In this document: one piece after another, positions 1 to 64,000 of the stretch | Layout: every line of letters begins with the position of its first letter | How positions within the stretch are numbered: the first letter of the stretch is position 1 | DNA from: a virus | Virus record (IMG/VR): IMGVR_UViG_3300048593_000672 | Span: 10,688 to 74,687 of that record | DNA: 64,000 nucleotides | Reading direction: 5' to 3' (one strand) | Notes under the pieces: generated by a model | The model's input: the letters and a program-made list of their open reading frames with translations, nothing else | Told to the model about the DNA's origin: nothing | The model's database searches: none | Translations under genes and position numbers: made by a program

Positions 1-2
1 AG

Positions 3-530
3 CCTATTTTATTCTCTACCCTAATAGTTCAAGCCATTTTAGAGGGGCGTAAAACTCAAACTCGGAGGGTGATTAAATGCGACTTTTATGTTGAGAATGA
101 CCCACCTTTAACAGCATATATTCCATGCTACATTACTGGGGAGCCACAACCAGTTAAACTACCTTGCCCCTATGGACAAATCGGTGACAGGCTATGGGTG
201 CGGGAGACGTTTGCTTATCATCACACTGGACAGCTTTTTTACAAGACAGATATTCCAGTCCTTTGTCATAAAAACTGGAAATGGAAACCATCTATCTTTA
301 TGCCCCGCACAGCATCACGAATCACCTTAAAAATAACCGATATTCGTATTGAGCGATTACAGGATATTAGTGAAGAAGATTGTCTATCTGAGGGCATCAA
401 TTATCAAGGTAATGCGTATGATACTATCGGCGCATTTAGCGACTTATGGGATTCTATTAACGCTAAAAAACACCCTTGGCAATCTAATCCTTGGGTTTGG
501 GTAATTGAGTTTAAGAGGATTGAAAAATGA
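3..530 (+). CDS. ASCH/PUA-like phage protein, 5' partial
   Basis: Frame open from position 3 (PILFSTLIVQAILEGRKTQTRRVI), CPYGxxGDRLWVRET, WKPSIFMPR, NPWVWVIEF. Confidence 0.8.
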   Translation, partial: PILFSTLIVQAILEGRKTQTRRVIKCDFYVENDPPLTAYIPCYITGEPQPVKLPCPYGQIGDRLWVRETFAYHHTGQLFYKTDIPVLCHKNWKWKPSIFMPRTASRITLKITDIRIERLQDISEEDCLSEGINYQGNAYDTIGAFSDLWDSINAKKHPWQSNPWVWVIEFKRIEK

Positions 531-2494
531 CCGCTTTTTTATCAACACCCACACCACTAAGTTTAGTTAAGCCCAAACTAACTCCACCTGTCCTGCGGGA
601 AGACCAGTTAAATGTTAAGCGCCAAGGCTATCAGTTAATCCGTGAAGGCCACAAGCGCATTCAGTTCGTTTGCCCTTGTGGTTGGGGAAAAACTGTTTTG
701 GCTGTTAGTTTGATTCACGACATCGCTTTTAAGGCCCAGGAACAGAAGGGTGGTAAAGAACGTAAAGTTTTGTTTTTAGTTCATGCCACCTGTTTAGTTG
801 ATCAGACTATTCAACAGCTTGCTACTGCTGGTATTTGGGCGGGAATAATTGCGGGGGGCTATAAAGAAAACCGCCACAAAAACGTTCAGGTTGCGATGGT
901 TCAAACCCTTGTCAAGCGTGACATTAGCTGGTTTGTTCCTGATGTAATTATTGCTGACGAAGCCCATGAATCGCTTTGGTATAAGTGGTCATTAGAGCGT
1001 TTTCCTAAACTCAAAGACGGCCAAACCATTTTTACGGCTGGTGCTTTAGATAATGAGTTGAGAGCTATCGGTTTTAACATTGACGCGACTATTTTGAATG
1101 GCGATCGCTATCCCACTTTTGAAGAAGTAAAGCACCAGCACAAAGAATTTTTGAAGTCTAATCACCCCGATCGTGGGGGGAGCAAAGAAATTACCCAACA
1201 GGCTAATGCAGCTTGGGATGTTCTTAAAGACCATCGTGACTTGTTTGATAGTGGCGATCGCCCAACTAACGCTCCTATCCTGATCGGACTAACTGCAACC
1301 CCCTGGCGATTATCCAAACGTCAATCAATGGGTGACATCTTCCCAGTCCAAGTGTTAGGCCCCACGCCTGGAGAGATGGTTGCGCTAGGTCAAGCGACTA
1401 ATTTTCAACAGGGTTTAGTCCCGTTCGTTTACTGGGGTATTGGTGGGGCTGAAACTAAATCATTACGAGTCCCGAGGGGGGGATCGGATTTCACTGAAGC
1501 CCAATTAGATGAAAGTTTTGCCATTCCCGAAGTTGTCCAGTGTGCGGTGGATAATTACATGGATAAGTCAAAGGGTCGTCGGTTCGTCTGCTTCCCTGTC
1601 TCCATCCACCACGCCCAGATGTTAGTCCATGCCTTTACTCGTGCTGGTATTCCTTGCGCTCTTATCAAGGGCGATACTCCCAACGGTAGTAAAGACAAGA
1701 TTACGGACAAAGAGACCCGTAATTCTATCTACGCAAAAGTTCGTAAAAAAGAGTTGATGGGGATAATTTCGGTAGGCTGCATAAATTTAGGATTTGACCT
1801 ACCTGAGATTAGCTGTGTGATTGATTGCTGTCCAACTTTAAGCCGTTCCAAATATGTTCAGGGGGCTGGTCGGGGCCAACGGATCGCGCCCTGGGATGGA
1901 AAAGTTGACTGTCACTACCTCGACCAGGCGGGGAATGTGATGCGACATGGGCAGATCGAATCTATCCAGTATGGGGAATTAACACCAGCAGGGGAAATTA
2001 TTCCTGAAGAAGCCCCCATGAAAGAATGCCCTGAGTGCCATCGGCTTTTAGTCACCTTCCACATGAAATGTATTCATTGTGGCTATGAGTTTCCCGCCCC
2101 CGAAAAAGAGCTTGCTGTCGGTGATATGCAGTTAATCGTTAGGGAAGATGAAGAGGGTCTTTACTATGCCTTTAAGGACTTACTACGTCAAGCTTATCAG
2201 TTTAATAATGCTCCATATTGGGCTGAAATGCAAATCAATGAACATGAACTTTACAAAACCCATAAATCAGTTAAGAACAAACAAATTCAGCTTGACAAAA
2301 AAGGCAAGCATTTGTTATGGCATCCCGTTAAAGCTTGGTATCACCACGCAATTTTTGAAAAGCCCACAAAAGAGGACGAACAAGCCTATATGCAATACTT
2401 GCAGAATGTAGCATCAAAATACGCTGAACCCAAGCCCGATTGGTGGTTCCGCAATTACATGAAAAAGGAATTTGGGGAGGGTTGGAATGGATAA
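527..2494 (+). CDS. SF2 DEAH helicase with inserted J-domain and C-terminal Zn ribbon
   Basis: Walker A PCGWGKT, DEAH, LTATP, GFDLP, QGAGRGQR, CPEC..CIHC; HPDRGG insert. Confidence 0.92.
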   Translation: MTAFLSTPTPLSLVKPKLTPPVLREDQLNVKRQGYQLIREGHKRIQFVCPCGWGKTVLAVSLIHDIAFKAQEQKGGKERKVLFLVHATCLVDQTIQQLATAGIWAGIIAGGYKENRHKNVQVAMVQTLVKRDISWFVPDVIIADEAHESLWYKWSLERFPKLKDGQTIFTAGALDNELRAIGFNIDATILNGDRYPTFEEVKHQHKEFLKSNHPDRGGSKEITQQANAAWDVLKDHRDLFDSGDRPTNAPILIGLTATPWRLSKRQSMGDIFPVQVLGPTPGEMVALGQATNFQQGLVPFVYWGIGGAETKSLRVPRGGSDFTEAQLDESFAIPEVVQCAVDNYMDKSKGRRFVCFPVSIHHAQMLVHAFTRAGIPCALIKGDTPNGSKDKITDKETRNSIYAKVRKKELMGIISVGCINLGFDLPEISCVIDCCPTLSRSKYVQGAGRGQRIAPWDGKVDCHYLDQAGNVMRHGQIESIQYGELTPAGEIIPEEAPMKECPECHRLLVTFHMKCIHCGYEFPAPEKELAVGDMQLIVREDEEGLYYAFKDLLRQAYQFNNAPYWAEMQINEHELYKTHKSVKNKQIQLDKKGKHLLWHPVKAWYHHAIFEKPTKEDEQAYMQYLQNVASKYAEPKPDWWFRNYMKKEFGEGWNG

Positions 2495-2651
2495 AAAAGA
2501 TAACTATCCCAACAAACATAATCATACAAAAGAACCAATGCCAAGACACGCTTATTTAGCTTGGCACGACTGGGCTAAAGAGATGTCTAAAACCCACCGA
2601 CAAATTCAATGTCCAGACTGTAAGCTTTATTGTATTTGGGTAAAACTTTAA
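2487..2651 (+). CDS. Small CxxC protein (54 aa, not in ORF track)
   Basis: ATG overlapping the helicase end; MDKKD...QCPDCKLYCIWVKL. Confidence 0.5.
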   Translation: MDKKDNYPNKHNHTKEPMPRHAYLAWHDWAKEMSKTHRQIQCPDCKLYCIWVKL

Positions 2652-2663
2652 CAGGACAAAATC

Positions 2664-2846
2664 ATGCAATCAATCAACTTTGATCTCGGTGAACTATTAG
2701 TAATACAATTATTGATAGAAAGTATGCTTGAAAGTCAGCCAAACCCTCTTGTCTCAGTCGAAGACTTGATGTTGTCTATCGCATTACGATCTGCTCAAAC
2801 AAAAGTAAACGAAGCCATTAAAAAAGAAAATGAAGCCAATGCTTAA
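2664..2846 (+). CDS. Hypothetical protein
   Basis: AGGA RBS, operon spacing. Confidence 0.55.
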   Translation: MQSINFDLGELLVIQLLIESMLESQPNPLVSVEDLMLSIALRSAQTKVNEAIKKENEANA

Positions 2847-3034
2847 ACAACTAATCAACAAACTACTTTCCCTCGCTGGTATTAGTTTATGCAAATAATT
2901 AAATTTATCTTTTTTGTCTTTTGTGCCTACAGTTTAATCTTGTTTGGTTTAGGCTTTTACTATGGAGCAAGAGTCTATAAAATACAAAAACAAAAAGCTT
3001 GGCTTGAGTCTTTATTTTTACAATCATCAACAAA

Positions 3035-3592
3035 ATGAGAACCAAAAACTTTATCAAGACTGTCAGATCGTTAATGACTGAGACTGACCACCAAAAAGAA
3101 TTTGACAACTACGTTAAATGGGAGTCAAAAAAGACAGAGCAAGGCAACCGTAACATTGATCTGTTAGCTCAAGCTGTTAATCAAGCCGTAAGCAAAGTCA
3201 ATAAAACAATAGATGATTTTAGCCGCTCTATTATTGATTGCTCAGATCGGGTTAATGAGTTTAAGAGCCTCCTGCCTATTGAGGGAGAATACAAATTAAT
3301 AAGACTTATCTCTCCTAGTCGTCTTTTTATGGGGTTTGCTGATCCGACTTTTACGGTTCCCATCCCAGAATCGTGCCAAGTTTCCCCAATGAATGTGACT
3401 TGTAATTATGGGGGTTATAACAGCAATGGCGTATGGGGAATAGATTGGTATCGAACTGTGATGGGTGGCTTTGATGTTGATTTATCTGAAGCCAACGACA
3501 AAATGCACAATTGTCCCTATTTTGTCAACAGTTCCCAACTAAAATGTACAGCAAACCCCACTAATACTAATTGTTTGGAGTGTAATGAGTAA
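3035..3592 (+). CDS. Hypothetical protein with Cys-rich C-terminus (DUF6464-like)
   Basis: CPYFVNSSQLKCTANPTNTNCLEC. Confidence 0.6.
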   Translation: MRTKNFIKTVRSLMTETDHQKEFDNYVKWESKKTEQGNRNIDLLAQAVNQAVSKVNKTIDDFSRSIIDCSDRVNEFKSLLPIEGEYKLIRLISPSRLFMGFADPTFTVPIPESCQVSPMNVTCNYGGYNSNGVWGIDWYRTVMGGFDVDLSEANDKMHNCPYFVNSSQLKCTANPTNTNCLECNE

Positions 3593-4374
3593 TGCTATTC
3601 ACAACCCACGACCGCAACCTTATCATTGACAGCGAAACTTATTTAGCAGCCTACAGTTTTGAGCCAACTGCCATCGAAACAACCGCCACACTCGACCCCA
3701 ACAATGCAGAATTAAAGTCAATCTATAGCGATCAAATCACACCAGCTTTTGTTTTGGGTGGTGGCTTGCGCGACGCTAAAATCATTCACTTACAGGGTGT
3801 AGATTGGCGATCACTTCCCCCCACCGTTGAAGCCCATCCCTTTAAAGAAGTTGGGCAAGTCGGGAAAGTTACTGGCAAGGGTCGGACTGCTTTTACCGTA
3901 GAAAATCGCACTCGCATTAGTGCTGCTCTCGCTGGTGCTTCTGTCTTAAAGACCAGTCCACTTTGCTTACATAATTTCTGCGATGTGCCAAGAGTCGTCA
4001 TTGGGGGGGGCTGTGGATTAAGTATTGGCTACTATACTCATCAAGCTACCGTTGATACTGTCAACAGCCAGTCCAGCTTTCTCTTGTCTAGTACCAGTGA
4101 TTTTACCTATGGCTATATCGAATTTACGTCTGGAGAAAATGCCGGGTGTCGATTTGCTATTAGCACTGGCTACAACGGCGCAATTGAGCTTGCTGAAATA
4201 CCAGAGGGAGAAGTTAAAGTAGGGGATGAGGTAACAGCCGTTGGGGGCTGTGCCAAAACTCCAACGGCTTGTCAAGCCTATGGCAACTTCATAAACTTTA
4301 TGGGCATTCCCACCGGAGGGAGTTGGATACCTGGGATGGACGCAGTTCAAAATGCACCAATTGAGAGGGCTTAA
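3592..4374 (+). CDS. Tail hub protein, DUF2163/Phage_BR0599 (RcGTA g13-like), lacking first strand
   Basis: FTTHDRNL, SPLC..GC, FTSGENAG, GCAKTPTAC..GNFINFMGIP. Confidence 0.85.
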   Translation: MLFTTHDRNLIIDSETYLAAYSFEPTAIETTATLDPNNAELKSIYSDQITPAFVLGGGLRDAKIIHLQGVDWRSLPPTVEAHPFKEVGQVGKVTGKGRTAFTVENRTRISAALAGASVLKTSPLCLHNFCDVPRVVIGGGCGLSIGYYTHQATVDTVNSQSSFLLSSTSDFTYGYIEFTSGENAGCRFAISTGYNGAIELAEIPEGEVKVGDEVTAVGGCAKTPTACQAYGNFINFMGIPTGGSWIPGMDAVQNAPIERA

Positions 4375-4377
4375 GCA

Positions 4378-4686
4378 ATGACTGATAAACTACAAGCACC
4401 AGCAAAGGGTGATTATGTTTTAGCCACACTATATCCTGATGGCAATGCTGCCGATCCTTGGTTTATTGGCTATTACGATTGTCTGAGTAATGATAATCCT
4501 CCCCGTCATTTTATTTTAGATAATGAGGGAAAAAGAGACTATCACTCCTATCGAAAAGTGTCAGTAATCACACAAGATATTGGTGATTGGCTAATAAAAG
4601 AAAAAGACAAGCTTGAAACATTGAATAAAGACTTGTGGCCCATTGTAAATAGACTATTGAGAGGGCTTAATGTACCTTCAAGTTGA
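4378..4686 (+). CDS. Hypothetical phage protein
   Basis: Coupled ORF in plus-strand operon. Confidence 0.65.
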   Translation: MTDKLQAPAKGDYVLATLYPDGNAADPWFIGYYDCLSNDNPPRHFILDNEGKRDYHSYRKVSVITQDIGDWLIKEKDKLETLNKDLWPIVNRLLRGLNVPSS

Positions 4687-4876
4687 TCTTTTCGGAGAAC
4701 ACCAGCCAGTGGATAAACATGGCAATCCGTTGAAAATTGGGGATAAAATCAAAATCTCTAAAGATGATACTCTAGGTGCCACTGTTATTGGTTGTGAAGT
4801 CAATCTAGTTGTCTTTGACGGCTATCGTACAATGTCATTTGACTCTAGTTTATTGGAGAAAATTAACAATGACTAA
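4670..4876 (+). CDS. Small KOW/SH3-like protein
   Basis: DKHGNPLKIGDKI pattern. Confidence 0.55.
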   Translation: MYLQVDLFGEHQPVDKHGNPLKIGDKIKISKDDTLGATVIGCEVNLVVFDGYRTMSFDSSLLEKINND

Positions 4877-5303
4877 GGAACAATTTGCAGCAATGCTTGA
4901 TGATCGTCAATATGGCGATGAAATCACTACTGGAGAGTGTAAACTAGCTAATGAACATGGTTTGTTGGTTGTCTTTGGGGATAGTGATGATGGAGTAAAA
5001 ATGCGTGGTTTTTATCATTACTTCTTCAATGCAATTAAAGGTGGATCGTGGCAGTTCTTTCTGACTGACAATAATGAACTTGTTTTCGCTGCACAAGATA
5101 GCTTGTTTTCTTCTGCCATAGACAGGAGCAAGCCATTAATCATAGAAGCCAATTGGTGTCCAGATAATCTTGATACTTCATGGCTAATTAAAGCCAATGT
5201 GGATTGTGCAACTTTTGACATCTTTGAAGATGATGAACTATTTTGTCGGGGTGTCGTTCTCGATAAGAAAGATATTGTTAAAGCATTATTAGGAGAGAAT
5301 TAA
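4869..5303 (+). CDS. Conserved phage hypothetical protein
   Basis: GGAG RBS before ATG 4869; GLLVVFGDSDD, ATFDIFEDDELFCRG. Confidence 0.7.
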   Translation: MTKEQFAAMLDDRQYGDEITTGECKLANEHGLLVVFGDSDDGVKMRGFYHYFFNAIKGGSWQFFLTDNNELVFAAQDSLFSSAIDRSKPLIIEANWCPDNLDTSWLIKANVDCATFDIFEDDELFCRGVVLDKKDIVKALLGEN

Positions 5304-5470
5304 CCATGATTGACTTTACACCCCTTGAATTACAAGTTATTCACACAGTCTTACGATTAACCAATGAGAAAAGTCCTGAGCCACTTCCAGAGTCTAGTCG
5401 GGAATGGGCAGATGCTATGAGGTCGGCTATTAAAAAGATTGAAGACTTTGCCAAGTCGGGAGATTAATCA

Positions 5471-5761
5471 ATGACAACTAATACCAGTAAAGGAATGATT
5501 GAAGTTGATTGGGGAGTATCAATAGAAATAAACTCCTTAACGGTTCAGCAGCCAAGTGGATTACAGGGAGGGATTTTTGTCGAAGCTCTTTATTGCCATA
5601 ATGGGCAAAAAAAATGGCGAATTAAATCCGAAGCTTATTTTTATGGAAAAGATAAAACATGGATTGATTTTTACGACAAAGAACAATTTACTGACACTTA
5701 CTGTTGGGACGATATGGTAGAAGCATTTTTATTTGCTCAAAAACATTTAATTGAAAATTAG
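5471..5761 (+). CDS. Hypothetical protein
   Basis: GGGAG RBS, ORF. Confidence 0.6.
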   Translation: MTTNTSKGMIEVDWGVSIEINSLTVQQPSGLQGGIFVEALYCHNGQKKWRIKSEAYFYGKDKTWIDFYDKEQFTDTYCWDDMVEAFLFAQKHLIEN

Positions 5762-5929
5762 GGGGTTAACAATGCCAGACAATAACTCAACAAAGTATAG
5801 TATCAGCCAAGCTTTTAGATTGGCTGGGCGAAAAGCTGCAATTGCACTTCAGGAAGAACGTCATGAATTTGATAAGCCTAAAAAGCAAAAACCTAAAAAA
5901 CAAAAACCTGAATGGATGAGGTTGGATCA

Positions 5930-6199
5930 ATGAGCAATAAAGTTTTAAAGCCTGCAAAAGATTTAGTTGTTGGCGAAAAATTCAACTTTAATAATGGGGA
6001 AAAACCTTCATATGTGTGGGTAGTTGACAGCATAAAAAAAGACCCTCGATTCCCCAACGAAATAGAACCAATGGATGTGTGGGAAATCACTTATCACATG
6101 GAGCATCCTGATATTCAATCCCCCCGTCAGCATTTTGTCCACGCTGATAAAAGTGATCTTGTTTTAGCGATAGTTAACGCACCCCCGCCCGTAATTTAG
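5930..6199 (+). CDS. Hypothetical protein, convergent with tape measure
   Basis: ATG coupled to the upstream stop. Confidence 0.55.
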   Translation: MSNKVLKPAKDLVVGEKFNFNNGEKPSYVWVVDSIKKDPRFPNEIEPMDVWEITYHMEHPDIQSPRQHFVHADKSDLVLAIVNAPPPVI

Positions 6200-9100
6200 C
6201 CAACTGGCGATCGCGTTCAATCTGACTCATTGACTTGCCAAGATCATTCGTGTTAGCCACTTCAATCTTAATGGTTTGATTGAAGTTGTTAACAGTTCCC
6301 TCGCTGGTATTAGTCTGAGTAGTGTTGGGGATGTAGGAAACAGGGCCGCCCTTGGCAAAATTCTTAACATCCTTGGCCATACGTTCTGACCAGTCTTTAT
6401 AGTTGCGGTAGTCGCTGGCTTCGTTTGCAGAAATCACATACTCGTCAGCATTAAGGACGGCCAGGATGGGCCGCTTACCACCCGACTGCGACCTCTCCCG
6501 ATTCATTGCTTGACTAATGCCTTCTACCAGTCCCCCACCCGCATAATTATCAATCTTGAGGGGGTCAACGGGGCCGCCGTCGGCAAAGTTGAACGCATGA
6601 CTAATCATTCCTGTAAAGCCGCCCGATAAGCTGTCAGCTATTGATTGACCCGCACTGGCATTACCAGCGTTAAACAGATTGCCAAAAATATCACTGCCAG
6701 CATTGATAAAGCTACCGCCGCCGCTAACTGTTAAAGCACCAGCAAAAGCAGATAGGGCTGTAGTCGCTTCTGTCAGTCCCAAAATAAAACCGGCCATGGC
6801 GGGGTCAGTGGAAGTAATACCAGCGAGGAAAATGTTATCCATTGCTTGGCTGGTATTAGTCGTTGATTCCGTCAGGCTAGTAAATGCACTACTCAAATCA
6901 ATTGTGTCGGGTAAAGCTTGACCTGTTGTTAATGTATTGCTTAAGTCAAAAGGCACAATGTTGTTGGCCGCTATGCTTGCCCCCCGCTCACCTAGTCGCG
7001 TAATTACATGGGGATAAAATTCTTTGTTATCCAGACCGAGCATTGGCCCAACCCATTCAGCGATCGCATTTTGGAAGGGTTTGATAGCTAACTGCTCTAA
7101 CATCATCCCCAAAACAAGATCCTTGACTTTGTTGAGCGACTCCCCTAGTCCCTTAGACTCTAGGATCGCGCTACGCAGCCCCGAACTAAACTCTTTTAGA
7201 CCTGGGATAGCGTCAACAAATGATCGCTTAATATTTAACTCACTAATCTCAGCCTGAAACCGCCGCATTTCACTAGCCTGTTGAGGCGAGTAAGCACCAT
7301 CCCGAATCTGCTTCTCTAAATCAACTCTGGCTTGAGCCGCTTGCATCCGAGCATTAATAATCGCACTGGGGTCAATTAACGTTCCCATTCCCCAATCATT
7401 CTGCGCCCCAACGTCATAACGGGTTTTGTAGAGGTCAGCTTGAATTTTGGCATAACCCTGTTTAGATGCCATAATTTTATCGAGTCGCAACCAGGCTTCA
7501 GTGGCTCGTTTAGTGGGTTCTTCTAACGCAGCCATCGCCTTGGATTGCCTGTCAATTTCTTCCCGACGAGCTTGCATAATGGGAATGCTGTCGGTATAAA
7601 GTTTTAAATTGCTTTGATAAACAGACATAGCTTGCAACTCTTGAGTAGTTGCTTGGCGACCAGCTTTCGTCAGTTCAGCTTGCTTGTCAGCTAAGGCTTG
7701 TGCCGCAACCGCCGCACCAATATAGGCATCATCCATCTGTCTGCCAAGATTCCGCAATTCATCATCAAAATCACGGTTCATCTGGCGGAATTGTACACTA
7801 ACTCCTTCTACAGCCAGGTTAATCTCATCAGCAGCCGTTTTATAGCCCTTGCTGTTAATGGCTAACTCACGATACTTGATATTGTTATCCTCAACTTTTC
7901 GACTCAAGTTAAGAGCCATATCTTGAAGGGATTGTAATTGCTGTTGGAAGGCATTGTTGAACTTGACCACCTCAAGATTGCCTTGCAGATCAAGCACAGC
8001 CCGATTGACCCCAATTGTCGCATTCTTAACATCATTAATCTGACCAGCCGTATTAGTTAAACTACTCGTATCTTGTACAGTGATTGGATTTTGATCTGTA
8101 ATTTGCTGTAAGCCGCTATAGTCATTAATTGCCCTTGGCTGGTATTTTGTAATAAATGGACTTTGTACGTTTGGCAGGACATTTCCCCCATTCATATCAA
8201 CTTGAGGCTCAAGTTGAGAAGGTTGATAGCCTGGGAGTGTTTGATATTTTTTAATGTTGGGGTTGACATTGGCATTGCTACTACCAATCCCCTTGGCCGC
8301 ATCAACTCTTGCCTGACTTTCCTTAAATTGTTTGGCAATTGCCTCAGTGCGTTTTTTCCAATCCTTCGACGACATCCTATCAATAAACTTAATGCCTTTT
8401 GACTCATAAAACTCATCAAGTTTAAAGGCTTCAGGATAAAGTTCTTTTTGATATTTGATAATATCTTCTAATGGCTTGCGGCTAATATTATTTGGATCGT
8501 TCAACTCAGCTTGACGTTTTCTTGCCTTCTCCTGTTCGATCCGTTTGGCCCGCGCAGCAGTAGTGGCATTAGTCTGGAAAATTGCAGATCCCATATCACT
8601 AATACCCTCACTGGCATCAGCGACTAGCCACTCTTTGGGGGCCGCCGATCTCATTTGATTGTATAAGATACCCCTTACTCTAGATAAAGACTTCAAGTAT
8701 TTAGATCCGTAGGCTGGATCTGTAGCATAGCGACCATAGCGACCCTTAAAGTCACGGTTGATAAAATCTTCAGGAGTGCTAAAGAAAAAGTCTTTTTTAA
8801 GTTTAATTGCTGCGTACTCTAAGCCCTGTCCGTAGGTTTTAAAGTGCTTGTTATTGCCAGCATCATCGTTGCCATAGTTCAGTGGGTTTTTAGTAAACTT
8901 CCCTCGTCCCTTGGTTCCAAAATGGCTTTCAATAAATGCTTGAGTTACTAAGGCATCAATGCTAACTCCTGACTTGGTAGCAGCATTTTTAAAATCCTCA
9001 ACTGTCATTTGAGAACCATACTGGTTCAGCAATCTTGCTAAGTTTTTCTCCCATCCCATCGATTGAGTAGTAGCAGCCTGCGCCGGAGCGGTCAAGATGT

Positions 9101-12100
9101 TTTGCGCTGGTACTTGTAGTTGATACGATGTTTTAACTTGCTTTGGTGCAGCAAGATTTAATCTCATCCCCCCGCCATACTTGCCCATCAGCCCGTTTAG
9201 TCCATTAACATCCCCAGGTGCGTAGTATTTAGTTGGTTGTACGACCGCACTTGGCTGACCAATCGGGACTGAGAACGGGACTCGTTCAACTACCGACTCA
9301 CCGTAGCGGGGATCGATATTAATACCAGCAGAGGGATTGTATGAGAGAGGGGCGGCTGGCAGTGAAGGGAGCTTGTTTTGATAGCCGCTATTGGGAGCTT
9401 CTTTCGTAATCCGGGTTATGATTTGCTCTAGCTCACGCCCTAACTTAATAGATGACGACTCCATCTGCATCATCATTGACCTAAACTGTTCATTGAGCCG
9501 GATGATGCTACGAGTGCGTTCCTCTTCGGCCCGCAGTTGTTTCTCCTGTTCATCCCGAATGCGCCGGAGAGTCGTCACATACTCTTGGCCAACCTGACGT
9601 TGTTTCTCATCAAGCGATCGCCCTTCCCCTTCCAAATTGCCGATATTCGCGAGGAAGTCAACAAAGATACTGGCAGTCTTTTTACCAATACTGTCGGGTT
9701 GGAAGCTGATGGATTCAACAGCCAGCGTAGCCTTAGCTTGTCTCAGTTTCTCGCTGGTGCTTTTAAGTTCATTCTGAGCGGCCAATAGTTGACCTTCCAA
9801 ATCAAACTGTAAATCAGCCCAAGCCTCCTGCAAACCGCGAGTCTCGATAAAGGCATTACGGGCTGAATCCTGCACAGACCAGCCAAAGTCACGGACTTGT
9901 TGTTGCCAACCAATCTCAGTCTCTAGCACAGAGCGGTTAAAGTCCTCTACCGATTGACCCAAGCCCCGATAATACTCTTCAGTGTTCTGTCCCGACTGCA
10001 TCACTGCAAACTCAGCTTTAGCTACAGCTTCATTAGCACTTGCTAGTTGTTTAGCTAACTCTACTGGGTCTTGGGAGTTATCCTTAAACAGTGCTTTAAC
10101 ATCTCTTAACTGACGTTTAGCTGTAGCCAAGTCATTGTAAGCAGAAAAAGCTTGAATATCTTGAGTGCCAATTTTGCCCTTACTAGCAGCTTGATACATC
10201 TCAATATTCGTGTTGCTAGCCGCAATCTGGGTGTTAGCTTGACGGATAGCATTGAGTCGTTGTTGCTGTAGCTTTTCAAGATCAATTTGAGCTTGTAAAA
10301 CTTTGCCCTCTAACTCATTCGCTTGCTGGTATTTTTCTTTAAACTTAATAGATTGCTCTAAGAAAGTTTTTAGTCCCCCGCTAATACCATCCCCAGATTC
10401 AACCAACGCCTTCATTGTCTCCACGCTGGTATTCATGATCATGTCTAGGGGGTCTTTATATTTCTCCCCACCACGACCTCGTAACTCAAGCCGGTTCATT
10501 GCATCCTGAGCGACACTTGGCTCTAGTCCATTTAAAGCAAAACCTTTAAATGTTTCAGCATCTTGTTTAACAGGCAATAATTCCCGTTTGGCAGTAGTTA
10601 AGTTATCTAAAGCTTGCTGGCGTTGTAAATCAATATCATCAAGTTTTTGATTAAGCCGAGCTTCAAGTAATTGATTATTACGACGACTTGCTAACCCCTG
10701 ATTGTATTCAGCGATATTAGCACCAGCAGAAGAAACTAATTGACTAGCTCCTTGTAAACCAGGAATCTTTTGGTTGATAGAACCAGTGTGCATTCTGATT
10801 GCTTCTAGCCTGACGTTGGTATCAGACATTAGCTTGGCAATGACTTCTAGCTTTGCCTCACGTGCTTGAGCGTCGGGATTCTTTTTGACTGTCTCCCTCA
10901 TAGCCTCATAAGCTTTATTCATCTGCTCTAAAGCAATCTGATTGCCAAAAGTTTCATTGACGGCTTTTTCTCGATCCCCCACCTTTACTGCCAACTCAGC
11001 ACTAAGGTTTTTAAACTCCTCACGGTTGTTACCACCCAATTTACTGTTATTAGCTAAACGAGTTCTGATAACAGCAATCTCTCGATCTAGCTGAGAAATA
11101 TCAGCTTTACCTTTTGCAAGGTTTTGGGGATTAGCGTAATTTGCATCCGCCTGTTCGATCAGTCTTTTGCCATAGCTAATACCCCTGTCAACTTGCTTGA
11201 GGTCTTCCATCAAATCCCGCCGATCATCCTTATCCATGCGAACGGATTTGTAGATATTGCCTTTTTCGTCTCGGTAGTCAATAACGATGTTATTTATGCC
11301 ACTATTTGGCGCACTTGGATCAAAGCCAAATGGATGGGTGTAGTTATTTAGAACACCACCAAAAACTCGTTGGGCAAAGTCGCCAACTCCAGTGATAGGT
11401 GTTGGATTGCTGCCACCAAGTCTTGTGTAAGTTGGATCATTTCGATCAACCTTATTGGGGTCTTTCATCTTGCCAGTCAACGTATTAGTAGCTTCCAGAT
11501 TATTAATCATCTGCTCTAATTCATCGTTAGTCTTTTTCAATTCCCCGTGATAGGACTGCCAAATTTTAGTTCCTTTATCAATCGCAAATCCAATAGCAGC
11601 AAAAGCAATTAGTTGGGGGGCGATCGCATATAAAGCACTTCCGATACCAGAAAGCGCACCAGCTGTAGCAGCTAAACCCCTTACCGCCACATTGCTAGAC
11701 GATCCACTGATAACCAGGTTCGTGTTTAGTTTGGCTAGTCCAGTATTTAAGCCATTGAGTATCCAGTTATTAGTCATAAACTCAAGCCCCAAAACCTTGA
11801 GCGCAATCGTTACAACTCTTGAGGCTGTTCCCGTATCCAGTAAAGCAAAGACAAATTTAGCCCCAAGCATCGTTACTAAAAGTCCCAGACTCGCCGTTAA
11901 TCCCGTCGCTACACTGTTAAGCGCATTCATCCCACCAACAGCTATATCCATTGCTGGCTTGCCAACTCCCAAGATTGTTTCTCCCATCCGACCCTGTAGT
12001 TTTTCCTGGGCGTTCTGGAATCGGGCGATACTACCGAGCGGCCCTTCCTTCACCGTATTAATCGGTAATGTTGCTTCGTAGGCTAGTTGTTTGGCCAAGG

Positions 12101-15100
12101 GTTGCAAGTCTGTTTCGGGAAACATCTTGCTATTTTTCATCTGGTTGGTTAACTGTTCATGGGTTAATCCCTGGGAACGAGCCATAGCCCCGATAGCTTG
12201 GGGTAGTACCTCCGCAAGCTGCGAACGTAGTTCCTCGGCCATTATTTCGCCTTTTCCGATCATCTGAACTACACTGAGGAACGCCCGTTGCTGTTCATCG
12301 GGCGTTGCACCCTGACCAACCAACGCAGCCGAGAACCCTTCAAAGATTTCTTGTACCTGGGGCGCAACGGTGGTGTTGGCGGCGGCGACTGTTAACTTAG
12401 TGAATGACTGAGCAGCAACCAACGCATTAGCTCCAATCTCATCAGCGTATTGGGCGATCTCCTTTAATTTACTGGCTGCATTAATGCTTGAGTCGTAAGT
12501 TAAAGCCGCTTTCATCCGTTCCAATTGCAGGGCGGTATCAATACCAGTGCGGGCAAAATCAACGAGCACCTGTTCGACCTGCTGAAAGCCCATGTACATC
12601 AACAGCCCACCAGCAAAGCCTTTGATGTTTTCAATGATGCGGGCAAGACCAGGCATTTTTTCTTCTAATGCCCCCATGATCCGACCTAAGCCACGAATGC
12701 CAGCACCAGCGGCACCGGCCCCCGCTTCAATTTCATCAAGAATGTTGTTAAACCATTCCCAAAATCCCTTATCGGCATTTTGAGGTGCTTGAGCAATCCC
12801 CGCAACCATATTGTTAGCACGACTATTAATAAAGTCTTTGGCATTATCGCCCATGCGCCGAGGTGCTAAATCATCAACAGTTAAACCACGACGAGGCGGC
12901 ACTGGATTGGGAGAAGCACCAGCAGGGGGAATAGGTGGTTTGCGGGGGGGTTGTCCATTGCCACCACCAACAGGAACGTGATTATAAAGTCCAGCCGCCA
13001 TAATGCGATTGGCTTCTGCAATTTGCCAGGCCTGACCTGTTAGGGGAGTAGAATCTCTCACTGGTCTTGTTGCACTTGTCTGTTGCTGTTGAATTTCCGA
13101 AACCCACAATTGAAGAGCATCACCCCATACGTCATCACCATGTAGCGGGGGGGACTGACTTGCAATCACCCTATTATTAGGAGGTAATGGTGGAGGGACA
13201 ATTCCTCTCGCTGGTGTTTGTGCCTCGGATAGAGGAGGTAGCGGTAGAAGATTAGATACCCTGTCTTGTGCAACAACAGCATTTAATTCTTTTTCATAAA
13301 TAAAGGAAACAGCCCTTTTATAACCAGTACTGTTAATATCCCTCCCGATATTGATGTTTTTAATATCGCGAAGATACAAGTTTTTAAGACCTAAAGCCTC
13401 TTCTTTGTAATTCTCAATATTTTTCCAACCCTCTTTTTCTAATTGGGGAACTGGCAAATCAAGCATCTCAATTGATTGGATAGCACCATCAATACCAATC
13501 TTGTAGCCTAAGACTAAATTCTCACCAATCTTGATAAAGACTTTACTGGGCGATTTTTCCCCCAGAACATCCATCGCGGTTGTGATAAGTTTTTTGCTGG
13601 TGTTGGCGATCGCAGCAATCGGCTCACCCTCCGAACCAGTAATACCAGCCGTCAGACCTTTATTGATGTTTAGACCGACTCGTTCCATCTTTCCATAATT
13701 TTCATCCCCTTCCATCTCTTTAAAGCCATATCCGGCCCAAAGCCTTTCGCTACGAGCATCTATTGGGGATGTACGAATTGTGTTGGAGCCGACTACACTA
13801 AACAATTCTTGCATCCACAAATCAAGTTGTTTGCGAAGGGCTGCACGAATAGCGGGGTCTTTAGTTGGTTTAAAATCTCCATTAACCATTAGATCGGATA
13901 GATACCAACCCATAGTCTTTGACACATAAGCGTGTAGATCTAGCTTTTGCCCTTCAACTACTGCACTTCTAGTAAACCTAGTTCCTACTTCGGGGGGTTG
14001 AATTTGACTGTCTTTTGTTGTCAACTCTATTCTTGGCATAGAGGATTCAATTGACAGCTTTTTGTTGATGTCAAGGCTGGCTTTTTTACCTGTAGCAATG
14101 ATTTTATCAAGATAAGAAAGTATATTTTTCCTGACAGAATCAAAGGGTAATGTATCTGTGTCAGAAGCATTTGGCAGCATACTCTCTGCCTCTAGAAATG
14201 CTTGTTTTGCTGGACTATCTTCAGTTTTGTTTACGACTCTTCTTTGAAAGCTTGAGTGATTAAAATCTTTAACGATACTACTGACATTCGCATCTTCCGC
14301 AAGTCCATAGTCAATCGCTCTTAGCTGCCCTTGTTTATCTATTAAAATATTGCCACCATGTAAGTCATTGTGTGCAATACCATTTTCTATTAAAGACTTT
14401 TTGAGTCGAATAACTTCTTTAAAGAAAGACTCTGGATACTTCCCGCCATCAGAAATATTATAAGCATCATTGGCAGTTTGCCCCCGAATCAGTTCCATTG
14501 CAATCGCAGCGTCACTAGAGCTATATCGCTTTGATCCCAAAACCCTTGGGCCAAGTCCAAGCTCTCCGGCCCTTCGAGATAGTTCTATTTCCTTGTCTGT
14601 TATTTGTCCATGTTTTAAGGCATATCCTCCCATATCATAGACAGTTCCATAAAGACCTTCCCCCAGTGTTTTTATCCCAGGAATAGTCTTAAATTCCCAT
14701 TTATGATCATATAATTCCTGTTCTGTAGGGATATTTATGGCACTTTCGTTTTTTTGTATCGGCTGCTTTGTTACTGTCCTTTGTTTGATACTATCCAAAG
14801 CAGCTTTATTCCCACCACCCCATTCATAATAAGTTTCAAGTGTCTCAGCTAAGTTGTCTGCAAAATTATGACCAAATTGCTTAGATTGGGCAAGTTCTCT
14901 TTTAACAATGCTTTCAATATCGCCAATAATCGCCGCCATTTCTTTCGGCACTTTCTGAGCAACTTGGCTAAAGTCTAAGCCTTGATCTAGTCCAGCAACA
15001 ATGTCTTGACCAATCTCTTTAAATACCAGCGAGGGAGAATTACTTTTGAGCGTCTTTTTACTACTAGTAATCATTTCCCGCAACATTTCAATCGTTGCGT

Positions 15101-18100
15101 CTTTCGGCAAATGACCCCGTTCCTGTAATGCTAATAAAATGCCATCAGGAATAGCGACACCCATCCCATGCGCTTTTTTGAGGATGTCTTTTGGATCAAC
15201 AAACTGGTCAAATTGACCTTTCCAACCGCCCAATATTTTGTTAGTTGAAACAAGACTACCTTTGCTGCTTAATGCTTGGTCTGGCAGCCCTCCCAAAGAT
15301 TGTTTTTCTGCAATAAAGTTTTTAGAGTAGTTGGCTATACTACTAATACGTTCAACGTCAATAATGTCATTAATGATCCTAATTTGATCGTTAATATTTT
15401 TGCGATTAGTTTTTAATGAATCAATTAACTGCTTAAGCTTAACTTCTGGCGAGTCTTCCCTTGCTGGTGCTAGTGCGTAAGCATCCCCACGACTGGGAGG
15501 TAGGGGTGATAAAACTGTCGTTGCAGGGGGTAGGGCATTCGTTTCTTTTGCCAGTAATTCAGCGTAAACGTGCTCAACTGGGCGGGGCATTAATCTGGGC
15601 AGGCTAGTTATAGCTTTGTTGCCAAAATTGCCGATTCCCGTTAACAGGTTGTAGGTCTTATCCTCAACAGCACTAGGCAATAATGCCAGTGGTTTTGCTA
15701 CTTGATTTAATGCAAATTGTCCTACTCCACTCGCGGTCCGACCACTCAGCAGATAAGTCAATATAGTTCCAGCCCCACCCAATGCAGCCGTTCCCGCATC
15801 ACCAATTCCAGAGCCTAAAGCCCCCATTCCTGGAATACGACTCAACCAACTAGCAGCAGTCGCGGCCCCACTCGTTAATCCTTCAGGCAATAATCCCGCA
15901 ATTCCACTACCGACAGCCCCAATTCCATGACTCAATAACGGTGTGACAACCCCGCTAGAGATAGCGTCCATTCCCGCCCCTAACAAAGGTAGATCGTGTC
16001 CCGCCATGCCTAAGGCGATCGCGGGGGAAATAGCTTGAGTTACCTTCTTAGCAGCTTGAAGATTTACTAATCCAAGGCTTACGACCTGAACAGTATCAAA
16101 AGCATATTTTTCTATTCCCTTAGCCACTCCGTAATGCTGTGATGCAATAGTGCCTAGCGATCGCATCATCTTGTTAAACAAGCTGACTTCTGGGGAAGCC
16201 AAAGCACCAGCAGGGGAAATGTCATTGGCTGGCTGTTGATCGTTTACGCCTGGGGGATTTACTTCAGAGGGATTACCACCACGACCAACCATATCCCGAT
16301 GAAAAGCAGCAAGTTCTCGATAAAGCATCTCTAAATACTTTTCGGCACCGCTTAAATTGCTTTCGCTGGTATTAGTAAAAGCTGACTCGACAGGGTTATT
16401 ATTTTCCGTTGCTGGTGTTTGGGACTCTACGGGATTATTTGCTTTTTCTGTTACGGTACGCGAAAGATTAGGCAACTCTCCAATCATTCTGACAAGCAAC
16501 GATGGGTCGGATGGGTTTCTAATGCTTTCGTCAGATGGGAGTCCGAGCGTATTTATTCTGGTAGCTCCAACGCCCTGCGATTGAAAAATGCCAGATAAAG
16601 AAAATTCATCGGTAGGAAAGATGGGAATATTTGCTTTTGTCTCTTCAGAAAGATTGCCTTTATTAGCAACAAACTCATCCATGACCGATTGCAAATACTC
16701 ATACATTTTGACAATTTGATCTTGATAAATACCAAATTGACTACCCTTCTCTTTAAACCACTTAATTGTTTCATGAGATAATTGCCGATTCAATCCTTTT
16801 ACAGCTTCAGGGTTTAAGTCCCTCGCAAAATAACCAGCAAGAGAAGAATCGCCTGACTTGAAAGCAGCCAAGTCTTGATTGGTTTGTTTTGCCTCTTCTT
16901 GATATTTTAAATAGCCGCCTAAGTCACTAGGGTTTTCAGGCATTTTAACGCCAACATCAGAAAGTCGTTTTGCTAATTCAACTTCTATTTCTTTGAAATA
17001 TTGGTTTATCAGGTCGTGTAACGCCTTACCACCAGTTCTTGTCAGTGTTACAGTCGCCGCACCATGCTCAAAAAAGCGAGTAATCAGTGATTCAACGTCA
17101 AAATTACCCCCCGCACTTTGACTTGTCTTAAAGCCTTTAAATGGAGAATTAAGGTCAAATTCACCTGTTTTCATCAATGATTTTAATTGTTCCCCAATCC
17201 CTATCAACTCATATAAATTACCCGTTGATTCCGCTATTCCCGCTTCTGTCTTTCGATTTAATCCAGTAGGACGTTCACTACCAATCGCATTGTAAAAAAT
17301 AGGGGGAAACGCAGGTTCCTTAAATAAATGTTTCCAGTCGTGAGCATCCGTCCCAGAAAGTCCTATTGTGTTTAAGAATGAAGCACCTGGCGCATTAAAT
17401 CCCCTCCCCAAACCAAGTCTATTACCAAATGTTAGGGGGTCGCCTTTAAGAATTGCTGATTGATAATTTTGGGGGATAACACCAGACAAGCCCAGTGTCG
17501 GATAAGACATTGCCAACGTATTTGTTTGCAAGCCCATGTATTGAGCAGTTCTGGCGTAAGACATTGCATCCATCCCGCCAGACATTGAATAGCCAACAAA
17601 ACGACCTTCTTTCCCCTGACTGTTAGCTGCTAAAGTATTTGCTAATGCTTGAGTTGCCGCTATCGATGTTGCCATTGGATTAATGGCAAATAACGCTTGT
17701 CTTGCCACATTCATTACCGTATTGGCAACATCCTTATCCCCCATCAGATCGGGGAGAATGGTCGAAAGTCCCTTCTTTATTAGTTCTTCTGCTGGTCTTT
17801 TTTCGCCTGGCAACGGTGCATCTGAGTTGGGATTTTCGACAGGAATAAAGCGAACGTTAGGAGCAAAAGGTTCAAGGGCCATTGCTATTTGACGACCACC
17901 TTGACCCCCCGCAAATTGACCTCCACCCCCTACACTTACTGCGCCACTGTAATTTTGTAAGTCAGGAAAATTGCCTTTTATTTGATCGTAAAGCTGCTGA
18001 GCTTGTTTGCTAGTTCGATAAGTCTGAATGCCTTGAATTAGCTTTAATAGTGGTTGAAATTCCGCAATAATGGGATTAATAACATTGTCAACTATCCCTT

Positions 18101-19076
18101 TTGGTTGGGCTAAATCTAGAAACTTATCTAGAGTCTGTAATTTAGAAGTTGTCCCCATTGAAGCTAAAGGACGATTTTCTATCGTGGCATAAATCTTTTT
18201 AAGCTCATTATCGCTTTGGATTATTTGATCGATAGCGGCAGCATTTGCTTGAGTCGCAATATCTCTCAGCTTATAGATTCGCTCCAAAGACTTTGCAATT
18301 CCTGATCGCGGTTTTGCGGCTTCTGTTGCTTTTTTAAAATCACCAGTGTCTAATAATTCTCCTAAAAAAGTCTCAAAATAATTATCGGTTCCCACTACAA
18401 AGTTATTAAAAGCTCTTACACCAGCTTTTACTTTTGCCGACGACTCTCTAACGCCACTCGTTGCAAATTCCCCCGCTAAAGTTCGACCAATTTCTTCAGC
18501 AAAACCAGTAGCAATTTTATTGACTGCTTGCCCTGCAATATTCATTGGAATGCGAATTGGCGCAGAAACTACATCAAAAGCAAAGCCAGCGATTTTAGAT
18601 AAAACTCCACCTGGCCGCAAGTGTGCAACTTCTTTAATAACGTCCCGAAAATCCTGATCTAACTGCTTACCGAGTCCCCTAATTTCACTTGCCAAAAGAC
18701 TATCTTGCCTTAAGCTATCAACAGAAATTTGATGCCGAATCGTCCCACTAAACGATCCCCCCGCCATCATGTCATTTTTAAGCACCCCCAACTCCCGCCG
18801 AAACTCCCGAACCTGATTAATACCAGCAGAGAGGGAAGTAGGGTCGTAAAGCGACTTAATGGGGATTGATGCTTCTTTCCGCAGTTCCCCAATATGCTTA
18901 ATTTTTTTGTCAATTAAATCGTTGAGTCCATGCAGTTGTTTGGTGTCAACGGGAATGGCGATCGCAGACTGACGCTTAAGTTTGCCCAGTTCATTGTCAA
19001 CTTGATACATCCGGCGATTGAAGTTATCAATCCGAGCGTCAATGTCAATATAGATCTGACCGCCATCAACTGCCAT
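6174..19076 (-). CDS. Giant tape measure protein (4300 aa) with hydrolase-like, kinase-like, GNAT-like and GH73 domains
   Basis: Follows tail chaperones; tape domain QMIGKGEIMAEELRSQLAE; SPS repeats; FADGG/FAKGG C-terminal motifs; enzyme motifs in findings. Confidence 0.93.
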   Translation of the reverse strand: MAVDGGQIYIDIDARIDNFNRRMYQVDNELGKLKRQSAIAIPVDTKQLHGLNDLIDKKIKHIGELRKEASIPIKSLYDPTSLSAGINQVREFRRELGVLKNDMMAGGSFSGTIRHQISVDSLRQDSLLASEIRGLGKQLDQDFRDVIKEVAHLRPGGVLSKIAGFAFDVVSAPIRIPMNIAGQAVNKIATGFAEEIGRTLAGEFATSGVRESSAKVKAGVRAFNNFVVGTDNYFETFLGELLDTGDFKKATEAAKPRSGIAKSLERIYKLRDIATQANAAAIDQIIQSDNELKKIYATIENRPLASMGTTSKLQTLDKFLDLAQPKGIVDNVINPIIAEFQPLLKLIQGIQTYRTSKQAQQLYDQIKGNFPDLQNYSGAVSVGGGGQFAGGQGGRQIAMALEPFAPNVRFIPVENPNSDAPLPGEKRPAEELIKKGLSTILPDLMGDKDVANTVMNVARQALFAINPMATSIAATQALANTLAANSQGKEGRFVGYSMSGGMDAMSYARTAQYMGLQTNTLAMSYPTLGLSGVIPQNYQSAILKGDPLTFGNRLGLGRGFNAPGASFLNTIGLSGTDAHDWKHLFKEPAFPPIFYNAIGSERPTGLNRKTEAGIAESTGNLYELIGIGEQLKSLMKTGEFDLNSPFKGFKTSQSAGGNFDVESLITRFFEHGAATVTLTRTGGKALHDLINQYFKEIEVELAKRLSDVGVKMPENPSDLGGYLKYQEEAKQTNQDLAAFKSGDSSLAGYFARDLNPEAVKGLNRQLSHETIKWFKEKGSQFGIYQDQIVKMYEYLQSVMDEFVANKGNLSEETKANIPIFPTDEFSLSGIFQSQGVGATRINTLGLPSDESIRNPSDPSLLVRMIGELPNLSRTVTEKANNPVESQTPATENNNPVESAFTNTSESNLSGAEKYLEMLYRELAAFHRDMVGRGGNPSEVNPPGVNDQQPANDISPAGALASPEVSLFNKMMRSLGTIASQHYGVAKGIEKYAFDTVQVVSLGLVNLQAAKKVTQAISPAIALGMAGHDLPLLGAGMDAISSGVVTPLLSHGIGAVGSGIAGLLPEGLTSGAATAASWLSRIPGMGALGSGIGDAGTAALGGAGTILTYLLSGRTASGVGQFALNQVAKPLALLPSAVEDKTYNLLTGIGNFGNKAITSLPRLMPRPVEHVYAELLAKETNALPPATTVLSPLPPSRGDAYALAPAREDSPEVKLKQLIDSLKTNRKNINDQIRIINDIIDVERISSIANYSKNFIAEKQSLGGLPDQALSSKGSLVSTNKILGGWKGQFDQFVDPKDILKKAHGMGVAIPDGILLALQERGHLPKDATIEMLREMITSSKKTLKSNSPSLVFKEIGQDIVAGLDQGLDFSQVAQKVPKEMAAIIGDIESIVKRELAQSKQFGHNFADNLAETLETYYEWGGGNKAALDSIKQRTVTKQPIQKNESAINIPTEQELYDHKWEFKTIPGIKTLGEGLYGTVYDMGGYALKHGQITDKEIELSRRAGELGLGPRVLGSKRYSSSDAAIAMELIRGQTANDAYNISDGGKYPESFFKEVIRLKKSLIENGIAHNDLHGGNILIDKQGQLRAIDYGLAEDANVSSIVKDFNHSSFQRRVVNKTEDSPAKQAFLEAESMLPNASDTDTLPFDSVRKNILSYLDKIIATGKKASLDINKKLSIESSMPRIELTTKDSQIQPPEVGTRFTRSAVVEGQKLDLHAYVSKTMGWYLSDLMVNGDFKPTKDPAIRAALRKQLDLWMQELFSVVGSNTIRTSPIDARSERLWAGYGFKEMEGDENYGKMERVGLNINKGLTAGITGSEGEPIAAIANTSKKLITTAMDVLGEKSPSKVFIKIGENLVLGYKIGIDGAIQSIEMLDLPVPQLEKEGWKNIENYKEEALGLKNLYLRDIKNINIGRDINSTGYKRAVSFIYEKELNAVVAQDRVSNLLPLPPLSEAQTPARGIVPPPLPPNNRVIASQSPPLHGDDVWGDALQLWVSEIQQQQTSATRPVRDSTPLTGQAWQIAEANRIMAAGLYNHVPVGGGNGQPPRKPPIPPAGASPNPVPPRRGLTVDDLAPRRMGDNAKDFINSRANNMVAGIAQAPQNADKGFWEWFNNILDEIEAGAGAAGAGIRGLGRIMGALEEKMPGLARIIENIKGFAGGLLMYMGFQQVEQVLVDFARTGIDTALQLERMKAALTYDSSINAASKLKEIAQYADEIGANALVAAQSFTKLTVAAANTTVAPQVQEIFEGFSAALVGQGATPDEQQRAFLSVVQMIGKGEIMAEELRSQLAEVLPQAIGAMARSQGLTHEQLTNQMKNSKMFPETDLQPLAKQLAYEATLPINTVKEGPLGSIARFQNAQEKLQGRMGETILGVGKPAMDIAVGGMNALNSVATGLTASLGLLVTMLGAKFVFALLDTGTASRVVTIALKVLGLEFMTNNWILNGLNTGLAKLNTNLVISGSSSNVAVRGLAATAGALSGIGSALYAIAPQLIAFAAIGFAIDKGTKIWQSYHGELKKTNDELEQMINNLEATNTLTGKMKDPNKVDRNDPTYTRLGGSNPTPITGVGDFAQRVFGGVLNNYTHPFGFDPSAPNSGINNIVIDYRDEKGNIYKSVRMDKDDRRDLMEDLKQVDRGISYGKRLIEQADANYANPQNLAKGKADISQLDREIAVIRTRLANNSKLGGNNREEFKNLSAELAVKVGDREKAVNETFGNQIALEQMNKAYEAMRETVKKNPDAQAREAKLEVIAKLMSDTNVRLEAIRMHTGSINQKIPGLQGASQLVSSAGANIAEYNQGLASRRNNQLLEARLNQKLDDIDLQRQQALDNLTTAKRELLPVKQDAETFKGFALNGLEPSVAQDAMNRLELRGRGGEKYKDPLDMIMNTSVETMKALVESGDGISGGLKTFLEQSIKFKEKYQQANELEGKVLQAQIDLEKLQQQRLNAIRQANTQIAASNTNIEMYQAASKGKIGTQDIQAFSAYNDLATAKRQLRDVKALFKDNSQDPVELAKQLASANEAVAKAEFAVMQSGQNTEEYYRGLGQSVEDFNRSVLETEIGWQQQVRDFGWSVQDSARNAFIETRGLQEAWADLQFDLEGQLLAAQNELKSTSEKLRQAKATLAVESISFQPDSIGKKTASIFVDFLANIGNLEGEGRSLDEKQRQVGQEYVTTLRRIRDEQEKQLRAEEERTRSIIRLNEQFRSMMMQMESSSIKLGRELEQIITRITKEAPNSGYQNKLPSLPAAPLSYNPSAGINIDPRYGESVVERVPFSVPIGQPSAVVQPTKYYAPGDVNGLNGLMGKYGGGMRLNLAAPKQVKTSYQLQVPAQNILTAPAQAATTQSMGWEKNLARLLNQYGSQMTVEDFKNAATKSGVSIDALVTQAFIESHFGTKGRGKFTKNPLNYGNDDAGNNKHFKTYGQGLEYAAIKLKKDFFFSTPEDFINRDFKGRYGRYATDPAYGSKYLKSLSRVRGILYNQMRSAAPKEWLVADASEGISDMGSAIFQTNATTAARAKRIEQEKARKRQAELNDPNNISRKPLEDIIKYQKELYPEAFKLDEFYESKGIKFIDRMSSKDWKKRTEAIAKQFKESQARVDAAKGIGSSNANVNPNIKKYQTLPGYQPSQLEPQVDMNGGNVLPNVQSPFITKYQPRAINDYSGLQQITDQNPITVQDTSSLTNTAGQINDVKNATIGVNRAVLDLQGNLEVVKFNNAFQQQLQSLQDMALNLSRKVEDNNIKYRELAINSKGYKTAADEINLAVEGVSVQFRQMNRDFDDELRNLGRQMDDAYIGAAVAAQALADKQAELTKAGRQATTQELQAMSVYQSNLKLYTDSIPIMQARREEIDRQSKAMAALEEPTKRATEAWLRLDKIMASKQGYAKIQADLYKTRYDVGAQNDWGMGTLIDPSAIINARMQAAQARVDLEKQIRDGAYSPQQASEMRRFQAEISELNIKRSFVDAIPGLKEFSSGLRSAILESKGLGESLNKVKDLVLGMMLEQLAIKPFQNAIAEWVGPMLGLDNKEFYPHVITRLGERGASIAANNIVPFDLSNTLTTGQALPDTIDLSSAFTSLTESTTNTSQAMDNIFLAGITSTDPAMAGFILGLTEATTALSAFAGALTVSGGGSFINAGSDIFGNLFNAGNASAGQSIADSLSGGFTGMISHAFNFADGGPVDPLKIDNYAGGGLVEGISQAMNRERSQSGGKRPILAVLNADEYVISANEASDYRNYKDWSERMAKDVKNFAKGGPVSYIPNTTQTNTSEGTVNNFNQTIKIEVANTNDLGKSMSQIERDRQLAKLRAGVR

Positions 19077-19078
19077 AA

Positions 19079-19534
19079 CTAACTACTCTCAAACGATTTA
19101 ATAATTGCCCAGTCGTCGGGCCGAACATGGGCGATGACCTGGGCGATGTCCGAGGGCAACAAACCAAGCTTACTTGCATTACTAACAATCTTAGCTGTTT
19201 CCGTGTCAATCGGCTCTTTACCCTTCTCTGGAAATTGAAAGGGTAAAAACTTAGCCGCATCGGGATACTCAACGGAAAAGTGATCGGGATTATTGTGAAC
19301 CTGAGTCCAGTAAGTAAAGTGAGCGACTAGCCTGGCCACCGTCATATTCTGGGCGTTAATCTCTTCGGCTCTTGACCGATTAATCAAAATCCACTTCTCG
19401 TATAACAACCAATCAGGCAGTTCTTCAAAATCGGATAGGGGTTGGCCCCAATTTAGCCAATCCCCCAGTATCCGATCCCAATCTACCTGTTTGGCATTTA
19501 GGATTTCCCTGATTTTTTCACAGGCTCCTTTCCC
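19079..19534 (-). CDS. Tail assembly chaperone GT extension (-1 frame)
   Basis: Frame open from slippery GGGAAAG through the 19079..19408 ORF. Confidence 0.75.
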   Translation of the reverse strand, partial: GKGACEKIREILNAKQVDWDRILGDWLNWGQPLSDFEELPDWLLYEKWILINRSRAEEINAQNMTVARLVAHFTYWTQVHNNPDHFSVEYPDAAKFLPFQFPEKGKEPIDTETAKIVSNASKLGLLPSDIAQVIAHVRPDDWAIIKSFESS

Positions 19535-20445
19535 CCCTCACTTTTTTCTGCTGGTGCTTCTACCCTGATGGCTGTCACTTGGTATGTTACGCCTTCTTCT
19601 AAGCTCAACCTTTGTTCTCCACAAAGGCTAAAAGAAGAGTCTGCTTTCATCTTGGCTGTAATCACATTGTCGGTATCTAGCCACCCCGTTTTACCCTGAT
19701 TTTCCTTATTCACAAATTCAGTAAACAGAGTCCGAACTAAACCTGGGGATAAATTTTTGACATTTTCAGCCGTGACTTTAAATGTTTTGCGCTCTGTATC
19801 AGACAAGTCTTTTAAAGCCACAACCCGCAAGGGAGAGGATAAAATACCAGCCAGCAACTCACAGTTATAGTTGGTTTGAGCTTCGGCATTCTGATCATTC
19901 AATTCACCTAGCTTAGTAAAGTCATCGCCTAACTTTTCGACAATTAACAGGTTGCGTTTTTTCTCTTCCTCGATTGCATCATCAAGGGATTTAGCATCAC
20001 TAAGACCCAAGCTTGTAGCAATAGCCGTAAGAGCATTTACAGCCGTTTTATTTTGCTCGTCATTGTCTTTATCTAGGAGTTGGGCAAGGTCAAGTAACCG
20101 GCTTAGGGTTTGCTTTTTAGTGCCACTACCCAATTCCACCGTTACGACTCGATGGATTTCATCTTCGGAGATTTGATACTTACGGGAATTACTGCCAACA
20201 ATGGCATAGTATTCTTTCTGAATCCTCTTAATTTCTTCTGATGCAGCCCCAACCGCTTCACGTTCACGACGAGTTAATCCCTTGAGCTTGTAAAGATAAA
20301 TACCAATCTCCCCGTCACTGTTTTTTTCTAGTAGCTTGTCTAAAATCGGTTCTTCGGGGGAATCAAACGAATGGCAAAGATCGAACTCTTCAATGGGGAT
20401 AAATACAGCTTCTTTTGCTTCCTTTAAATCCTTAAAAATGCCCAT
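19498..20445 (-). CDS. Tail assembly chaperone G
   Basis: Between major tail and tape measure; ends EGGKE.. with G GGA AAG. Confidence 0.75.
   Translation of the reverse strand: MGIFKDLKEAKEAVFIPIEEFDLCHSFDSPEEPILDKLLEKNSDGEIGIYLYKLKGLTRREREAVGAASEEIKRIQKEYYAIVGSNSRKYQISEDEIHRVVTVELGSGTKKQTLSRLLDLAQLLDKDNDEQNKTAVNALTAIATSLGLSDAKSLDDAIEEEKKRNLLIVEKLGDDFTKLGELNDQNAEAQTNYNCELLAGILSSPLRVVALKDLSDTERKTFKVTAENVKNLSPGLVRTLFTEFVNKENQGKTGWLDTDNVITAKMKADSSFSLCGEQRLSLEEGVTYQVTAIRVEAPAEKSEGGKEPVKKSGKS
19528..19534 (-). promoter_or_regulatory. -1 ribosomal frameshift heptamer GGGAAAG
   Basis: Same heptamer and phase as lambda G/GT; shift joins the two ORFs with no stop. Confidence 0.85.
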
Positions 20446-20491
20446 AAATAATTAATCACTATAGTTGTCAGCTTTATTATGGCATACAAAC

Positions 20492-20746
20492 TTAGCTTGA
20501 CAACAACTTTAGTTGAAAACTCTCTGGGCTATACAACACCCGATGATTCTTCTGGTAAATTAATTGGGGTGGCAACTCAACCAAGATTGGCACTTCATTA
20601 ATACCAGCAAGAAGATTGATTGTGTCGGGTAGGTAGGGAGCAAAATAGCCCAGGCGATAAAAAAGAGTCTGGTCAACCACTTTACAGTTGGCTAACCAGA
20701 CTAAATCCAAATCGTTCCAATGAGAGCGCAAAAGATTAAGCCGCAT
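20492..20746 (-). CDS. Hypothetical protein
   Basis: ATG at 20746 overlaps the major tail stop. Confidence 0.5.
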   Translation of the reverse strand: MRLNLLRSHWNDLDLVWLANCKVVDQTLFYRLGYFAPYLPDTINLLAGINEVPILVELPPQLIYQKNHRVLYSPESFQLKLLSS

Positions 20747-21440
20747 TTTGGGGGATCTTTTTCCATGTACCGTTAACATGCAACGTGACGTTGTATTGAT
20801 TAAAGGCGTTGTTGGAACGTTGTTCAGACTCACTGAATCGGCAGTTAGCAATACGACCGCCTCGACCTTGGGCATTAAGAATCATGACTCGAAGCATCTT
20901 GCCAGCTTCAATCGCATCTTGCATTAACTTCTTGCCAGGATCACCGTAAATGTCGGGGCCGGAAGTTTGTCCAGAAGACATAACACCAGAAACAGCCTTG
21001 GCAATCTCTAAAGTGTTAAATGCTTGATCTTGATATTCCTGGGATTGGTTATCGGTGTTGGCAGACTTGGCAGAGAAAAAGGGGACAAAGCATTCAACAA
21101 TAGCTGCCGAGTTGTCTGCGATCGCTACGGCTGCGGGATAGATGGGGATTGTGGTAGCGTTTGCGGCAGTTTTGGTCTTAACGCGAACAACTTTAGAAAC
21201 GTTACTAACAACAAAAACAATGGGCTGACCTTCATACAAGATTTTGGTGCAACCAGTATCAACAGTGATAGTCGTGTCATCAACGTCAACAGCCGCAGCT
21301 AAAGTGAGCGTTTCAATGCCTGGGATAACACCGGCGGGAGCTTCTTCATCAAAAGGAGTGGGAGAGACAAAGATTTGAGTACCCTGACCAGGTGTGTAAA
21401 GGCTGGTATCGTCGAGGGTAGTGTAATTATCACCGGCCAT
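20736..21440 (-). CDS. Major tail protein
   Basis: Position, size, tube-like pattern (GQGTQIFVS...DPG..YNVTLHVNG). Confidence 0.75.
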   Translation of the reverse strand: MAGDNYTTLDDTSLYTPGQGTQIFVSPTPFDEEAPAGVIPGIETLTLAAAVDVDDTTITVDTGCTKILYEGQPIVFVVSNVSKVVRVKTKTAANATTIPIYPAAVAIADNSAAIVECFVPFFSAKSANTDNQSQEYQDQAFNTLEIAKAVSGVMSSGQTSGPDIYGDPGKKLMQDAIEAGKMLRVMILNAQGRGGRIANCRFSESEQRSNNAFNQYNVTLHVNGTWKKIPQNAA

Positions 21441-21445
21441 AAAAA

Positions 21446-21901
21446 TTACCTATAAGAATTTGTTTGCGTCACAATTAAATTCATTCTAGCCTGTGCAGGA
21501 TAAATTGCACCATCTAGTTCAGCGTATGGTCTAATTACTGGATTTTGATGAATAACGAAACTACTCTCAGATTGAATTTTGCTAATAGCGATCGCCAACA
21601 CCCCGTCATAATTCCACTGTCTCAGGATTAGCTCAAACAAAAGATGATAAGACTTTAAAGCCAACAACCCCCCATCATTCATTTTTGGCTCAAGATTTAA
21701 GATTGCCTCAATGCCAGAGCCATCAACGATCTTATAGTTTTGGGGAAGGTCGGGGGGACTTATCCACACGGCTGGTATTTGTCCCTGTTCAACCTGATAC
21801 AGCCCCAGGTCATCAGCTAACAAAAGTCTAATAGCATCTGAGACATTGAGGGCAAAAGTGTCTAGTTGAGTTTGGGTGATGGACATAATAAATACCAGCA
21901 A
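21446..21901 (-). CDS. Tail terminator/completion protein
   Basis: Synteny upstream of major tail. Confidence 0.55.
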   Translation of the reverse strand: MLVFIMSITQTQLDTFALNVSDAIRLLLADDLGLYQVEQGQIPAVWISPPDLPQNYKIVDGSGIEAILNLEPKMNDGGLLALKSYHLLFELILRQWNYDGVLAIAISKIQSESSFVIHQNPVIRPYAELDGAIYPAQARMNLIVTQTNSYR

Positions 21902-21906
21902 AAAGA

Positions 21907-22386
21907 TTAGTAATCAAATTCAGTTGTCTCAGTCTCAACCGTAATATCCCTCAAGCCAGCATCCTTAACGTACCGACCACGATCGTCGCGCAACCTGGTA
22001 ACACCCCTCTTGTCCGTAGAAAGATTCGCTTTAAGCTTCTCGGCTATGCGCTCGGCAATACTCATCCCATCTTCCAGCGCATCGGACATAAAGGGTCGGG
22101 CGGGTAGAATCGCATGACCGTTAGAGCCGCCTTCATGCACTAAATCACTATACTTAGCCGTGTTAAAAAACTTAACGTGAAGACCGTTAATATCAACGTC
22201 TTGGCTCTCTAACAAATGCTCCGAGTCCAAAATATCCCTTGGACTGCCAGCAGGGGGTTTATGTTTACGGATAGTCTTATTGGGCCAATACCAGTGTGGA
22301 GATTCAATATTGTCCAGAATCTCATTGTGGATTTCATACGCAACTTCGGCTAAGGCAGCCTCTACCAGTGGATTAATGTTAATCAC
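21907..22386 (-). CDS. HK97 gp10-like tail completion protein
   Basis: PRDILDSEHL, YSDLVHEG, PARPFM. Confidence 0.75.
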   Translation of the reverse strand: MININPLVEAALAEVAYEIHNEILDNIESPHWYWPNKTIRKHKPPAGSPRDILDSEHLLESQDVDINGLHVKFFNTAKYSDLVHEGGSNGHAILPARPFMSDALEDGMSIAERIAEKLKANLSTDKRGVTRLRDDRGRYVKDAGLRDITVETETTEFDY

Positions 22387-22434
22387 TTGACAACTAAGTT
22401 TGCTATAGTATTATCAATCATAACATTTTACGGT

Positions 22435-24081
22435 ATGCTGTCCTTCCCCCTAATTGAATCGTTAACCATTCAAACAACAGTTGACTTCCCAAAGAATCAT
22501 ATCTTGAGAGATGATAAAGGGCGGGAACAGCGCATTATCCCCCACCAAGCCCCACTACGCAAATTTAACTTAACCAAAAAGATATTAACTGCCAGTGATG
22601 TTAATGATCTTTATGACTTATTTGAAAGCATGAAGGGGGCTGGCGATAGCTTTCTTTACCAAGATAAATCAGATTATAGGGCGACTCGTTTAGCTAATAC
22701 TTTCTCTGCTGGTGTTTATACTCAAGGCGTAATTATTAAAAGTGGTAGCACTTATTTACTTTGCAAAAAATACGCCTGTGGCGATAACATTCATTACCGT
22801 CCCATCTATCATGCCGACACATTAACGATTTACAGTGGTGATACGGTTGTGACAGGCTGGACATTCTTTGACGGTGGCACAATAACTGGATTATCTGGGG
22901 ATGGCTATACTGCAAACTTTACTTTTAAAACCCCCGTTAGGTTTGAAGTTGATAAGCTTGAAAACGTCATCTCTACAAGCAAAAATAGCTCAGGTCGCTT
23001 ACTTTATTCGCTTAACAATGTAATGTTATCTGAGACGCGACAAAGCATCCCTATCATCCTCACAGATACATTTCTAGACGATTGTGGACATACTTTTCAG
23101 ATAGATTTCCTGTTTAACGCTACTATCAGCAAAAACTACACTACTGAGATAATCCCATTAGCCAGTGGATATGAAAAACGAACCTCGTTACAGGATGATG
23201 GCATTACTGAGATTGACTTTGGCGATCGCACTCAACTAACCCAAGATCAACTTGAATACTTGCTATGCGTTTGGCTAAATACTAAGGGCTGTGGCGCATT
23301 CTTCAACTTTGAAGATGAAACAAATACCAGCGTGGGAGCAAGGTTTGATAATATCCCTTTAAGTTACACACAGCGATCGCCACTCCCCTATCCCAAATAT
23401 GAAGTTAAGGGATTAAGAGCAAGATTATTTTATGAGGGAATTTTAGAGGATACCGGCTACAACGGTTGGACTGGTTCTGTTTTGACGCTGTGTGATTGTA
23501 TTAAGATTAAAATAGAAACCCCACCTGCTATTACCGTTATTACCGTGCTAACCTATACGACGGGACAAAGCACTTTCGGTTATACGCTCTTACTAAAAGC
23601 GGCTCATTATGGTACTTACGCGCAGTCGGATACGGTTGTAGGGACGTGGACTGACTTAACAATTGTTGGGAATGGCCCGATTATTGTTAGTGGTTTCTGG
23701 ACATATGTAGGTGGATTTTCAATGTTGACCTATGGCGGGCCTATTGTAAACGGCATAAATTTAGGATGGCACGGTGGAGGCATAGACGAGGGTGAAGTTT
23801 ATGTTTATCCCCGTTCAAATCCTAATGCACCTGGTTTCTCAACGATTGGCTCCATCTCTTATCAAATAGTGTTATCAAGTAATGGAAAAAGAGATATTAT
23901 TCAGTTACCCTACACTAATCTAATTAGTATTGAAAGCGTGAAAAATATTAGCCAAACAATTACCTACATTGAGAGTGTAGATTATGAGATTGTCAGCCTT
24001 GTTAGTGGGCAGATTAGACCATTAGTGGGCGGGGCGATTGAGGACAACCAGCAGCTAATTATTAGTTATTCAATAGCCTAA
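22435..24081 (+). CDS. Distal tail protein with two DUF2460-like repeats plus hub-like strand and extra domain
   Basis: GREQR..GAGDSFLYQD..FTFKTPVRFEVD, then SGYEKR..KGCGAFFNF..ARFD; ATG 22435 after a promoter. Confidence 0.75.
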   Translation: MLSFPLIESLTIQTTVDFPKNHILRDDKGREQRIIPHQAPLRKFNLTKKILTASDVNDLYDLFESMKGAGDSFLYQDKSDYRATRLANTFSAGVYTQGVIIKSGSTYLLCKKYACGDNIHYRPIYHADTLTIYSGDTVVTGWTFFDGGTITGLSGDGYTANFTFKTPVRFEVDKLENVISTSKNSSGRLLYSLNNVMLSETRQSIPIILTDTFLDDCGHTFQIDFLFNATISKNYTTEIIPLASGYEKRTSLQDDGITEIDFGDRTQLTQDQLEYLLCVWLNTKGCGAFFNFEDETNTSVGARFDNIPLSYTQRSPLPYPKYEVKGLRARLFYEGILEDTGYNGWTGSVLTLCDCIKIKIETPPAITVITVLTYTTGQSTFGYTLLLKAAHYGTYAQSDTVVGTWTDLTIVGNGPIIVSGFWTYVGGFSMLTYGGPIVNGINLGWHGGGIDEGEVYVYPRSNPNAPGFSTIGSISYQIVLSSNGKRDIIQLPYTNLISIESVKNISQTITYIESVDYEIVSLVSGQIRPLVGGAIEDNQQLIISYSIA

Positions 24082-24160
24082 AGCTTGATATAAAAAATGG
24101 TTGAGTGGAAAGTAGCCTAGTCAAGTGATACCACGCTCTAGATATTGAACTATATTTTAA

Positions 24161-24379
24161 TCACAGGTATCTTAATGCAGTTGCTTCTGTATCTGTGATT
24201 GCCCGATTAAACATAGAAAAAGACGAGACAACTCCATTAAAAAACCATGTATTATTGTAGCTACCCAGTCTATAAACATGATTAAAGTTTAAAGGCGTAA
24301 CGTATGACCCAAACGCACCATACCCTCTCTGGTAAATATTAAAGCTGGAATTTCCAGTTGAGCAGCAAATTGTTGTCAT
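24161..24379 (-). pseudogene. LamG/concanavalin-like C-terminal fragment
   Basis: LGSY..FFNGVVSSFSMFNRAITDTE; only 72 aa. Confidence 0.5.
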
Positions 24380-24381
24380 TT

Positions 24382-25320
24382 TTATTCTCTCAAAATACCA
24401 TATAATCTTATTTCAGCGCAATCCGCGTAACTTGTTGCATTACTAGTAAATCGATAGAAAGAATAATCAGCAGTATTTGAAATAGAAGGAGAGTACCAAC
24501 TCGAATCATTCGGAGTTGATAGCCCTGTTGCTAGGGTTGTCCAGTCCGTCCCATTGTTTGAGGCTGAAATACTGAACGGATTAAAACTCCAGCCTCCTTG
24601 CCTGGGTAACATAGAAATTCTATCCACCATCGCCGTTCTGCTTCCATTAAATTTAATAGTGAAATTTGGGTTTGCTTCATAATTACTATGGAAAAAATCA
24701 GTATTGACTCGGTTTGTTGCCTGAGCAGTGATCAAACCAGCATAGTTACTTGATTCACTAGCAGTAATAAAGCCCCTTGTGTGAGGATTTATAAAATTCT
24801 CAGTCGCCGCATTTGTTCCTAAATAATAAAGAATATCATTCGTATCATTGTCGCTGACATAAGTACAAATAATACCAGGTGGCACATAACCTGGTAGCCA
24901 ATTGATAGTATAGGAACCAGTGATAACCTTAATATTATGATTTGTATCTAATAAGAAAAAATCAATTGAATTATTAGCATCTATTTTAACGCCTTTATTG
25001 GCGGGTATAGTAACCCCATTTACGGTTGAAAGTCCATAAAAAACAATGTATTTTGTGCTTAAATTTACCCAAATAATATGTTCACCAATGCCTAAACTTG
25101 AACAATCTATGCCGATATTAGCCGCTATGTTATCGGTAAAATAATAGCCGCTAGAAGTCAAGGCAGTATTTTGATTGATGGGTAAGGAAAATTTGATACT
25201 TCCATTGAACGAGTTAGGATTGTCTGGCGCGATCGCCCCTCCACTCCCAACCCCTGAAGTAGCAGTTGACCGGAGTGTTGCCATTCTCCCGTCAATCAAT
25301 TCGAGTGAGCTTTTCATCAA
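24382..25320 (-). CDS. Tail/receptor-binding protein with discoidin (F5/8 C)-like domain
   Basis: FSISASNNGTDWT, YSFYRF, AEIRLYG. Confidence 0.65.
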   Translation of the reverse strand: MMKSSLELIDGRMATLRSTATSGVGSGGAIAPDNPNSFNGSIKFSLPINQNTALTSSGYYFTDNIAANIGIDCSSLGIGEHIIWVNLSTKYIVFYGLSTVNGVTIPANKGVKIDANNSIDFFLLDTNHNIKVITGSYTINWLPGYVPPGIICTYVSDNDTNDILYYLGTNAATENFINPHTRGFITASESSNYAGLITAQATNRVNTDFFHSNYEANPNFTIKFNGSRTAMVDRISMLPRQGGWSFNPFSISASNNGTDWTTLATGLSTPNDSSWYSPSISNTADYSFYRFTSNATSYADCAEIRLYGILRE

Positions 25321-25790
25321 CTATCTCCTCTGATTAATGCCACAAATTCAGATGGTAAATCAAACGACTCAGCTATTGTTGCCCATAAATTTCGATGCTC
25401 TTGAGCTACTTCTGCGATCTGGCAAAACAGTGGAAAGGCTACCGCAAAATCATCTACCCCATGATCAATGATAAAACTGTAGGCTAGGTCTTTTTTGCCC
25501 ACTATTGACGGATGGCGAGTGTTAGCAATAGCTTCATAATTGATCATGTTTTGTTCAAATGATATTGTCAAATTGAATCCTACCCAACTAGGTACAGGAT
25601 CGGCAATTGGCTCTGGGTTAGGGATAATTTCTATTTCTTCATCTGATTCAATAAAATCTTGCCACACTTTTTGTAAAACCGATAAAGTAGGCTCAGTCAC
25701 TCCCGAAAAATTAGGTTCGTCATTAATCCAAGGGAGAATGCTTATAATGTCATTACATTCCAAGTAAATTGTAGTTTCCGATCTTTTCAT
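25317..25790 (-). CDS. Putative tail fibre assembly protein
   Basis: Position in fibre cluster. Confidence 0.45.
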   Translation of the reverse strand: MKRSETTIYLECNDIISILPWINDEPNFSGVTEPTLSVLQKVWQDFIESDEEIEIIPNPEPIADPVPSWVGFNLTISFEQNMINYEAIANTRHPSIVGKKDLAYSFIIDHGVDDFAVAFPLFCQIAEVAQEHRNLWATIAESFDLPSEFVALIRGDS

Positions 25791-26356
25791 GGGGCTATTC
25801 TCCTATAAGAAATATTGATTGCAAAGACTATATTATTAGGAGTGCCAACTTTAGTGCCTCTTACGGTTACACAATTTCTTGTTTTTCCGCTTACTACTTC
25901 TGTCGTGTCAATGACATATTGAGTGGTAGAAAATAACGTGGTCAAAGATGCACTTGTTATCGATCCTAGCGATGCTACTTGAATCACGCTATCGTTAAGG
26001 GGAGCGTAGCCAAGGCTAACATCCCATCTATTATTAGCGTCTGCCGAAGAGACGGTGGTTGTAACGTTAGATTCAAACAAAAGAATCCTAAAAGAACCAC
26101 TAGAAACAGGAAAATACAATACGTTGGTTGAACTAAATACGTTTAGTCCTGATTGGATAGTATATATTTGTTTAGTAACCCAATAAACTCCATTCCAAAG
26201 CCACCATGTAAGGTCATCTGTTTTATACCAAATATCATCAGCTACCAAAGCACTACCATTAACCCTTGTCGTTGGTTTTGTAGATTGATAAAAATGTTCA
26301 ACCTCGTTTATTCTAGTCCCGTTTGGTAGAATATTGGGGGGATTAATTAACAACAT
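25787..26356 (-). CDS. Tail fibre-like protein
   Basis: KPTTRVNGSALVADDIWY..WLWNGVYW. Confidence 0.6.
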   Translation of the reverse strand: MLLINPPNILPNGTRINEVEHFYQSTKPTTRVNGSALVADDIWYKTDDLTWWLWNGVYWVTKQIYTIQSGLNVFSSTNVLYFPVSSGSFRILLFESNVTTTVSSADANNRWDVSLGYAPLNDSVIQVASLGSITSASLTTLFSTTQYVIDTTEVVSGKTRNCVTVRGTKVGTPNNIVFAINISYRRIAP

Positions 26357-26953
26357 TTAAACTACCTCCGTAACTCTAGCAGCACCGTTTGCTGATGTCC
26401 AAACACCTTTAATCTCACCTGAATAATCATCCCCTTTGATGATTAATGTCGCGTCAGGTTGTAGCTTAACTGTGTAGTTGGTAGTAGATGCTGCACTAGC
26501 GTTACAACAGACGTATAAAATAGCAGTTGAATCATTATAAATAATCGCAGTTTTTCGATTGTTGTTTGCTGCCAATAAAGTAACAGAAGTAGCAATACTT
26601 GTTACATTACTTAGTGTTGAAGTTGCGGCATAGGATTGAGTTACAGATAGCGAGGTTGCCGGTGTTTTTACTCCCGCAACTAAAGCAGATAAGATAGCTT
26701 TTAATCTGTCAAGTACAGTATTGGCGGTTGGGATTGGCTGTATCTCCCCAACTTGAGCAACAATACTGGCTAAAGTTGCTTCTGTTGCTAATGTGTCTGT
26801 TACCGCTAATGCTGTCGATAATTGAGCCTCTGTTACTGGTTGATCGAGTTGATTGTTAACAGTAACGATACTGCTTTTTTTGTCAGTATCTACAATCAAA
26901 GCAGCTAATTTTTGCGTGTTTCCGCCAGCGTCTAATGCTGTTATAAAATCCAT
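26357..26953 (-). CDS. Virion structural/fibre protein
   Basis: LLAANNNRKTAIIYNDS..YSGEIKGVW beta-sandwich pattern. Confidence 0.55.
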   Translation of the reverse strand: MDFITALDAGGNTQKLAALIVDTDKKSSIVTVNNQLDQPVTEAQLSTALAVTDTLATEATLASIVAQVGEIQPIPTANTVLDRLKAILSALVAGVKTPATSLSVTQSYAATSTLSNVTSIATSVTLLAANNNRKTAIIYNDSTAILYVCCNASAASTTNYTVKLQPDATLIIKGDDYSGEIKGVWTSANGAARVTEVV

Positions 26954-27261
26954 TACCAAAAAGCCCTCCAAAGCTGGCTAAATCGACTTCTTAGGTCAGT
27001 AGTAATATTAATCTCTCCAATTACTATTACCACGACATTGATTTTCTGATCCGGTGTTCGATACAATTCACTGGCAGACAAACCTCCGGCGATCGCCTCT
27101 GCATTGCTGTTAAAGTCTGGGATATAGGAACCATCAAAGACAATAGAGCTAATAGGTTTTGCGCTGATTATAGCAGCAACATTACTTGCACTAATGACGG
27201 CGTTAACCGGCTCAGAGCTAACAACGGAATTGACAGGTAAAGCATTGATAACATTAGACAT
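26953..27261 (-). CDS. Hypothetical tail protein
   Basis: NAEAIAGGL..LYRT motif; coupled ORF. Confidence 0.5.
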   Translation of the reverse strand: MSNVINALPVNSVVSSEPVNAVISASNVAAIISAKPISSIVFDGSYIPDFNSNAEAIAGGLSASELYRTPDQKINVVVIVIGEINITTDLRSRFSQLWRAFW

Positions 27262-27655
27262 GGCTCACCCTTCCAATTACTTGAGCCAGTGCATAAGACG
27301 CTGACAAAACAATATTATTTCTAGAAATATTCATATCAAAAGGATAGGCTGTTTTAATAGACAAGGTGTTGTTGCCTTGGTATTTTGTGGGAGTTAAATC
27401 AACTGTTACATCAGACGACAGCAATGGGTAGAAATGAGTGTAATCTTTCGTCTCATCATAATAAGTCTCCCCCCATTCAAACGTAGCTAAAAGAGAGCCG
27501 TTATTCTCTTCTAGATCAGTTCGCAGTTGCCCAAAAGGAGTCCACAAAGTATAGTCACCATCAGGAAAGATAATTGAATAAAACTTTAGATAGTTCCAAT
27601 CCTCCCCTTGTATAATGGCGGCTTCGCCTGTAATATTTTGTAGTTGTCTTGACAT
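27254..27655 (-). CDS. BppU-like adaptor protein
   Basis: IIQGEDW..GQLR pattern, position. Confidence 0.45.
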   Translation of the reverse strand: MSRQLQNITGEAAIIQGEDWNYLKFYSIIFPDGDYTLWTPFGQLRTDLEENNGSLLATFEWGETYYDETKDYTHFYPLLSSDVTVDLTPTKYQGNNTLSIKTAYPFDMNISRNNIVLSASYALAQVIGRVSHV

Positions 27656-27663
27656 TTTAACCC

Positions 27664-27912
27664 CTACGAATAACGCCCTAAAATTTGAACTGTAACCTTG
27701 TTTGCTGTGTCTGTTACTGCCTGAATAGTATCGTTAACTGCTGACAGTGTCAAGGAATAGGGGAGATCAAAAATAAAGGTTTCTTTAGTGGCAATTTCTC
27801 TTTCAAAAAATATGTTAGTTGTATCTGATGCTGTGCCAACACTCCCCCCTGAATTAGGGACATTATAAAGCTTTACCGTTTCTGCTGTTGTAATTGTTTA
27901 TTATCAAAGATA
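27664..27912 (-). pseudogene. 5'-truncated tail gene remnant resembling the 29168..29497 type
   Basis: Startless frame TTAETVKLYNVPN...DTIQAVTDTANKVTVQILGRYS*. Confidence 0.5.
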
Positions 27913-27913
27913 A

Positions 27914-28843
27914 TCACAAAATCCTCATCCCCTGCCATTGCGTCCCGCCAACACTTAAGATAATATTCCCAGTAGTATTGTCAATAATCCTAGCGGCGGC
28001 TACCTCAGATGCTACCCCACAAAATCCAAATTTCACAAATCCTCGGAAATAAAGAGTTGTACTGCCCCCATAAGCTGTGCTTGAATTTCTTCCCTCTAAA
28101 TAAGAATAGGGATCAATAATAGCTTGGCCGTCATAATTTCTCCCGCCATTATAGGCTAAGTAAGCGGCATTTGTCGCTCCGACCTCATTTAGCCTCGCAT
28201 TCGCAGATGTTACGGTTACTCCTATTCGCTTTGTGAAATCAAAAGTTGAAAGCAATAATGGTTGAATCACCGTGTTTACAGCCGTCCCTGCTGGATCTGT
28301 CTGTGAGTGGAAATCGACGCTAAGTTGCTTCCAATTGGTATTAGCGTGTTTGGCCTTTGCCACATAAGCGTATAAATATCCTGAAGCATAAAGTCTTCCA
28401 AGCATCCATGCCCATTGATCTGTTAAGTCAATTCTGTTAAGAAAGCCGAAATGATAACCAAAACAAGCTCCTGACGCATTGTAAATACAAATACAGCCAG
28501 CGTCACTATCGGCACTTAACCAAAGCCGATTAATGCTTCCCTCAGTAAAGGTTAAAGTATGAGTCGCAGTTGGGGAACCATTTATTTTAGTTTCTTCTAA
28601 CCACCCCCTAAGCGTTAGCGTCATACTAGGCGCGGAACCACTAACAACAAATTCAACCCAGCAGTTATGGTTATTTGATGTAACTCCTTTAGTAAATAAA
28701 GAAGTACCAGATACTTTGCTGATGGTTGTCCACCCCGCACTAGCTAAATTCGTATCTAGTGTATTTATTAAATTAATAGCGGTTGTGAATTGATAGCCCG
28801 TGTAATCACCTGGAGTTGTGCTGTTTAAATAAACTACTGGCAT
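27914..28843 (-). CDS. Tail-associated structural protein
   Basis: 309-aa Gly/Thr-rich ORF in fibre cluster. Confidence 0.55.
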   Translation of the reverse strand: MPVVYLNSTTPGDYTGYQFTTAINLINTLDTNLASAGWTTISKVSGTSLFTKGVTSNNHNCWVEFVVSGSAPSMTLTLRGWLEETKINGSPTATHTLTFTEGSINRLWLSADSDAGCICIYNASGACFGYHFGFLNRIDLTDQWAWMLGRLYASGYLYAYVAKAKHANTNWKQLSVDFHSQTDPAGTAVNTVIQPLLLSTFDFTKRIGVTVTSANARLNEVGATNAAYLAYNGGRNYDGQAIIDPYSYLEGRNSSTAYGGSTTLYFRGFVKFGFCGVASEVAAARIIDNTTGNIILSVGGTQWQGMRIL

Positions 28844-29166
28844 TAAAAACCTCTACTGTTTGGTGTGGCAGAATAAGGGGCAGGACTGACAAAATAAGCG
28901 ATTGGTAAGTTGATAAAAGGTGTGTCTGATTGAATAATCTTAAAAACAGAAATATTGCCAGATGAATCACTTGAAGGTGTGGCGCTCACACTCCCATCCC
29001 TTTTAGCAGCTTGATTGATTGTAATTTTAGGCAGTCCAGTCTCAATGACTGGGGGAGCCGTATATCTTTTTCCCTCTTGACAAATTTTTATCAAAGGTAA
29101 ATTAGACCCCGATGGTGTAGCAACGGGGATAAATCTTTTGCCTTTAAAATAACGAGTTTTAAGCAT
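28843..29166 (-). CDS. Hypothetical protein
   Basis: Coupled ORF. Confidence 0.5.
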   Translation of the reverse strand: MLKTRYFKGKRFIPVATPSGSNLPLIKICQEGKRYTAPPVIETGLPKITINQAAKRDGSVSATPSSDSSGNISVFKIIQSDTPFINLPIAYFVSPAPYSATPNSRGF

Positions 29167-29167
29167 T

Positions 29168-29497
29168 TTAAACCGTACTTTCTATGCCTGACAAAATCAA
29201 TGTTACGTCTGTAGTTGTAGTTGACTTAGCCTCAAATTGATCCCCCGCCAAATACCGTTCCCCAAACTCAGTTAGTATTCCACTCCCATCGGCAGAACTG
29301 CCTATTTTTTCCCCATTAAAAATATAGTGAGGATCGGTAACACCTGTCCGAGTAACCTTGACTGTTATCGTCCCTGCTGTCGTACCATTTGACGCTCGAA
29401 TCTTTTCCATTAAAAAATTATAGCCAGTCGTTACAGTGTGAACAGTCTGGAAAGATGTTGTTAGCTTGATGATTTCAGAGATTGCAGTTTCAGCCAT
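29168..29497 (-). CDS. Small tail structural protein
   Basis: Beta-rich, follows megatron. Confidence 0.55.
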   Translation of the reverse strand: MAETAISEIIKLTTSFQTVHTVTTGYNFLMEKIRASNGTTAGTITVKVTRTGVTDPHYIFNGEKIGSSADGSGILTEFGERYLAGDQFEAKSTTTTDVTLILSGIESTV

Positions 29498-29501
29498 GAT
29501 A

Positions 29502-32096
29502 TTAAAGCCAGTATTGTAATTTTAAATAGTTTGTCGCATCGGGCGGTGAGGTTATCACAAAATCCGTTAAACTTTCACCACTACTGGCGGCGGTGACAGT
29601 AACCTTTCCCGTCTTGGTTGTGGCTGCGATAGTCCCTGTTGCCAAAGCGTCAGAAACAACAGAAAAAGCATTAATCCCCACACTATTGATGGCAGCACTA
29701 GTCGCACCCGTAAAGCCCACACCAAAGATAGAAATTGCATCGCCAATCGCTCCTTGAGTTGGACTAAAACCCGTAATAACTGGAGTAACAGTTGAGAGCG
29801 TTGGGGCGATCTGCACCGCTAACGGATAGCCACGCCCAACTATTGCGCTCAACTGATAGATTTTAACACTTAAATTAGTTTGGACAGAACCAAAATCTGT
29901 TACCTGGTCAGCCGCACTATAGCTTATCCCTCGGCTGGTGCTTGTCAATGTCCTTGCGACACTCAACCCGTCCATTACGTCAATCTCGTATCGCTCCGAA
30001 ACCTCACTCATTAAACTTGAGGGGCTTGACCAGCCATCGTGACGATCGCGGCGATCCCATGCAATTGCAATATTCCCACCCTGGTCTTTGGTCGCACTTG
30101 CACTGACAGGGGAATAGCATTCTAGAGAAATACCAGCAGAGGAAATTGCTGTGTAGCTTGCCACCGATGGCTCACTCCCATTAACCCCAACCGCTTTCAG
30201 TCGCAATGACAAGCCTATATCGGACTGGGCTAGTTTAATTTTGCCCAAATAGCCACTCAACAAAACAAACTGCTCATTTGTGCCATGTCCACTAATAGCC
30301 CAGTCAGTCCCCCGACAACCCCGCTTAAACTCACTCAGATCATAGACTCCGGTAGAGATGAGGGCTGCATCCCTGGCCATAATAATTTCATTGCCCAAGC
30401 TAAATAAAATCCCATTATTCAAGTCAAATTGGGCTTGAGTCACAGAAGATAGTTGTCCTGTACAATCACTGACCCTAATTGTCGTTGCATTACTGGCCGT
30501 GGCTGTGGCGACAATCCCGACAATGCTCTTACTGCTAACACTGGCAATACTTTGATAGCTTGCACCAGAATCCCGACTAACATAAATGTTTCCACCCCGC
30601 CAATTGGTATCACCCACAACAGCAATATATCCCGTCCCATCTGGGTCGCTATCAGTAATAAGGGAGATGTCAAGGGGGATAAGTGTAGCAGTGCCAATAG
30701 GTGTAGTGGTTGTTTGAGGATAATCAATATCAGCGTCAATATCTGGATCTGGATAAACCGGCTGAACAATAATCGGCGTGTCGGGATCGCCTGGGTCGTA
30801 TGTGACACTTCCATTAGCACCAGCGCAAAAAAGCTCAATGAGGTAGTTAGTCCCAACCGTCTTTTTTTCTATCCGCCATAAACGATTAACATTTCCCTCG
30901 TTAATTGATATGCAATCTCCAACATTAAGCCCGTTATAACAGGGCATTAAATAAAGCTTTTCAAGCTTATGCTTGTATGCTTTAGACTGATACAGCAATC
31001 GGCTTGCCACTCGTCCCATATCCCCGTCATAGCCGACAATTGAAGTAGTAAAAGTATCTTCTTTTGTATGCGTTGCAGCCGGATCTTTATAGAATTGAAA
31101 TCCCTTATCATGATCCTTACCAGCATTGGTAAATGTAACCCCAACAAATGAGGGCATATCTAGGGGATCGGGTTCAGGTCTTTCATAGGGAGTAATTGTT
31201 GGTGTTTTATAATCCCTTGCCCCTAGCGCATCAAGATCTATAGATTTTGTTAAAGAAGCATTGCTAATACGATCAAAATAAAGCTTGTCATCAGACTCCC
31301 AATAATAGAGAAAGTTGATTCGACAAATATCTTCTATAAAATCTTTAAAACTACTCCCGCTATTTTCATAGACATCACCAGCGACATTAATAGATCCACA
31401 ATCCCCTATAAAAACAACATCCTCTTGAGTAATTCCGTCCTTGGCTGCAACGTGCCAAATCAAGTCCTGTAGATCGGGATCTTGACCAAATCTAAATTTT
31501 GCCTCTACGTCTATTTTGGGAAAACCAGACCCCTTATAAAGTTCAATCGGGTACTCATTAAAAGCTAATAAACTACATCCTCGAAAGGCTGGAACGTAGC
31601 CCTCTAGAGATGTTAGAAGATCTAGTGGGCTTTGATCTGCCCTTCCTAATCTCAATTCGGTATGATCATTAAATTGCTGAATTACATCCCCAGAATCCCA
31701 AGCTGTATAAATCTGGACTCCATTAGCCCAGACACGATTAAGTCCCTCATCAGAAATCTCACCACCAATCAAAAATACAGCAGTCAAATAGTAATTTGCT
31801 GTGTCAGCATTGGTAACTGTCGTATTTCCACCACCCCCTTTTCCGCCCGATGACTGAGTAGTGGTCGTAGTTGTGATGACTTCCTTTAATGACTTTGCAT
31901 AGATCAACGAACAGCCATTAACTCGATTTAATCCATATAAATCACGAATTAAATAGCCAAATTCACTATTCGGTGCGCCTAAGTTGTCTAATCTTTGGGC
32001 TGGTGTGTTGACATAATTTGTAGTGTGGGGCGCAAATAAACGGCCCAATAATCCGATACCAGCACTAGCAACAGCAGGAATAATTAAATTAGCCAT
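29502..32096 (-). CDS. Tail tip/host-specificity protein (RcGTA g15 megatron-like) with C-terminal IPT/TIG domain
   Basis: SGGKGG, RVWANG, PAFRG, RGCRGT, WDRRDR, ERYEIDV, PVITGFSPTQG. Confidence 0.85.
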   Translation of the reverse strand: MANLIIPAVASAGIGLLGRLFAPHTTNYVNTPAQRLDNLGAPNSEFGYLIRDLYGLNRVNGCSLIYAKSLKEVITTTTTTQSSGGKGGGGNTTVTNADTANYYLTAVFLIGGEISDEGLNRVWANGVQIYTAWDSGDVIQQFNDHTELRLGRADQSPLDLLTSLEGYVPAFRGCSLLAFNEYPIELYKGSGFPKIDVEAKFRFGQDPDLQDLIWHVAAKDGITQEDVVFIGDCGSINVAGDVYENSGSSFKDFIEDICRINFLYYWESDDKLYFDRISNASLTKSIDLDALGARDYKTPTITPYERPEPDPLDMPSFVGVTFTNAGKDHDKGFQFYKDPAATHTKEDTFTTSIVGYDGDMGRVASRLLYQSKAYKHKLEKLYLMPCYNGLNVGDCISINEGNVNRLWRIEKKTVGTNYLIELFCAGANGSVTYDPGDPDTPIIVQPVYPDPDIDADIDYPQTTTTPIGTATLIPLDISLITDSDPDGTGYIAVVGDTNWRGGNIYVSRDSGASYQSIASVSSKSIVGIVATATASNATTIRVSDCTGQLSSVTQAQFDLNNGILFSLGNEIIMARDAALISTGVYDLSEFKRGCRGTDWAISGHGTNEQFVLLSGYLGKIKLAQSDIGLSLRLKAVGVNGSEPSVASYTAISSAGISLECYSPVSASATKDQGGNIAIAWDRRDRHDGWSSPSSLMSEVSERYEIDVMDGLSVARTLTSTSRGISYSAADQVTDFGSVQTNLSVKIYQLSAIVGRGYPLAVQIAPTLSTVTPVITGFSPTQGAIGDAISIFGVGFTGATSAAINSVGINAFSVVSDALATGTIAATTKTGKVTVTAASSGESLTDFVITSPPDATNYLKLQYWL

Positions 32097-32514
32097 CTAT
32101 CACCCCTGGCACTTCATACACTTTGATAATACGATGAACATTGCTCTCCAATGTCCCGTAACAAACTTTTCTCGCCGTTGCGCTGGCATGAACAAACTTT
32201 TTTTCATCCACAACAATTGCAGAATGGGTATCTAAATTATTAAACTTAATCGCTAAAACATTTGCGATCTTAATAACGCTTGATTCGACTAAATATTTTT
32301 CTAATTGCCGAATCATAAAAGAGCCTCTGGCTAATGGCTCATAGTTGGGAATTATGTCATCTTTATCAACAAAGCCAACATTTTTGCCAACACCAAACAA
32401 CAATTGCACACAATCAACCCCCACCCCCTTAACGCATTGATGATGATGATAGGGAGTTCCAAGCCATGTTAAGGCTTCCGTAACAATTTGCTGTCGAGTA
32501 ATCTTAGTTGCCAT
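32089..32514 (-). CDS. NlpC/P60 tail peptidase (RcGTA g14-like)
   Basis: WLGTPYHHH..GVDC, HSAI, FVHAS. Confidence 0.9.
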   Translation of the reverse strand: MATKITRQQIVTEALTWLGTPYHHHQCVKGVGVDCVQLLFGVGKNVGFVDKDDIIPNYEPLARGSFMIRQLEKYLVESSVIKIANVLAIKFNNLDTHSAIVVDEKKFVHASATARKVCYGTLESNVHRIIKVYEVPGVIDG

Positions 32515-32626
32515 ACAATTAAATTAACATAGCGAAGTGAGACTATGACTATGATTTTGCTATCAGCCCTTATGGCTCTGTATATGTGGTTAGTTATTGA
32601 GTCTATCTTTAAGGAGCCATTTCCCA

Positions 32627-33088
32627 ATGACCTATCCCCTGAACAATCTTCTAGCGATCGCTGGCGACATCATCAGCGACCCAAGCATTAAAGCCAATGC
32701 GACAATAAGCTTTAGCCGAATCATCCGCGACTCCACCCCGACATTCACTACCGACAGTAAAGGGCGACAAATACCAGCAGAAGGAAGTAGCGAGGTGGTA
32801 GAGCTTAGTTGCTGGCTGCGGGAAGCAAGGGTAAAGCGTGACAATCCCCAAATGCAGGAAGGGGCGGATTTGAATGCCACTTACTTTGAAGGTCGGTTAG
32901 TTGACCCCAAAACCTACGATTTCCCGATCAAGGCTAATAGCCCTATCACCGTCACGGTTAATGGACGCACCGGCACAATGCTTGTAGATACGAGGATGTT
33001 AGAGTCTCCAGCCAGCCAACAATACGACATTAAAGGGCAACTAGGCCAACAAATTGCAATCTTTGTACAGTTTAAACAAAATAATTAG
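32627..33088 (+). CDS. Putative head-closure protein on the opposite strand
   Basis: GGAG RBS; TDSKGRQ...EGRLVDP beta pattern. Confidence 0.45.
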   Translation: MTYPLNNLLAIAGDIISDPSIKANATISFSRIIRDSTPTFTTDSKGRQIPAEGSSEVVELSCWLREARVKRDNPQMQEGADLNATYFEGRLVDPKTYDFPIKANSPITVTVNGRTGTMLVDTRMLESPASQQYDIKGQLGQQIAIFVQFKQNN

Positions 33089-33154
33089 CTTGACAACTCA
33101 CTTTAGTTGTGCCAAGATAAGATTGGTTTTGGACACTTGCCATGGTTAATACTC

Positions 33155-33179
33155 CCCCAGTTTGTTACTGGGGTTTTTT
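33155..33179 (+). terminator. Intrinsic terminator
   Basis: CCCCAGT-ttgtt-ACTGGGG-TTTTTT. Confidence 0.75.
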
Positions 33180-33184
33180 AAAAT

Positions 33185-33427
33185 ATGATTGATCAAGATT
33201 ATCGAAACTTTCGCATCCGTGATTTGGCTGAACGTATCCTTTTTGCTGGTGTTAATGCACACTCAACATTTATTGTAAACAGCACTGTCTACAATGCTGT
33301 CTCATCTGCATACAACTACGCTAAACAGTTAGTTGATTATGGCATTCAACACTATCCTATTGTCACCGACGAATGTGGGGATGAAGAACCAGTCACCGCA
33401 GGCACCACCTTGCAGGATAGTTTATAA
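33185..33427 (+). CDS. Hypothetical protein
   Basis: ORF. Confidence 0.5.
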   Translation: MIDQDYRNFRIRDLAERILFAGVNAHSTFIVNSTVYNAVSSAYNYAKQLVDYGIQHYPIVTDECGDEEPVTAGTTLQDSL

Positions 33428-33847
33428 ATGCTAGCCCCAATAATTATTAAAAGTCCCAAAAAAACTTACGCTACTAAATCAGAACATGATGAACAGGCTG
33501 AGTTCGTAGCTTGGTTTAAAAAGCTTTATCCCAACGTAGGTATTTTTGCTATTCCCAACGGTGCTAATTTGTCGGGGGATAAAAGTGGCAATCAACAAAA
33601 AGATGCTGCTGCTAGGGCTAAACAATGGCGGTATCTTGTAGCGGAGGGAGCCAGTAAAGGTCATCCTGATCTACAAATACCAGCGTGGAAAATTGTGATT
33701 GAATTTAAAAAAGCCAAGGGTGGTGTAGTCAGTCCCGAACAAGAGGATTGGCTAAGATATTACCGTTCAATTGGATGGAATGCTGTTGTTTGTTATGGCG
33801 CATCTCAAGCTAAAGATTTTATTAATGGTTTTGTTAGGAGGATGTGA
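33428..33847 (+). CDS. VRR-NUC domain nuclease
   Basis: SEHDEQ, FAIPNG, GHPDL, IEFK, SPEQ. Confidence 0.85.
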   Translation: MLAPIIIKSPKKTYATKSEHDEQAEFVAWFKKLYPNVGIFAIPNGANLSGDKSGNQQKDAAARAKQWRYLVAEGASKGHPDLQIPAWKIVIEFKKAKGGVVSPEQEDWLRYYRSIGWNAVVCYGASQAKDFINGFVRRM

Positions 33848-34003
33848 TGTTAATACTTATTATTTGCATTATCGCCCTTCCCCTATTCCTTCTCGTTGGT
33901 ATTTTATCAGTTAGTTATTGGTATCCCCCGCAAGGTTATCAAGCTAAAACTGATAAGCCAGTGGGGAAACTACCAAATTTTAAAAGCTCTGTAAATAAAA
34001 ACT

Positions 34004-34228
34004 ATGGGAATTAAAACTTTTGATATTAGAGAACACGACAAAGCCAGAGGAGAGAAGTTTGAAGTCAACAATTTCTCTCTTACTTATGATCGTGATTATG
34101 GAATTGATCGCCGTAGCGGTTGGACTGTAGTGATTGATGGCGTAGTCGTTGTTCAGCTTACTTTCATCTGGAAAGCCCTATTTTTATGCGCTAAATCTCT
34201 TTTTTTTCGGGAATACGCTGATAACTAA
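34004..34228 (+). CDS. Hypothetical protein
   Basis: ORF. Confidence 0.45.
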   Translation: MGIKTFDIREHDKARGEKFEVNNFSLTYDRDYGIDRRSGWTVVIDGVVVVQLTFIWKALFLCAKSLFFREYADN

Positions 34229-34908
34229 ACCCCCCTAATCCTTAAACTCTTAAAGGGCAACATCATGTAGTCAGGAATTTGGCCAATTAACGTTGGGTCG
34301 GTGGCGTATTTGATTCTAAATTCATCAAAGGGTACATTCAATTCACTTACGCCTTTAAACACCCCAGACTGCACAATATAAGTGAGAATAGCACCAGCAG
34401 AAGCCTTTAGTTGATTGATTTCTTGTGTGTCTTGGGTAAAATCAAACCCCGCCCAATACTCACACTTGTAATCAGTAAATCCGCTTTGCTGGTATCCTCC
34501 ACGCAAATAACTGGATTGCCAGCCAGAACTTATTAGATTGATATTGGAATAGTTAAGAAAGATTTGATTATTGCTATCTAAAATAAACTCATCATCCGTG
34601 AGCGATCGCCAACTCCCTGGCGGAACTGCCCGATTGAAAGTGTCAACTACATTCCCCCCAATCCTGACTGACAGGGCAAAGGGGTGATCGTCGTCAATCA
34701 GAATAGGAAAATGCTGTAGAAAGAAAGATTGAGTTTTAAAATTTAGCTTACGAGTTTCGGTGCGAAGGGCAAGGTCTAACGGACGGCCCGCCCCCGCCTC
34801 CGACTCTAGGATAGATTGCAAATAGTAAAATGCCCCAGTTAAAGCGTCACTGGTTAAGTTAACACCTGGGGCGAATAATGGTAAGTCATCCTCATTCAGA
34901 ATCGCCAT
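34225..34908 (-). CDS. Head-tail connector (adaptor)
   Basis: After capsid; YKCEYWAGF, IPD..LPFK. Confidence 0.7.
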   Translation of the reverse strand: MAILNEDDLPLFAPGVNLTSDALTGAFYYLQSILESEAGAGRPLDLALRTETRKLNFKTQSFFLQHFPILIDDDHPFALSVRIGGNVVDTFNRAVPPGSWRSLTDDEFILDSNNQIFLNYSNINLISSGWQSSYLRGGYQQSGFTDYKCEYWAGFDFTQDTQEINQLKASAGAILTYIVQSGVFKGVSELNVPFDEFRIKYATDPTLIGQIPDYMMLPFKSLRIRGV

Positions 34909-34913
34909 AATTG

Positions 34914-35156
34914 TTATTTGATAAAGCTACAATTACGCTTGCTAATAGGACAGAATCGCTCTCGTTCTGCCGTATCCCCAATATTGCGAGAGAGGGGTTT
35001 TTCACCACAAGTTTCACACAACTTGATAACCGACTTTGGCCCAGTTTGAGTACCAGCAAGATAAGCCCCTGCTGTTTTTGCCAGATCGATAGGTTCGATC
35101 GTTTTTTTAGGTTCCTCAAACGTTTCAAACTTTTCGGTAGTAGGAGTAGTAGCCAT
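34914..35156 (-). CDS. Small Cys-containing protein after capsid
   Basis: CETC..CP..C; 4-nt gap to capsid stop. Confidence 0.55.
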   Translation of the reverse strand: MATTPTTEKFETFEEPKKTIEPIDLAKTAGAYLAGTQTGPKSVIKLCETCGEKPLSRNIGDTAERERFCPISKRNCSFIK

Positions 35157-35160
35157 ATTT

Positions 35161-37056
35161 TTAGAGTTCAGTTGCTAAGTAACGGACTTCGATTACGCGA
35201 GTTTGTTGGGGAACATCACTGGTGTCGCTGTAACCAGTTGCATCAACGTCAAGAGGATCAAACGATTCATGGGAGAACCAAGCAAATTCACTGGCACGGT
35301 TCCAGAGGATTTCACCAGTCCGGCTGCGAATTTCCATTGGCATCCCGACACCACGCGAAATGCTATCAGCACCGAGATTGTAAGTAGAACGAGTCTTTTT
35401 AGAGCCAGCCCCAGTCGTAACATTTTGAACTCCTGGGGTGCCAGGTGCACCCATGCCACGCTCATTCTGAGAGAAAATATGGAAACCAGAAACAACGCCG
35501 TGATAGCCAGAGATTTGATCAATGTCAGTAATGGACTGCAATGCACTGGTAACACTTAACTGTTCTTCCATCGTTGCGGGGTTTAAGAACGCTTGACGAT
35601 CAATAGTTACCAGGCTATCGGCTAACTGATTAAAACTATAGTCGTCAAGGATTTTGGCGTAATAATTCCCTTCGTACTTGGGAATCTTCATTGCAGCCAT
35701 GTACTCATACTCAGAGCGCAAAGCAGAAGCCGTACAAAGCCCACCAGAGCCAACCACAAGATTGAGTGGATTAGTTTCAATCTCGTTATTATTGATATAA
35801 ACAACAGCACTGGTCGGAGTGATTAAAGACCAAATAGCAAGGTCTTCAAAAATCATGTAGTTACGGGCAATATTAATATCAAACAAATTGAAAATATCAA
35901 TCGCCGAAGTTTGCTCTGTGAAGTTGGCGACAAAGTAAGGTTCATTACCAGTTGCACCAATTTTACCCATCCCCCACTCTTTGAGGACAACATCAACAGT
36001 GCCAGTTTGCACCCCTTGACGGTTATCAGTAAGATTGGCAAACGTACCGTTACCAGATAACTGCCAACTAGAAACCGTGGTAGGTGGGGTATTTAGCGCA
36101 TAACGCCAAACCTGCATTGTATCGCCCCTGTTTTTTTCCCACTGAATCTTGATGTTGGGAAATTGCCACATAATATAATTGGAACGGTGAGTAAACCGCA
36201 TCAATCCACTTAAGAAGGGTAGAAAACCACCGACAATATCAGCAGGAATAACACCAGCGTTAAAAGTTACATTTGAACTTGAGCCAAACAACCCATTCCG
36301 TTTCAAGTAATCTTCATATTCTTGAAAAATGGGAAGATGCTGAAAACTGTTGACGTTGCGGAACTTTGTACCCAAGTCTTTTTCGGCTTCCTTAATATGA
36401 CTAAAAAGCCACTGTTGCATGGCAGTACCGTTAGGTTGTCCCCATGAACTATCAACCCCACTGATCGAGTCTCTTACGTTTTTACGAACCTTGGGGGCTG
36501 ACTCAAGAATGGACTGAAACTCTTGAACTAAACGACTTTGGCGATCGCTACGGCTAATCTTCGTAAAAACAGAGCCATTGTAATTCTGACTACGCCCAGT
36601 AATCCCAGTCACCGCTTGCAGATTGTCCATTGCTTGCTCCTGCTGGTGTTTTTCATCCTGTGTTTGTTTTAAGCTGGCTTGCAAATCTGCTACTTGCTTT
36701 TTAAGGGCTTCCATCTCAGGTGATTCAGCACAATCCTCTTCAATCGCCTGTACAGCCGTTAACTGAGCTTTGGCCGCAATTGCCGCCGCATCAGCCGCTT
36801 GTTGGATCATTGCCTGTACATCTTGAACAGTCATCGTAACTGTCTGGGGAGCGGAAACAGAAATACCAGCAGGGGGAATATCAGTCGATTGCAAGTTGAT
36901 CGTTGCAGTTCGCTTAGTCGCTTTTGCCTTAGCCTCCGCCTTATCCTTAATTAATTCATTTAATACTTCAACAGTAGCTACACCCTCCTCAGAGGAAGGG
37001 GGTATTACCACTGTTTTTAGTTCTTGGGTAACTCGCGGCTTTCGGGTAGTTGCCAT
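35161..37056 (-). CDS. Major capsid protein with N-terminal coiled-coil scaffold
   Basis: 631 aa after protease; RGDTMQVWR, VVLKEWG, EFAWFSH. Confidence 0.8.
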   Translation of the reverse strand: MATTRKPRVTQELKTVVIPPSSEEGVATVEVLNELIKDKAEAKAKATKRTATINLQSTDIPPAGISVSAPQTVTMTVQDVQAMIQQAADAAAIAAKAQLTAVQAIEEDCAESPEMEALKKQVADLQASLKQTQDEKHQQEQAMDNLQAVTGITGRSQNYNGSVFTKISRSDRQSRLVQEFQSILESAPKVRKNVRDSISGVDSSWGQPNGTAMQQWLFSHIKEAEKDLGTKFRNVNSFQHLPIFQEYEDYLKRNGLFGSSSNVTFNAGVIPADIVGGFLPFLSGLMRFTHRSNYIMWQFPNIKIQWEKNRGDTMQVWRYALNTPPTTVSSWQLSGNGTFANLTDNRQGVQTGTVDVVLKEWGMGKIGATGNEPYFVANFTEQTSAIDIFNLFDINIARNYMIFEDLAIWSLITPTSAVVYINNNEIETNPLNLVVGSGGLCTASALRSEYEYMAAMKIPKYEGNYYAKILDDYSFNQLADSLVTIDRQAFLNPATMEEQLSVTSALQSITDIDQISGYHGVVSGFHIFSQNERGMGAPGTPGVQNVTTGAGSKKTRSTYNLGADSISRGVGMPMEIRSRTGEILWNRASEFAWFSHESFDPLDVDATGYSDTSDVPQQTRVIEVRYLATEL

Positions 37057-37100
37057 AATTTTTAAAATAAAAAGCTTTCTTAACTAAATATACTTTAAAG

Positions 37101-37832
37101 TCAAACAAGTTTGGTAAGTTTTTCATCAAATATTCTGGCACTTGGCACATTCCCCGCCGTCACAAAGCTTAATTCTTTAGAAAAATGGGTGGCGTTATAG
37201 AATGCGTAAGGTGCAATATCCTCCGGCTCAATCTCCCCCCAAGCTGCCAACATCTGCGACCAGAAACCAGGTGGGTAGTGAGGATCATCCTTGCCAAAAT
37301 CCCCACCACACAAGGGGCATTCATAACTTTGGTTGCGAGTAATGCCACCAGTAGAGACATCGTTTAGCTGTAAATAACGAATCGCGTTAACGGCAGGACT
37401 ATCGGCGGGAATGGCGGCGTAACAAATTACAGCCTGATACTTCCCACACTTTTTGATCACCTCATAGTCAAGACGGGGGTTAATCGAATTATCCAAAATC
37501 AGATTGAGTTGGGCTGGCCCTGGGTTATCAAACCGGAATAACTCAGCATCATAAACAAATCCAAGTGCTTTGTTGACAGTCTCCCAGTCGTGATCCATCG
37601 TCAAAACTTGGCCCTTGTAACTGTCTCTCATTGACTCAAGAGCCAAATCTTGCCAAACCGTCAAATCTTCCCGCAACAGATTGTCACTAGCCAAGATAGG
37701 CACACTAATCATTTCATTGGGGCCAAAATCAGCCTGACCTTTCTTTTTGCAAGCATTTATTAAAGCCAACTGCTCATCAGTCGGATAATCAACACATAAT
37801 TTTCGGGCGATCGCTTCTCTATCAAAAATCAT
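37101..37832 (-). CDS. Prohead protease-like protein
   Basis: DHDW, DVSTG, CPLC, ELSFVTAG. Confidence 0.75.
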   Translation of the reverse strand: MIFDREAIARKLCVDYPTDEQLALINACKKKGQADFGPNEMISVPILASDNLLREDLTVWQDLALESMRDSYKGQVLTMDHDWETVNKALGFVYDAELFRFDNPGPAQLNLILDNSINPRLDYEVIKKCGKYQAVICYAAIPADSPAVNAIRYLQLNDVSTGGITRNQSYECPLCGGDFGKDDPHYPPGFWSQMLAAWGEIEPEDIAPYAFYNATHFSKELSFVTAGNVPSARIFDEKLTKLV

Positions 37833-37951
37833 CTTACAAATACCAGCGAGAGAACTATATCTCAATTATCAGGTAACTTAACTTAGTTGCGTTAAAATAA
37901 ATAACCCTCGCGGCGCGTGAACGCCCAGGGTTTGTACACTTAGCACAATAG

Positions 37952-38647
37952 ATGCACATGAACATTGTAAAGGTTTTCGACAACTCTGAGATTCGTTTTG
38001 TTGAACATCCCGAAGGAATCTACAGCTTTGGAATCGTCGCGACGGATTTAGCTGCCATTTTAGAAATTCAAAATAGCCATCAGCTTCCTGTTGACGATAA
38101 CTGGAAGGGGGTAGATAGTATCACGACCCCTGGCGGAACTCAGTCTGTGACAGTAATCTGGGAGCCTGGTATTTATCAAGCGTTGGCCAAATCCCGTAAA
38201 CCCAAAGCAAAGCCGTTCCAGAAATGGGTCTTTGAAGAAGTCTTGCCCTCCATCCGAAAAACTGGCAAATATGAGTCGATCCCCCAAGCCCCCCAGACCT
38301 ACATTGAAGCTCTTAAAGCATTAGTGGCGGCGGAGGAACAAAAGCTGTTACTTGAAGCCAAGACTAAAATCTTGGAAGTTGAGAATCAGCAACTAGCCGA
38401 AGCGGTAGATGAACTTTTTGACTATAGCTCAATTATCCGTATCGCCAAATTCAATAATGTCTCAGAAAAAGCGTTTGATTGGCGAAAGCTAAAAGCGGCC
38501 AGTCAGGTAATGGGATTAGAAATTAAGCGAGTACCCTGCCCCCGTTTCGAGACAAAATTACTGTACAGCCACGATGCTTGGCGGTTCTGCTATCCAGAAA
38601 TGCGACTACCAGAGACAACTACCCTGGTCATTCAGCAAACAAAATAG
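37952..38647 (+). CDS. BRO-N domain antirepressor-like protein
   Basis: TPGGTQ, EPGIY, SRKPKAKPFQKWVFEEVLPSIRKTGKY. Confidence 0.9.
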   Translation: MHMNIVKVFDNSEIRFVEHPEGIYSFGIVATDLAAILEIQNSHQLPVDDNWKGVDSITTPGGTQSVTVIWEPGIYQALAKSRKPKAKPFQKWVFEEVLPSIRKTGKYESIPQAPQTYIEALKALVAAEEQKLLLEAKTKILEVENQQLAEAVDELFDYSSIIRIAKFNNVSEKAFDWRKLKAASQVMGLEIKRVPCPRFETKLLYSHDAWRFCYPEMRLPETTTLVIQQTK

Positions 38648-38676
38648 CTTGACAACCAGTATTGGGTTTTAACCTA

Positions 38677-38749
38677 TACCCAATACTGGAATCGAACCAG
38701 TCATCAACCGATTATGAGTCGGATGCTTTAACCAATAAGCTAATTGGGT
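38677..38749 (-). tRNA. Phage tRNA with CAT anticodon (Met or Ile2)
   Basis: Acceptor ACCCAAT/ATTGGGT, loop CTCATAA, T arm ACTGG-TTCGATT-CCAGT. Confidence 0.88.
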
Positions 38750-38765
38750 GTTAAGTTTTAAATCA

Positions 38766-38838
38766 GCCCCAAGACTGGATTTGAACCAGTGACCTCGTTG
38801 GGAAACCGTATTGCTCTACTAGACTAAGCTACTTGAGG
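38766..38838 (-). tRNA. tRNA-like gene with defective anticodon arm (possibly ex-Gly)
   Basis: Good acceptor CCTCAAG/CTTGGGG, D and T arms; anticodon arm short and unpaired. Confidence 0.65.
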
Positions 38839-38874
38839 ATGTGATCTCATTTATCTTATCACAACCACAATAGC

Positions 38875-38903
38875 TTGACAACTGAATTTAATTTTGCTAT
38901 TAT
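38875..38903 (+). promoter_or_regulatory. Sigma70-type promoter
   Basis: TTGACA-17-TATTAT with TGn extension. Confidence 0.8.
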
Positions 38904-38909
38904 TAAATA

Positions 38910-39040
38910 GCTTGCAGTGGAGCGAGCGTGAGTATATAGCCTGCCCCCTTTCCACGGCTAACACTCAGCCCCAACCCAGACTGACTTACCAAAACAGAAT
39001 TGAATCCTCAAAAAGTAAACCCCATCGTTTGGGGTTTTTT
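38910..39040 (+). ncRNA. Candidate sRNA (~130 nt)
   Basis: Consensus promoter, internal hairpin, terminator AAACCCCA-tcgtt-TGGGGTTTTTT. Confidence 0.55.
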
Positions 39041-39079
39041 GCTAGAATGAGTGGGTTGTCAAGCCGAATAAGCCCTGTC

Positions 39080-39379
39080 ATGATCGAAAATATTACAAGA
39101 GGCATTATAATCGCACTGACGTTTACAGCAATTAATCAGCCACTCACCCCAGACATTGCGTTTGACTTAGGCTACAAAGTTGGAATTAGGAACTGCCTGT
39201 ATATTGTCCCAGATCAAATAGGCAGCAAGCAAGCCCTTGATATGGCCATTCAAAGCTTAATTAATGAAGAAAGGGAAGTAGTAATAAAAATTAATCACAT
39301 GGACGAATCTTTGCCTATTGTAAAAGCTCATGTGGCGGGATACGATAAAGGATTAACACCCTGCAAGGATCGACTATAA
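39080..39379 (+). CDS. Hypothetical protein, hydrophobic N-terminus
   Basis: ATG after terminator; upstream part of the track ORF is probably noncoding. Confidence 0.5.
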   Translation: MIENITRGIIIALTFTAINQPLTPDIAFDLGYKVGIRNCLYIVPDQIGSKQALDMAIQSLINEEREVVIKINHMDESLPIVKAHVAGYDKGLTPCKDRL

Positions 39380-39508
39380 TGTTTATCGCAAAACTAAAAG
39401 ATGGAACAACTGTGTCATTTCCAGAGGAAGATTTAGAAAGATTTTTTGATCAAGACGGGGACAATCTACAGCCACAAACCAAAATACTTAAGGCTCGAAG
39501 ATTGCCGA

Positions 39509-40162
39509 TTAACCCACCCACCCAAACTTAAGCTCTAACAAGGATTGATTATCGGGTCTATTCTGGCTAAACGAATATTCAAATGAGCATTTACAATTAG
39601 ACCGACAATCACAGCCTTCCCCAATATTTTGCAAAATTCCCTTTGGTTGCCACCCCAAAGCAGCATACTGGGGGCATTGAGCGCAGGGAACTTTACTATT
39701 CAAAATACGCCGTTCGTAAGTAGCACCAGCAAGAGAAAATCCTTCTCTTCGGCCTCTCTCAAACATTCCCCTCGCCGCCGCCGCATATTGATCTAACCTA
39801 GCCGTAATTTGATTCTCGGTCAATTGTCCCAGGGCCATCTCAGCACTAAACTTTCTTAGATAGCCATATTCCCGCCGCAATCGTCGCCCCACAATCCCAT
39901 AGTCCCGATACTCCATTTGACCCGCCCCCAACTTGTAAAGCTGTAAGTTGAGGTCTTTGATGTTCTGGGCTATGTCTGACTCCCATTCGCCTAAACTTAG
40001 CCGCCCCTCAAATAAATCAGTGGCGATCGCTCTATTTTCCTGCTGGTATTGTTCAATCTGTTTATTAACTAGATCTTTAATTGTGGCTAGTCCAACTAAT
40101 CGACCCGTTGACTTATTGCGGTATCGGAGAGTCCTTGGGTCAAATTCAAAATCAGTAACCAT
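39509..40162 (-). CDS. Minor capsid/head morphogenesis protein (MuF-like)
   Basis: RYRNKSTGR, CAQC, CDCRSNCKC. Confidence 0.7.
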   Translation of the reverse strand: MVTDFEFDPRTLRYRNKSTGRLVGLATIKDLVNKQIEQYQQENRAIATDLFEGRLSLGEWESDIAQNIKDLNLQLYKLGAGQMEYRDYGIVGRRLRREYGYLRKFSAEMALGQLTENQITARLDQYAAAARGMFERGRREGFSLAGATYERRILNSKVPCAQCPQYAALGWQPKGILQNIGEGCDCRSNCKCSFEYSFSQNRPDNQSLLELKFGWVG

Positions 40163-40197
40163 GTTAAAATGTGAGGAAACTATAGTTACTTAATATT

Positions 40198-40776
40198 ATG
40201 CCTTTTCCCCCTCCCGCCAAAATCAATGGTATTCGTGCAGTCTCCGTTCCCGGCCAACACTCAGCCCAGGTTTTTAACACTCAAACCCTACAAGCTGGCG
40301 TTGTCAGTTCTGTTAGCTTGACTCGCCCTTCCAATACCACCGCTTATACGGGTGGAGATGTGATTGGGATTGCCGATACAACGACTCCCGCTAATGCTGG
40401 TTCTGCCATTCTTGAATTTACATCCGTCGGCAACACTGGCGAGTTGATCAAAATCGCAGCCTCAACTTTTCAAGTCAATCTGTCATCTGTCCCCGCCAGC
40501 ATGACATCCTTCAAGCTCCATCTTTATAATGCTTCTCCTACAGCCATTCTTGACAATGCGCCCTTTGACTTGGTAAGCGGCGATCGCACCAAGTATCTGG
40601 GAAGTATTGACATTGGCACTCCGGCTGATCTTGGCTCTACCCTATTCAGTCAAGAAGATGCTGTCAATAAACTGGTTAAATTAGTCACCACATCTCTTTA
40701 CGGTGTAATTGAAACGGCTGGTGGTTACACTCCCGCCAGTGGAACGGGAATGACTGTGACATTAATCACTGGCTAA
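40198..40776 (+). CDS. Putative virion decoration protein on the opposite strand
   Basis: TRPSNTTAYTGGDVIG, Thr/Ser-rich beta protein. Confidence 0.5.
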   Translation: MPFPPPAKINGIRAVSVPGQHSAQVFNTQTLQAGVVSSVSLTRPSNTTAYTGGDVIGIADTTTPANAGSAILEFTSVGNTGELIKIAASTFQVNLSSVPASMTSFKLHLYNASPTAILDNAPFDLVSGDRTKYLGSIDIGTPADLGSTLFSQEDAVNKLVKLVTTSLYGVIETAGGYTPASGTGMTVTLITG

Positions 40777-41047
40777 AATCTGGCAGTTCAACTTCTTGAC
40801 AAGCCAATTTATGCGTTGAATCCGATAAAAACCGAATCCTCCCATCTGTCACTAATGAGTGGCAGATTTTTTTGGGTCTTGCTTTATCGGTAAAGTCAAT
40901 TTCAACTAATACGGAAGGCATAAAACTTGGTTTTTCTAGTGTTCCACTAAAAGCCCATTTACGAGTAGCTGTTGAGACTTCATGAATCTCCCCACAGCCT
41001 GGGCATTGGAAAGAGTAACCATTGTTTGTGTGTTGAACTTTAGCCAT
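40766..41047 (-). CDS. DUF6527-like Zn-binding protein
   Basis: FQCPGCGEIH, KPSFMPS, CHSLVTDGRI..DSTH. Confidence 0.75.
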   Translation of the reverse strand: MAKVQHTNNGYSFQCPGCGEIHEVSTATRKWAFSGTLEKPSFMPSVLVEIDFTDKARPKKICHSLVTDGRIRFLSDSTHKLACQEVELPDFSQ

Positions 41048-41052
41048 TATCT

Positions 41053-41631
41053 TTAACCCTTACTTGGTTGAACAGTGTGATCGCCGTTGTAACGTCCAGT
41101 TTTTTGATAGGAGACAATACAGCTTTCGTGAGAATGAAAAATTAATTGACCAATTCTCATCCCTGACGATAACGGAATAGAGCGGTAGCGAGAATAATTT
41201 TTAAGCTCAAGGGTTAATGCTGAGTTACTAAAACCAGCAAAAGCCCATACCGCTAACGAATGCCCAAGCCCTTGACGAGCCAAGGATGACTTAAGCGCAA
41301 ACTCACAGGAGATATTATTAGGTAGATTAAACCGCTCTTTTGTACAAGCTAAAACAAGTTCATTGGGGGCAAGATAATATTTTTTAGCCAAGTTAATAGC
41401 TAAAAAATCTGTTGATTCACCATTTAAAACAGCCCAAAAATTATCCGCTAACAATCCCCGCACTTGTAACCACCATGCTTTTAGTGGTTGAATCCATTTG
41501 GGAGCTTCAACCATAATTTTATCCCCCATCAAAACATCAAGACTTGCAGGATTAATCAGGCCGGGATTAAAAGGCTCAATTGCCCCAGTCCGTTCAATCA
41601 GTTCTTTGATCTGCCAATCAACTAAAATCAC
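41053..41631 (-). CDS. dcd: dCTP deaminase family protein
   Basis: INPASLD, KSSLARQGL, LTLEL, GMRIGQLIF, GRY. Confidence 0.88.
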   Translation of the reverse strand: MILVDWQIKELIERTGAIEPFNPGLINPASLDVLMGDKIMVEAPKWIQPLKAWWLQVRGLLADNFWAVLNGESTDFLAINLAKKYYLAPNELVLACTKERFNLPNNISCEFALKSSLARQGLGHSLAVWAFAGFSNSALTLELKNYSRYRSIPLSSGMRIGQLIFHSHESCIVSYQKTGRYNGDHTVQPSKG

Positions 41632-41853
41632 TTTTATTCCCCCCGTTCAGCGATCATTTGTCGGAGATAGTAAGCTAGATCAAGAGCTTCCTAGTATGCG
41701 TCAATCAAAGCATTGCGGCCATTGTGAGCCTGTAGAATCGTTCCATATTTTGCCAGACCCATAAACTTTCGATCCTTTATATCAGCCACAACCAAATCGT
41801 GAATAGAGAGATTGTTGTTAGGGTTTGGCTGAGGTTTGTAAACAGATAAATTT

Positions 41854-42039
41854 TTAGTCATTAGAATCATTGTTTTTATCCCTTGAACTTTGAGCTAAAC
41901 CCAGTGAACCAGCCAATGCAGCAGAAGCAATAGAAGGAGCGATCTTATCCCCCCACGGTGTAAATAGAGAAATACCAGCAAGAGAACAGCCGATTAGTGC
42001 TATTCCCATTGGAGTAAATGAGTTAATAATTTTTTCCAT
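41854..42039 (-). CDS. Putative holin (2 TM)
   Basis: Two hydrophobic segments, charged tail, overlaps endolysin end. Confidence 0.55.
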   Translation of the reverse strand: MEKIINSFTPMGIALIGCSLAGISLFTPWGDKIAPSIASAALAGSLGLAQSSRDKNNDSND

Positions 42040-42766
42040 TCAAAAATTTATTAGCTAAAGTGGCAATTAATCTAGCTTTGTCTAAGCCATTGATACATCG
42101 TCGAGCGTTGACAAAATCACGATTATTAATATTGACATAATCAGTTAACTTCTTGCCCGTAAAAGCCCCAGTCTTAAAGCCATGAACTAAGATAAATAAA
42201 GCTACGTTAGGCCCCATGGCTAAGTCGGGACTATTAACTAAATCAATCCCCAATAACTGACTATACTTTTGATAATTAGACCGCCATGTTAGCTGAACAT
42301 AGCCCCTGCCAAAGTAAGTCTTGCCAGTAATTGGATCGGGTTTGCCATAAGTTCGACCAACTCCTTTTCCATATTCAGCAATCGGCTTAAAGGTATTAGC
42401 TGTTTCATGCTGAACTGTTGCCAAGACATAAGCTTTTTGGGTAGTGAGTGTTAAGCCTTGGCGATCGCACTCAAAACGAATTGCTTCGATAGTTCCTTCC
42501 TTGGTAGAGAAGTCATGAGGAACTGATTTGTTTTTGTCAACAGCATCAATTAACTGCTTATAACTTGCCGGGCCAATCTGGTCAAGAAAAGCAGGATCGT
42601 GTTGATTGATAGACTCCTTAAAATCAGACCAGGCATCCAAAGTCCTTGGGCCAAACAACCCATCAACTATGCCACAATCAAAACCTAATTTATTAAGAGC
42701 AGATTGAACACCTTTAAGTTCGTCATTGCTCAACTCGGATAGTTTTTTGGGTGATGTTAAGATCAT
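42023..42766 (-). CDS. Endolysin: PG-binding domain + GH19-like
   Basis: VDGLFGPRT, AYVLATVQHET, YFGRGYVQLTW, ARRCING. Confidence 0.9.
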   Translation of the reverse strand: MILTSPKKLSELSNDELKGVQSALNKLGFDCGIVDGLFGPRTLDAWSDFKESINQHDPAFLDQIGPASYKQLIDAVDKNKSVPHDFSTKEGTIEAIRFECDRQGLTLTTQKAYVLATVQHETANTFKPIAEYGKGVGRTYGKPDPITGKTYFGRGYVQLTWRSNYQKYSQLLGIDLVNSPDLAMGPNVALFILVHGFKTGAFTGKKLTDYVNINNRDFVNARRCINGLDKARLIATLANKFLNGKNY

Positions 42767-43289
42767 GTTCTTTTTCTAATGCCTCCAAATTGTTAAATCG
42801 TTTCTTCCAAGTCATCGTACCAGACCAATAATGAACACCATCAATAAATTGTGTGGAACAGGTGGGGCAAACTTGAATAGCCATGCTTTAGTCCTCATAA
42901 CCTTTTGTTAGTTTACTACTAACTAAACTTAGTTGTCAAGCCACTAATCCCCTTCCACGCCCTTGTCTTTTTTGGACTGAGCTAGTCGGCGATCAAAATC
43001 ATCTAATTGAGCTTGATTAATTTGACGGATTAGCTCATCACTTGATGGAGTAAAGTCAAGTTTTTGGATTGGACGGTGTTGTTCAGTCATAGGAACTGGC
43101 CCAGCGTAAAAGCCCATAATCAATCAACCTCCACAATCTCAGCCCGTAAAATACTCTTAAAATCGGGGTTGGGAGGTTTTTCTTCCCACTTTTTAACAGC
43201 ATTCTCTAAGTCCGACTCATCACAATTGGCTTTACGCAAAAGCGTTGACATCGGAGGTAGATTCATCGCAGTAGGTTGAAAAGTCATTG

Positions 43290-44627
43290 TCAATGCCTCC
43301 CATTAGTTACTAGCAAATCAAAATCTTTAAGAGATCGCTGAGACACCGGCTCACTCCCAACCCCGCCCATATCCAAATCACTAATACCAGCAGCAGAAGT
43401 TTCATCGTCATTGGCTCCCGCTTGTCCCCCAACCAATGCTGACATATTCCATTGGGGCCAAACAATCCGGTAAAATTGCCCCGTCTTCCGCCAGAACTCT
43501 TCACCCCGCTTTAACTTGATCTCGGTGTCAATGACTTGCCGAATGATTTGGGTTAGAGCATTGCAGTATTCGTTGCGGAGTCGGGCGTGCTGAAAGGCTG
43601 GTTGGGCCGATAGCTCCCTAGCAGATCCCGTCATTGCCCCTGGGAACAGGTAAAGGGGCCAGCCAGGCAGCATCATCTTGAATCGCCATTGAAGATAAAC
43701 GTCAATGAGAGTTTGAAGGTTGGGGTTTTGGGAGCCAAGTTTTTTAATGTCAGCCCCAGGCAGCATATACAAGTCAGTTACTACACCATTCAATTTATTT
43801 GCTTCATGCTTTGTTATATAAGTCTCACGACCAGCACTATTCATTAAATCAAACGTATGGACGTTGGGATTGATACCGATGTCATTGGCGGCGATCGCCA
43901 AATCGTGAGTAATCTGCTTAAGTTTTGCCCAAATCCCAGTTGCTACGCTGGTCTTCCACTCCGACTTACCGTAAAGATGTTGCTGGTTACGCCGGAGGTG
44001 AATAATTTTCCATGCGGGGAATTGAATCGCCTCTTTATCATCCAGGTAACGACGTTGTTCAAACCCAGTCAAATAGCCATTATCTTCTTCCTTCCGAAAC
44101 ATCTCAAACGTAGGCAAAAACAATGTTCTTCCCACCGTAAAGCCAGACCCATCCTTCTCCAATCCAATCTCTAAAAAGGTATCGCCATATCCCAACCATT
44201 GCTTTAAAGCCAATTTGAGCTTATCCCCACCGATCACATATTCACCTGGCCAAGACTGACGACGGATAATATCAAGCCCGCAGTCGTAAACCCATTTATC
44301 AATCGGCGTAAAATCTGGCTTTTGGGCAGTCCCATAATTAAAGTCTGGTGCAATCGTAAAACCCTGATCATCCCCATCCGTAGAGCCGTAAACCGCATTC
44401 ACCGCAAGGGTTAGGGTGTGATCAATCTCATAACAATACTCGCAAGCCTCAACAATCTCCCTGGTAATCCCCCGCCGATCTTGCCGAACGATATTCTCTC
44501 CAATCTCCAGGTCATAACGCTTAGAGTGATCCAAGCCAGCATAACCCACCACTGACAAAGGACGTTGCGATCCATCAATACCAGCAGAGGGATTTTGGTT
44601 GGGCTTGGATTTTTTCTTTTTAGCCAT
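43290..44627 (-). CDS. Portal protein
   Basis: GDTFLEI, KIIHLR..LYGKS; between TerL and head genes. Confidence 0.85.
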   Translation of the reverse strand: MAKKKKSKPNQNPSAGIDGSQRPLSVVGYAGLDHSKRYDLEIGENIVRQDRRGITREIVEACEYCYEIDHTLTLAVNAVYGSTDGDDQGFTIAPDFNYGTAQKPDFTPIDKWVYDCGLDIIRRQSWPGEYVIGGDKLKLALKQWLGYGDTFLEIGLEKDGSGFTVGRTLFLPTFEMFRKEEDNGYLTGFEQRRYLDDKEAIQFPAWKIIHLRRNQQHLYGKSEWKTSVATGIWAKLKQITHDLAIAANDIGINPNVHTFDLMNSAGRETYITKHEANKLNGVVTDLYMLPGADIKKLGSQNPNLQTLIDVYLQWRFKMMLPGWPLYLFPGAMTGSARELSAQPAFQHARLRNEYCNALTQIIRQVIDTEIKLKRGEEFWRKTGQFYRIVWPQWNMSALVGGQAGANDDETSAAGISDLDMGGVGSEPVSQRSLKDFDLLVTNGRH

Positions 44628-44715
44628 AACAAAATTATAACCTACTTTAGTCCGTAGCTTGACAACTGTGATTAAAGTTGATAGGTTGATAACTAACTAA
44701 CACCAGCGAGGTAAA

Positions 44716-45099
44716 ATGACAGGAAGACGTTGGACAGAAGAAGAGGAATTTTTATTGGAGTCTTTAGCGGGTGAATTGCCAGTCCAAGAAATTGCCAAAA
44801 AGCTAAAACGTAACCGCAATGCTGTTGAAATGAAAGCATTTAGGATGAATTTATCTATTCAAACAGAGACGGATAACTGGTCTATAACAGCACTAGCTAA
44901 ACTATTAAATATTAATCCCTCAACAGTATTTGAATGGATCGCAAAAGGTCACTTGGGGGGGCAAAAAGTAGGCAGATCACGAACATCTTCCTACAAAATA
45001 TCAAAAAAAGAATTTAAGTTGTTCTATGAAACGTATGGGCCACGCAAACAAAGCCTTAAAAGACTTGATCCAGGCATCATCAACTTTTTGATTAATTAA
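44716..45099 (+). CDS. DNA-binding regulator (Myb-like + HTH)
   Basis: WTEEE..EIAKKLKR; LAKLLNINPSTVFEWI. Confidence 0.75.
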   Translation: MTGRRWTEEEEFLLESLAGELPVQEIAKKLKRNRNAVEMKAFRMNLSIQTETDNWSITALAKLLNINPSTVFEWIAKGHLGGQKVGRSRTSSYKISKKEFKLFYETYGPRKQSLKRLDPGIINFLIN

Positions 45100-45653
45100 C
45101 GGGTAAATTCGCCTGGTTTGCTGGTACTTCCGTGGTCTCGGCGATCAACTGTTGGTATATATTGACGCATCTGTTTTAGATAAGCGTCAGCCTCTCGCTC
45201 TCTTTCTTTTATTTCCCTCAAATCATTTCTTATGTGATTTACTGTTTCCTCTTTTCTGTATTGATCTTGACCAAGCTGTGTTATTTTTTCTCCAATTGCA
45301 ATCATTGACAGCCTAAATTCTTGAGAAATCAAATTAAATTGATTGATAATCTCTTGGCTAGATATTTTCAATTCAGAAGAAAAAGTAGCCCGATCATTCT
45401 GCCTTTGAGTTTCTAAGTTTTTTTTAGTATCTTCAAATTCCTTGGCAACTTCAACTTTGTGCTTGTCCAGTTCTTTTTGTGTAACATTTATGTCTGTTCT
45501 GATTCGTCCCATCCACAAAATAGCAGGAACAGAGACAATAACTAAGCTAATAAACGTCCCCGCCCACCACTCAAAAGGAAGTTGCAAGTTTTTCGTGCTA
45601 ACTTGATGCTCCTCTGTTGAGGGATTAACAGCCAAGTAGTATTGGTGTTGCAT
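45096..45653 (-). CDS. Membrane-anchored coiled-coil protein
   Basis: One TM segment then coiled coil. Confidence 0.55.
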   Translation of the reverse strand: MQHQYYLAVNPSTEEHQVSTKNLQLPFEWWAGTFISLVIVSVPAILWMGRIRTDINVTQKELDKHKVEVAKEFEDTKKNLETQRQNDRATFSSELKISSQEIINQFNLISQEFRLSMIAIGEKITQLGQDQYRKEETVNHIRNDLREIKEREREADAYLKQMRQYIPTVDRRDHGSTSKPGEFTR

Positions 45654-45655
45654 AA

Positions 45656-47236
45656 TTAAATATACCTATTTTGTCTTGACTGTTGAGGGAGATAACCAAC
45701 AAAGCTTGTATCTGAACTGATTATAATTGCATTTTGGGCGTTTGTGACCTGTTCATAAGCCCCAGTTGCCGAATCCACGATGTCATTGACGGTGGCCTTG
45801 AATAAACCGTCAAAACTTTCGACAGCCGATAAAAACTGGCTATTCCAATCCCCCCGAATCAAAAATACATGGCCCTGTTGTGCCTGAGTAGCTAAAGGGA
45901 GTGCTCGTTGCAGCTTGCTTTTGTCGGGTTTGATGGCCCTAATATCAAACTCCCTATTGATCGCTTGTAGTTCCTCCGCAAAATCACTCTCTAAAATTTT
46001 AGAACTGGCCCCACCCTCTAACTCATAGCGGATTTTGGTATTTATCCCATCGGCGATCGCCGTTCCCTTGATGGCCTCAAAAACTTCCCCCGCCTTTCGT
46101 TGAAATACCAGCAGGTCGAGAATGTAAATGTTTGTGCCGATCATTGCCATCAAACAACCCGCAGTTGAACAGGTCTTTTTCCCCGCATCCTCCCGACTGG
46201 TAGCAGCCAAATCCCAAAATCGAATTTTAATAAGCGGCTCACAGGGTAAATCAGCATAGTCAATGACTTTAAACCATTCACCACTAAAGACAAGACCAGC
46301 TTCATACCTGATTTTCCAGTTCCCGAATAGCAATCGTTGACGTTCAACTTCATGTAAAGCGTTTAAGTTGGCCAAGTATTCAGGGTTTTTGCGGAGAAGG
46401 GCGGGGTTGTCATAGATACTGGCGGCAATGAAAGTAAACGACTTAATCATGTCATCGTAGGTCACAAGTCCATTACTTCCCTCTACGATCGCCCGTAATT
46501 TCTCTTTATGTTCTTCTATTAATTCCTGTTTAGTATCTCCCCAGTAAGTTATCTCGTTAAATCGCAAAAAATACCTAATAACACCAGATCGTTCCATAAT
46601 GGGATAGCCAGTTTCAGGATGCCACCACCACTGAATAAATGACGCAACCCAACTATCAGCGTCGGGGTTCATTGTTGCCCTTACTTTTGGCTTAATCCCA
46701 CAGCCAGAACGGTTCCGAGACAACATATAGAAAAATTGATTTTCGTGAAAATGGCACAATTCATCAAACCCAATCCAACAAAATTGCGCTCCCTGATAAT
46801 CATAAACAGAATCCTCATGCTGTAAAGGTCTAAATGTTATTTCCGATCCCGTTGACCATCGCCAAGTTGGTGGTTTACTGGTAAATCGCCCCCCAATCTC
46901 CCGATAAAGTAATTGACTTTCGGAGATTAAACCACCAGAGTTTGTTAACTGAGGATACGATCGCCTAAAAAATACAGCGTTATAGCCCGATGTCTGTATT
47001 GACTTTTGTTTTGCAGCATCAATTAACAAGAATGCTGATTTCCCTGAACCTGCGCTTCCCCCCGTAAAAAGCACATCAACCGGACAATTAAACATCTCAG
47101 TTTGTTTGCCTGGTTGTGGCGGTGGAAGTGGCCATTCAACTTTTGTGGTCGCTGAAACTTTAGCCCTAGTTGACTCTAGACAATGCCTTCGCAATTTAGG
47201 GCTAAGTAGTTGGGATGGTGAAACGCTATTTGCCAC
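45656..47236 (-). CDS. terL: Terminase large subunit
   Basis: GGSAGSGKS, IGFDEL, RATMNP, FWDLA, NDIVDS. Confidence 0.95.
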   Translation of the reverse strand: MANSVSPSQLLSPKLRRHCLESTRAKVSATTKVEWPLPPPQPGKQTEMFNCPVDVLFTGGSAGSGKSAFLLIDAAKQKSIQTSGYNAVFFRRSYPQLTNSGGLISESQLLYREIGGRFTSKPPTWRWSTGSEITFRPLQHEDSVYDYQGAQFCWIGFDELCHFHENQFFYMLSRNRSGCGIKPKVRATMNPDADSWVASFIQWWWHPETGYPIMERSGVIRYFLRFNEITYWGDTKQELIEEHKEKLRAIVEGSNGLVTYDDMIKSFTFIAASIYDNPALLRKNPEYLANLNALHEVERQRLLFGNWKIRYEAGLVFSGEWFKVIDYADLPCEPLIKIRFWDLAATSREDAGKKTCSTAGCLMAMIGTNIYILDLLVFQRKAGEVFEAIKGTAIADGINTKIRYELEGGASSKILESDFAEELQAINREFDIRAIKPDKSKLQRALPLATQAQQGHVFLIRGDWNSQFLSAVESFDGLFKATVNDIVDSATGAYEQVTNAQNAIIISSDTSFVGYLPQQSRQNRYI

Positions 47237-47612
47237 CTAACACCGTAAAGTCAGCTTCCCCCATCTCCAACCCTGGGACGGGATTAATACCAGCAGAAGA
47301 AGGTTCTGTTATATCAAAGCCTGCTTCTGTCAGTTTTTTGTAAGCGTGATTGATTACCATATCTGGGTTGGTTGCAAGTTCCTCAAATGCTTGTGCGATG
47401 ACCGTTAAAAGCTCGTCAAATTGGGGGATGGCTTGCTCAATGTGTTCGTTATAAGTCTTGTCTGCCGCTTGCTCTAGCAGCGTTTTTACCGCCGACGATA
47501 GACTAACAATTTCGTCTCGACCATCATAACCCAATTCCCTTAAGGCAACTGATAAAGCACGATAGCCACTCACTTGACAACCTCCTTGATACGCTCTAAT
47601 TACTTTAATCAT
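47226..47612 (-). CDS. TerS-like protein adjacent to TerL (start uncertain)
   Basis: Overlaps TerL start; C-terminal motif shared with 48747 ORF. Confidence 0.45.
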   Translation of the reverse strand: MIKVIRAYQGGCQVSGYRALSVALRELGYDGRDEIVSLSSAVKTLLEQAADKTYNEHIEQAIPQFDELLTVIAQAFEELATNPDMVINHAYKKLTEAGFDITEPSSAGINPVPGLEMGEADFTVLGGK

Positions 47613-48139
47613 TTGACGTTTTAGTTGTCAAGCAACTTCAGTAGTCAACTGATTTTGGCATAGCAGCTTACCATTTGTCACCTTGCTAAAAAGTTGGAAG
47701 TCCAAAATCGCTCACAGCAGGGCTTGTGGGATTTTAGAGTCAAAAAAGTTGGAGCGGTTTTTGAACTTGTGACACGACCATTGATTTTTCCCGTTTCAAA
47801 CGGAACAACTCAAAACCCTTGCTGTGACTGATTCTTTAAGGGGGTTGGGGTCATCGAGAAAACGGCGTTTAGTCGCTGAAAGCATTACATGGCAAGACGT
47901 TGAGGGACATCGAGATAATCTACGACTCAAACTAATATCTTTTGCAGACTAATCAAGCTCAGTTTAGATACGACTAACAGCTAAACGTCTCAATATAGCT
48001 AAACGGGATTTAACACAGCTAAAACGCGATTCTATCCCCATCCCAGAAAGGATCGAGGGACAAGCACCAGCGAGAGGAAATTGGGGAGGGGGATCTGATG
48101 TACGAAAAAACTGATGTACGCACTAATGGAGGATAGGAG

Positions 48140-48520
48140 TATATTAATATAGTAGTATATATATGTTATTATTATTATTATTATTATTATTTATTATTAT
48201 TATTATTTATTATTACTACTCTTTTTCTCCCATTTTCCCTGTACTCCTGTTAGTATTGTTAGCCCCTCTGTTAGCTATCTCTATCCCTTACTCCATATAC
48301 ATTACAGTCACTTTTCTCTACTGTTAGCATCCTCTCTACTTTTTTTATTCTTTTTCTCTAGTATTATATTATGTACTTTATAGAACATCTGCTTTTTTAT
48401 TTTTTACTCTTAGTGGGGGGATGCTAACACTTACAGTTACACCAAAAATGAAAGCATTGCGGGGTAAGCACTTCAAGCTTTGTAATACAAATTACAGTGC
48501 TAACAGAGGCTAACAAAGTT
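48140..48520. repeat. AT-rich block A: TTA tract plus TGTTAG/CTAACA iterons (origin-like)
   Basis: TTA run ~48166-48215, clustered TGTTAG, then GCTAACA copies in inverted orientation. Confidence 0.6.
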
Positions 48521-48746
48521 TTCTAGTAAATTTGCTCAAAACAATACATTTTACTGTTTTAATGTTTAACAATATAACGGCGCAGTGGGAGAATTGACAA
48601 AAAACACGTAATTAACGTGTTGTACTGTAAGTTTAGTTTGCGCGTATTACAATGTTAATGATTTTGTCAATATTTGTTAGTCAACAAAATAGCGACATAG
48701 ATCGTTAAAATCTAGTCGCTATAATTCTTTCTGCTGGTATTTGTTA

Positions 48747-49475
48747 TTAATTATCGTCTAATTCAGCAAATTGGGTGTTGGACTGTTCTGGGAGCATTAG
48801 CGGCTCATTTTGTGATACAAGAAGTGTGGGATCGATGACTTCAAAGCCAGCCTTAGTGACTTGTTGGTATGCTTTATCAAGATCATTTTGACAGCCCAAG
48901 TTATTGATTAGGCTGACGCACTCCTTAAGTAAAACGACTGCATCCACAAAATCTTTCGATGGTCGGGCTGTAAAATGCTGGATTGCGGCCCTTCCATCCT
49001 CGTAAGTCCTTACTGTGTCCACGTTTACGGTGGGCATAGACGCAATTTCGTCTGCTCTCTGCAACAATTTGGACGTAATACCCAAAACCTTAGCTTGACA
49101 TTCTCTCTGCTGGTGTTCTCTCCAAGCAAGGTCGTCCTGTTGGCGTTTTTGCCAGTACGCTCGATGACGCTCCTGCCAACGGTAAACTTTTTCCCAATTC
49201 ACAAACGACACGCCAGCACTGCTTCCTTTCGGCACTAGGCGGCTATTCTTGAGATCTGGAGTACCTCCGTTCTGGTCGGGATTGTTTGCTGTTAAGACAT
49301 TTTTAGACTGTTCATCAGCAACATATCGCCGCCATGCCTGAGTTATTGACGGTTTAATACCTGGTAAAAAATATTTTTGGAACTTGATAAAAGCCTCTGA
49401 ATCTTCATCATCCTGCAAGTCCCAGATTGGCCACTTACTAAATTCTATCGGTTCTTTATCTGTTACTGAGGGCAT
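48747..49475 (-). CDS. Terminase small subunit-like protein
   Basis: WDLQDDEDSEAFIKF..Y, W...W.ER..AYW pattern; upstream of TerL. Confidence 0.6.
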   Translation of the reverse strand: MPSVTDKEPIEFSKWPIWDLQDDEDSEAFIKFQKYFLPGIKPSITQAWRRYVADEQSKNVLTANNPDQNGGTPDLKNSRLVPKGSSAGVSFVNWEKVYRWQERHRAYWQKRQQDDLAWREHQQRECQAKVLGITSKLLQRADEIASMPTVNVDTVRTYEDGRAAIQHFTARPSKDFVDAVVLLKECVSLINNLGCQNDLDKAYQQVTKAGFEVIDPTLLVSQNEPLMLPEQSNTQFAELDDN

Positions 49476-49620
49476 ATTTTTGGGTTGTCTCTTTATACTT
49501 CCACTCTACCAAAAAAAATTTTATTACACCACTCTCTGGGGTTTGGGAGTTGAAATATCCCCACCCCCCAATCCGTACTAGTCGGGATTTAGCCTCGGGG
49601 GGGATATAGAACAAAAGCTA

Positions 49621-49671
49621 GTGCTAACAGATGCTAACAGTACAAAAGTTGGTGCTAACAGGGGCTAACAG
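49621..49671 (+). repeat. Four GCTAACA iterons in two 10-bp-spaced pairs
   Basis: gtgctaacagatgctaacag...gtgctaacaggggctaacag. Confidence 0.75.
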
Positions 49672-49684
49672 TTTTTTTGAACTA

Positions 49685-49858
49685 CTAGTCTATCAACAAT
49701 GCAAATGCAGTACCCTCGAACTGTATCTCGAACTGCTCAGGCCGTAGTCGCAGGAAATCCAAAGCGTAGCCGTAAACACGATCCGCTTGCGATTCTAGAG
49801 TGCGATCGCTTACTGTTGTGTTGCTAGATTGGGATAGTTTTTTGAGTTGCTGAAACAT
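49685..49858 (-). CDS. Small protein (57 aa, not in ORF track)
   Basis: AAAGGA RBS and TTGACA-17-TATACT promoter upstream; MFQQLKKLSQ... Confidence 0.6.
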   Translation of the reverse strand: MFQQLKKLSQSSNTTVSDRTLESQADRVYGYALDFLRLRPEQFEIQFEGTAFALLID

Positions 49859-49888
49859 CTGATTAATTCCTTTACTTGATTACTTATC

Positions 49889-49917
49889 AGTATAAGACAA
49901 TCCAAGTTATTTGTCAA
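49889..49917 (-). promoter_or_regulatory. Sigma70-type promoter
   Basis: TTGACA-17-TATACT. Confidence 0.8.
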
Positions 49918-49941
49918 GCTTAGATTGTCTTATTTTTTGAT

Positions 49942-50928
49942 TTACTTAACTTTGATCGTGTCTAGTCCCTCTGGCATGACAAGCTTGTATGTGTTGGGGG
50001 CTGTTAGTTCGTACCCGTAGCCATTCATTAACGACGCTTGCCGGAACTTCCAGCTAAATTGCTCAGGATTAATCATCTCGCAGTTATTTGAGTCAGCTAG
50101 AGACTGTAAAGACGCGATCGCAGTCTCACTCTTGTCCTTAATATTGATCCCATCCATTAAAGCCAATAACGCTAGGTGAGCAGAGCTGCCTTTTTTGACG
50201 GCTTTAATGCGATCGCTCTCTACCGGCACACTGGGGTCGAGTCGTTTAAAGGGATCACTCAAACCACCTTTCGTATTCCCTGTTGTACCTACACTACGCT
50301 GGCCTTGGAGGCGTTTAATCATCACATCCTCTGACTTGATACACCCATACTCAACCCCTTTGTCACCTAGAAAGCTTTCAAGCTCACCTAAGTTTGTAAA
50401 GTGTAATCCGTTTAAATCTTCTATACTCTCAAAAGTATAAGAAAAAACAAATTGAGCATGATACTTGATCGGCTTAACTTCTACTGCTTTTTGCTGTTTA
50501 GCTAACACTTGTTTTTTGACATTAGCTAATGGCTGAAAATTAGACTTGACTAAATCAAACACACTGCTAGAAATAGCAGTTAAAGCACTGTAAGGCTTGC
50601 AAGCGTAATCGTCTGTGACGGGCCAGTAATAAAGCTCTCCCGACGATCCCGCCAAACCCGTCCCAATCGGCTCATTATCGCTTGCTGGTGTTACTTCTAA
50701 CGCTTGATCTTTAGCTTGATTATTAACAGTCTCATTGTTGTCTTGATTGTCGATAGCAAAGTCTGATTCTAATTCACTGATAACAGACATTAATTGATCT
50801 TTAATCTCTACATCAGAGTCAAGATCAAAGCGTTTATCAAGCTTAGCAAGTTTTCCAAATTCACGGACTAAAGCAGATCCGCCTAACTGAGATACTTTTT
50901 TGATTTGTTGTAATGTAGCTTGAGACAT
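49942..50928 (-). CDS. Hypothetical early protein
   Basis: GAGGG RBS before ATG 50928. Confidence 0.7.
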   Translation of the reverse strand: MSQATLQQIKKVSQLGGSALVREFGKLAKLDKRFDLDSDVEIKDQLMSVISELESDFAIDNQDNNETVNNQAKDQALEVTPASDNEPIGTGLAGSSGELYYWPVTDDYACKPYSALTAISSSVFDLVKSNFQPLANVKKQVLAKQQKAVEVKPIKYHAQFVFSYTFESIEDLNGLHFTNLGELESFLGDKGVEYGCIKSEDVMIKRLQGQRSVGTTGNTKGGLSDPFKRLDPSVPVESDRIKAVKKGSSAHLALLALMDGINIKDKSETAIASLQSLADSNNCEMINPEQFSWKFRQASLMNGYGYELTAPNTYKLVMPEGLDTIKVK

Positions 50929-51030
50929 AATGCTGCCCTCTCTGTATCGAGTTGTTAATGTTTGTATAAATCTAATCTCCCACAATCCCACAACTTTGTC
51001 AAGCCTTTTCAGCAAAAAAGTTTAAATTAC

Positions 51031-51076
51031 TTTTAGCTATTGCTTACAAGCCTTACCCCGCAAGCAATAGCTAAAA
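51031..51076. terminator. Bidirectional hairpin/terminator
   Basis: TTTTAGCTATTGCTT...AAGCAATAGCTAAAA. Confidence 0.6.
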
Positions 51077-51087
51077 AACACGACTAT

Positions 51088-51636
51088 CTAAGCAGCTAAA
51101 AAGCTCTCGGACAAGCGTTCTAACACTTCCCTTTTGCTGGTATTAGTGTGCTTACTTAAAAGTTCCGCGCCATAGGCTACAGCCAGCTTGCGGGCATTGT
51201 CTATCGCCTCTTGATAGACTGTATCTATGTCCTCAAAAATACTGGTAACAACGCCCTTATTGTACATATCTTGTAAGTTTAGATTAAACAAAAACTCGTT
51301 TAGATCTTTACTTTCCTTAGCTACGTTGATCACAATTTCTAACCGCTTTTGCAATAGCTCTAAGCCTTTAGGGGTCAATTGTTGATGCAATTTATCGCCT
51401 TTCAATTGACGACTTTTTAACGTTTTATAAACACCATCTGGAAAGTGATCATAGATAACTTCTTTTGTGATTTGCGCCCAAGAGTGGGGTCGTAGATGTC
51501 CGTTCTGCTTTAATCCTGTAAGGCGTTCAAGTTGGCTATAATACTCATCTTCAAAGCGTTTTAGCCAGTGATTAACTGGCATAACATAGTCATCAATATT
51601 GACATTAGGGCATTTATCCTTTACAGTGGTAGTCAT
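51088..51636 (-). CDS. P63C-domain protein
   Basis: WLKRFEDEYY..RL, RP, IYDHFPDGV, KLHQQLT. Confidence 0.7.
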   Translation of the reverse strand: MTTTVKDKCPNVNIDDYVMPVNHWLKRFEDEYYSQLERLTGLKQNGHLRPHSWAQITKEVIYDHFPDGVYKTLKSRQLKGDKLHQQLTPKGLELLQKRLEIVINVAKESKDLNEFLFNLNLQDMYNKGVVTSIFEDIDTVYQEAIDNARKLAVAYGAELLSKHTNTSKREVLERLSESFLAA

Positions 51637-51748
51637 GTTGACCTCTTATGGTTAATGTTTGTATTTTTTGGGCTTGTACGCCCTTTTTTTGTGCTTTCAA
51701 CACTTTATTAGTATAGCAAGATCACAAGGATAAGTCAAGCTAGAACGC

Positions 51749-53257
51749 TTACGGCGCAAGCCTTTCAGCCCCCACCCCCAACATAGTCTCAATCCTACTA
51801 ATCGCAATATCAGCATAGGACGGCGAAAGCTCTATGCCATACCCCACCCGACCAGTACTAGCAGCCGCAACAATAGTAGATCCACTGCCTGCAAAGCAAT
51901 CAACAATTAGATCGCCTTCGTCGCTGAATGCTTTTATGAACCACTCTGGGAGCTTATGGGGAAAGGCTGCTTGATGGCCATTGTTTTTATTAACTATGTG
52001 AATATCTAAGACATTACTAGGCAGGGCAACACCACTAACAAGATCGCTATTATCTAGCACCGGCATATTCCAGTGAGTGCCATTGCCACTATCTTCTCTT
52101 TTGCTGGTATTAGTCCCATCAAAGCAATAATCAGACTCATGCCCTACTCGCTCAGGGTAGAAGCGTTCAATTGCCCTATCTGACTTGGTAAAATGAAACA
52201 CAGGTTCAAAGCCATTTTTAAAACGATTTGGCCAACTCCCAGGCGCGGCATTGCGTACCCAGCAAAACTCATCTACAAAACACCAGCCCCATTGTTCAAC
52301 GTGGGCTATTGTTAGCTTTTTAACGTATAAATGTCTTTGCCCTTGTTCACAATGCTCTTTAATGTTTAAAAAGTAACTGCCGCTATTGGCTAACCACAGC
52401 TTAATATTATGCTGAACACTTTTAAACCAACCAACATAGTTATCTGGCTCTATTGGCACAAAACCACTATTCTCATCATATTTGCGCTGGCTGGCATAGG
52501 GCGGGCTAGTAAAGATAATGTCTGCTTTTTTATCGCCTAACAATTTGGCCCACACAGCAAGATCTAAGCAGTCACCAACAATAATCCTATGATCGCCTAT
52601 CGCCCAAATATCGCCTGGCTTGCTCCTATTCTCTACTATCTTATCATCGTCTAAGCTATTGTTATCAGTCAGATCGTTGTCTGTAACAGCGTTTAAATCG
52701 TCGTTAAAACTTGTTTGTTGATTAGCATTGTAGATATTATCTAAGCTATCAAAACAAGCTAAGTTAGTGACATTATTTTCTAACAGATAACTAGACTGAG
52801 CAGCTAACAAAGACTGATCAAACAACTCAAAAACAGCTTGATCGCCTAACGCTGCAACGGTTGTGGCATTGTGGTCTATACTATATGCTATTGCGGCGGC
52901 TTGACTGTCTGACTTAGCGATAGTAGCTGGCACCAACCAATCAATAATCTTGTCACCCTTAAGTAGCGGTTCAACGTCTTTTGGTGGGTCGGTCTTATTT
53001 TTTTTGTAGAGGCTTTTGAGGACGTTAAGACTACGATCATGCCCCTCCACCAGCGTTAATTTAATACTTTTATCGGCTAAAATATCATCTACACTTAAGT
53101 CTTTATACTTATCATCTAGAAAGACTAGATCGACTTGGATCGGGTCACGGAAGCCATGATAGTCGATACTGGCTAAAGTGTGACTAGTAGAGTGCTTTTT
53201 GGAGTTATTAACTAAGCCTTCTAGACGGGAAAGGGGGATAAGGCGGTATTCAAGCAT
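51749..53257 (-). CDS. ParB-like domain + N4/N6 DNA methyltransferase (beta class)
   Basis: GFRDPI, LVEGHDR; GDIWAIGDHR..GD, FTSPPY, HQAAFP, DCFAGSGST. Confidence 0.88.
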   Translation of the reverse strand: MLEYRLIPLSRLEGLVNNSKKHSTSHTLASIDYHGFRDPIQVDLVFLDDKYKDLSVDDILADKSIKLTLVEGHDRSLNVLKSLYKKNKTDPPKDVEPLLKGDKIIDWLVPATIAKSDSQAAAIAYSIDHNATTVAALGDQAVFELFDQSLLAAQSSYLLENNVTNLACFDSLDNIYNANQQTSFNDDLNAVTDNDLTDNNSLDDDKIVENRSKPGDIWAIGDHRIIVGDCLDLAVWAKLLGDKKADIIFTSPPYASQRKYDENSGFVPIEPDNYVGWFKSVQHNIKLWLANSGSYFLNIKEHCEQGQRHLYVKKLTIAHVEQWGWCFVDEFCWVRNAAPGSWPNRFKNGFEPVFHFTKSDRAIERFYPERVGHESDYCFDGTNTSKREDSGNGTHWNMPVLDNSDLVSGVALPSNVLDIHIVNKNNGHQAAFPHKLPEWFIKAFSDEGDLIVDCFAGSGSTIVAAASTGRVGYGIELSPSYADIAISRIETMLGVGAERLAP

Positions 53258-53803
53258 AATTGGTAAGACGACAACTAAAATCAATTATGCCATAAAATGA
53301 CAAAAATACCAGCAAGGGCAAATTCTCTCGCTGGTGTTAATAAATGTTTAGTCTTTAAAAAGTGTATAAAAGTCTTAAAACTTTAGCTGCCACCAGCAGA
53401 GGGTAATAGTTACCTTGCTGGTGTTAGTAAATTAAGCTTTAAACTCAACGGCTAAAATGGCTTTTGCGGCTTCTTTAATACCACCTTCTAAACTAATGGC
53501 GATACCGTAACTAATCAACTCTTTTAGCTCACAACGGATGTTATGGCGATCTGTAGCTGTTAGAATGCGATAGGGGCGAATAGTATAACTAATCATTACT
53601 TCACCTCCCCACCAACTAAGATCACTGTATAGAGGCTGATACGAACGCGGCGGTTTAATTTGTTGGTGCGAACCTTAAACGATTGACTTTTTGTGTGTAA
53701 CATGATTAATTCCTTTAAACGGTAAAACAGTTAAGTTATTAACTTTTATTAGCTAACTTCTTAACTGTTTTAATCATCACACAATCCAAGATAATTGTCA
53801 ACT

Positions 53804-54829
53804 CTAGTCAGTCTTAATTTTAACTAAACCAACTAACAAGCCATTAACTGCACAATTGATTTGGCCATCACTAAACTTGATCATTGTTTGTTGGCTATTG
53901 CCAATAGCATTGAGCAAGATTTGAGGCGATAAAATGAGCGTAAAATCAGCACCAGCGCAAGCAATATCGGGCTTAAAAGTGTGATTTTTGCTGTTAACTG
54001 TTAGATGATTATCATGCCAACAGAACTTAATGTAATCATCATATTTGTTGCACATCTCAGCCATCTTAACCAGTTCTTTGCTATCGGCTAAGATGATAGA
54101 ATCACCGATAAAACTAGACATTAACTGGGTGGTTGAATCATACAACCGTTTAGCATTTGTTCGCCCATAACTAAACGGTTGTGTCAGTGTTAGGTCGTCT
54201 TTAATAACGTTTAATGGGTTATCGTCATAGTCAGTACCACCATCATAAACATTAATAGTTGCCCCAACAGGCATAAACTTTTTAATTAAATTAATTAGGC
54301 GCGTATAGATGCGAAACCCAGTGTCACTATCGGCATAAAAATCGGTTTCTACCGACTTGTAGTAAAGTATTATGCCATTAGTAGCAAACACAGTAATTTT
54401 GTTATCCTTTGGCATAATTGCAACACCATTAAAGTCTTGCCTTGCGTCTTTAGTTGTGCAAAACTGGCTGGCATCAATAATCATTTGGCATAGACTGTCG
54501 GTAAGGATAAAAGAGTAGATTAATTTACCCTCGCTGGTATTGTTAAACGAACTCTCTGGCTCCCGCCCACACACTTTAAACTGACCATAATCGTAGTTGA
54601 TCACCAGTAAATTATCTGGGTCATAATCAACCCACAAATTAAACTTTTTAAGCTTGTTTAGAACCGTATTAAGTATAGTTGTGGGCAATTCCAAACACCA
54701 TTCAACGTCTTTATTGAATGGTGTAGTAGCAACACTTACATTGCCACCATAGATACTGCCATCGCTGTTAATTGTGACCGAATCAGAGACGGTTTTAATC
54801 GCTTGAATTGCTTGGTGTAAATTGTACAT
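53804..54829 (-). CDS. Divergent DNA Pol III beta sliding clamp-like protein
   Basis: 341 aa; ASQFCTTKDARQDFNGV..VFATNG. Confidence 0.65.
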   Translation of the reverse strand: MYNLHQAIQAIKTVSDSVTINSDGSIYGGNVSVATTPFNKDVEWCLELPTTILNTVLNKLKKFNLWVDYDPDNLLVINYDYGQFKVCGREPESSFNNTSEGKLIYSFILTDSLCQMIIDASQFCTTKDARQDFNGVAIMPKDNKITVFATNGIILYYKSVETDFYADSDTGFRIYTRLINLIKKFMPVGATINVYDGGTDYDDNPLNVIKDDLTLTQPFSYGRTNAKRLYDSTTQLMSSFIGDSIILADSKELVKMAEMCNKYDDYIKFCWHDNHLTVNSKNHTFKPDIACAGADFTLILSPQILLNAIGNSQQTMIKFSDGQINCAVNGLLVGLVKIKTD

Positions 54830-55247
54830 AGTAGTTAATAATCTGCCTAATAGTTGACGTAATGGTTGATTTTTTTTGCTGTTGGCGCAACCAGCTAATC
54901 TCTTCTGGACTTAAAAAGGTGATAGTGGTTTGCTTGAGTGGTTGGTCGTAGTCGTCAATGACCTTGACTTTGCAACGATCCTGTTTAAACTTAGCGATCG
55001 CCGCAGATAACCATCCTGGGGTGAAAGCTAAAGCCCGTTGCGACTCGGTAAGACTGGCACAGACCCGATAGGTTTTTTTACGACTAGTCGGACAGCCCTT
55101 ACAGTTCTGCTGCTGGTGCTTTTTATAGCTGGCAGCATCAATGTCATAAACACGACTACAACCCTCACATTTGACTGTATGAGTTAACCGCGCCCTTGAC
55201 ATTTCTGGAGTGCGTTTATTAAAAGTTGACAAGATTGTTAATGTCAT
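54795..55247 (-). CDS. Zn-finger hypothetical protein
   Basis: CEGC...CKGC. Confidence 0.55.
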   Translation of the reverse strand: MTLTILSTFNKRTPEMSRARLTHTVKCEGCSRVYDIDAASYKKHQQQNCKGCPTSRKKTYRVCASLTESQRALAFTPGWLSAAIAKFKQDRCKVKVIDDYDQPLKQTTITFLSPEEISWLRQQQKKSTITSTIRQIINYYVQFTPSNSSD

Positions 55248-55306
55248 ATTGTTAGCAATAAGGTTTAACTGATATTATAATCAATCAAATCTTATTGTCA
55301 AAGGTG

Positions 55307-55636
55307 TTAATCTATCCAAAAAATACGTTTTAATTCGTGACGGCGTACAAATAATTGCTGCCAGAACAATAAATCAGAACGCCCTTCTAAGCGGCGTAAA
55401 TTGCGGAACCAAAGATAAGCCCAGAGCAAATAAACCACTTCAAACTCGGCATTATAGCCAGACTGACAACACAGTTTAACTAGCCGAGGGTAGCGACGTT
55501 TAATTTCTGCTTTGTCGGGTTGTTTAAACGTGCCAATAAACTCAGCCCCATAGTTCTCAACTTGGCGTTGTAATTGGTGTTCATCAGCAGAATAATACTC
55601 GCCTTGTTTTTTGATTAGATAACAGGTAGTAGCCAC
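55307..55636 (-). CDS. Hypothetical protein
   Basis: GAGGA RBS, GTG start. Confidence 0.6.
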   Translation of the reverse strand: MATTCYLIKKQGEYYSADEHQLQRQVENYGAEFIGTFKQPDKAEIKRRYPRLVKLCCQSGYNAEFEVVYLLWAYLWFRNLRRLEGRSDLLFWQQLFVRRHELKRIFWID

Positions 55637-55716
55637 AATTAATTCCTCAGTAAATAATGTTAATAAATTTGCCTCGCTGGTATTCGTGAATGATTAATAC
55701 CAGCAAGGGGGAGTGG

Positions 55717-55935
55717 TTAAAGCCTGTTGTTTACAACCCGAACTAGCGCAGTAAGCACTAATTCGTGAAGTTTTCCATTTGGCTCTACGAGATGAGCCAC
55801 TTTCTCATATCCTATAGTGGTTGACTTAATACCAAATCCTTGTGCAGCAATATTGACCGCAGCCAACTCTTGATCTGTCAAAGAGTTGAATGTTAATTTT
55901 GCGCCAACAATTGTCATTTGTTCAGGGTTAGTCAT
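55717..55935 (-). CDS. Hypothetical protein
   Basis: Own promoter and AAGG RBS. Confidence 0.6.
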   Translation of the reverse strand: MTNPEQMTIVGAKLTFNSLTDQELAAVNIAAQGFGIKSTTIGYEKVAHLVEPNGKLHELVLTALVRVVNNRL

Positions 55936-56033
55936 TTTTACCTTTATTTGTGTAAATTGTGTTAACTTTTTAAACTATCCTAACAATAGCTTAGTCTGGG
56001 ATATTTGTCAACTAAGCTATTATTATAAACCAA

Positions 56034-57083
56034 CTACCAAGCCCGAACCGCAACAGTTTGAGTGCTGGCTTGACGGTTGCGTTCGGCGTAGGCAAAGGCA
56101 CTGATAGAGTTCAAAAACTCAGCCTGTTTGACGTTCACCGCAGAAGTGGGGTCAATCACCCGATCAACCAGTTTAGTCGCGTTCTTTTGCTTACCGTAGT
56201 TGTGGTTTAAATACTCAGTGGCAACATTTAAAAGCCCCCAACAAGTGTTATAAGCCGATAACATCTCACCACCCATATAATGCCCAGACTCAAACTGGCT
56301 AATGAGCGATTGCACCACTTTATTTTGGTCAGCTAAAGTCTTGGTCGGGTCGCCAAATTGTTTAACCAACTGGGTTACCGCTACAGCCATTGGCATTTCT
56401 GTATCTGCCAATAGTTGAAACTCAGCTTGGGTCTTCTCCCACTTAGCCACTGCTTGCTCCATCGTGCGGCGTACTTTTTGAACATCAAGATTTTTGTGGG
56501 AGATGATTAAATTGTCGCTAACCTTGGCCGTCATCCCATTAGTGCAGACAAGACGTTCTGCCATCAATCCAACCGACAGTCCCATCCCATAGTTATAGGG
56601 CATCCGCAAAATCACCTTGCCATCTACGCGATCGCCCCCAGGTAGTTGCATTGTGGTATTGGAACCAAGAGAACCAGCAGCAAACAATGTCGGCTTAAGT
56701 TGTTCCTCACCATACTTGTCTTGCTCTACGGACTGAATCGTGCCAATCTTTTCAAGGTCGATTTGGTTAGCACTGGCAAATTCACGGAACAGGTTAACAG
56801 TCTCACTAAACGATGGTGCATCCCAATCTTTACTCACCACATCCATAAACATACCGTCCTCTATGCGATAGAGTACAGGACGCTTGCCACTTTGATATTG
56901 AAACATGTGTCCATACTGAGTATCAGACTTTGCAAAATGCCAATCCAACCCAATCTCATTCAAAATTTTATCGGTTGACATTGACCCATCAACATCAATA
57001 CCAAGCCCCCTGAAAATATCTTTTTCTTGCTTGGATGCAAGTTTGTAGCCAGCTGACTTTGCCAAATCAGACACTAAAGACAT
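56034..57083 (-). CDS. DUF932 family protein
   Basis: GLDW, RLVCTNGM, TCWGLLNVATEY. Confidence 0.8.
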   Translation of the reverse strand: MSLVSDLAKSAGYKLASKQEKDIFRGLGIDVDGSMSTDKILNEIGLDWHFAKSDTQYGHMFQYQSGKRPVLYRIEDGMFMDVVSKDWDAPSFSETVNLFREFASANQIDLEKIGTIQSVEQDKYGEEQLKPTLFAAGSLGSNTTMQLPGGDRVDGKVILRMPYNYGMGLSVGLMAERLVCTNGMTAKVSDNLIISHKNLDVQKVRRTMEQAVAKWEKTQAEFQLLADTEMPMAVAVTQLVKQFGDPTKTLADQNKVVQSLISQFESGHYMGGEMLSAYNTCWGLLNVATEYLNHNYGKQKNATKLVDRVIDPTSAVNVKQAEFLNSISAFAYAERNRQASTQTVAVRAW

Positions 57084-57146
57084 ACAACTAATTCCTTTAA
57101 ACTATTGACTATAATCAATATAGCTTAATTTTAGTTATTTGTCAAT

Positions 57147-57770
57147 TTATCTGGCACTTAAATAACGAATAAAGGTGCTGGCAATAAAATCATCTAGATT
57201 GTAGTTTTTATGCTTTAAATAAGCCTGTAATTTTTCGTAAATAGGCTTAAATATCTTAACCTCAATCGTAGTCGTGGCGGGAATGTTGAGCTTGCTAGGT
57301 ATATCCCCATTTTCAATCATTGCCCAAATAGCTTTGTTAAAACTAATATCATTAAAAGTTACCCATCGCACTAAGTCACCACCCTGAAACTTGTAGGGAA
57401 TTTTAACAGGTCTAATAGTATCTTTCATCCCAATTGGCTTGGGTTTAAACATTCGAGCATGGCGCAATACTCTAGAAATATTGGCTTTGTTATCGTAGTT
57501 AAAAATAACCGCCAGCATCTCATACGAATACCTATGAACGAGGTAATAATCTAAGATGTATTGACCGTTCTGGATGTGTGCAACTTTGGCCTGATAGCCA
57601 CTTAAAATATGTAACTTAATATCCTTCTCATGCAAAAAATCACATAACTGGTAATAATCACACCCCAACCTATCTGCAACATCCGCCAGAGTATAGTAAG
57701 GTTCTTCTTTGCCATCCCGTTTATTGCTGTAATAAATATCTTTAATCTGCTCTAGATCAAAATTAGCCAT
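57147..57770 (-). CDS. HTH DNA-binding protein
   Basis: TLADVADRLGC; second HTH-like segment. Confidence 0.55.
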   Translation of the reverse strand: MANFDLEQIKDIYYSNKRDGKEEPYYTLADVADRLGCDYYQLCDFLHEKDIKLHILSGYQAKVAHIQNGQYILDYYLVHRYSYEMLAVIFNYDNKANISRVLRHARMFKPKPIGMKDTIRPVKIPYKFQGGDLVRWVTFNDISFNKAIWAMIENGDIPSKLNIPATTTIEVKIFKPIYEKLQAYLKHKNYNLDDFIASTFIRYLSAR

Positions 57771-57840
57771 ACTAAAACCCTGCCTATTTGTATAGACAGA
57801 GTTTAACACTTAAAAGCAGTTGTCAGGCAAGTAAATGTAG

Positions 57841-58056
57841 TTACCCCCAAATTACCCCATGCTCAACAAGGTAACGACGGTGTACGGCTTTTGACTTGCC
57901 TTGTGCATTTTCGACTAAGTAGAGGGGGTTTTCTTTGTCTGCAAGAATTACCTCTGTGACTTTTGCTGGTTCTTTTGCCTTGATAAAACAAGGATCAAAA
58001 GCCGGTACAGACGGGAAAAAGTCTTTTGACAATATAAATGGTATTGTGATCTTCAT
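57841..58056 (-). CDS. Hypothetical protein
   Basis: ORF with GGA RBS. Confidence 0.5.
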   Translation of the reverse strand: MKITIPFILSKDFFPSVPAFDPCFIKAKEPAKVTEVILADKENPLYLVENAQGKSKAVHRRYLVEHGVIWG

Positions 58057-58231
58057 TGATTAATCCAATCCTAATCGTGTTTTAGCGGTGGGGTCAAATT
58101 CATACCCCACCCCAATACCCAAAGCTTCCTGTTGGGAGTGGCAGGGGATTTCTGCCTCAATGTCTCCCGCCATAACTTGAATGCGCCATACCCCCAAAAA
58201 CTTGTAGGGTACGCCTTTTATCTGTGTGACT

Positions 58232-58495
58232 TTAATTATGGCTATACTCGCTCCAATACCATTCAGATTTGGGGTGGCTTTCTAGCCATTTATCTGTTTT
58301 GTCCATCCGGCAGAGCATCTCATCTGTCTCGTAATGCGTATCATAGGAGCAATCACGTTGGATAACATAAAGAACACTACCTGGGGGGTGAGGGTATTTG
58401 GGTTTGGGGCCGAGCCACTGCCAAAAGCAAGCGGCGCAAAAAGCTAAGAACAAAACAGTGTGAACTAAATCTTGATCAGGTTTTTTGGTGGGCAT
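58232..58495 (-). CDS. Small membrane protein
   Basis: One TM segment. Confidence 0.5.
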   Translation of the reverse strand: MPTKKPDQDLVHTVLFLAFCAACFWQWLGPKPKYPHPPGSVLYVIQRDCSYDTHYETDEMLCRMDKTDKWLESHPKSEWYWSEYSHN

Positions 58496-58724
58496 GGATT
58501 GTTAACCTTGGGGGGCGTTTTTTGAGAGAAATACCAGCAGGAAGAAATTCTAATTCGGCGGCGATAATATCACCCGCACTAAGATTGCTTGGGGCGATCG
58601 CCGGAAAAGACGGGCCATGCTGATTGCGGTGGTGGCAGTAAGGAGCGATCCTGACTTCGTTTTGCCCTATCGCTAGAATCTTGTACATTCTGCGCTCCAT
58701 TGTTGGGCATAGTCTCAATGACAT
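58476..58724 (-). CDS. Hypothetical protein
   Basis: GAGG RBS. Confidence 0.5.
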   Translation of the reverse strand: MSLRLCPTMERRMYKILAIGQNEVRIAPYCHHRNQHGPSFPAIAPSNLSAGDIIAAELEFLPAGISLKKRPPRLTIHAHQKT

Positions 58725-58823
58725 GATTTACCTCGCTGGCGCTATTTACTTCTGGGTAGTGGGCTAAAAATCGTCTGGCCGCATCTCGCCAGTCAACGGG
58801 GGGAATGGGGGGAAGTTCTGGCA

Positions 58824-59546
58824 TTATTGACTCTCCGCTTTGGCGATCGCGGCTTTAGCTTTTTTAAAGTGTTCAGACCAGTATGTCTCTTCATAACCGC
58901 AGTTGTGGCACATCTCTAAACTCATGTGTTCATTGTCCATTAAGCCCTTTAACGCCTTCAATAAATCAGGGGCGGCGGCGATCAAATTAAGCTGTGTCTC
59001 AGTGACATAAACAACACGGATAGGTGTTTTTTCTAGCCCCTCCCCTGTATTTAGCCAGCAGTCTAAAGTCCCATCCAAATCGGCTTCTTTGCATAACGTT
59101 ACCTGCCAACTTTGTTTAGGCTTAGTCTCAAGTTTTGCGGCATCCGCTTTGGCGATCGCATCGTTAGCCAAGTCGTAAAGTTCAGCATCACCATCGCTGT
59201 TGAGGCGGTTTGCAGCTTGATATGCCTTCAACGCTTCTAACAGGTGATTATGGGCTATTTGTTGCGACTCAACATCCCCCGACACGAGTAGAGTGCCATA
59301 GTTTTTTGTGGACTCGACTAAGTTATCAATGACAGCCGTATCCCCACTTTTAATGCCATGTACAGCCGCAAAAACTGACTGCCATAGGTGAAGTCCTAAA
59401 ACCGTCCTCGTAGAGCTAGGATGCGCCTCTAAATGCGCTGCCAGTGCGGTCAGTGTTGCAACCATCTCAGGCAATTTATCCAACACCGCAAAAGTATCAA
59501 AGCCTTGCTGCGTAAGCTTTTTACCTATTGGATCTAAATGAATCAT
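58824..59546 (-). CDS. Phage hypothetical protein (LIAAAPDLLxAL family)
   Basis: LIAAAPDLLKALK..AAIAKAE; AAGGGA RBS before ATG 59546. Confidence 0.7.
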   Translation of the reverse strand: MIHLDPIGKKLTQQGFDTFAVLDKLPEMVATLTALAAHLEAHPSSTRTVLGLHLWQSVFAAVHGIKSGDTAVIDNLVESTKNYGTLLVSGDVESQQIAHNHLLEALKAYQAANRLNSDGDAELYDLANDAIAKADAAKLETKPKQSWQVTLCKEADLDGTLDCWLNTGEGLEKTPIRVVYVTETQLNLIAAAPDLLKALKGLMDNEHMSLEMCHNCGYEETYWSEHFKKAKAAIAKAESQ

Positions 59547-59679
59547 TGCGATTAATCCCTTGAAAACTACTGTAATCACTAAATCATTTCTAATCATAGT
59601 TGTCAAGCTCACAACTAAACGCTAGGCAACAGCCACAAATACCAGCAGAGAAATATGGTTATATGACTAAGCAGTGCGT

Positions 59680-60075
59680 ATTAATAGAGATATATTATAT
59701 TAATAATATATTATTATATTTATTATTATATTTATTATTATTATCTTATCGTTCTCTACTGTACTGTTAGCCTTTGTTAGCACTACTTTCTGTTCTTATT
59801 TCTTCTGCATTCCCTACCCTGCAAGCTTTTCTCCCATCTGTTAGCATTGTTAGTGTGTTTTTCCTGATCATTTTTATTTTTTCTTTTCCATAATACAATA
59901 CTACTCTATACTTGTCTATGTACCCCAGTCCCATTTAGTACATCAAATTTTTATCTCTTTTTAAAAAATACACACACACACATTTTTCTAAAAATCAAAA
60001 GCATTGCCATATAAGGGTTGTAGCATTTTACAATACAAAAAGCAGTGCTAACACATGCTAACAGTACATCTGCTA
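59680..60075. repeat. AT-rich block B: TTA tract plus TGTTAG/CTAACA iterons (origin-like)
   Basis: Same element order as block A. Confidence 0.6.
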
Positions 60076-60199
60076 ATACCTCCCCTTGCTGGTGTTTTTT
60101 GCTTGACAACTGTGATAATATAGGGATGTAGCACCAATTTAGTCATTTCAAGCAATTGGTAAACTGATTGAGTTACACGATTAATTCCTTTAAATGATG

Positions 60200-60228
60200 G
60201 CAGGGCTAAACACCCTGCTATTTTTTTT
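60200..60228 (+). terminator. Intrinsic terminator
   Basis: GCAGGG-ctaaaca-CCCTGC-ta-T8. Confidence 0.7.
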
Positions 60229-60471
60229 GCAAGCTTGACAACTATTGTTGTTAATGATTAAATTGTGATTGTAGTTTAGTTAATTTTTAAAGGATATTAA
60301 TTGTGTACAGCAATAGTAATTGGATTGATTGCGCTGGGCGGGACGTTTTAGTGCCTAGCAACGAACCATTAGATGATTTGCGTGGCGACGATCAGGACGA
60401 TGATCAACCCACTGTTAAGTTGACGGATGAGTTGGTTTTTGTTGAGTTTTAAGGTAATTAAATTTAGTTAG

Positions 60472-61530
60472 GTGAAAACCATGTTTAAGAAAGCAGAACG
60501 GTCGCGTAAAAAACTGCGGTTGGCGATCAATGGCCCGTCTGGTGCTGGCAAAACTTACTCAATGTTAGCGATCGCTACTGAGTTAGGTAAAAGGATTGCA
60601 ATGATTGACACCGAACACGGCTCTAGCACTCTATACGCCGAATATTTTGGGTTTGATCAATGTGATTTAACTCAATACCATCCCAACAAATACATTGAAA
60701 CAATTCGCTTCGCTGGTGCTAATGGTTATGATGTGATTTGTATTGATAGCTTGAGTCACGCATGGCTTGAAATGCTTAATATGGTGGGGGGGAATTACAA
60801 TAATTGGTCTAAAGTCCGTCCTTTAGAACGAGCTTTAATTGATTGCATTTTAGCTAGTCCATGCCACGTTTTAGTGTCTATGCGTGCCAAAAGTGATTAT
60901 GTTGACGGAGTGGGAGCAAATGGCAAGCCTACAAAAGTCAAAGTCGGCACTAAAGCTGTAATGGGTGACGGTATTGAATATGAGTTTGACGTTGCTGGTG
61001 AAATTGATTTAGGTCATGTTTTCACTGTCAGTAAAAGCCGTTGCAAGCCACTTCAAGACACAACTTGGTCTAACCCAGGGAAAGAACTTGCTGAACAACT
61101 TAAACAGTGGTTAGAACAGGGTGCTGAAAGTATTGAGGTTCGCCCTGAACAAGTAGTTGTCAAAACTGAACAGCCAGCAGTCACTCAATCTAAACCATTA
61201 ACTCCTCGCAATCAAATTGCCGCCACTTTTAAAGATCATTACACCAATTTAGGCGTGTCGCGTGACAAGGCAATTGAGATTATGCACAGCATTGATGCCA
61301 ACGCAAATCATCCGGCAGAGTTACAACCCGACGAACTCAAGCAATGTCTTGATCTGATTAGTCAGGAGGCTAAAAAGATGCAAGCTTTGGCTGATGAGAT
61401 TGCAAAACCCAATGGTGATATTGCTGAAATGATGATCGATCACTACGAGCCTGATGGTGATGATTTATTGGCTGAACACTTACCACCCGATGACGGCGGT
61501 GAAGCAGCCGTAAACTGGATGCACAAGTAA
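60472..61530 (+). CDS. Sak4-like AAA_24 ATPase/recombinase
   Basis: GPSGAGKT, IDTEHGS, IDSLSHAW, GIEYEFD. Confidence 0.88.
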   Translation: MKTMFKKAERSRKKLRLAINGPSGAGKTYSMLAIATELGKRIAMIDTEHGSSTLYAEYFGFDQCDLTQYHPNKYIETIRFAGANGYDVICIDSLSHAWLEMLNMVGGNYNNWSKVRPLERALIDCILASPCHVLVSMRAKSDYVDGVGANGKPTKVKVGTKAVMGDGIEYEFDVAGEIDLGHVFTVSKSRCKPLQDTTWSNPGKELAEQLKQWLEQGAESIEVRPEQVVVKTEQPAVTQSKPLTPRNQIAATFKDHYTNLGVSRDKAIEIMHSIDANANHPAELQPDELKQCLDLISQEAKKMQALADEIAKPNGDIAEMMIDHYEPDGDDLLAEHLPPDDGGEAAVNWMHK

Positions 61531-61660
61531 ACGATTAGCACCAGCAAGCGGCTAATAACTGTCTTGCTGGTATTTGTAACAATGTTAGTCAACACCAAAA
61601 AACATTGGTTTAAGCAGCTAAAAGAATCCGACCCAATCAAAGAATCAGTCAATTGGGGGT

Positions 61661-61900
61661 TTGACTACAGTGTTGTTTAACGAGAAAGATCTAAAAAATG
61701 GCGACCTAGTTTTTAATATGGAGGCTTATGCTCGAATTACCTCACAATGGCCAAATAGGGGCGATTGTCCCTACTGCGGAAGAGAAGGGAGCCTGTCCAA
61801 CACCCTTTTTGCCAAGTGTATTAACCCCGACTGTCAGAGCAAAAAAATACGGGACAGGAAGAAGAAAAAGGCTAAACGAAGTAAGCAAAAAAGCCAATGA
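61661..61900 (+). CDS. Small Zn-ribbon protein with basic tail
   Basis: CPYC...CINPDC. Confidence 0.5.
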   Translation: MTTVLFNEKDLKNGDLVFNMEAYARITSQWPNRGDCPYCGREGSLSNTLFAKCINPDCQSKKIRDRKKKKAKRSKQKSQ

Positions 61901-62366
61901 TTATAAAGGATTCGGTCAGCCGTTTGAAGGTAAATTTGAATGGTATATAATCGAATGGAATCATGAATGGCTAAGTGACGAGGGTTTAGAAGTTGACCTA
62001 ATTGAATTGCATTGGGTCAAAGTTTTAAAGCCCAGTAAAAAGCAACGGATTTTCTACACTAATGCCATGTCTTTTGCTGGTATTAGTGACAATAAAATGT
62101 CTGTTGAAGATTTTTTGGCTTGCGTTTTTATGGGCTATTGTTCCGACAAAAGCAAAGTTCCAGCCGCTAATGCTGCTTGGCTTTATCGTGCCAACTTTAA
62201 AGGCGATACTGAGCCACGCGACCCCATCGGTCAACTCTATGGCACATGGAATGATGGGGACTTTCAAGACTCACTAATAGATACAGTGGCATTTAAACAT
62301 TGCTTCATTGATGAAGTAGTGCCAGAGGAGCAAGTGGAGCGATTTAGTAAGCGTTTAAAGCGTTGA
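61728..62366 (+). CDS. Hypothetical protein
   Basis: GGAGG RBS; overlaps previous ORF. Confidence 0.55.
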   Translation: MLELPHNGQIGAIVPTAEEKGACPTPFLPSVLTPTVRAKKYGTGRRKRLNEVSKKANDYKGFGQPFEGKFEWYIIEWNHEWLSDEGLEVDLIELHWVKVLKPSKKQRIFYTNAMSFAGISDNKMSVEDFLACVFMGYCSDKSKVPAANAAWLYRANFKGDTEPRDPIGQLYGTWNDGDFQDSLIDTVAFKHCFIDEVVPEEQVERFSKRLKR

Positions 62367-62409
62367 TATTTAGCTTGACAACTGTTATTATTAATTTAAT
62401 TCTAGCCTA

Positions 62410-62550
62410 CTACAAGGATGGAATCGGGTAGTGAATAATCAATAACAACACCCTCAGATTAAATGTGACTGGTAAAACAGCAACATCATTTAAGGTCTGT
62501 AAAAGTTGAAGGCTGTGAGACCCGACCCTGTCAGGAATGGGGGCTTTTAA
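62410..62550 (+). ncRNA. Candidate structured ncRNA
   Basis: TTGACA at 62375; closing stem, central bubble, apical stem; no ORF. Confidence 0.4.
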
Positions 62551-62758
62551 TTATTAATACCAGCAGGGTAAAATGTATGTTTATTGCTTGTTTTTTAGAT
62601 GGTACTCAGGAAGGTACGACAAAAGAATTATCAATTAATTGATAACTATCAAAATGTTTTGTTTTATGCAACCAATAGCTATTTGTTCGGTAAAAAAATA
62701 GTAGCACTTGCGGCTAAACATATATTAACAGTACACGCAAACAGTGTTAACCATGCGA

Positions 62759-63805
62759 TCACATCCGATCAACTTTAGCTAAAATCTTTTCAAACGCCTT
62801 CTGGTGCGTATCGTCATCAATCCATAAATTATAAGTGTCGGCATGGACTTTTTCGCTATGCCCCATTTGCTTTGAGGCCAGTCTAATATCCAGCCCTAAG
62901 TCAATTGTCCTTCTAGCCCAACAATGTCTAAGCGCATAGGGTGGGAAGGGGATGTGGTTGCGCTGGAATATTTTGGTGACGCGATCGCCGTAGTCTCGAT
63001 AGTATTTTCCGGTGCATTGAGGCAAACAACAATCAGTCAAGTTAAATTCGTCAAGCCAGTCGGGGTAGAAAGGCCAAGTTTTTCTCGCCCCGCGTTTGCC
63101 CTCGGTCACATAACAAATTCGATTTTCTACCAGGTAGCCAAGATCAACAAAAAATAATTCATGATTCCGCAACCCAAACGTTGCCAACATCCCGTAAGCC
63201 CATTTGCTTGACGGGTATTTAATCCTGTCATACCACTCCACGATAGTTTTGTCGTCTGGTAACAGCCTAGGATTGACTTTGCTGGCTGAATAATTGCCTC
63301 GTAGCGACGCAACATTCAAATCTAGCTGCAAAAACCTGGCCAACCCTCCTAACACCACACAAGCTTTTTTACGGGTGGAAGTGTTTGGCTTAGTTTTTGT
63401 CTTGATAAACTCCTGTAATACCTTTGCTGTAACGATCTTGTCACCATCAAAGTGGCTTAAGACGGATAAATAATCATGCTCCCAAGTGCCTAGGCTTTGA
63501 ATCGTCGGTAAGTGATCAATAAAATACTGCTCTTTGAATCGGGCGATCGCATCCTTAAAGGTCAGCTTACAAATACCAGCAGGAGAAGTTTTGTCTGGCC
63601 AGGTAAACGTCCCATCCTCTAGTTGAATCGCCAAAACTAAAGCCCTGTCTTTTGCCTTCTCCCATCCCATCGGGTCACTCGCTAATCCCGTTGCTATCCT
63701 CTGCTGGTGCTTATTTTCTTTTCCGCTCCCAGGCTTCGGCGGTAGCGTTGCTACTAAGTAGAGCCACCCACTCCGATCTACGATTGTCACGTTTTTTACT
63801 TTCAT
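62759..63805 (-). CDS. int: Tyrosine integrase, cyanobacterial type
   Basis: LYLVATLPPKP arm domain; GLRNHE, LRHCWARR, MGHS..H..TY. Confidence 0.95.
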   Translation of the reverse strand: MKVKNVTIVDRSGWLYLVATLPPKPGSGKENKHQQRIATGLASDPMGWEKAKDRALVLAIQLEDGTFTWPDKTSPAGICKLTFKDAIARFKEQYFIDHLPTIQSLGTWEHDYLSVLSHFDGDKIVTAKVLQEFIKTKTKPNTSTRKKACVVLGGLARFLQLDLNVASLRGNYSASKVNPRLLPDDKTIVEWYDRIKYPSSKWAYGMLATFGLRNHELFFVDLGYLVENRICYVTEGKRGARKTWPFYPDWLDEFNLTDCCLPQCTGKYYRDYGDRVTKIFQRNHIPFPPYALRHCWARRTIDLGLDIRLASKQMGHSEKVHADTYNLWIDDDTHQKAFEKILAKVDRM

Positions 63806-63807
63806 CG

Positions 63808-63828
63808 TGGCTTAAATTTGGCTTAAAT
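63808..63828. repeat. Tandem TGGCTTAAAT x2, candidate integrase arm sites
   Basis: Direct repeat between int start and tRNA. Confidence 0.5.
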
Positions 63829-63876
63829 CATAGCCAATTGGTAAGGCAGATGTCGGCAAAATCGGTCACACACTTA

Positions 63877-63948
<72 letters not shown>

Positions 63949-64000
63949 GCTTTTAGCGATAATTTATTATATCTCTCTTGTGTTACTTTGGCACTGGTAT

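Follow-up and report, generated by a model that had tools for sequence, protein, structure and literature searches.

The helicase gene described here lies within a 64,000-nucleotide stretch of DNA (the window), which corresponds to bases 10688-74687 of a 74,687-bp IMG/VR record rated as 94% complete. The source is an uncultivated freshwater (lake) phage with a genome of 74.7 kb and probably a cyanobacterial host. The helicase gene is found repeatedly in lake-water metagenomes from many studies, and the HIP1 octamer GCGATCGC is present in 36 copies versus 0.29 expected. HIP1 is a signature of many cyanobacterial genomes and of their phages, so that this excess points to a cyanobacterial host; the nearest relatives of the helicase that are devoid of the insertion detailed below are overwhelmingly cyanobacterial.

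The gene closes a replication module that comprises Sipho_Gp157, SSB, a 977-aa PrimPol+DUF3987 primase-helicase, a helix-turn-helix (HTH) protein and two DNA methyltransferases (one C5 and one N6), and that is followed downstream by baseplate, tape-measure, tail and terminase genes. The stop codon of the preceding gene overlaps the helicase start codon, which suggests translational coupling. The features of the locus are as follows.

3-530, + strand: upstream gene of the phrog_874 family (unknown function), its stop overlapping the helicase start (ATGA)
527-2494, + strand: open reading frame of a RadD-like SF2 helicase of 655 aa (P0001), assigned from Pfam, phrog and RadD similarity
671-694, + strand: motif I (Walker A), CPCGWGKT, aa 49-56, with G54, K55 and T56 nearly invariant
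956-967, + strand: motif II, DEAH, aa 144-147, with D144, E145 and H147 invariant
1022-1264, + strand: net insertion relative to helicases without insert, aa 166-246, about 81 aa, defined by motif II-III spacing
1043-1252, + strand: J-domain proper, aa 173-242, delimited by models, PDB sequence and profile matches, and fold matches
1163-1171, + strand: HPD tripeptide, aa 213-215 (H213-P214-D215), followed by RGGS, an HPDxGGS type shared with Tim14 and T antigens
1292-1300, + strand: motif III, TAT, aa 256-258, with T256, A257 and T258 invariant
1547-1885, + strand: RecA-like domain 2 (Helicase_C), aa 341-453, with motif VI QGAGRGQR at aa 445-452
2021-2095, + strand: four-cysteine zinc ribbon, aa 499-523 (C501, C504, C515 and C518), RadD-like, matching UPF0547
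2129-2491, + strand: C-terminal helical domain, aa 535-655, conserved family-wide

P0001 is a RadD-like SF2 helicase by its motifs, fold, zinc ribbon and C-terminal domain. Pfam detects ResIII at aa 23-149 (E 5.4e-15) and Helicase_C at aa 341-453 (E 3e-10), and the protein matches the phrog_16 DNA helicase family (9e-62). Its best solved relative is Escherichia coli RadD (phmmer E 5.9e-13 with 6jde; about 19% identity), and a Foldseek search with the helicase model returned RadD entries at ranks 1 to 8, with E-values down to 1.4e-18. Motifs I, II (DExH), III (TAT) and VI (QxxGRGxR) are intact and distributed over two RecA-like domains, and a match to the zinc ribbon is detected in 19 of 29 relatives. 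The sequence is that of an apparently active helicase belonging to the phage replication module. The initial annotation, made from the sequence alone, had placed the DEAH box at 956-967, an HPD tripeptide at 1163-1171 and the TAT motif near 1292; these positions proved exact, and the peptide that it quoted is present verbatim.

The phage protein departs from other helicases of its kind between motifs II and III. We measured the spacing of these motifs in the helicases of 79 viral contigs related to this one and of 76 loci in prokaryotic genomes: it amounts to 108 aa in P0001 and 103-110 aa across the clade bearing the insert, versus 21-35 aa in almost all relatives devoid of it (about 25 viral and about 70 prokaryotic loci), a few of which harbor unrelated insertions of 51-94 aa at the same site. 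The insert begins right after a conserved FPKLKD stretch, which is common to the cyanobacterial relatives without insert (Floridaenema, Aerosakkonema), and ends about 9 residues ahead of motif III. The phage helicase thus contains a net insertion of about 81 aa: the insertion announced by the initial annotation is real. The insertion site corresponds to a predicted surface connection leading from the Walker-B strand (motif II) to the motif-III strand of RecA-like domain 1.

Two other origins of this segment were considered and set aside. An intein or another self-splicing insertion was rejected, as P0001 has no Hint or homing-endonuclease Pfam match. The two HIP1 sites at 1101 and 1254, which bracket the J-domain core and both encode GDR, were considered as scars of acquisition and rejected, because (i) the window contains four further HIP1 pairs whose sites are no more than about 250 nt apart and (ii) the GDR codons occur only in this lineage and in a relative with 93% identity to it. 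As a separate observation, an intein is present in some relatives, but elsewhere in the protein, close to motif I.

The J-domain proposed by the initial annotation proved to be genuine: the insert is a complete domain of class C (type III) with an intact HPD, and profile, orthologue and fold searches agree on its identity as a J-domain. The comparison with the Pfam DnaJ model (PF00226) gave a divided answer, since P0001 scores 16.3 bits as a whole and 19.8 bits (E 8.7e-4) for the insert alone, both below the gathering cut-off of 27.8 bits, whereas orthologous inserts from three related phage genomes exceed it (31.7-32.4 bits). The insert of a further relative, L037, reaches 27.9 bits, and a DnaJ match is present in 14 of 29 aligned relatives, with a best E-value of 1.9e-9. 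The J-domain homology is accordingly established through profiles and orthologues and not on the Pfam score of P0001 itself.

Searches against larger collections led to the same protein family. Used as a single phmmer query against PDB sequences, the insert yielded 12 matches, every one a J-domain, headed by Tim14 (E 8.5e-4) and murine polyomavirus large T. With seven inserts combined into a profile, 37 PDB matches were obtained at E <= 0.01, again exclusively J-domains, the best being DNAJA1 (3.6e-7), polyoma large T (7.3e-7) and E. coli DnaJ (5nro_B, 2e-4), with Thermus thermophilus DnaJ2, Sis1, CbpA and Tim14 among the others. When a 76-aa segment was compared with 1.84 billion representative proteins, 34 matched at E <= 1e-3; five are helicases carrying the segment at the same internal position, and those of the non-helicase matches that we tested are nearly all bona fide DnaJ-domain proteins (Pfam E down to 1e-33). 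Helix II presents the basic residues K202, K206 and K210 at i, i+4 and i+8, and a lysine or arginine located seven residues before the HPD histidine is kept in all HPD-positive relatives and aligns with the basic residue of solved J-domains. This arrangement would form the putative basic face with which J-domains dock onto the Hsp70 nucleotide-binding domain.

The predicted structures are consistent with these findings. In the full-length AlphaFold model (mean pLDDT 86, and 83-95 over the insert), helix I (residues 171-180, containing ELRAIG) is followed by an extra short helix (185-192), helix II (198-211), helix III (220-235) and helix IV (238-241), and the HPD occupies the loop between helices II and III. 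We compared a model of the isolated insert (pLDDT 76) with 48,161 representative PDB chains using no prefilter. The five top-ranking folds are all J or J-like, namely Tim14 (Z 6.4; r.m.s.d. 2.2 over 60 residues), the polyoma T-antigen J-domain (1faf; Z 6.3 over 78 residues), SV40 small t (Z 5.5), NDUEG6 and the Rap1 DnaJ-like domain. The first places in the Foldseek lists for the PDB and BFVD are likewise taken by J-domains of T antigens and of phage proteins, and in the PDB list 1faf is matched with a probability of 1.00 and a TM-score of 0.68; the Foldseek E-values are weak (0.01-0.04) and the probabilities near 1. The modeled insert adopts a four-helix J fold, in which helices II and III form an antiparallel hairpin, with modest absolute scores (Z of about 6), as expected for a helical domain of about 70 residues, and the fold evidence draws its weight from its agreement with the sequence evidence.

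To follow the history of the insert, we computed trees of the helicase core after removing the insert columns (FastTree with 90 rows and IQ-TREE with 54 rows). Both trees group 18 of the 19 insert-bearing representatives in one clade with 100% support. The remaining sequence, P0037, falls outside this main clade, and its HPDLNPND loop is canonical but longer. We considered a second, independent acquisition of a J-domain for P0037; its signature in helices III-IV is, however, the one found in the main clade. A single clade of all 19 rows is not rejected (AU test, p = 0.229). The data are therefore compatible with one acquisition of the insert, without proving it.

The expectation of the initial annotation that homologs would conserve the HPD was borne out in part. 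The tripeptide is kept in 16 of 29 insert-bearing cluster representatives, including every deep branch of the insert clade, and the HPD, the K/R at -7 and an AW(D/E)xh...LF signature in helices III-IV persist across helicases that are 32-60% identical. It has nevertheless been lost at least three times: (i) by a 4-aa deletion (HHPDHGG to H-AE) in the lineage best represented among environmental contigs (about 40 in IMG/VR) and with the largest clusters (one of 126 members), (ii) by an H-to-P change in P0018 and L023, whose sister P0024 is intact, and (iii) in the decayed domains of P0027 and P0025. HPD-positive relatives have no J-domain in their genomes other than the helicase insert, and a search of five near-complete HPD-less phage genomes for another J-domain or an Hsp70 as a replacement found none. 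HIP1 is absent from the HPD-less phages, some of which fall into bins of Bacteroidota MAGs, and HPD loss may go along with a change of host. Repeated loss of the HPD in genomes with no other J-domain implies that DnaK stimulation is not indispensable for this helicase family, and that the insert also has an HPD-independent role, or none. J-domain activity is therefore dispensable in some hosts or lineages.

We consider it probable, with moderate confidence, that the helicase of the present phage belongs to the class-C J-domain proteins and directs host DnaK to the nucleoprotein complexes of which it is part. J-domains dock ATP-bound Hsp70 and trigger ATP hydrolysis, upon which Hsp70 locks onto a nearby polypeptide; this established behavior, together with the intact domain, makes DnaK recruitment by the helicase the best-supported mechanism. 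A search of this phage for an Hsp70 gene found none, so that any Hsp70 partner of the J-domain must be that of the host. We infer DnaK binding, stimulation of its ATPase activity and the identity of its clients by analogy with what J-domains do. The basic helix II and the HPD loop would dock ATP-bound host DnaK and the J-domain would trigger hydrolysis, after which DnaK would clamp polypeptides adjoining the helicase. These clients could be partners of the helicase (the phage SSB, the PrimPol/D5-type primase-helicase or recombination proteins) or proteins that block its DNA track. The result would be a private, DnaJ-independent route to assemble, remodel or dismantle replication and recombination nucleoprotein complexes.

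The location of the domain in the motor would allow a more elaborate version of this mechanism, which we find conceivable although rather improbable. Since the J-domain replaces the crossover connection from the Walker-B strand to the motif-III strand, the helicase might act as a gated Hsp70 recruiter, its HPD face being exposed or hidden according to the nucleotide- or DNA-bound state. Protein stripping by DnaK would then be confined to the places and moments at which the motor works on DNA, and the natural HPD-deleted lineages would represent switched-off variants. If this were true, the phage protein would be a prokaryotic-virus counterpart of T antigen with an allosteric coupling tighter than that of any known J-domain protein.

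The losses of the HPD raise the question of whether the module signals to DnaK at all. It could be a J fold that has lost this function or never needed it, and that acts as a spacer in the structure or offers a surface on which another phage or host protein docks, much as the HPD-less J-like protein Tim16 only partners Tim14. Such an interpretation would account for the 13 of 29 insert-bearing cluster representatives that are devoid of the HPD yet retain ELxxxG, AWExh, LF and the helicase motifs, and for the abundance of the HPD-deleted lineage, which surpasses all others and has no replacement J-protein. We nonetheless regard it as unlikely, since the HPD and the conserved basic residue of helix II are intact in this phage and in every deep branch. 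The large deletion is moreover very recent, its sister L006 still having HHPDHGG at branch lengths of 0.02-0.04, so that retention of the remainder of the domain is hardly informative on long-term selection. In P0027 and P0025, where the absence of the HPD is older, the domain is visibly decayed, as expected if an HPD-dependent function had maintained the sequence.

A role in host physiology, which the repeated HPD losses also keep under consideration, is doubtful in our view. According to this explanation, the J-domain would hijack or titrate DnaK and the helicase would be a mere carrier; variants include stabilization of a heat-shock sigma factor or interference with DnaJ/DnaK-dependent anti-phage sensing. 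The precedent is Rki (gp057w) of the T4-like phage RB43, the first characterized phage J-domain protein, which acts on its host by stabilizing sigma-32 (PMC3486835), and a report cited in PMC12619734 of DnaJ as a mediator of phage sensing by bNACHT25 counts in the same direction. The other phage J-domain proteins are small and stand-alone, which would also suit a host-directed function. A J-domain devoted to host takeover has, however, no obvious need for a position in the ATPase core of a helicase. The insertion site is the same throughout a clade that has diverged to about 35% identity, and this constancy argues for functional coupling with the helicase and against a host-directed role. The J-domain has been maintained at one site of the ATPase core over the whole of this divergence.

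Finally, the possibility that a helical linker merely happens to contain an HPD, for which only the sub-threshold Pfam score of P0001 could be invoked, is effectively refuted by the DnaJ matches of relatives, the seven-insert profile and the orthologues above the cut-off, and by the convergence of profile, orthologue, library-wide and fold searches on J-domains only.

Recruitment of host DnaK by the helicase, the reading that we prefer, invites comparison with systems that combine J-domains, Hsp70 and viral replication. The initial annotation had drawn a parallel with polyomavirus large T, which stands as an analogy of architecture: in both cases a viral polypeptide joins a J-domain of the HPDxGGS type to a helicase of the replication module, and when the insert is searched by sequence profile or by fold, the J-domains of T antigens rank near the top. 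The parallel does not extend to the arrangement or to the motor, since large T has an N-terminal J-domain, a linker, origin-binding domains and an SF3 (AAA+) hexameric helicase, whereas the phage protein has its J-domain inside the chain (aa 173-242 of 655), where it separates motifs II and III of an SF2 motor of the RadD type. The phage infects a bacterium, its partner would be DnaK, and the two proteins have no homology outside the J-domain. The phage helicase is thus an analogue of large T, and not a relative or a member of its family.

Among phage proteins, Rki is likewise a phage-encoded class-C J-domain protein and depends on host DnaK; unlike the protein described here, it is small and stands alone, with neither a helicase nor an insertion architecture. 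E. coli RadD (6jde, 7r7j and 8h5y) shares the two RecA-like domains, the zinc ribbon and the C-terminal domain, but no insert separates its motifs II and III, and it serves the cell as a repair factor instead of being encoded in a phage replication module. RadD binds SSB and accelerates RecA strand exchange. Tim14/Pam18 provides the best match of the insert both as a single sequence and in structure, and forms with the HPD-less Tim16/Pam16 a pair of HPD-positive and HPD-less versions of one fold that is mirrored among these helicases, although both are membrane-anchored subunits of the mitochondrial import motor and their context is unrelated.

The functional logic proposed here, Hsp70 remodeling of phage replication complexes, has precedents in lambda and P1, in which host DnaJ and DnaK mediate O-P-DnaB disassembly and RepA activation, respectively (PMC8215388). 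The difference lies in the J-protein, which is the free DnaJ of the host in those systems and is here a domain built into the phage helicase. Should the proposed mechanism be true, replication or recombination of this phage would be independent of free host DnaJ, with parallels in lambda O-P-DnaB and in the T-antigen/Hsc70 pair.

We found no description of a J-domain inside a phage helicase in the searchable literature, although such a protein may be listed in J-domain architecture censuses. Among 50,697 GenBank phage records, P0001 has no close homologue, the best being 27.5% identical (Cylindrospermopsis phage Cr-LKS4), and the 12 records with J-like matches are hypothetical proteins or unannotated, none being annotated as a helicase. 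In a set holding one genome per prokaryotic species (about 186,000), the insert is confined to three contigs, each of which lacks the HPD. J-domains and RadD-like families are both known; what is new is a J-domain within the motor core of a helicase, of which we found no description in any phage or bacterium.

The site of Hsp70 action is set by J-domain proteins. Ever since the work on lambda, the classic example of DnaJ/DnaK remodeling has been the replication of phages and plasmids, with a J-protein supplied by the host. If the J-domain of this helicase is functional, it would represent the first bacterial-virus analogue of the T-antigen design and would offer a compact system in which to study the role of Hsp70 at a replication fork or a recombination intermediate, along with a natural series of mutants made up of intact HPD motifs, a 4-aa deletion, an H-to-P substitution and decayed domains. 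It would be relevant, too, to the use that cyanophages make of the expanded DnaK and DnaJ sets of cyanobacteria.

The cyanobacterial octamer HIP1, GCGATCGC, occurs at 36 sites in the window versus 0.29 expected (for example at 1101, 1254, 6207 and 63543). Two copies, each coding for Gly-Asp-Arg, flank the J-domain core within the helicase gene, an arrangement that is probably coincidental in view of how dense HIP1 sites are. Among related phages, the HPD-positive record L041 harbors 24 sites and the HPD-less records L008, L010 and L034 contain 0-1 sites in 84-88 kb, whereas the HPD-positive L005 phage runs counter to this pattern with 0 sites. Relatives of the HPD-less phages are found in bins corresponding to Flavobacteriaceae/Crocinitomicaceae MAGs, and a different host may accompany loss of the HPD tripeptide.

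The connection between motifs II and III of other helicase relatives accommodates unrelated insertions, either low-complexity repeats of 60-94 aa or a 51-aa segment (P0029, P0032, L086 (Okeania); L116, L162), and the loop looks like a permissive insertion hotspot. Some HPD-positive relatives (L036-L043 and L053, e.g. L037:3001-5790; protein P0022) carry a Hint and LAGLIDADG intein near motif I, and therefore combine an intein and a J-domain in one helicase gene. Single Okeania genomes contain at least five near-identical copies of the insert-less helicase (Okeania sp. KiyG1 at loci L099, L100, L102, L103 and L104; Okeania sp. SIO2B3 at several loci), which suggests that a multi-copy mobile element carries it.

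The window also encodes an unusually large tape-measure-type protein with multiple domains, in which aa ~1519-1600 resemble a protein kinase/ABC1 and aa ~3359-3462 a glucosaminidase:

6174-19076, minus strand, tape-measure-type ORF of 4299 aa with a TMP_3 match

Three DNA methyltransferase-like genes adjoin the replication genes of the phage (locus L002, bases 1-11300 of its genome), the kinds represented being phrog_799, C5-cytosine and D12-class N6-adenine:

940-1572, methyltransferase-like gene
6807-7829, methyltransferase-like gene
8138-9091, methyltransferase-like gene

As both GATC and CGATCG lie within the HIP1 octamer, the products of these genes may mimic host HIP1 methylation.

Follow-up and report, generated by a model that had tools for sequence, protein, structure and literature searches.

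The genome of this lake cyanophage carries a long asymmetric word, A-R-Y-ACCAGC-RRGGRAAATT (~20 bases, ~22 bits), whose sites form a discrete class and are a feature of the phage, not of its host. Our favored, though tentative, explanation is that these are selected recognition sites for a DNA-binding or DNA-processing protein specific to the phage lineage, which would mark phage versus host DNA. The phage is represented by a HIP1-rich virus contig of 74,687 bp (74.7 kb) and is temperate, its integrase adjoining a tRNA-Cys. Coordinates are those of the window, a 64-kb stretch of that record. The first-pass annotation had treated the DNA as a prophage; it is, however, a virus record without flanking host chromosome.

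An enriched two-part word

More than 50 copies of AYACCAGCR had been claimed from the sequence alone, against one or two expected. We found 54 in the window (the first at 826, the last at 63573–63581) versus 1.52 on average, and never more than 8, in 100 dinucleotide-preserving shuffles, an excess stronger than first stated. The shorter AYACCAGC occurs 65 times in the window and 74 times in the whole record, which has 134 ACCAGC cores. The test named beforehand as capable of refuting the claim, a codon-preserving shuffle, left the enrichment in place: in 300 synonymous-codon shuffles that kept the proteins and the per-gene codon usage, the 74 copies fell to 23.1 ± 2.6, and because 14 of the shuffled count are untouched intergenic copies, about nine genic copies are expected versus the 60 seen. 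The word occupies 58 of the 160 places where it is synonymously possible, and in the cheapest frame 70% of such places are taken.

The purine run and A/T tail described after the core proved to be real, as the logo is A-n-n-A-(A/G)-Y-ACCAGC-R-R-G-G-R-A-A-W-T-T, and the second box lies at fixed positions ~10–11 bp from the core. The 17-mer CTTTTGCTGGTATTAGT was indeed found, identical, three times (51131, 52098, and 62071). A weight matrix of 22.6 bits detected 97 phage sites at 10 bits and 80 still at 18 bits, and the genome has ~90 discrete full-word sites (1.2 per kb).

Frames, strands and positions of the sites

Genic copies cover all six frames, being read as AGI/AGV (23), NTS (12), IPA/TPA (10), K/xYQQ (7), LLVF (6), and other (2), and 14 of the 74 copies in the whole record are intergenic, in agreement with the AGI/AGV, LVF, IPA, and NTS readings and the intergenic copies reported earlier. 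The accompanying proposal of a constraint at the DNA level, whatever the frame or strand, survived the frame, strand, and synonymous-shuffle tests and is fully supported. A strand skew, suggested as a check, was not found: the copies are split equally between the strands (38/36), their orientation along the genome is random (runs test P = 0.36), 29 are sense and 31 antisense relative to transcription, and no polarity or strand switch was seen anywhere along the genome. Spacing is Poisson-like (CV 0.98), at a density of ~1 per 2 kb per strand in both orientations. Together these properties fit a putative reader that binds duplex DNA and is indifferent to direction, and the random spacing speaks against functions that need even coverage.

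The sites given here are 8-base AYACCAGC matches, and "kept" means kept in the relative, G001. The helicase ORF 527–2494 contains antisense sites at 827–834 and 1643–1650 (both minus, ATACCAGC) and a sense site at 1982–1989 (plus, ACACCAGC; its Y toggles). These are followed by an intergenic site at 2875–2882 (minus, ATACCAGC), a sense site at 3739–3746 (plus, ACACCAGC) in ORF 3592–4374, and an intergenic site at 4699–4706 (plus, ACACCAGC); all are kept. The 4300-aa ORF 6174–19076 has sense sites on the minus strand at 6303–6310, 6849–6856, 8138–8145, 10325–10332, and 10425–10432 (all kept), and at 13210–13217, 13596–13603, 16365–16372, and 16411–16418, together with antisense sites on the plus strand at 6817–6824 (kept; an inverted pair with 6849), 9322–9329 (kept), 13642–13649, 15023–15030, 18418–18425, and 18820–18827.

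Downstream of this ORF there are sites at 19844–19851 (plus, antisense in ORF 19498–20445), 20601–20608 (plus, intergenic by the ORF set used), 21402–21409 (minus, sense in ORF 20736–21440), 21771–21778 and 21892–21899 (minus, sense and plus, antisense, respectively, in ORF 21446–21901), and, in ORF 22387–24081, 22708–22715 (minus, antisense) and 23324–23331 (plus, sense). The last of these precedes a 6.8-kb stretch free of the word, which ends at 30130–30137 (plus, antisense) in the tail ORF 29502–32096; several cassettes also are without it, so that neither any one site nor a given local density is essential. The tail ORF has further sites at 31999–32006 (minus, sense) and 32056–32063 (plus, antisense). 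Beyond it are 32771–32778 (plus, sense in ORF 32597–33088), 33245–33252 (minus, antisense in ORF 33185–33427), 33677–33684 (plus, sense in ORF 33428–33847), 34488–34495 (minus, sense in ORF 34225–34908), three sites in ORF 35161–37056 (36251–36258 and 36863–36870, plus, antisense; 36642–36649, minus, sense), 37840–37847 (plus, antisense in ORF 37101–37865), 40042–40049 (minus, sense in ORF 39509–40162), and 41972–41979 (plus, antisense in the small ORF 41854–42039).

In the right-hand part of the window, kept sites are found at 43384–43391 and 44578–44585 (both plus, antisense in ORF 43290–44627), 44700–44707 (plus, intergenic, 16 nt upstream of the start of ORF 44716–45099), 46105–46112 (plus, antisense in the terminase large subunit gene, read as LLVF), 47287–47294 (plus, antisense in ORF 47226–47612), 48733–48740 (minus, intergenic), and 49109–49116 (minus, sense in ORF 48747–49475). 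Next is 50684–50691 (minus, sense in ORF 49942–51015). The 17-mer contains the sites at 51136–51143 (minus, sense in the P63C-domain ORF 51088–51636), 52103–52110 (minus, sense in the ParB-like/N4-N6 methyltransferase ORF; lost through an indel in the relative), and 62076–62083 (minus, antisense in ORF 61728–62366). The methyltransferase ORF (51749–53284) also has a kept site at 52280–52287 (plus, antisense).

Inverted pairs of the word form hairpins. The kept intergenic sites 53306–53313 (plus) and 53330–53337 (minus) are a convergent pair whose hairpin is followed, in the minus-strand transcript, by a U-rich tail, and 55676–55683 (minus) and 55697–55704 (plus), also intergenic and kept, are a divergent pair with a 13-bp stem. 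Kept sites also occur at 53417–53424 (minus, intergenic), 58531–58538 (plus, antisense in ORF 58476–58724), 59639–59646 (plus, intergenic), 60088–60095 (minus, intergenic, adjoining a promoter-family word), 61566–61573 (minus, intergenic), and 63573–63580 (plus, antisense in the integrase ORF 62759–63805). The site at 54533–54540 (minus, sense in ORF 53804–54829) differs by one base in the relative, and the remaining site, 62557–62564 (plus), is intergenic.

An unlikely alternative, though the most credible of those we weighed, is that the word is a signal for processing single-stranded DNA. It might be Chi-like, taming an end-processing helicase-nuclease of host or phage that enters at either end of a linear and possibly permuted genome, or it might be a template site where a PrimPol-helicase starts lagging-strand primers, with the purine run as the first bases of the primer. 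A density of ~1 per 2 kb per strand in both orientations would suit ends or forks moving both ways, and the reverse strand, GCTGGTRT, is near Chi. Primases start on a pyrimidine template with purine nucleotides, a preference that would explain a loose purine run beside a strict core, and the phage encodes a 977-aa PrimPol plus DUF3987 helicase, two SSBs, and a Sak4-type annealing protein, while no DNA polymerase was recognized among the phage ORFs scanned. Against this, twenty bases of information is far above known Chi or primase sites, the spacing is random rather than even, and rolling-circle or origin-based replication would favor one strand per arm, whereas the sites show no polarity. In addition, the five most host-like genomes yielded no member of the RecC family, and cyanobacteria with large genomes often lack recBCD (PMC5101192).

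Conservation in a related phage and scarcity in host-like genomes

Only two genomes are known to carry the word, this phage and its only known relative, a 46 kb contig with 82% nucleotide identity. The relative has the word at 1.34 per kb by the weight matrix, from whose training it was left out. The proposed check for conservation in a related phage gave a clear result: of the 42 sites that could be aligned, 38 are retained at the same position, versus 30% for all 8-mers. Third-codon positions are identical at 97% inside the word versus 68% outside, and non-coding positions at 100% versus 82%, while the degenerate Y position toggles freely between the phages; this pattern suggests that purifying constraint acts on single sites. 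In the terminase gene, the site encodes LLVF where 65%-identical relatives carry LQV[IML], so that two amino-acid differences fall at the word. Site density is 1.24 per kb in the shared backbone versus 0.38 per kb in segments that the relative does not share (P = 0.008). However, HIP1 is kept between the two phages almost as well (15 of 19 sites) and its mode of maintenance is debated; therefore, site conservation alone is no proof of a bound site.

That caution bears on the idea that molecular drive on resident phage DNA makes or restores copies, as has been proposed for uptake sequences and HIP1, in which case the word need not serve the phage. We consider this improbable. The proposed engines are short-patch conversion in phage recombination or repair coupled to a phage methyltransferase, and the phage does have four methyltransferase genes and a recombination module. 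Drive also would account for statistics that copy those of uptake sequences (compare PMC2817400) and for the comparable retention of HIP1 in the same genomes. Five of the 12 lineage-specific sites differ at three or more of eight bases, although this excess is not significant (P = 0.18), and the phages differ at sites by point changes, not by insertions of a unit. Moreover, C-to-T neighbor words are not depleted, as repair of the very-short-patch type would leave them, and no reverse transcriptase, Vsr-like nuclease, or homing nuclease was seen among the phage ORFs scanned. The relative's contig lacks the C5 and Dam-type methyltransferases, yet it keeps the word.

The two methyltransferases that both phages share, the ParB-like N4/N6 enzyme and a small NPPY enzyme (80% and 74%), are the candidates for another reading that we rate as equally improbable, namely that the word is the putative target of a DNA-modifying enzyme of the phage, its density being kept since, once modified, the sites would shield the genome or set the timing of a process. 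HIP1 provides a precedent of sorts, being tied to two methyltransferases (PMC4390886; PMC13756078). As a lead, YACCAG ends in AG, as do many of the words that type IIG/IIL and BREX enzymes methylate at adenine on one strand. Nevertheless, genomes do not normally show an enrichment of methyltransferase targets, and they avoid restriction targets. Known methyltransferase words are much shorter than twenty bases, and ParB-fused methyltransferases are known for relaxed specificity.

The genomes counted (~400) are a sample of the phylum and serve as host-like stand-ins that may not include the natural host; with that scope, the 9-mer reached at most ~206 copies per 6.3 Mb among 401 cyanobacterial genomes, and none of 405 exceeded one copy per 30 kb. 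Genomes whose tRNA-Cys best matches that of the phage have 100–180 copies. Run over 800 kb from one of the host-like genomes, which is HIP1-rich, the matrix gave 0.016 matches per kb at 14 bits and 0.002 per kb at 18 bits, and no flanking consensus was found around ACCAGC. Overall, host-like genomes have 75- to 500-fold fewer matches than the phage, which marks the word as a phage rather than a host feature.

It is very unlikely that the word instead belongs to an unsampled natural host, or to a host process, and was inherited by a long-resident prophage. The phage is temperate, with its integrase beside tRNA-Cys, and does carry a host word, HIP1, and in host-like genomes the 9-mer is 3–10 times commoner than its reversed control. 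However, words of the same composition match this mild excess and there is no flanking consensus, so that codon usage explains it. Among the matches listed in a 16-mer scan of all species, the taxa were unrelated, and other cyanophage contigs that bear HIP1 and have related terminases lack the word.

A possible reader and comparison with known systems

Because the copies are kept in place in the relative and are near-absent from host-like genomes, the word resembles a "self" tag owned by the virus. In the recognition-site explanation that we favor, the ~90 copies are spread in both orientations over the part of the phage genome that is conserved, and for a reader of the whole ~20-base word nearly all strong sites in an infected cell would be on phage DNA. 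The preferred reader would be encoded by the phage and would bind double-stranded DNA as a monomer, with one module reading the 9-bp core and a second reading the GGRAAATT box, one helical turn further on. Once bound, it may mark phage DNA as self for an orientation-indifferent process; candidates are protection, the recruitment of replication, recombination, or modification enzymes, and, in the prophage, genome-wide silencing or roadblocking. Of the reader proteins suggested by the first-pass annotation, two lie beyond the coverage of the relative's contig or are missing from it; the relative has neither the two-HTH ORF nor the P63C ORF and nevertheless keeps the word.

The first-pass annotation had offered three likenesses. 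For Chi, the resemblance in letters stands (6–7 of the 8 letters of E. coli Chi), but a RecBCD-type Chi was rejected since RecC, an extended motif in host-like genomes, and polarity are all lacking. A stoperator or parS-like site is nearest in spirit, being a site for a phage protein, and the stoperator repressor is a monomeric two-domain binder (PMC9283540), an architecture to which the core and second box can be likened. However, stoperators are defined by orientation along transcription and intergenic position (PMC9283540), while the word is independent of transcription in its orientation and mostly genic, and parS is palindromic where the word is not. An imprint of the HIP1 type shares a similar site conservation, but was rejected because of the undepleted C-to-T neighbor words, the asymmetry of the word, and a host without it.

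The closest statistical likeness is to DNA uptake sequences, which also are absent from unshared segments, as the word is depleted there (compare PMC2817400). Like them, the word occurs on both strands, favors cheap frames, consists of a core plus an A/T-rich flank, and forms hairpin pairs; here, however, the word belongs to a virus.

The phage genome and its dispersed word

The window analyzed here spans positions 10688–74687 of one virus record of 74,687 bp with a G+C content of 41.8%, and the phage is present in many lake-water metagenomes, with 20-odd lake-water runs containing it. It had been taken in the first-pass annotation for a prophage with host flanks, but the record, with its phage genes and integrase, is instead that of a free temperate phage genome. 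The octamer HIP1, GCGATCGC, occurs 39 times in the record versus the 3.4 copies expected from synonymous shuffles, and this abundance identifies the phage as a cyanophage. In the ORF set, which is a simple longest-ORF call, the structural and lysis genes include those for the large terminase, tail proteins and an endolysin, plus an ORF of 4300 aa. A dCTP deaminase-like gene (window 41053–41631) adjoins the lysis genes; the dCTP deaminase family supplies modified-pyrimidine pathways in some phages. The replication and recombination set consists of two SSBs, Gp157, a 977-aa PrimPol plus DUF3987 helicase, an SNF2-type helicase and a Sak4-type AAA_24 protein. The SSB paralogs (122 and 97 aa) are situated on either side of the Gp157 gene (genome 1947–3135, L125), upstream of the PrimPol-helicase gene, and the integrase gene adjoins a tRNA-Cys gene.

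This genome carries an asymmetric word with the core ACCAGC, which had been noted from the sequence alone as AYACCAGCR and described as independent of frame and strand. Its excess is real, with 54 copies of the 9-mer in the window versus 1.5 ± 1.4 in dinucleotide shuffles, and the whole record contains 74 copies of the 8-mer AYACCAGC and 134 of the core. The proposed independence of frame also held, as there are copies in all six frames and 14 between genes, and a 17-mer was confirmed in three copies (window 51131, 52098, and 62071). When codons were shuffled within genes, keeping the proteins and the codon usage, the number of 8-mers fell from 74 to 23, including the 14 untouched intergenic copies; that is, the excess survives a codon-preserving control, with 60 genic copies seen versus about 9 expected. 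The 8-mer occupies 58 of the 160 places that the encoded proteins permit, and 70% of those in the frame encoding Ala-Gly-Ile/Val.

The word extends well beyond its core. Upstream, A is favored at positions −6 and −3 (80% at −3), a purine at −2 and Y at −1. A position-specific box, R-R-G-G-R-A-A-A-T-T, follows downstream, its center offset from the core by roughly a turn of the helix. A weight matrix refined on the phage genome has 22.6 bits and identifies 97 sites at a threshold of 10 bits. As 80 of these persist at 18 bits, the sites form a discrete class and not the tail of a continuum, and in total there are about 90 dispersed asymmetric sites in this temperate phage genome.

The copies are divided almost equally between the strands (38 plus, 36 minus), and the order of their orientations is random both in this phage (runs test, P = 0.36) and in its one relative (P = 0.66). 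The genic copies comprise 29 in the sense and 31 in the antisense direction, and because these numbers are equal an RNA signal was rejected. The spacing of the sites matches random placement (coefficient of variation of the gaps, 0.98), and a search for periodicity or even spacing of the word found none. A signal read on single-stranded DNA, by a nuclease or by the PrimPol primase, is therefore unlikely: a purine run next to a strict core would be compatible with the start of a primer, but the sites have neither polarity nor even spacing.

The largest gap, of 6.8 kb (window 23332–30129), is marginally unusual (P = 0.06). It holds small structural ORFs, has a lower G+C content (38.6%), contains no copy of the word and three of HIP1, and lies beyond the contig of the relative; the region may have arrived as a module exchanged with a cyanophage without the word. 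At the other extreme, in seven pairs the sites lie within 60 bp of one another. Three inverted pairs form strong hairpins (z from −3.2 to −6.0), two of them intergenic, at 53306/53330 (−17.5 kcal/mol, followed by a U-rich tail in the minus-strand transcript) and 55676/55697 (−19.1 kcal/mol), and one genic, at 6817/6849 (−16.2 kcal/mol).

A second repeated element is found upstream of genes, where (T)AGCTTGACAACT is followed, after about six bases, by (T)AGTTGT (window 20496, 22386, 33089, 38648, 38874, 42933, 44658, 47625, 49911, 60102, 60234, 62374, and others). Its arrangement is that of a TTGACA −35 box within an ACAACT/AGTTGT inverted repeat, and it is probably the phage's own promoter plus operator. 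Being mostly intergenic, this family withstands synonymous shuffling, and of the 9 copies that can be aligned with the relative 8 are conserved. Since the intergenic promoter family bears a separate word, AGCTTGACAACT with AGTTGT, a promoter or operator role for the ACCAGC word was rejected.

Conservation in a relative and distribution of the word

The sole relative found in public collections is a 46.4-kb IMG/VR contig whose terminase is 73% identical to that of our phage and which is collinear with it over 33.8 kb at 82% nucleotide identity. This contig, which was left out of matrix building, has 1.34 matrix matches per kb and 56 copies of AYACCAGC versus 4 of the reversed control, and its logo is identical to that of our phage. 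The word is in place at 38 of the 42 aligned sites, compared with 30% identity for all aligned 8-mers, and in five of the 38 kept sites only the degenerate Y differs. Third codon positions are 97% identical inside the word (64/66) versus 68% outside it, and non-coding positions are 100% identical inside (86/86) versus 82% outside. The pull of the word has been sufficient to rewrite synonymous sites. Its effect on a protein was examined at one site, in the terminase gene, where it encodes LLVF in the two phages and relatives of 65% identity have LQV(I/M/L); here the word is accompanied by two amino-acid differences. In terminase relatives of 60–67% identity (Logan and JGI), the protein sequence LQV(I/M/L) in itself rules out the word at this position.

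The differences between the two phages at word sites are substitutions, with no insertions of a unit, and a mobile mini-element inserted as a unit was rejected on that basis. An excess of clustered multi-base changes at lineage-specific sites was not significant (P = 0.18). An imprint of the very-short-patch type was also rejected, as C-to-T neighbor words are not depleted; CCCAGC and TCCAGC seem depleted only through an artifact, in that the motif itself inflates the Markov model. Spread of the word by molecular drive without function is improbable in our view. Its statistics do resemble those of uptake sequences, and HIP1 offers a parallel, but an engine and a mutational signature were both looked for and neither was found.

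Within the range covered by the relative, the segments that do not align with it have a lower G+C content, and the word is scarcer in them (0.38 sites per kb versus 1.24 in the shared backbone, P = 0.008), as is the core ACCAGC (0.76 versus 2.31 per kb, P = 0.0005). These unshared segments include the genes for C5 and Dam-type methyltransferases, an ORF with two helix-turn-helix motifs and several small ORFs.

The word was found in only two genomes. It was not enriched in any of 80 IMG/VR contigs whose terminases are more distant and which include many cyanophages with HIP1, and the frequent words of those contigs were rejected as analogs since they were tandem repeats of the heptamer CTGATAA or lysine-rich coding words. 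The CTGATAA arrays are intergenic and occur in a group of IMG/VR contigs (L127–L133, terminases 46–49% identical) from which HIP1 is absent; they resemble the short tandemly repeated repetitive sequences of filamentous cyanobacteria. In IMG/VR, scanning with a 15-mer gave no motif-rich virus besides the relative, and five contigs with 5–9 copies of the 8-mer were rejected because they lack the flanking consensus, one of them being a coding repeat. Metagenome scans yielded only a close fragment of 1.8 kb with one word site. Searches with the PrimPol-helicase, a methyltransferase and the SNF2 helicase recovered only the same relative each time, and in a prophage search of 401 cyanobacterial genomes the top terminase identity was 42%.

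Those 401 genomes were drawn evenly across the cyanobacterial phylum, and the maximum for AATACCAGC among them was about 206 copies per 6.3 Mb (1 per 30 kb), compared with 50 copies per 74.7 kb in the phage. Similarly, the density of the 9-mer in 405 cyanobacterial genomes was at most 1 per 30 kb. The tRNA-Cys of the phage (window 63877–63948), next to the integrase gene (window 62759–63805), is 99% identical to that of one sampled cyanobacterial genome of 6.0 Mb and 97% identical to that of a group of genomes of 6–8.5 Mb. This match is a lead that would point to the attachment site and the host lineage. Genomes matching the tRNA-Cys contain 100–180 copies of AATACCAGC.

As a host-like sample we used 800 kb of one genome of the tRNA-Cys-matching family. 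It has HIP1 at 0.89 per kb, as in a typical HIP1-rich cyanobacterium, AYACCAGC at 0.13 per kb and matrix matches at 0.016 per kb. The core ACCAGC is present at about twice the median of hexamers of the same composition, ranking second of 60, and because it ranks beside overlapping words such as CCAGCA this excess points to an effect of codon usage. The flanks of the 616 host-like copies of ACCAGC showed coding periodicity alone, and the phage consensus was not seen. Relative to the phage, the host-like sequence is 75-fold poorer in matrix matches at 14 bits, a deficit that grows to about 500-fold at 18 bits, and the word thus stands as a feature of the phage. When one genome per prokaryotic species was scanned with a 16-mer, the matches listed fell in unrelated taxa, which we regard as weak evidence. 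It is very improbable that the word is a feature of an unsampled host. Within the sampling covered, the word is private to a small phage lineage, and it could act as a sequence signature of this cyanophage lineage in lake metagenomes.

Candidate proteins and a proposed role

Together, the data call for a reader that recognizes about 20 bases, is indifferent to their orientation with respect to genes or genome, and acts on the DNA of the phage and hardly on that of the host, and for this reason we favor a reading of the word as a set of binding sites. Our tentative proposal, in which we have somewhat limited confidence, is that the sites are selected for a lineage-specific and probably phage-encoded protein that binds duplex DNA and marks the phage DNA as self. 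Binding might silence or roadblock transcription across the prophage, protect the DNA, or recruit enzymes of replication, recombination or modification. It is also conceivable, if less likely than not, that the virus owns a word for itself, consisting of about 90 private tags of 20 bases that a phage-encoded reader uses to separate viral from host DNA. Such a word could serve for protection, for silencing across the genome, or to recruit the phage replication and recombination machinery. As the word is short and discrete, it is readily testable.

If the reader is encoded by the phage and lies in the part covered by the relative, then the C5 and Dam-type methyltransferases, the ORF at window 44716–45099 and the P63C ORF are excluded, because all are absent from the contig of the relative. 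Candidates common to both phages are a helix-turn-helix protein of 109 aa (genome 7807–8136), the ParB-like and NPPY methyltransferases, the PrimPol-helicase and the SNF2 helicase, along with several ORFs to which no function has been assigned. The shared ORFs include those at genome 315–791, 9094–9492, 9755–10150 and 10645–11217 and at window 53804–54829, 54795–55247, 56034–57083 and 57147–57809. The excluded ORF at window 44716–45099 encodes 127 aa with two helix-turn-helix motifs, is divergent from the packaging genes and has weak matches to Sigma70_r4_2 and HTH_23/HTH_17 and faint ones to GcrA and Terminase_5. A copy of the word is located 16 nt upstream of its start.

Four of the phage genes are for methyltransferases: C5, Dam-type D12, an N4/N6 protein of 511 aa whose N-terminus is ParB-like, and an NPPY protein of 211 aa. 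By eye, the N-terminus of the 511-aa protein looks ParB/sulfiredoxin-like; Pfam called neither a ParB domain nor a ParB helix-turn-helix in this protein. The 211-aa protein (genome 940–1575, L125, left of the window) combines an EPxxGxG-like motif I with an NPPY motif IV, is too small for a target-recognition domain to fit, and is 74% identical in the relative; it looks like a minimal N6-adenine methyltransferase. The C5 and Dam-type genes flank a small helix-turn-helix gene just left of the window (genome 6807–9091), in a cassette that does not contain the word and is missing from the contig of the relative. We consider it a poor prospect that the word is a target of DNA modification.

Comparison with known systems

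Words iterated throughout a genome, such as Chi, uptake sequences, KOPS, HIP1 and stoperators, have each revealed a machine that reads the identity or direction of DNA. They are a known kind of element, and it is the ownership by a virus that is unusual here. Four core words of the motif had no occurrence in a relevant context in the literature full text searched.

The closest resemblance in statistics is to the uptake sequences of the Pasteurellaceae (USS) and Neisseriaceae (DUS), which like the word have an asymmetric core of 9–12 bases and a weaker A/T-rich flank, occur at about one copy per kb equally on both strands and in random orientation, and are found in every reading frame with a bias to frames of low cost. 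Uptake sequences are missing from genes without homologs in related genomes (PMC2817400), and the word is likewise missing from recently acquired DNA. In both, inverted pairs form hairpins between genes. However, uptake sequences are words of bacterial chromosomes, present in hundreds to thousands of copies in competent bacteria and read by the competence machinery of their own cell, whereas the word is viral and implies no uptake machinery, and host-like chromosomes contain it 75- to 500-fold less often. Such statistics in a virus rather than in its host point to an unknown route by which a phage marks its own DNA.

Stoperators, to which the word had been likened, are found in Cluster A mycobacteriophages (L5, Bxb1, TipsytheTRex), and are similarly asymmetric, dispersed in tens of copies over the genome of a temperate phage, specific to a lineage and lacking in the host. 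With its two-part architecture the word would also fit a monomeric two-domain binder, of which the immunity repressor that binds stoperators is a phage example (PMC9283540). Stoperators are situated in promoters and short intergenic spaces, with an orientation that tracks transcription (PMC9283540). The word, in contrast, is mostly inside genes (60/74) and its orientation has no link to transcription (29 sense, 31 antisense), while the promoters of this phage bear another word with an inverted repeat of its own. In the strict sense, then, the word is not a stoperator. Nor is it parS-like, as had also been suggested, since parS is palindromic, present in few copies and read by a ParB helix-turn-helix, and the word is asymmetric with about 90 dispersed copies.

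The suggested likeness to HIP1 applies in part. Both are hyper-abundant in the two phage genomes, independent of frame and similarly conserved in place (15 of 19 alignable copies for HIP1, 38 of 42 for the word), and the function of HIP1 is also unsettled (PMC5861425, PMC13756078). HIP1, however, is a palindromic octamer that is abundant in the host chromosome (0.89 per kb in the host-like sample) and tied to GATC and CGATCG methyltransferases, whereas the word lacks symmetry, spans about 20 bases and is confined to the phage. The likeness to Chi of Escherichia coli (GCTGGTGG) stands as far as the letters go, with 6–7 of 8 matching the reverse strand of the word, and Chi too is dispersed, over-represented and asymmetric. 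Chi, though, is a word of the host chromosome with a polarity linked to replication and is read by RecBCD or AddAB, while the word has no polarity and, at its full length, is not enriched in the host-like sequence. In a test for RecC only, the Pfam family Exonuc_V_gamma was not found in the five best tRNA-Cys-matching cyanobacterial genomes, with a positive E. coli control, which also argues against a RecBCD Chi; recBCD is commonly missing in large-genome cyanobacteria (PMC5101192).

What is unusual in the present case is an iterated recognition word owned by a virus, located mostly in coding sequence and without polarity. If it does serve the phage as a mark of self, the system would amount to a viral equivalent of uptake sequences, Chi or stoperators, but one that is free of orientation and lies mostly within coding sequence.

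Follow-up and report, generated by a model that had tools for sequence, protein, structure and literature searches.

We analysed a window of 64,000 nucleotides (positions 10,688 to 74,687 of IMGVR_UViG_3300048593_000672), to which all coordinates refer. The source record is a 74.7-kb viral contig of IMG/VR that derives from lake-water metagenomes; it is about 94% complete. On the (-) strand, which carries all features described here, positions 6174..19076 form one unbroken open reading frame of 4,300 aa that accounts for 17% of the record. Contigs of four independent lake-water runs match this gene at ≥99% identity without indels or joints, and the frame holds the only match to the tape measure family TMP_3 in the whole record. 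Upstream lie six tail genes (19079..22386 (-)), among them a tail completion/Neck1-like gene (21907-22386 (-), phrog_5); by tblastn the six are syntenic with a giant tape measure protein (TMP) in 10 related viral contigs (from L003-L014). The window also encodes DUF2460, the hub and a megatron-like protein. As proposed in the initial annotation, the 4,300-aa protein is thus a genuine tail TMP. Its bearer is a freshwater siphovirus, not yet cultured, that has a genome of about 75-80 kb and a tail tip of the RcGTA type. The cyanobacterial prophage setting that had been assumed is not shown by this record, a viral contig from lake-water metagenomes.

The C-terminal half (aa ~2100-4300) has the make-up of an ordinary TMP: core, membrane-like segments, helix-prone ruler, swappable cell-wall hydrolase and conserved C-terminus. 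The TMP_3 core, the tape domain recognised at the outset, occupies aa 2180-2315 (12132..12539; E 1.3e-10, exceeding the Pfam cut-off) and is also matched by NCBIfam (TIGR02675), PHROGs and four solved TMPs. About 2,180 aa precede it, close to the 2,100 first estimated. It is followed by two hydrophobic, transmembrane-like segments (aa 2386-2500; 11577..11921), the only part of the TMP with Kyte-Doolittle windows ≥1.5, and by a charged ruler region (aa 2600-3300; 9177..11279) that is 95-100% identical in the compared protein P0002 and, judged by composition only, may form a coiled coil. A GH73 glucosaminidase had been noticed behind the ruler, and here aa 3360-3463, scanned alone, scored 30.7 bits with Pfam Glucosaminidase (cut-off 30.2). 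The domain (aa 3342-3469; 8670..9053) bears the motifs FIESHFG, with E3383, and YATDPAY and fills a muralytic slot in which P0002 and P0003 are just 10-63% identical to it. Elsewhere in the family, Beta-lactamase2, M23, DUF6782 or lysozyme domains occur, of which only the Beta-lactamase2 domain of P0011 was placed, at a comparable position after the core. The helical, Gly-rich tail-tip end (aa 3480-4300; 6177..8639) is kept in the family and holds a single divergent island (aa 3660-3840).

The first 2,100 aa are likewise of TMP type: they begin with helices and contain two SPS modules besides a hydrolase and a kinase. By phmmer, the N-terminal helical region (aa 1-330; 18087..19076) is conserved among family members and, weakly, among further giant TMPs; it is modelled as long helices of low pLDDT. 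Both SPS repeats of the initial annotation were found. The first unit (aa 1205-1425; 14802..15464), with SPSLVFKEIG at aa 1347-1356, is 79-92% identical in P0002 and P0003 and is covered by PHROG TMP families. The second (aa 1790-1880; 13437..13709), with SPSKVFIKIG at aa 1842-1851, was located by tblastn in 420 phage records, the matches listed being almost all under TMP-annotated genes. The SPS modules are therefore a generic TMP motif, and the front half is itself TMP and not a fused neighbouring gene. Ahead of the first unit lies a low-charge Gly/Ala/Ser-rich segment (aa 960-1200; 15477..16199) that is conserved with P0014 (phmmer 312 bits) and P0002. The predicted Pro-rich linker is present at aa 1900-2080 (12837..13379), with 11-15 Pro per 100 aa at aa ~1900-2100, and is poorly conserved: identity to P0002 is 18-57% in the linker versus 93-100% in its flanks.

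The suspected hydrolase-like domain proved to have an alpha/beta-hydrolase (ABH) fold. It is part of a conserved N-module (aa 210-830; 16587..18449; model pLDDT 70-95) made of a helical scaffold, the ABH and a helical domain. The ABH core (aa 360-602; 17271..17999) shows a Gly-rich loop (aa 382-395), the nucleophile elbow GYSMSGG with Ser497, and Asp546 and His579. In the model, Ser497 sits at the strand-to-helix elbow and Asp546 and His579 after the next strands, and none of the three residues varies among 28 sequences of 24-45% identity. No Pfam family matched the hydrolase even at E≤10; the best 50 structural matches of aa 360-602 were all ABH (VIA-align, Z 8.4-10.3). Such matches, here as for the kinase below, indicate fold, not activity. 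The closest neighbours were esterases, lipases, cutinases, phospholipases and acyl thioesterases, with no peptidase among the top matches.

A kinase-like domain had also been proposed, and the cassette at aa 1425-1685 (14022..14804) agrees with this in fold (Z 12.6-15.2; Foldseek E ~1e-8 to protein kinases) and in a Pfam ABC1 match at aa ~1462-1672 (31.9 bits, cut-off 22.9). All catalytic motifs are present (GEGLYG at 1472, K1488, E1496, HNDLHGGN at 1569-1576 and DYG at 1589-1591) and align with the family kinase, of which this copy is a divergent member (31.9 bits to the family kinase HMM) away from the usual position. Because its best-scoring models are of the atypical ABC1/UbiB, Kdo and RIO types, lipid or sugar substrates are possible. 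Together with the esterase-, lipase- and thioesterase-like hydrolase, this does not bear out the 'protein-modifying' activity first ascribed to the front half. Nor could the third proposed enzyme, a GNAT-like domain, be substantiated. The segment concerned (aa 1686-1800; 13677..14021) is 92-98% conserved in P0002 and P0003, gave no Pfam match even at E≤10 and no PDB sequence match, reached an hhalign probability of 0.2% against a small GNAT profile and was modelled by AlphaFold2 with a pLDDT of 22-47. Enzyme folds among the supposed cargo are thus those of the hydrolase and the kinase.

The protein is a member of a metagenomic family of giant TMPs that is defined by the ABH with its invariant Ser-Asp-His triad. 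The hydrolase N-module was found in 27 representative clusters, all of giant TMPs and always at the same N-terminal position. Family TMPs range from 1,925 to 5,797 aa; the kinase directly follows the hydrolase in 22 of 28 proteins, and its complete motifs are kept in at least 16 members. Cysteine is absent from all 4,300 aa and occurs 10 times in 127,677 aa of the compared proteins, nearly all of them giant TMPs, versus 1.34% in the other open reading frames of the window. Near-identical relatives, with a backbone identity of 93-100%, differ in discrete islands: N-module, kinase cassette, linker and muralytic slot. The alignment with P0003, for instance, goes straight from query aa 1426 to aa 1687, so that the kinase cassette is absent at this site. 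Variable cargo in related TMPs, as anticipated, was therefore observed. That enzyme cassettes are traded while the backbone hardly changes suggests that they face host factors which vary.

Catalytic domains that act at infection are familiar from other TMPs: mycobacteriophage TM4 (motif 3), T5 (the C-terminal peptidase of Pb2) and staphylococcal phages carry cell-wall hydrolases in theirs, and the GH73 slot is of the same kind. Those enzymes are all muralytic and located in the rear half, whereas the hydrolase and kinase precede the TMP core and show no obvious function at the cell wall. The closest precedent is gp96 of Thermus phage P23-45, a TMP of 5,002 aa whose N-terminus is a virion RNA polymerase (Chaban et al., 2024; PMC10770324). 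This polymerase is present in virions within the full-size TMP, is proposed to act as DNA enters and transcribes pre-early genes; gp96-type TMPs also occur in P74-26, G20c and TSP4 (PMC10770324). Like the protein studied here, gp96 is a giant TMP that starts with a non-muralytic enzyme (N-terminal ~1,100-1,200 aa), followed by TMP-typical membrane and peptidase domains. The cargo differs, being a two-barrel RNA polymerase in gp96 but an ABH and a kinase here, with no DxDxD motif anywhere in the 4,300 aa. No sequence relation was seen outside the TMP core, and the predicted cargo here is modular and swapped between close relatives. The notion of an undescribed system is not supported as it stands: TMP-fused virion enzymes have been known since 2024, but the literature searched yielded no TMP cargo of hydrolase plus kinase.

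Polyvalent proteins of phages and conjugative elements are a further comparison. These large, multi-domain proteins are presumed to reach the recipient cell together with the DNA and combine kinases, GNATs, peptidases and cell-wall enzymes variably, for which cassette-like recombination was proposed (Iyer et al., 2017; PMC5512222). As carriers, that paper names MuF-type head proteins, N4-like polymerases and conjugation proteins, and it mentions tape measure proteins nowhere (0 occurrences). In its kinase clade the catalytic His is separated from the Asp by an insert (PMC5512222); here the two are contiguous (HND). An ABH as a constant module is not among the protein-modifying classes listed in the excerpted text of that paper. 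The N4 virion RNA polymerase (~3,500 aa; PMC13434306) is ejected from the capsid and, likewise a giant enzyme, has to thread a narrow tail channel in order to enter the host along with the DNA. It is no TMP, however, and is stored in the head, N4 being a phage with a short tail.

We are inclined, with some reserve, to read the protein as a genuine TMP whose swappable front-half hydrolase and kinase would be delivered ahead of the DNA and be active before phage expression. Given an intact-looking serine hydrolase and an enzyme of protein-kinase fold in the front half, the tail probably brings ready-made enzymes to the host. The scheme is drawn by analogy with 80alpha and P23-45. Three TMP copies would occupy the tail lumen, C-termini at the tip and N-termini beneath the DNA end, as the 80alpha preprint describes for the TMP N-termini of that phage. 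Upon infection, the C-terminal half would leave first, cut peptidoglycan and form a channel. The enzyme-bearing N-terminal half would follow just ahead of the DNA, probably partly unfolded, so that hydrolase and kinase could act at or inside the cell prior to any phage gene expression, and related phages would trade such cassettes on a near-constant backbone. In a siphovirus tail lumen, space is tight for three copies of folded 25-kDa domains, which would have to be unfolded or staggered for storage. The two enzymes could equally work in the producing cell before assembly instead. From the original claim of N-terminal enzyme delivery, we retain two of the three enzymes, both with an enzyme fold and conserved catalytic residues, the cassette swapping and the gp96 precedent (PMC10770324); the GNAT, the protein-modifying role and cleavage as a polyprotein find no support here, and injection stays a proposal.

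The hydrolase and kinase might also act on the envelope alongside GH73 during tail-tip penetration, rather than in cytoplasmic takeover or anti-defence, with lipids, lipoproteins, LPS or O-acyl groups on glycans as possible targets. The lipase- and esterase-like neighbours of the hydrolase and the non-protein ABC1/UbiB and Kdo kinase models fit this idea, as do the low-charge Gly/Ala-rich segment between hydrolase and SPS unit and the kinase of the independent giant TMP P0006, which scores above the Pfam threshold for the family of the LPS kinases Kdo/WaaP. To our knowledge, all enzymes described inside TMPs are envelope-directed, bar the P23-45 polymerase. We nevertheless consider this unlikely, since a kinase requires ATP, which is missing outside the cytoplasm, the top structural matches of this one are protein kinases, and the N-terminal half, last out and beside the DNA in the 80alpha topology, is at the wrong end for the first envelope contact.

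It is quite improbable that the protein serves mainly as a ruler, with 4,300 aa setting a very long tail of about 0.6 micrometre and the domains being spacers, assembly aids or relics that do nothing in the next host. The 5,002-residue TMP of P23-45 does define an extraordinarily long tail, that of the related P74-26 measures nearly 1 micrometre, and the length range of the family is wide. Relics, however, would lose the catalytic triad and the Gly-rich loop, both invariant across the 28 sequences, and would not be expected to keep full kinase motifs; length tuning alone does not predict discrete cassette replacement. We give just as little credence to an N-terminal half that works late in the infected cell or as an assembly chaperone and is cut off at the Pro-rich linker, leaving mature virions with the C-terminal TMP only. 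Lambda gpH is a processed TMP, and some alpha/beta hydrolases are peptidases, which makes self-processing conceivable; the linker separating the halves is poorly conserved, and TMPs are often fragmented or processed (80alpha preprint). Yet the helical, TMP-like first ~210 aa and the SPS modules are as expected of a ruler part, cysteine avoidance extends through the enzyme domains, the hydrolase lacks peptidases among its top matches, and P23-45, the only tested case, keeps its N-terminal enzyme in the full-size virion TMP.

Phage-encoded enzymes of protein-kinase fold also exist outside the tail ruler as separate genes. One is the free-standing kinase gp0.7 of T7. Another is the APH-like Ser/Thr kinase of Synechococcus phage S-CBWM1, which alone among 50,697 phage records matched the whole N-terminal half used as query (aa 1471-1682 at 25.9% identity, E 3e-11).

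The gene at 6174-19076 (minus strand) is a single uninterrupted open reading frame of 4,300 aa and accounts for 17% of the record, a linear IMG/VR viral contig of 74,687 bp that is 94% complete by CheckV and of which the window represents bases 10688-74687. The record originates from lake-water metagenomes, and eight sequencing runs each contain half or more of the words sampled from it; none of the runs listed is an RNA dataset. Nearly all parts of the gene are covered by short contigs from four independent runs with at least 99% identity and without any indel or joint, and assembly chimerism is therefore unlikely. The encoded tape measure protein (giant TMP, to which all aa numbers refer) is the sole TMP_3 match across the 74.7-kb record. 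The uninterrupted frame, the contig support from several runs and this unique match show that the 4,300-aa tape measure frame described in the initial annotation is real.

The rear half of the protein (aa ~2100-4300) is an ordinary TMP. TMP_3 (PF20155) matched aa 2180-2315 with 41.8 bits (cut-off 41) and TIGR02675 scored 32.7 bits on this core stretch against a cut-off of 21.35, placing the tape domain that had been recognised by eye above both thresholds. The same stretch was also matched by four solved TMP chains (E 2e-6 to 2e-11) and by several TMP PHROGs. Hydropathy peaks occur in the giant TMP only at aa 2386-2416 and 2477-2500, after the core. The approximately 700 aa between positions 2600 and 3300, judged by composition alone, would form a charged, helix-prone ruler. 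Further downstream, scanning of aa 3330-3500 alone returned the Pfam Glucosaminidase family at aa 3360-3463 with 30.7 bits (cut-off 30.2). This region contains FIESHFG (including E3383) and YATDPAY, the catalytic motifs of GH73, and the muralytic domain anticipated there is confirmed at the sequence level.

The front half of the giant TMP contains an N-terminal module (N-module, aa 210-830) that comprises a helical scaffold, an alpha/beta hydrolase and a helical domain. When aa 1-860 were modelled with AlphaFold2 from an alignment of 28 sequences, the prediction was confident over this range. A Foldseek-independent structure search (VIA) against 48,161 PDB chains placed alpha/beta hydrolases in all top 50 positions (Z 8.4-10.3, aa ~360-602), including dienelactone hydrolases, CALB, acyl-protein thioesterases, TesA, cutinases and phospholipases. 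The fold was resolved by this search; a Foldseek run on the complete 860-aa model yielded weak rows only. The model displays a central sheet, a nucleophile at a strand-turn-helix elbow and the order nucleophile-acid-His: Ser497 starts the helix after strand 490-496, Asp546 follows strand 538-543 and His579 follows strand 565-568. No variation occurs in any of the 28 sequences (24-45% identity) at these three residues or at G385, G391 and G393 of a Gly-rich loop. The predicted nucleophile elbow reads G-Y-S-M-S, compared to the textbook G-x-S-x-G. Aa 360-602 matched no described Pfam family at E ≤ 10. The hydrolase-like domain suspected from the sequence is thus backed by a modelled alpha/beta-hydrolase fold with an invariant Ser497-Asp546-His579 triad. 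The fold, the invariant residues and the absence of a Pfam match lead us to propose that it is probably an active member of a new serine hydrolase family, so far confined to giant TMPs.

Indeed, a phmmer search with aa 330-850 against 1.84 billion representative proteins retrieved 27 proteins, all of them giant TMPs with a length of 1,925-5,797 aa except for one fragment of 476 aa. Apart from this fragment, the N-module match was found at the same N-terminal position in every one of them. Among viral structures in BFVD, the first part of one 'tape measure domain protein' of an uncultured phage resembled the N-module model (E 1e-8), and relatives of the N-module are therefore present but unannotated in public databases. 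Two unnamed viral proteins in BFVD, A0A2H4PAQ8 and A0A2H4PAQ7, displayed a weak structural likeness to the same model (E 2e-3 to 7e-3).

The second predicted enzyme is a kinase, encoded within a cassette that spans aa 1425-1685. All catalytic motifs are present and align with those of the relatives' kinases: GEGLYG (1472-1477), K1488, E1496, H1569-N-D1571 with N1576, and D1589-Y-G. The model was confident over aa ~1467-1664 (pLDDT 60-90) and adopted a bilobal kinase fold, with Z-scores of 12.6-15.2 against TBK1, TTBK1, PKR, CK1, Rio1/2, Ark1, YabT and PknB and Foldseek E-values of ~1e-8 against protein kinases. Complete motifs and modelled fold together argue for the kinase-like domain of the initial annotation. 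At the profile level ABC1 scored above its cut-off (31.9 versus 22.9 bits) and Pkinase just below (29.5 versus 31.7 bits), while APH, Bud32 and Kdo kinase profiles gave weak scores. The domain measures ~210 aa and in this compactness resembles the kinases Rio, Bud32 and Ark1. Homologue searches limited by word and length found no stand-alone relatives of the kinase alone or of the piece spanning kinase, GNAT-like segment and SPS unit, and no close relative of the kinase cassette was found in viral contigs.

We found that the enzymes are arranged as a mosaic. An HMM built from the relatives' kinase and run on the 28 N-module proteins placed this kinase immediately behind the N-module in 22 of them. 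The giant TMP has no kinase of this type at that position; its own, more divergent kinase is instead located between two SPS units (aa 1205-1425 and 1790-1880). One near relative (P0003) cleanly lacks the kinase cassette, joining query aa 1426 to 1687. Another (P0002) is 93-100% identical to the giant TMP across most of aa 2100-4300, with divergent islands in the Pro-rich linker at aa 1900-2080 (18-57%), the GH73 slot (10-63%), aa 3660-3840 (37-68%) and the whole N-module (44%). The replacement in the GH73 slot of P0002 had no PDB or Pfam identity, and no close relative of P0002 was found in viral contigs. DNA direct repeats at the cassette borders were found at chance level only. Other family members carry Beta-lactamase2, M23, DUF6782 or phage-lysozyme domains; in P0011, a serine beta-lactamase/PBP-like Beta-lactamase2 domain (aa 3569-3765, E 4.5e-25) occupies a post-core position comparable to that of GH73. 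An unrelated TMP of 3,057 aa (P0006) lacks the hydrolase module and harbours a kinase ahead of its core (aa 600-740), which scores above the Pfam threshold for LPS kinases of the Kdo/WaaP family, as well as an SLT/lysozyme domain behind it (aa 2217-2266). Pre-core enzymes thus extend to giant TMPs beyond this family. We also considered a protein of 2,365 aa that starts at query aa 2094 (P0004) as a short TMP without the N-terminal half and rejected it, as it is merely ended by a contig border.

The remaining segments of the front half were characterised as well. A tblastn search with the second SPS unit matched 420 phage records and, among the matches listed, almost all lie under genes annotated as TMP. 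SPS units are therefore a generic TMP element rather than special fences around the cargo, which in turn marks the front half itself as tape-measure sequence. The segment between kinase and second SPS unit (aa 1686-1800) had been read as a GNAT-like acetyltransferase domain. It matched no Pfam or NCBIfam family, gave no match at E ≤ 10 when scanned alone and had no sequence match in the PDB. A small hhalign test against a weak five-sequence Acetyltransf_1 profile returned a probability of 0.2%, and the AlphaFold2 model of aa 1686-1900, for which only two near-identical homologues were available, was of low confidence (pLDDT 22-47). The GNAT assignment is hence unsupported by any of these approaches. 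The segment is 92-98% conserved in P0002 and P0003 and, on these sequence grounds, probably represents a real domain. A low-charge, Gly/Ala/Ser-rich segment (aa 960-1200; 15477-16199) separates the hydrolase module from the first SPS unit and is strongly conserved with the compared protein P0014 (312 bits). This segment may be membrane-active; glycine-zipper enrichment in aa 1000-1130 was not clearly above that of the remainder of the giant TMP.

We read the giant TMP as belonging to the TMP-fused kind of virion enzymes, with a conserved pair of hydrolase and kinase plus swappable cassettes as its predicted cargo. The closest known case is gp96 of the Thermus phage P23-45, a TMP of 5,002 aa with an N-terminal RNA polymerase. 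This polymerase is contained in virions, still joined to the full-size TMP, and carries out the transcription of pre-early genes (PMC10770324). In both cases the N-terminal part of a full-length TMP houses an enzyme other than a muralytic one. In contrast to gp96, the enzymes preceding the core here are a hydrolase and a kinase within one ORF, and the two-barrel RNA polymerase with its DxDxD motif is absent, as the giant TMP contains no D.D.D string and matches no polymerase family. A survey of polyvalent proteins described kinases, GNATs and peptidases in giant proteins that are delivered together with the DNA and never mentions tape measures (Iyer et al., 2017; PMC5512222). The polyvalent-protein kinase clade is characterised by an insert between His and Asp and by loss of the C-terminal subdomain. 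The HND motif is contiguous in the giant TMP kinase, which therefore lacks the first feature, whereas its short C-lobe agrees with the second. Full-text searches of the literature on tape measures that bear a kinase, a hydrolase or ejected cargo turned up no account of a TMP combining hydrolase and kinase.

How might such enzymes reach their place of action? In phage 80alpha, the tail is filled by three copies of the TMP, whose N-termini are bound to the tail completion protein immediately beneath the DNA end and whose C-termini lie at the tip. By analogy with 80alpha and P23-45, we lean towards a sequence in which the rear half would leave first, cut peptidoglycan and form a channel, and the front half with hydrolase and kinase would follow just ahead of the DNA. 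The giant TMP contains no cysteine in its 4,300 aa, embedded enzyme domains included, and the compared proteins (P0002-P0036, nearly all giant TMPs) contain 10 in 127,677 aa versus 1.34% in the window's other ORFs. This lack would fit passage or storage in a non-native state.

Two enzymes directed at the cell envelope would be consistent with the esterases and lipases found as structural neighbours of the hydrolase and with the affinity of the kinase to atypical kinases. We regard such a role as unlikely, since ATP is absent outside the cytoplasm and the N-terminal half sits at the DNA end. That the entire protein serves purely as ruler for a tail of ~0.6 micrometre, the length expected for 4,300 aa at the usual 1.5 angstrom per residue, is highly improbable in view of the invariant catalytic residues. 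Equally little probability is assigned to removal of the N-terminal half before maturation or to activity only in the producing cell.

The idea that the N-terminal half delivers protein-modifying enzymes with the DNA thus stood in part: the predicted hydrolase and kinase folds with their conserved catalytic residues and the cassette mosaic speak for it, and its GNAT component dropped out. Extending delivery ahead of the DNA to the whole family, we tentatively speculate that giant TMPs of uncultured aquatic siphoviruses might be a general effector-delivery platform, the long-tailed counterpart of polyvalent proteins, that combines a constant ruler with a conserved serine hydrolase and a kinase. 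The enzymes would enter the cytoplasm just ahead of the DNA, either TMP-fused or released. Through deacylation and phosphorylation they would shut down host defence or redirect the host, and near-identical phages would swap cassettes as part of an arms race. We consider this broad version doubtful. If the front half does store ready-made enzymes, long phage tails would be protein-delivery devices besides DNA conduits, and siphoviruses would possess a pre-transcription route to host takeover or counter-defence that is so far known only for head-packaged proteins and the polymerase of one thermophilic phage. The family offers a conserved, mutable catalytic triad and a kinase for testing, and the naturally swapped cassettes, set in a backbone of 93-100% identity, represent built-in controls. 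The substrate of the family-less alpha/beta hydrolase could reveal what phages need in the first seconds of infection.

Regarding the host, no evidence was found for the cyanobacterial prophage setting that had been assumed initially. TerL shares at most 40% identity with that of any cultured phage, and a single genome match for a relative was obtained, on a 10.6-kb contig that had been binned into a Methylomonas MAG. A single small binned contig is too weak to name Methylomonas as host. At the record end, a tRNA-Cys gene (63877-63948, minus strand) is adjoined by a weak match to tyrosine integrases (62759-63805, minus strand; E 9e-5, below cut-off), and the two may form an integration module. 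Genes for tRNA-Met and tRNA-Gly lie at 38677-38838.

The six genes upstream of the giant TMP gene, including a tail-completion/Neck1-like gene, are syntenic with it in ten related viral contigs, a setting that suits a tape measure gene. Two overlapping ORFs in different frames (20492-20875 and 20736-21440, both minus strand) are located upstream of the TMP; by frame count, a +1 and not a -1 shift would be needed to pass from 20492-20875 into the ORF at 19498-20445. The tail-tip genes of the window are of RcGTA type and comprise DUF2460, a phiJL001-gp84/BR0599 hub and Phage-tail_3 with Rcc01698_C. The genes for the Dit-like DUF2460 protein and the hub (phiJL001 gp84_N plus BR0599) are located far from the TMP at 22387-24081 and 3592-4374 on the plus strand, opposite to the rest of the tail operon, and no tail-tip gene directly follows the TMP. 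Elsewhere in the window, 527-2494 (plus strand) encodes an SF2 helicase (ResIII and Helicase_C) and 51749-53284 (minus strand) a 511-aa protein that carries, behind 250 unassigned N-terminal aa, an N6/N4 DNA methylase domain in its C-terminal half.

Follow-up and report, generated by a model that had tools for sequence, protein, structure and literature searches.

The window analysed here is a stretch of 64,000 nucleotides (positions 10,688 to 74,687) of the IMG/VR virus record IMGVR_UViG_3300048593_000672, a metagenome assembly from lake water that represents a 74.7-kb uncultured siphovirus, probably a cyanophage. A single open reading frame on the minus strand (6174..19076; all features below lie on this strand) stays open over 12.9 kb and encodes a giant tail tape measure protein (TMP) of 4300 residues, here called P0001. 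Its tape-measure core (residues 2180-2315; 12132..12539) is defined by matches to Pfam TMP_3 (PF20155; 41.8 bits against a cut-off of 41) and TIGR02675 (32.7 against 21.35), and the protein also matches seven tape-measure PHROGs, including phrog_2335 at an E-value of 1e-22. The gene belongs to a tail gene module of unusual order, with a terminase, a neck/tail-completion match, a tail protein, and distal-tail (DUF2460) and hub genes nearby. The phage also has an integrase beside a tRNA-Cys attachment site. A megablast search of 50,697 phage records with the gene returned no match, and no relatives of the locus were found among viral, metagenome or genome contig collections.

Two or three hydrophobic, membrane-type segments at residues 2392-2500 (11577..11903; Kyte-Doolittle scan) are kept in related TMPs and make the topology of the protein after ejection ambiguous. 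Further downstream, a glucosaminidase-type cell-wall hydrolase domain at residues 3360-3463 (8688..8999) is indicated by a Pfam PF01832 match (E 4.9e-6) that scores 27.7 bits, under the cut-off of 30.2. Upstream of the core, an SPS motif occurs twice, at residues 1330-1368 (14973..15089; LKSNSPSLVFKEIG, residues 1343-1356, nucleotides 15009-15050) and at residues 1825-1863 (13488..13604; LGEKSPSKVFIKIG, residues 1838-1851, nucleotides 13524-13565). The N-terminal GYSMSGG region has no match in Pfam or PHROG.

Between the two SPS motifs lies a minimal eukaryotic-type kinase core (residues 1455-1625; 14202..14714), recognized by Pfam ABC1 and Pkinase, by phrog_18305 ('kinase'), by AlphaFold2 and by Foldseek. 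The kinase motifs that had been read from the DNA in the original prediction share one frame inside the TMP reading frame, and only the start of the catalytic loop, given there as 14350, shifts by one nucleotide to 14349. They comprise the glycine-rich ATP loop LGEGLYGTVY (residues 1471-1480; 14637..14666), the beta-3 lysine K1488 (YALK, residues 1485-1488) and the helix-C glutamate E1496 (DKEIE, residues 1494-1498), which together span 14589..14615, the hinge AMELIRG (residues 1526-1532), the catalytic loop HNDLHGGN (residues 1569-1576; 14349..14372) with H1569, D1571 and N1576, and the metal-binding DYG (residues 1589-1591; 14304..14312), the equivalent of DFG, with D1589. Such a set is far beyond chance. 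An alignment of 45 kinase-domain homologues (A1) has D1571, N1576 and D1589 invariant, and G1474, G1477, K1488, E1496 and H1569 each at least 90% conserved. The residues for ATP binding and phosphotransfer that characterize the protein-kinase-like superfamily (GEGLYG, K1488, E1496, H1569/D1571/N1576, D1589) are all present. The family itself is large, with 608 homologues at E<1e-3 among 1.84 billion representatives (best 2e-23); the nearest are only 30-40% identical to the domain, which keeps every residue needed for catalysis. A word-based search, which is weak for such queries, found no homologues among proteins of 388-2000 amino acids.

Pfam ABC1 (PF03109) matches above its cut-off (E 9.5e-8, 31.9 bits against 22.9) over profile positions 140-217 of 244 only, so that the domain is not a full-length match to the ABC1/UbiB family, and the TIGR01982 score of 25.7 lies far below the cut-off of 487.55. 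The Pkinase profile (PF00069; E 6.4e-7) scores 29.5 bits, short of its gathering threshold of 31.7, and its match is limited to positions 70-157 of 263. Bud32 models reach 12-19 bits, short of their cut-offs of 174-246. The T7 gp0.7 family (phrog_15752) is absent from the PHROG matches of the TMP at E-values up to 0.01, and Pfam OspG_kinase has no match at E up to 1; one homologue of the domain (P0005) matches OspG_kinase at E 6e-12. Features of Hanks-type kinases are lacking as well: the catalytic loop has a histidine in place of the lysine of HRDLKxxN, and the DYG is followed by no APE-ending activation segment, with only four short, lower-confidence helices and most of the C-lobe missing. 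The domain shares with cyanophage kinases the family consensus LGxGxxGxVY...K...E...GxGP...ME...HNDLHxGN...IDFG. It contains no cysteine, a property that is not specific to virion fusions, since 127 of 148 other family members are also cysteine-free.

The AlphaFold2 model of the domain has a bilobal kinase fold with a core pLDDT above 90. VIA-align matches it to hundreds of kinases at Z above 8, including PIM1 (Z 14.8, rmsd 3.4, 198 residues aligned) and the archaeal RNA kinase Ark1 (Z 13.3 over 164 of Ark1's 173 residues); Rio2 (Z 13.8) and Rio1 (Z 12.9) are no closer than ordinary protein kinases. Foldseek returned matches with a probability of 1.00 both in the PDB (E 4e-10) and among cyanophage kinases (E 2e-12), which are the best viral structural matches. 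The expectation of an intact-looking kinase module with conserved catalytic residues is thus borne out by the alignment and the model. Both identify the domain as a predicted minimal kinase of the eukaryotic-protein-kinase-like superfamily, and the earlier label "Ser/Thr kinase" is too specific because the catalytic-loop lysine, the APE segment and most of the C-lobe are missing. From its residues and modelled fold the domain is probably active. By analogy with some minimal effector kinases it might need an activator, as it has neither an activation segment nor a substrate-binding C-lobe.

Two related TMPs of 4414 and 4621 amino acids (P0002 and P0003), each a single reading frame and 75-81% identical to P0001, show that the kinase occupies a variable slot. 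In blastp and MAFFT comparisons of the three proteins, the insert that carries the kinase corresponds to residues 1426-1689 (14010..14801). Residues 1208-1425 of P0001 align with residues 1536-1753 of P0002, and those from 1688 onward with P0002 from 1767 onward, leaving P0002 with about 14 residues at the kinase site. P0003 has at the same slot an unrelated insert of about 270 residues, with no match in PDB or PHROG and with an HELTH motif that is only a hint of a metallopeptidase. The kinase would so be dispensable for tail building at this site, given that P0002 lacks it there, and the three close TMPs amount to a natural experiment in which one slot holds a kinase, another module, or nothing. 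The glucosaminidase-type site is a second place of different sequence in the relatives, P0002 and P0003 having another consensus there. P0002 and P0003 possess a kinase-like domain of their own elsewhere (residues 878-1137, with HND, N and DFG). A distant TMP of 3641 amino acids (P0135), also a single reading frame, is about 24% identical to P0001 and collinear with it, and carries a kinase in the same place, at residues 873-1000, after an SPS motif at residue 809 and upstream of TMP_3. The family tree has little resolution: it puts P0001 and P0135 together in a supported set of 22 rows, though not as sisters, and the P0002/P0003 kinase falls elsewhere. The G+C content of the insert (0.384, and 0.295 at third positions) is the lowest in the gene, but the conserved flank is close (0.385 and 0.326), and the G+C values give no clear sign of recent import.

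The original prediction had the two SPS repeats bracketing a swappable cargo cassette made up of the kinase and a GNAT-like domain. Variation at the kinase slot is as anticipated, and close relatives do hold other content there; the roles given to the repeats and to the GNAT-like domain are not supported. The first SPS motif is conserved in P0002, P0003 and P0135, and its tblastn matches are only to annotated TMPs of Enterococcus and Lactococcus phages; the second matches TMPs of 34 Streptomyces phage records and at least nine tape-measure or tail PHROG families. A pair of SPS-type motifs is also present in the TMP of Cylindrospermopsis phage Cr-LKS4, the nearest isolate, which lacks the kinase. 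With this distribution, and with the two copies in P0001 only 42% identical in DNA, the SPS motifs are a generic motif of TMPs from unrelated phages that serves as a landmark, rather than repeats for cassette exchange or recombination. The block that had been called GNAT-like (residues 1690-1812; 13641..14009) is constant in the three-TMP alignment and so lies outside the swappable piece. Its order of strands and helices is compatible with a GNAT fold, but the Q/RxxGxG/A motif is absent, the single-sequence AlphaFold2 model has a pLDDT of 40, and there was no match in Pfam at E up to 5, in PHROG, or to PDB sequences. A word-based search, weak for this block, found zero homologues among short proteins.

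Tape measure proteins are not the only virion proteins to which this kinase family is joined. Members are fused to SPP1 gp7/MuF head proteins (P0006 and P0008) and to a portal protein (P0029). The TMP, MuF and portal proteins are three different carriers that share the property of being packed in the virion interior, and the MuF and portal fusions offer an independent test of packaging as the common theme.

The reading that we favour, at somewhat better than even confidence, is that a compact kinase in the N-terminal half of the TMP is packaged with the tail, ejected at infection, and phosphorylates host or phage proteins before phage genes are expressed. The features of the protein support the location of the kinase within a predicted virion protein that would be ejected at infection, and delivery of the kinase into the host is plausible by analogy with known systems. 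The domain lies in the head-proximal N-terminal half, right after an SPS motif, and the tape-measure core follows about 500 residues further on. The kinase would be assembled into the tail along with the TMP, probably not fully folded, and would leave it at infection as part of the last portion of the TMP, just before the DNA. [quoted passage not shown] Having reached the cytoplasm, where ATP is available, the kinase may phosphorylate host and possibly phage proteins ahead of any phage gene expression, and this early phosphorylation might help takeover or blunt defence. To our knowledge, the phage kinases characterized to date, T7 gp0.7 among them, are made only after DNA entry. If carried in the particle, the P0001 kinase would be at work from the first moment of infection, ahead of any response by host defences that are triggered by phage transcription or replication. 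We found no literature report that places a kinase within a tape measure protein.

The alternatives differ in where the kinase would work and on what. It may act in the producing cell, phosphorylating the TMP, tail chaperones or host proteins during assembly, and perhaps be inert or removed in the particle. ATP is surely available there, TMP synthesis takes place in the cytoplasm, a setting in which the domain can fold, and the problem of packing it in the tail tube vanishes; no result in this analysis separates this possibility from delivery. We nonetheless regard it as unlikely, as a late cytoplasmic role needs no covalent fusion, the family is fused to three virion-internal proteins, and the enzyme fused to the TMP of phage P23-45 stays on the full-length virion TMP and acts in the new host (PMC10770324). 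Less probable again is delivery of a kinase that modifies a lipid, sugar, nucleotide or RNA, as do kinases of the APH, choline-kinase, Kdo-kinase and Ark1 branches of the superfamily. The structural match to Ark1 points in this direction, and so do weak matches of the domain in Pfam (APH) and NCBIfam (Kdo-kinase). The HNDLHxGN catalytic loop, with histidine for the lysine of Ser/Thr kinases, is a typical feature, too, of APH- and choline-kinase-type enzymes that act on small molecules. RIO, Bud32 and OspG-type protein kinases likewise do without this lysine, however, and the canonical GxGxxGxV loop, the best structural matches, which are protein kinases, and the related proteins that match the OspG_kinase model make a protein the more likely substrate.

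A domain that is inactive or only binds ATP, serving as a spacer or plug that adds length to the TMP or docks to the neck, would be compatible with the missing activation segment and C-lobe and with the dispensability suggested by P0002. We consider this very improbable, since pseudokinases usually lose at least one catalytic residue and this domain keeps them all at low identity to its nearest homologues; its sequence is also identical wherever it is covered in lake metagenome runs of 2020 and 2024. The chance that the fusion itself is an artefact, whether an assembly chimera or the read-through of two genes, is close to nil, even for a record that is a metagenome assembly. The protein is present on two contigs, its frame is open throughout, and the independent relatives of 4414, 4621 and 3641 amino acids are each encoded by one reading frame. 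In four other lake metagenome runs, contigs match the gene with zero differences, also over the kinase part (14004-14762), and the P0001 sequence is thus no assembly artefact. The contigs that cover the kinase part are short and of low depth, and overlapping pieces span the insert junctions. None of the contigs from the four runs contains a joint that skips the kinase, a result that is silent on kinase-less alleles. The sequencing runs listed for the P0001 sequence include no RNA runs.

The preferred reading of an ejected kinase can be extended, tentatively and at rather less than even confidence, to a general one. The N-terminal half of giant TMPs would be a modular effector platform, a minimal cysteine-free kinase family would have been recruited repeatedly to TMP, MuF and portal proteins as an injected kinase that acts before expression, and effector exchange would be concentrated in the slot that follows the first SPS motif. 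The kinase might, for example, phosphorylate and so inactivate a protein of host defence or signalling, and exchange within a lineage among a kinase, an HExxH-type module and nothing would resemble polymorphic toxin systems.

Enzymatic modules in tape measure proteins are not new. Mycobacteriophage TMPs contain cell-wall hydrolase motifs, and P0001 resembles such enzyme-bearing TMPs in carrying exchangeable modules, the glucosaminidase-type domain included. Sle1-type effectors are TMP-related effectors of injection systems (PMC13277306). The TMP modules known so far target the cell wall or membrane, whereas the P0001 kinase needs ATP and hence the cytoplasm. A 'kinase domain protein' of MinS1 was considered as a precedent for a TMP kinase and rejected, as it is a separate open reading frame of 95 amino acids.

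With regard to the kinase, the nearest relatives in sequence and structure are stand-alone minimal kinases of cyanophages (the RIO-like, APH-like and ChoK-like putative kinases of Synechococcus phage S-CBWM1, S-TIM5, and phrog_18305), which the domain matches by tblastn at 32% identity (E 9e-16). These are separate genes, and none of the 19 matching phage records places the kinase under a TMP annotation. T7 gp0.7, which PMC5512222 also cites, is a phage-encoded kinase whose targets early in infection are host proteins; unlike the proposed P0001 kinase it is expressed from the entering genome and does not travel in the virion. The enterobacterial type III secretion effectors OspG and NleH are injected kinases of about 200 residues that have neither an activation segment nor a substrate-binding lobe. 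Like the P0001 kinase they are minimal and, as is proposed here, delivered ready-made, with a different delivery machine and target.

Polyvalent proteins are large, multidomain proteins delivered with DNA in phages and conjugative elements and are often anchored on MuF; among their domains are kinases, acetyltransferases, peptidases and cell-wall enzymes, which vary in a cassette-like way, and the paper that describes them mentions tape measure proteins 0 times (Iyer, Burroughs, Anand, de Souza, Aravind 2017, PMC5512222). P0001 is similar in having a kinase within a protein of the virion-delivered type and in its cassette-like variation. The polyvalent kinase clade, found mainly in elements of Verrucomicrobia-Chlamydia and Bacteroidetes, is defined by an insert that separates the catalytic His from the Asp (PMC5512222). 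P0001 has no such insert, H1569-N-D1571 being contiguous, and shares with the clade the loss of the C-terminal subdomain with retention of the active site. The closest parallel in architecture is gp96 of Thermus phage P23-45, a TMP of 5002 amino acids with an N-terminal virion RNA polymerase (Chaban et al. 2024, PMC10770324). Both proteins are giant TMPs with an enzyme on the N-terminal side, upstream of the tape-measure region. They differ in that the P23-45 enzyme is an RNA polymerase of about 1200-1500 residues at the very N-terminus, whereas here it is a predicted kinase of about 170 residues at an internal position. If delivered, the kinase would be the second class of enzyme, after the P23-45 RNA polymerase, to be brought into the cell by a tape measure protein.

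The giant tape measure protein (TMP) of this phage, P0001, is encoded on the minus strand by a single frame of 4300 residues (window 6174-19076). All of the kinase and SPS motifs named in the original prediction were found in this one frame: the G-loop LGEGLYGTVY (aa 1471-1480, nt 14637-14666), YALK (aa 1485-1488), DKEIE (aa 1494-1498), AMELIRG (aa 1526-1532), HNDLHGGN (aa 1569-1576, nt 14349-14372, its start having been placed one nucleotide off, at 14350), DYG (aa 1589-1591, nt 14304-14312), and the two SPS motifs on either side (aa 1343-1356 and aa 1838-1851). Alignment of the P0001 domain with 44 short homologues (A1) shows no variation at D1571, N1576 and D1589, and conservation of 90% or more at G1474, G1477, K1488, E1496 and H1569.

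The domain has a partial match to Pfam ABC1 above the cut-off (E 9.5e-8) and matches Pkinase with E 6.4e-7, at 29.5 bits against a cut-off of 31.7; it reaches none of the Pkinase, UbiB and Bud32 cut-offs. Among PHROG families, phrog_18305 ('kinase') matches P0001 with E 7.7e-9, and that of T7 gp0.7 is not among the families matching the TMP at E up to 0.01. A HMMER search of 1.84 billion representatives returned 608 kinase homologues at E<1e-3 (best 2e-23), which are only 30-40% identical to the window kinase. The AlphaFold2 model built from A1 has pLDDT > 90 across model residues ~41-170, and Foldseek relates it to protein kinases in the PDB (E 4e-10) and, in a viral library, best to RIO-like and APH-like kinases of Synechococcus phage S-CBWM1 (E 2e-12). 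VIA-align gives Z scores of 14.8 for PIM1, 13.8 for Rio2 and 13.3 for the RNA kinase Ark1. The catalytic loop has a His at the position of the Ser/Thr-kinase Lys, the APE motif and activation segment are absent, and only four short helices, modeled with lower confidence, follow DYG. The domain is real and, by its residues and predicted fold, looks competent; minimal eukaryotic-like kinase is the most fitting name for it. The conserved catalytic residues support the kinase part of the proposed Ser/Thr kinase label, but Ser/Thr specificity is a guess, given the His for Lys, the missing APE and the Pkinase score below cut-off. The kinase clade of 'polyvalent proteins' is defined by a His-Asp insert (PMC5512222), which the window kinase lacks.

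In all 19 matching sequenced-phage records, 13 of them from cyanophage, the kinase is a free gene. Many free-standing members of A1 (for example P0014, P0018, P0020 and P0036) start with a Cys-rich CxxGxSCGxxCIxxxxxC motif and others with FVRCQRADGSxYGTxGxCxKG. The two motifs resemble small modules of a metal-binding or knot-like kind.

Public data hold two close relatives of the TMP, P0002 (4414 aa) and P0003 (4621 aa). Their identity to P0001 is 75-81% over the C-terminal ~2600 residues and 79-92% in the region of the first SPS motif. Where P0001 has the kinase, P0002 has ~14 residues (its aa 1753 and 1767 align with aa 1425 and 1688 of P0001), and P0003 diverges sooner, at aa 1368, with ~270 unrelated residues that include a HELTH motif. 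The right-hand boundary, just upstream of QPPEVGTRF, is common to all three. Since the content of the site differs among the three proteins, the kinase-bearing aa 1426-1689 form a variable insert. The replacement insert of P0003 (aa 1700-1975) has no match in PDB or PHROG; its THELTHAFQ may be a metallopeptidase motif of the HExxH type. In the distant TMP P0135 (3641 aa, ~24% identical to P0001 and collinear), an SPS motif at aa 809 is followed by a kinase of the same family (aa 873-1000) and then by TMP_3, so either the site is old or it has been used repeatedly, and P0002 and P0003 may represent a loss or a gain. Both of these close relatives have a kinase-like domain of their own with HND, N, DFG and a ~150-residue coiled-coil insert, and a kinase therefore lies upstream of the tape-measure core in all four giant TMPs. 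This domain (P0002 aa 878-1137, P0003 aa ~883-1140) has a G-loop, HNDLASGN and DFG, carries its coiled coil between the hinge and the catalytic lobe, and lies in a region not alignable with P0001.

The block labelled GNAT-like in the original prediction (aa 1690-1812) is nearly identical in P0001, P0002 and P0003 and hence lies outside the exchangeable piece, so that it does not belong to a swappable cassette. It has no Pfam, PHROG or PDB match and no short homologues, and its structure model has a pLDDT of 40. The SPS motifs do flank the variable region, as had been proposed, but they are a common TMP motif: at least nine PHROG families of tape-measure or tail proteins match the second, as do TMPs in 34 records of Streptomyces phages, and the first has matches in Enterococcus and Lactococcus phage TMPs. 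The TMP of Cylindrospermopsis phage Cr-LKS4 has a very similar pair (aa 159 and 811) separated by ~650 unannotated residues, and P0135 has only one. A role as recombination repeats is ruled out, as the window's two copies are identical at 47 of 111 DNA positions and share no stretch of more than 8 identical bases. The SPS motifs are not cassette-specific but a conserved TMP element, one that happens to flank variable content in these cyanophage-type TMPs.

Three observations favour a kinase that travels in the particle. The domain is covalently part of the TMP, and tape measure proteins fill the tail and leave it when the phage infects. Members of this kinase family are also fused to two other kinds of protein packed inside virions, SPP1 gp7/MuF-type head proteins (P0006 and P0008) and a portal protein (P0029). 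Thermus phage P23-45 offers an experimental precedent: its TMP-fused RNA polymerase occurs in virions as part of the full-length TMP and carries out transcription of pre-early genes (PMC10770324). Because a kinase requires ATP, it can act only in a cytoplasm, either that of the new host or that of the producing cell, and action in the producing cell is a rival reading to delivery. If the kinase is delivered, its position agrees with this part being the last to exit the tail, immediately before the DNA: it lies in the N-terminal half, before the hydrophobic segments (aa 2392-2500) and well away from the cell-wall hydrolase module. In siphovirus tails the N-terminal half of the TMP is head-proximal. 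[quoted passage not shown]

Two other rival readings are that the substrate is non-protein and that the domain is an inactive spacer. The fusion as an artefact is excluded in practice, as the frame is open over 12.9 kb, the same protein occurs on two contigs, the relatives also encode it as one ORF, and the region is covered by contigs from four other lake runs that show zero differences.

Several further features of these proteins were observed. P0006 (1105 aa) has two kinase domains in one MuF fusion and a weak Pfam Intein_splicing match (E 2e-5, below cut-off). P0001 contains no Cys against ~58 expected (1.36% Cys in 24 other window ORFs); P0002, P0003, P0135 and the 2987-aa Cr-LKS4 TMP (L002:2980-11943) likewise have none, and the free-standing kinase family is Cys-poor (0.17%; no Cys in 127 of 148 domains). 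The absence of Cys may relate to unfolded passage through the tail or envelope. GYSMSGG (aa 495-501, window 17574-17594, minus strand), within the conserved N-terminal 826 residues, resembles the nucleophile elbow (GxSxG) of serine hydrolases; its region is ~42% identical in relatives and has no Pfam or PHROG match.

Tape-measure identity is indicated by seven PHROG families, a TIGR02675 match above its cut-off and a Pfam TMP_3 match slightly above cut-off (aa 2180-2315). A glucosaminidase-type match (aa 3360-3463, window 8688-8999, minus strand) scores slightly below the Pfam cut-off. Between conserved flanks, P0002 and P0003 have a different sequence in its place, which to the eye looks like a block of the lysozyme or transglycosylase type; this is the second variable module of the TMP. 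The TMP gene makes up 17% of the genome. The record (74,687 bp, 94% complete by CheckV) also encodes a terminase, a neck/tail-completion match, a tail protein, and distal-tail (DUF2460) and hub genes. By TMP similarity the nearest isolated phage is Cr-LKS4, many lake-water metagenome runs carry the window's DNA, and a freshwater cyanophage is the likely origin.

The hub (PF09931 and PF09356) and DUF2460 genes (window 3592-4374 and 22387-24081, plus strand) lie distant from the TMP on the opposite strand, and the window has no tail-tip genes 3′ of the TMP on its own strand; siphoviruses do not usually have their tail genes arranged in this way. Two small ORFs of 109 and 68 aa, overlapping and in different frames (window 19066-19408, minus strand), immediately precede the TMP, where a tail-assembly chaperone pair made by programmed frameshift is usually located. 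Of three tRNAs (coordinates window 38677-38838 and 63877-63948, minus strand), tRNA-Met and tRNA-Gly are inside the phage and tRNA-Cys is at the extreme end of the record, adjoining a weak integrase match (window 62759-63805), an arrangement that points to a temperate phage or to the edge of a provirus.

Cell-wall hydrolase motifs are known in TMPs. In our literature search a kinase inside a tape measure protein was not reported, and 50,697 phage records contained no TMP-embedded member of this kinase family. Virion-delivered multidomain proteins with kinases are already known (PMC5512222), the TMP-borne enzyme of P23-45 is an RNA polymerase (PMC10770324), and contractile injection systems have TMP-related effectors (PMC13277306). 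To these systems the present case adds a minimal eukaryotic-type kinase family in a TMP, a clean three-way comparison of a slot that is filled, refilled or empty, and a link between the TMP kinase and the MuF and portal fusions.
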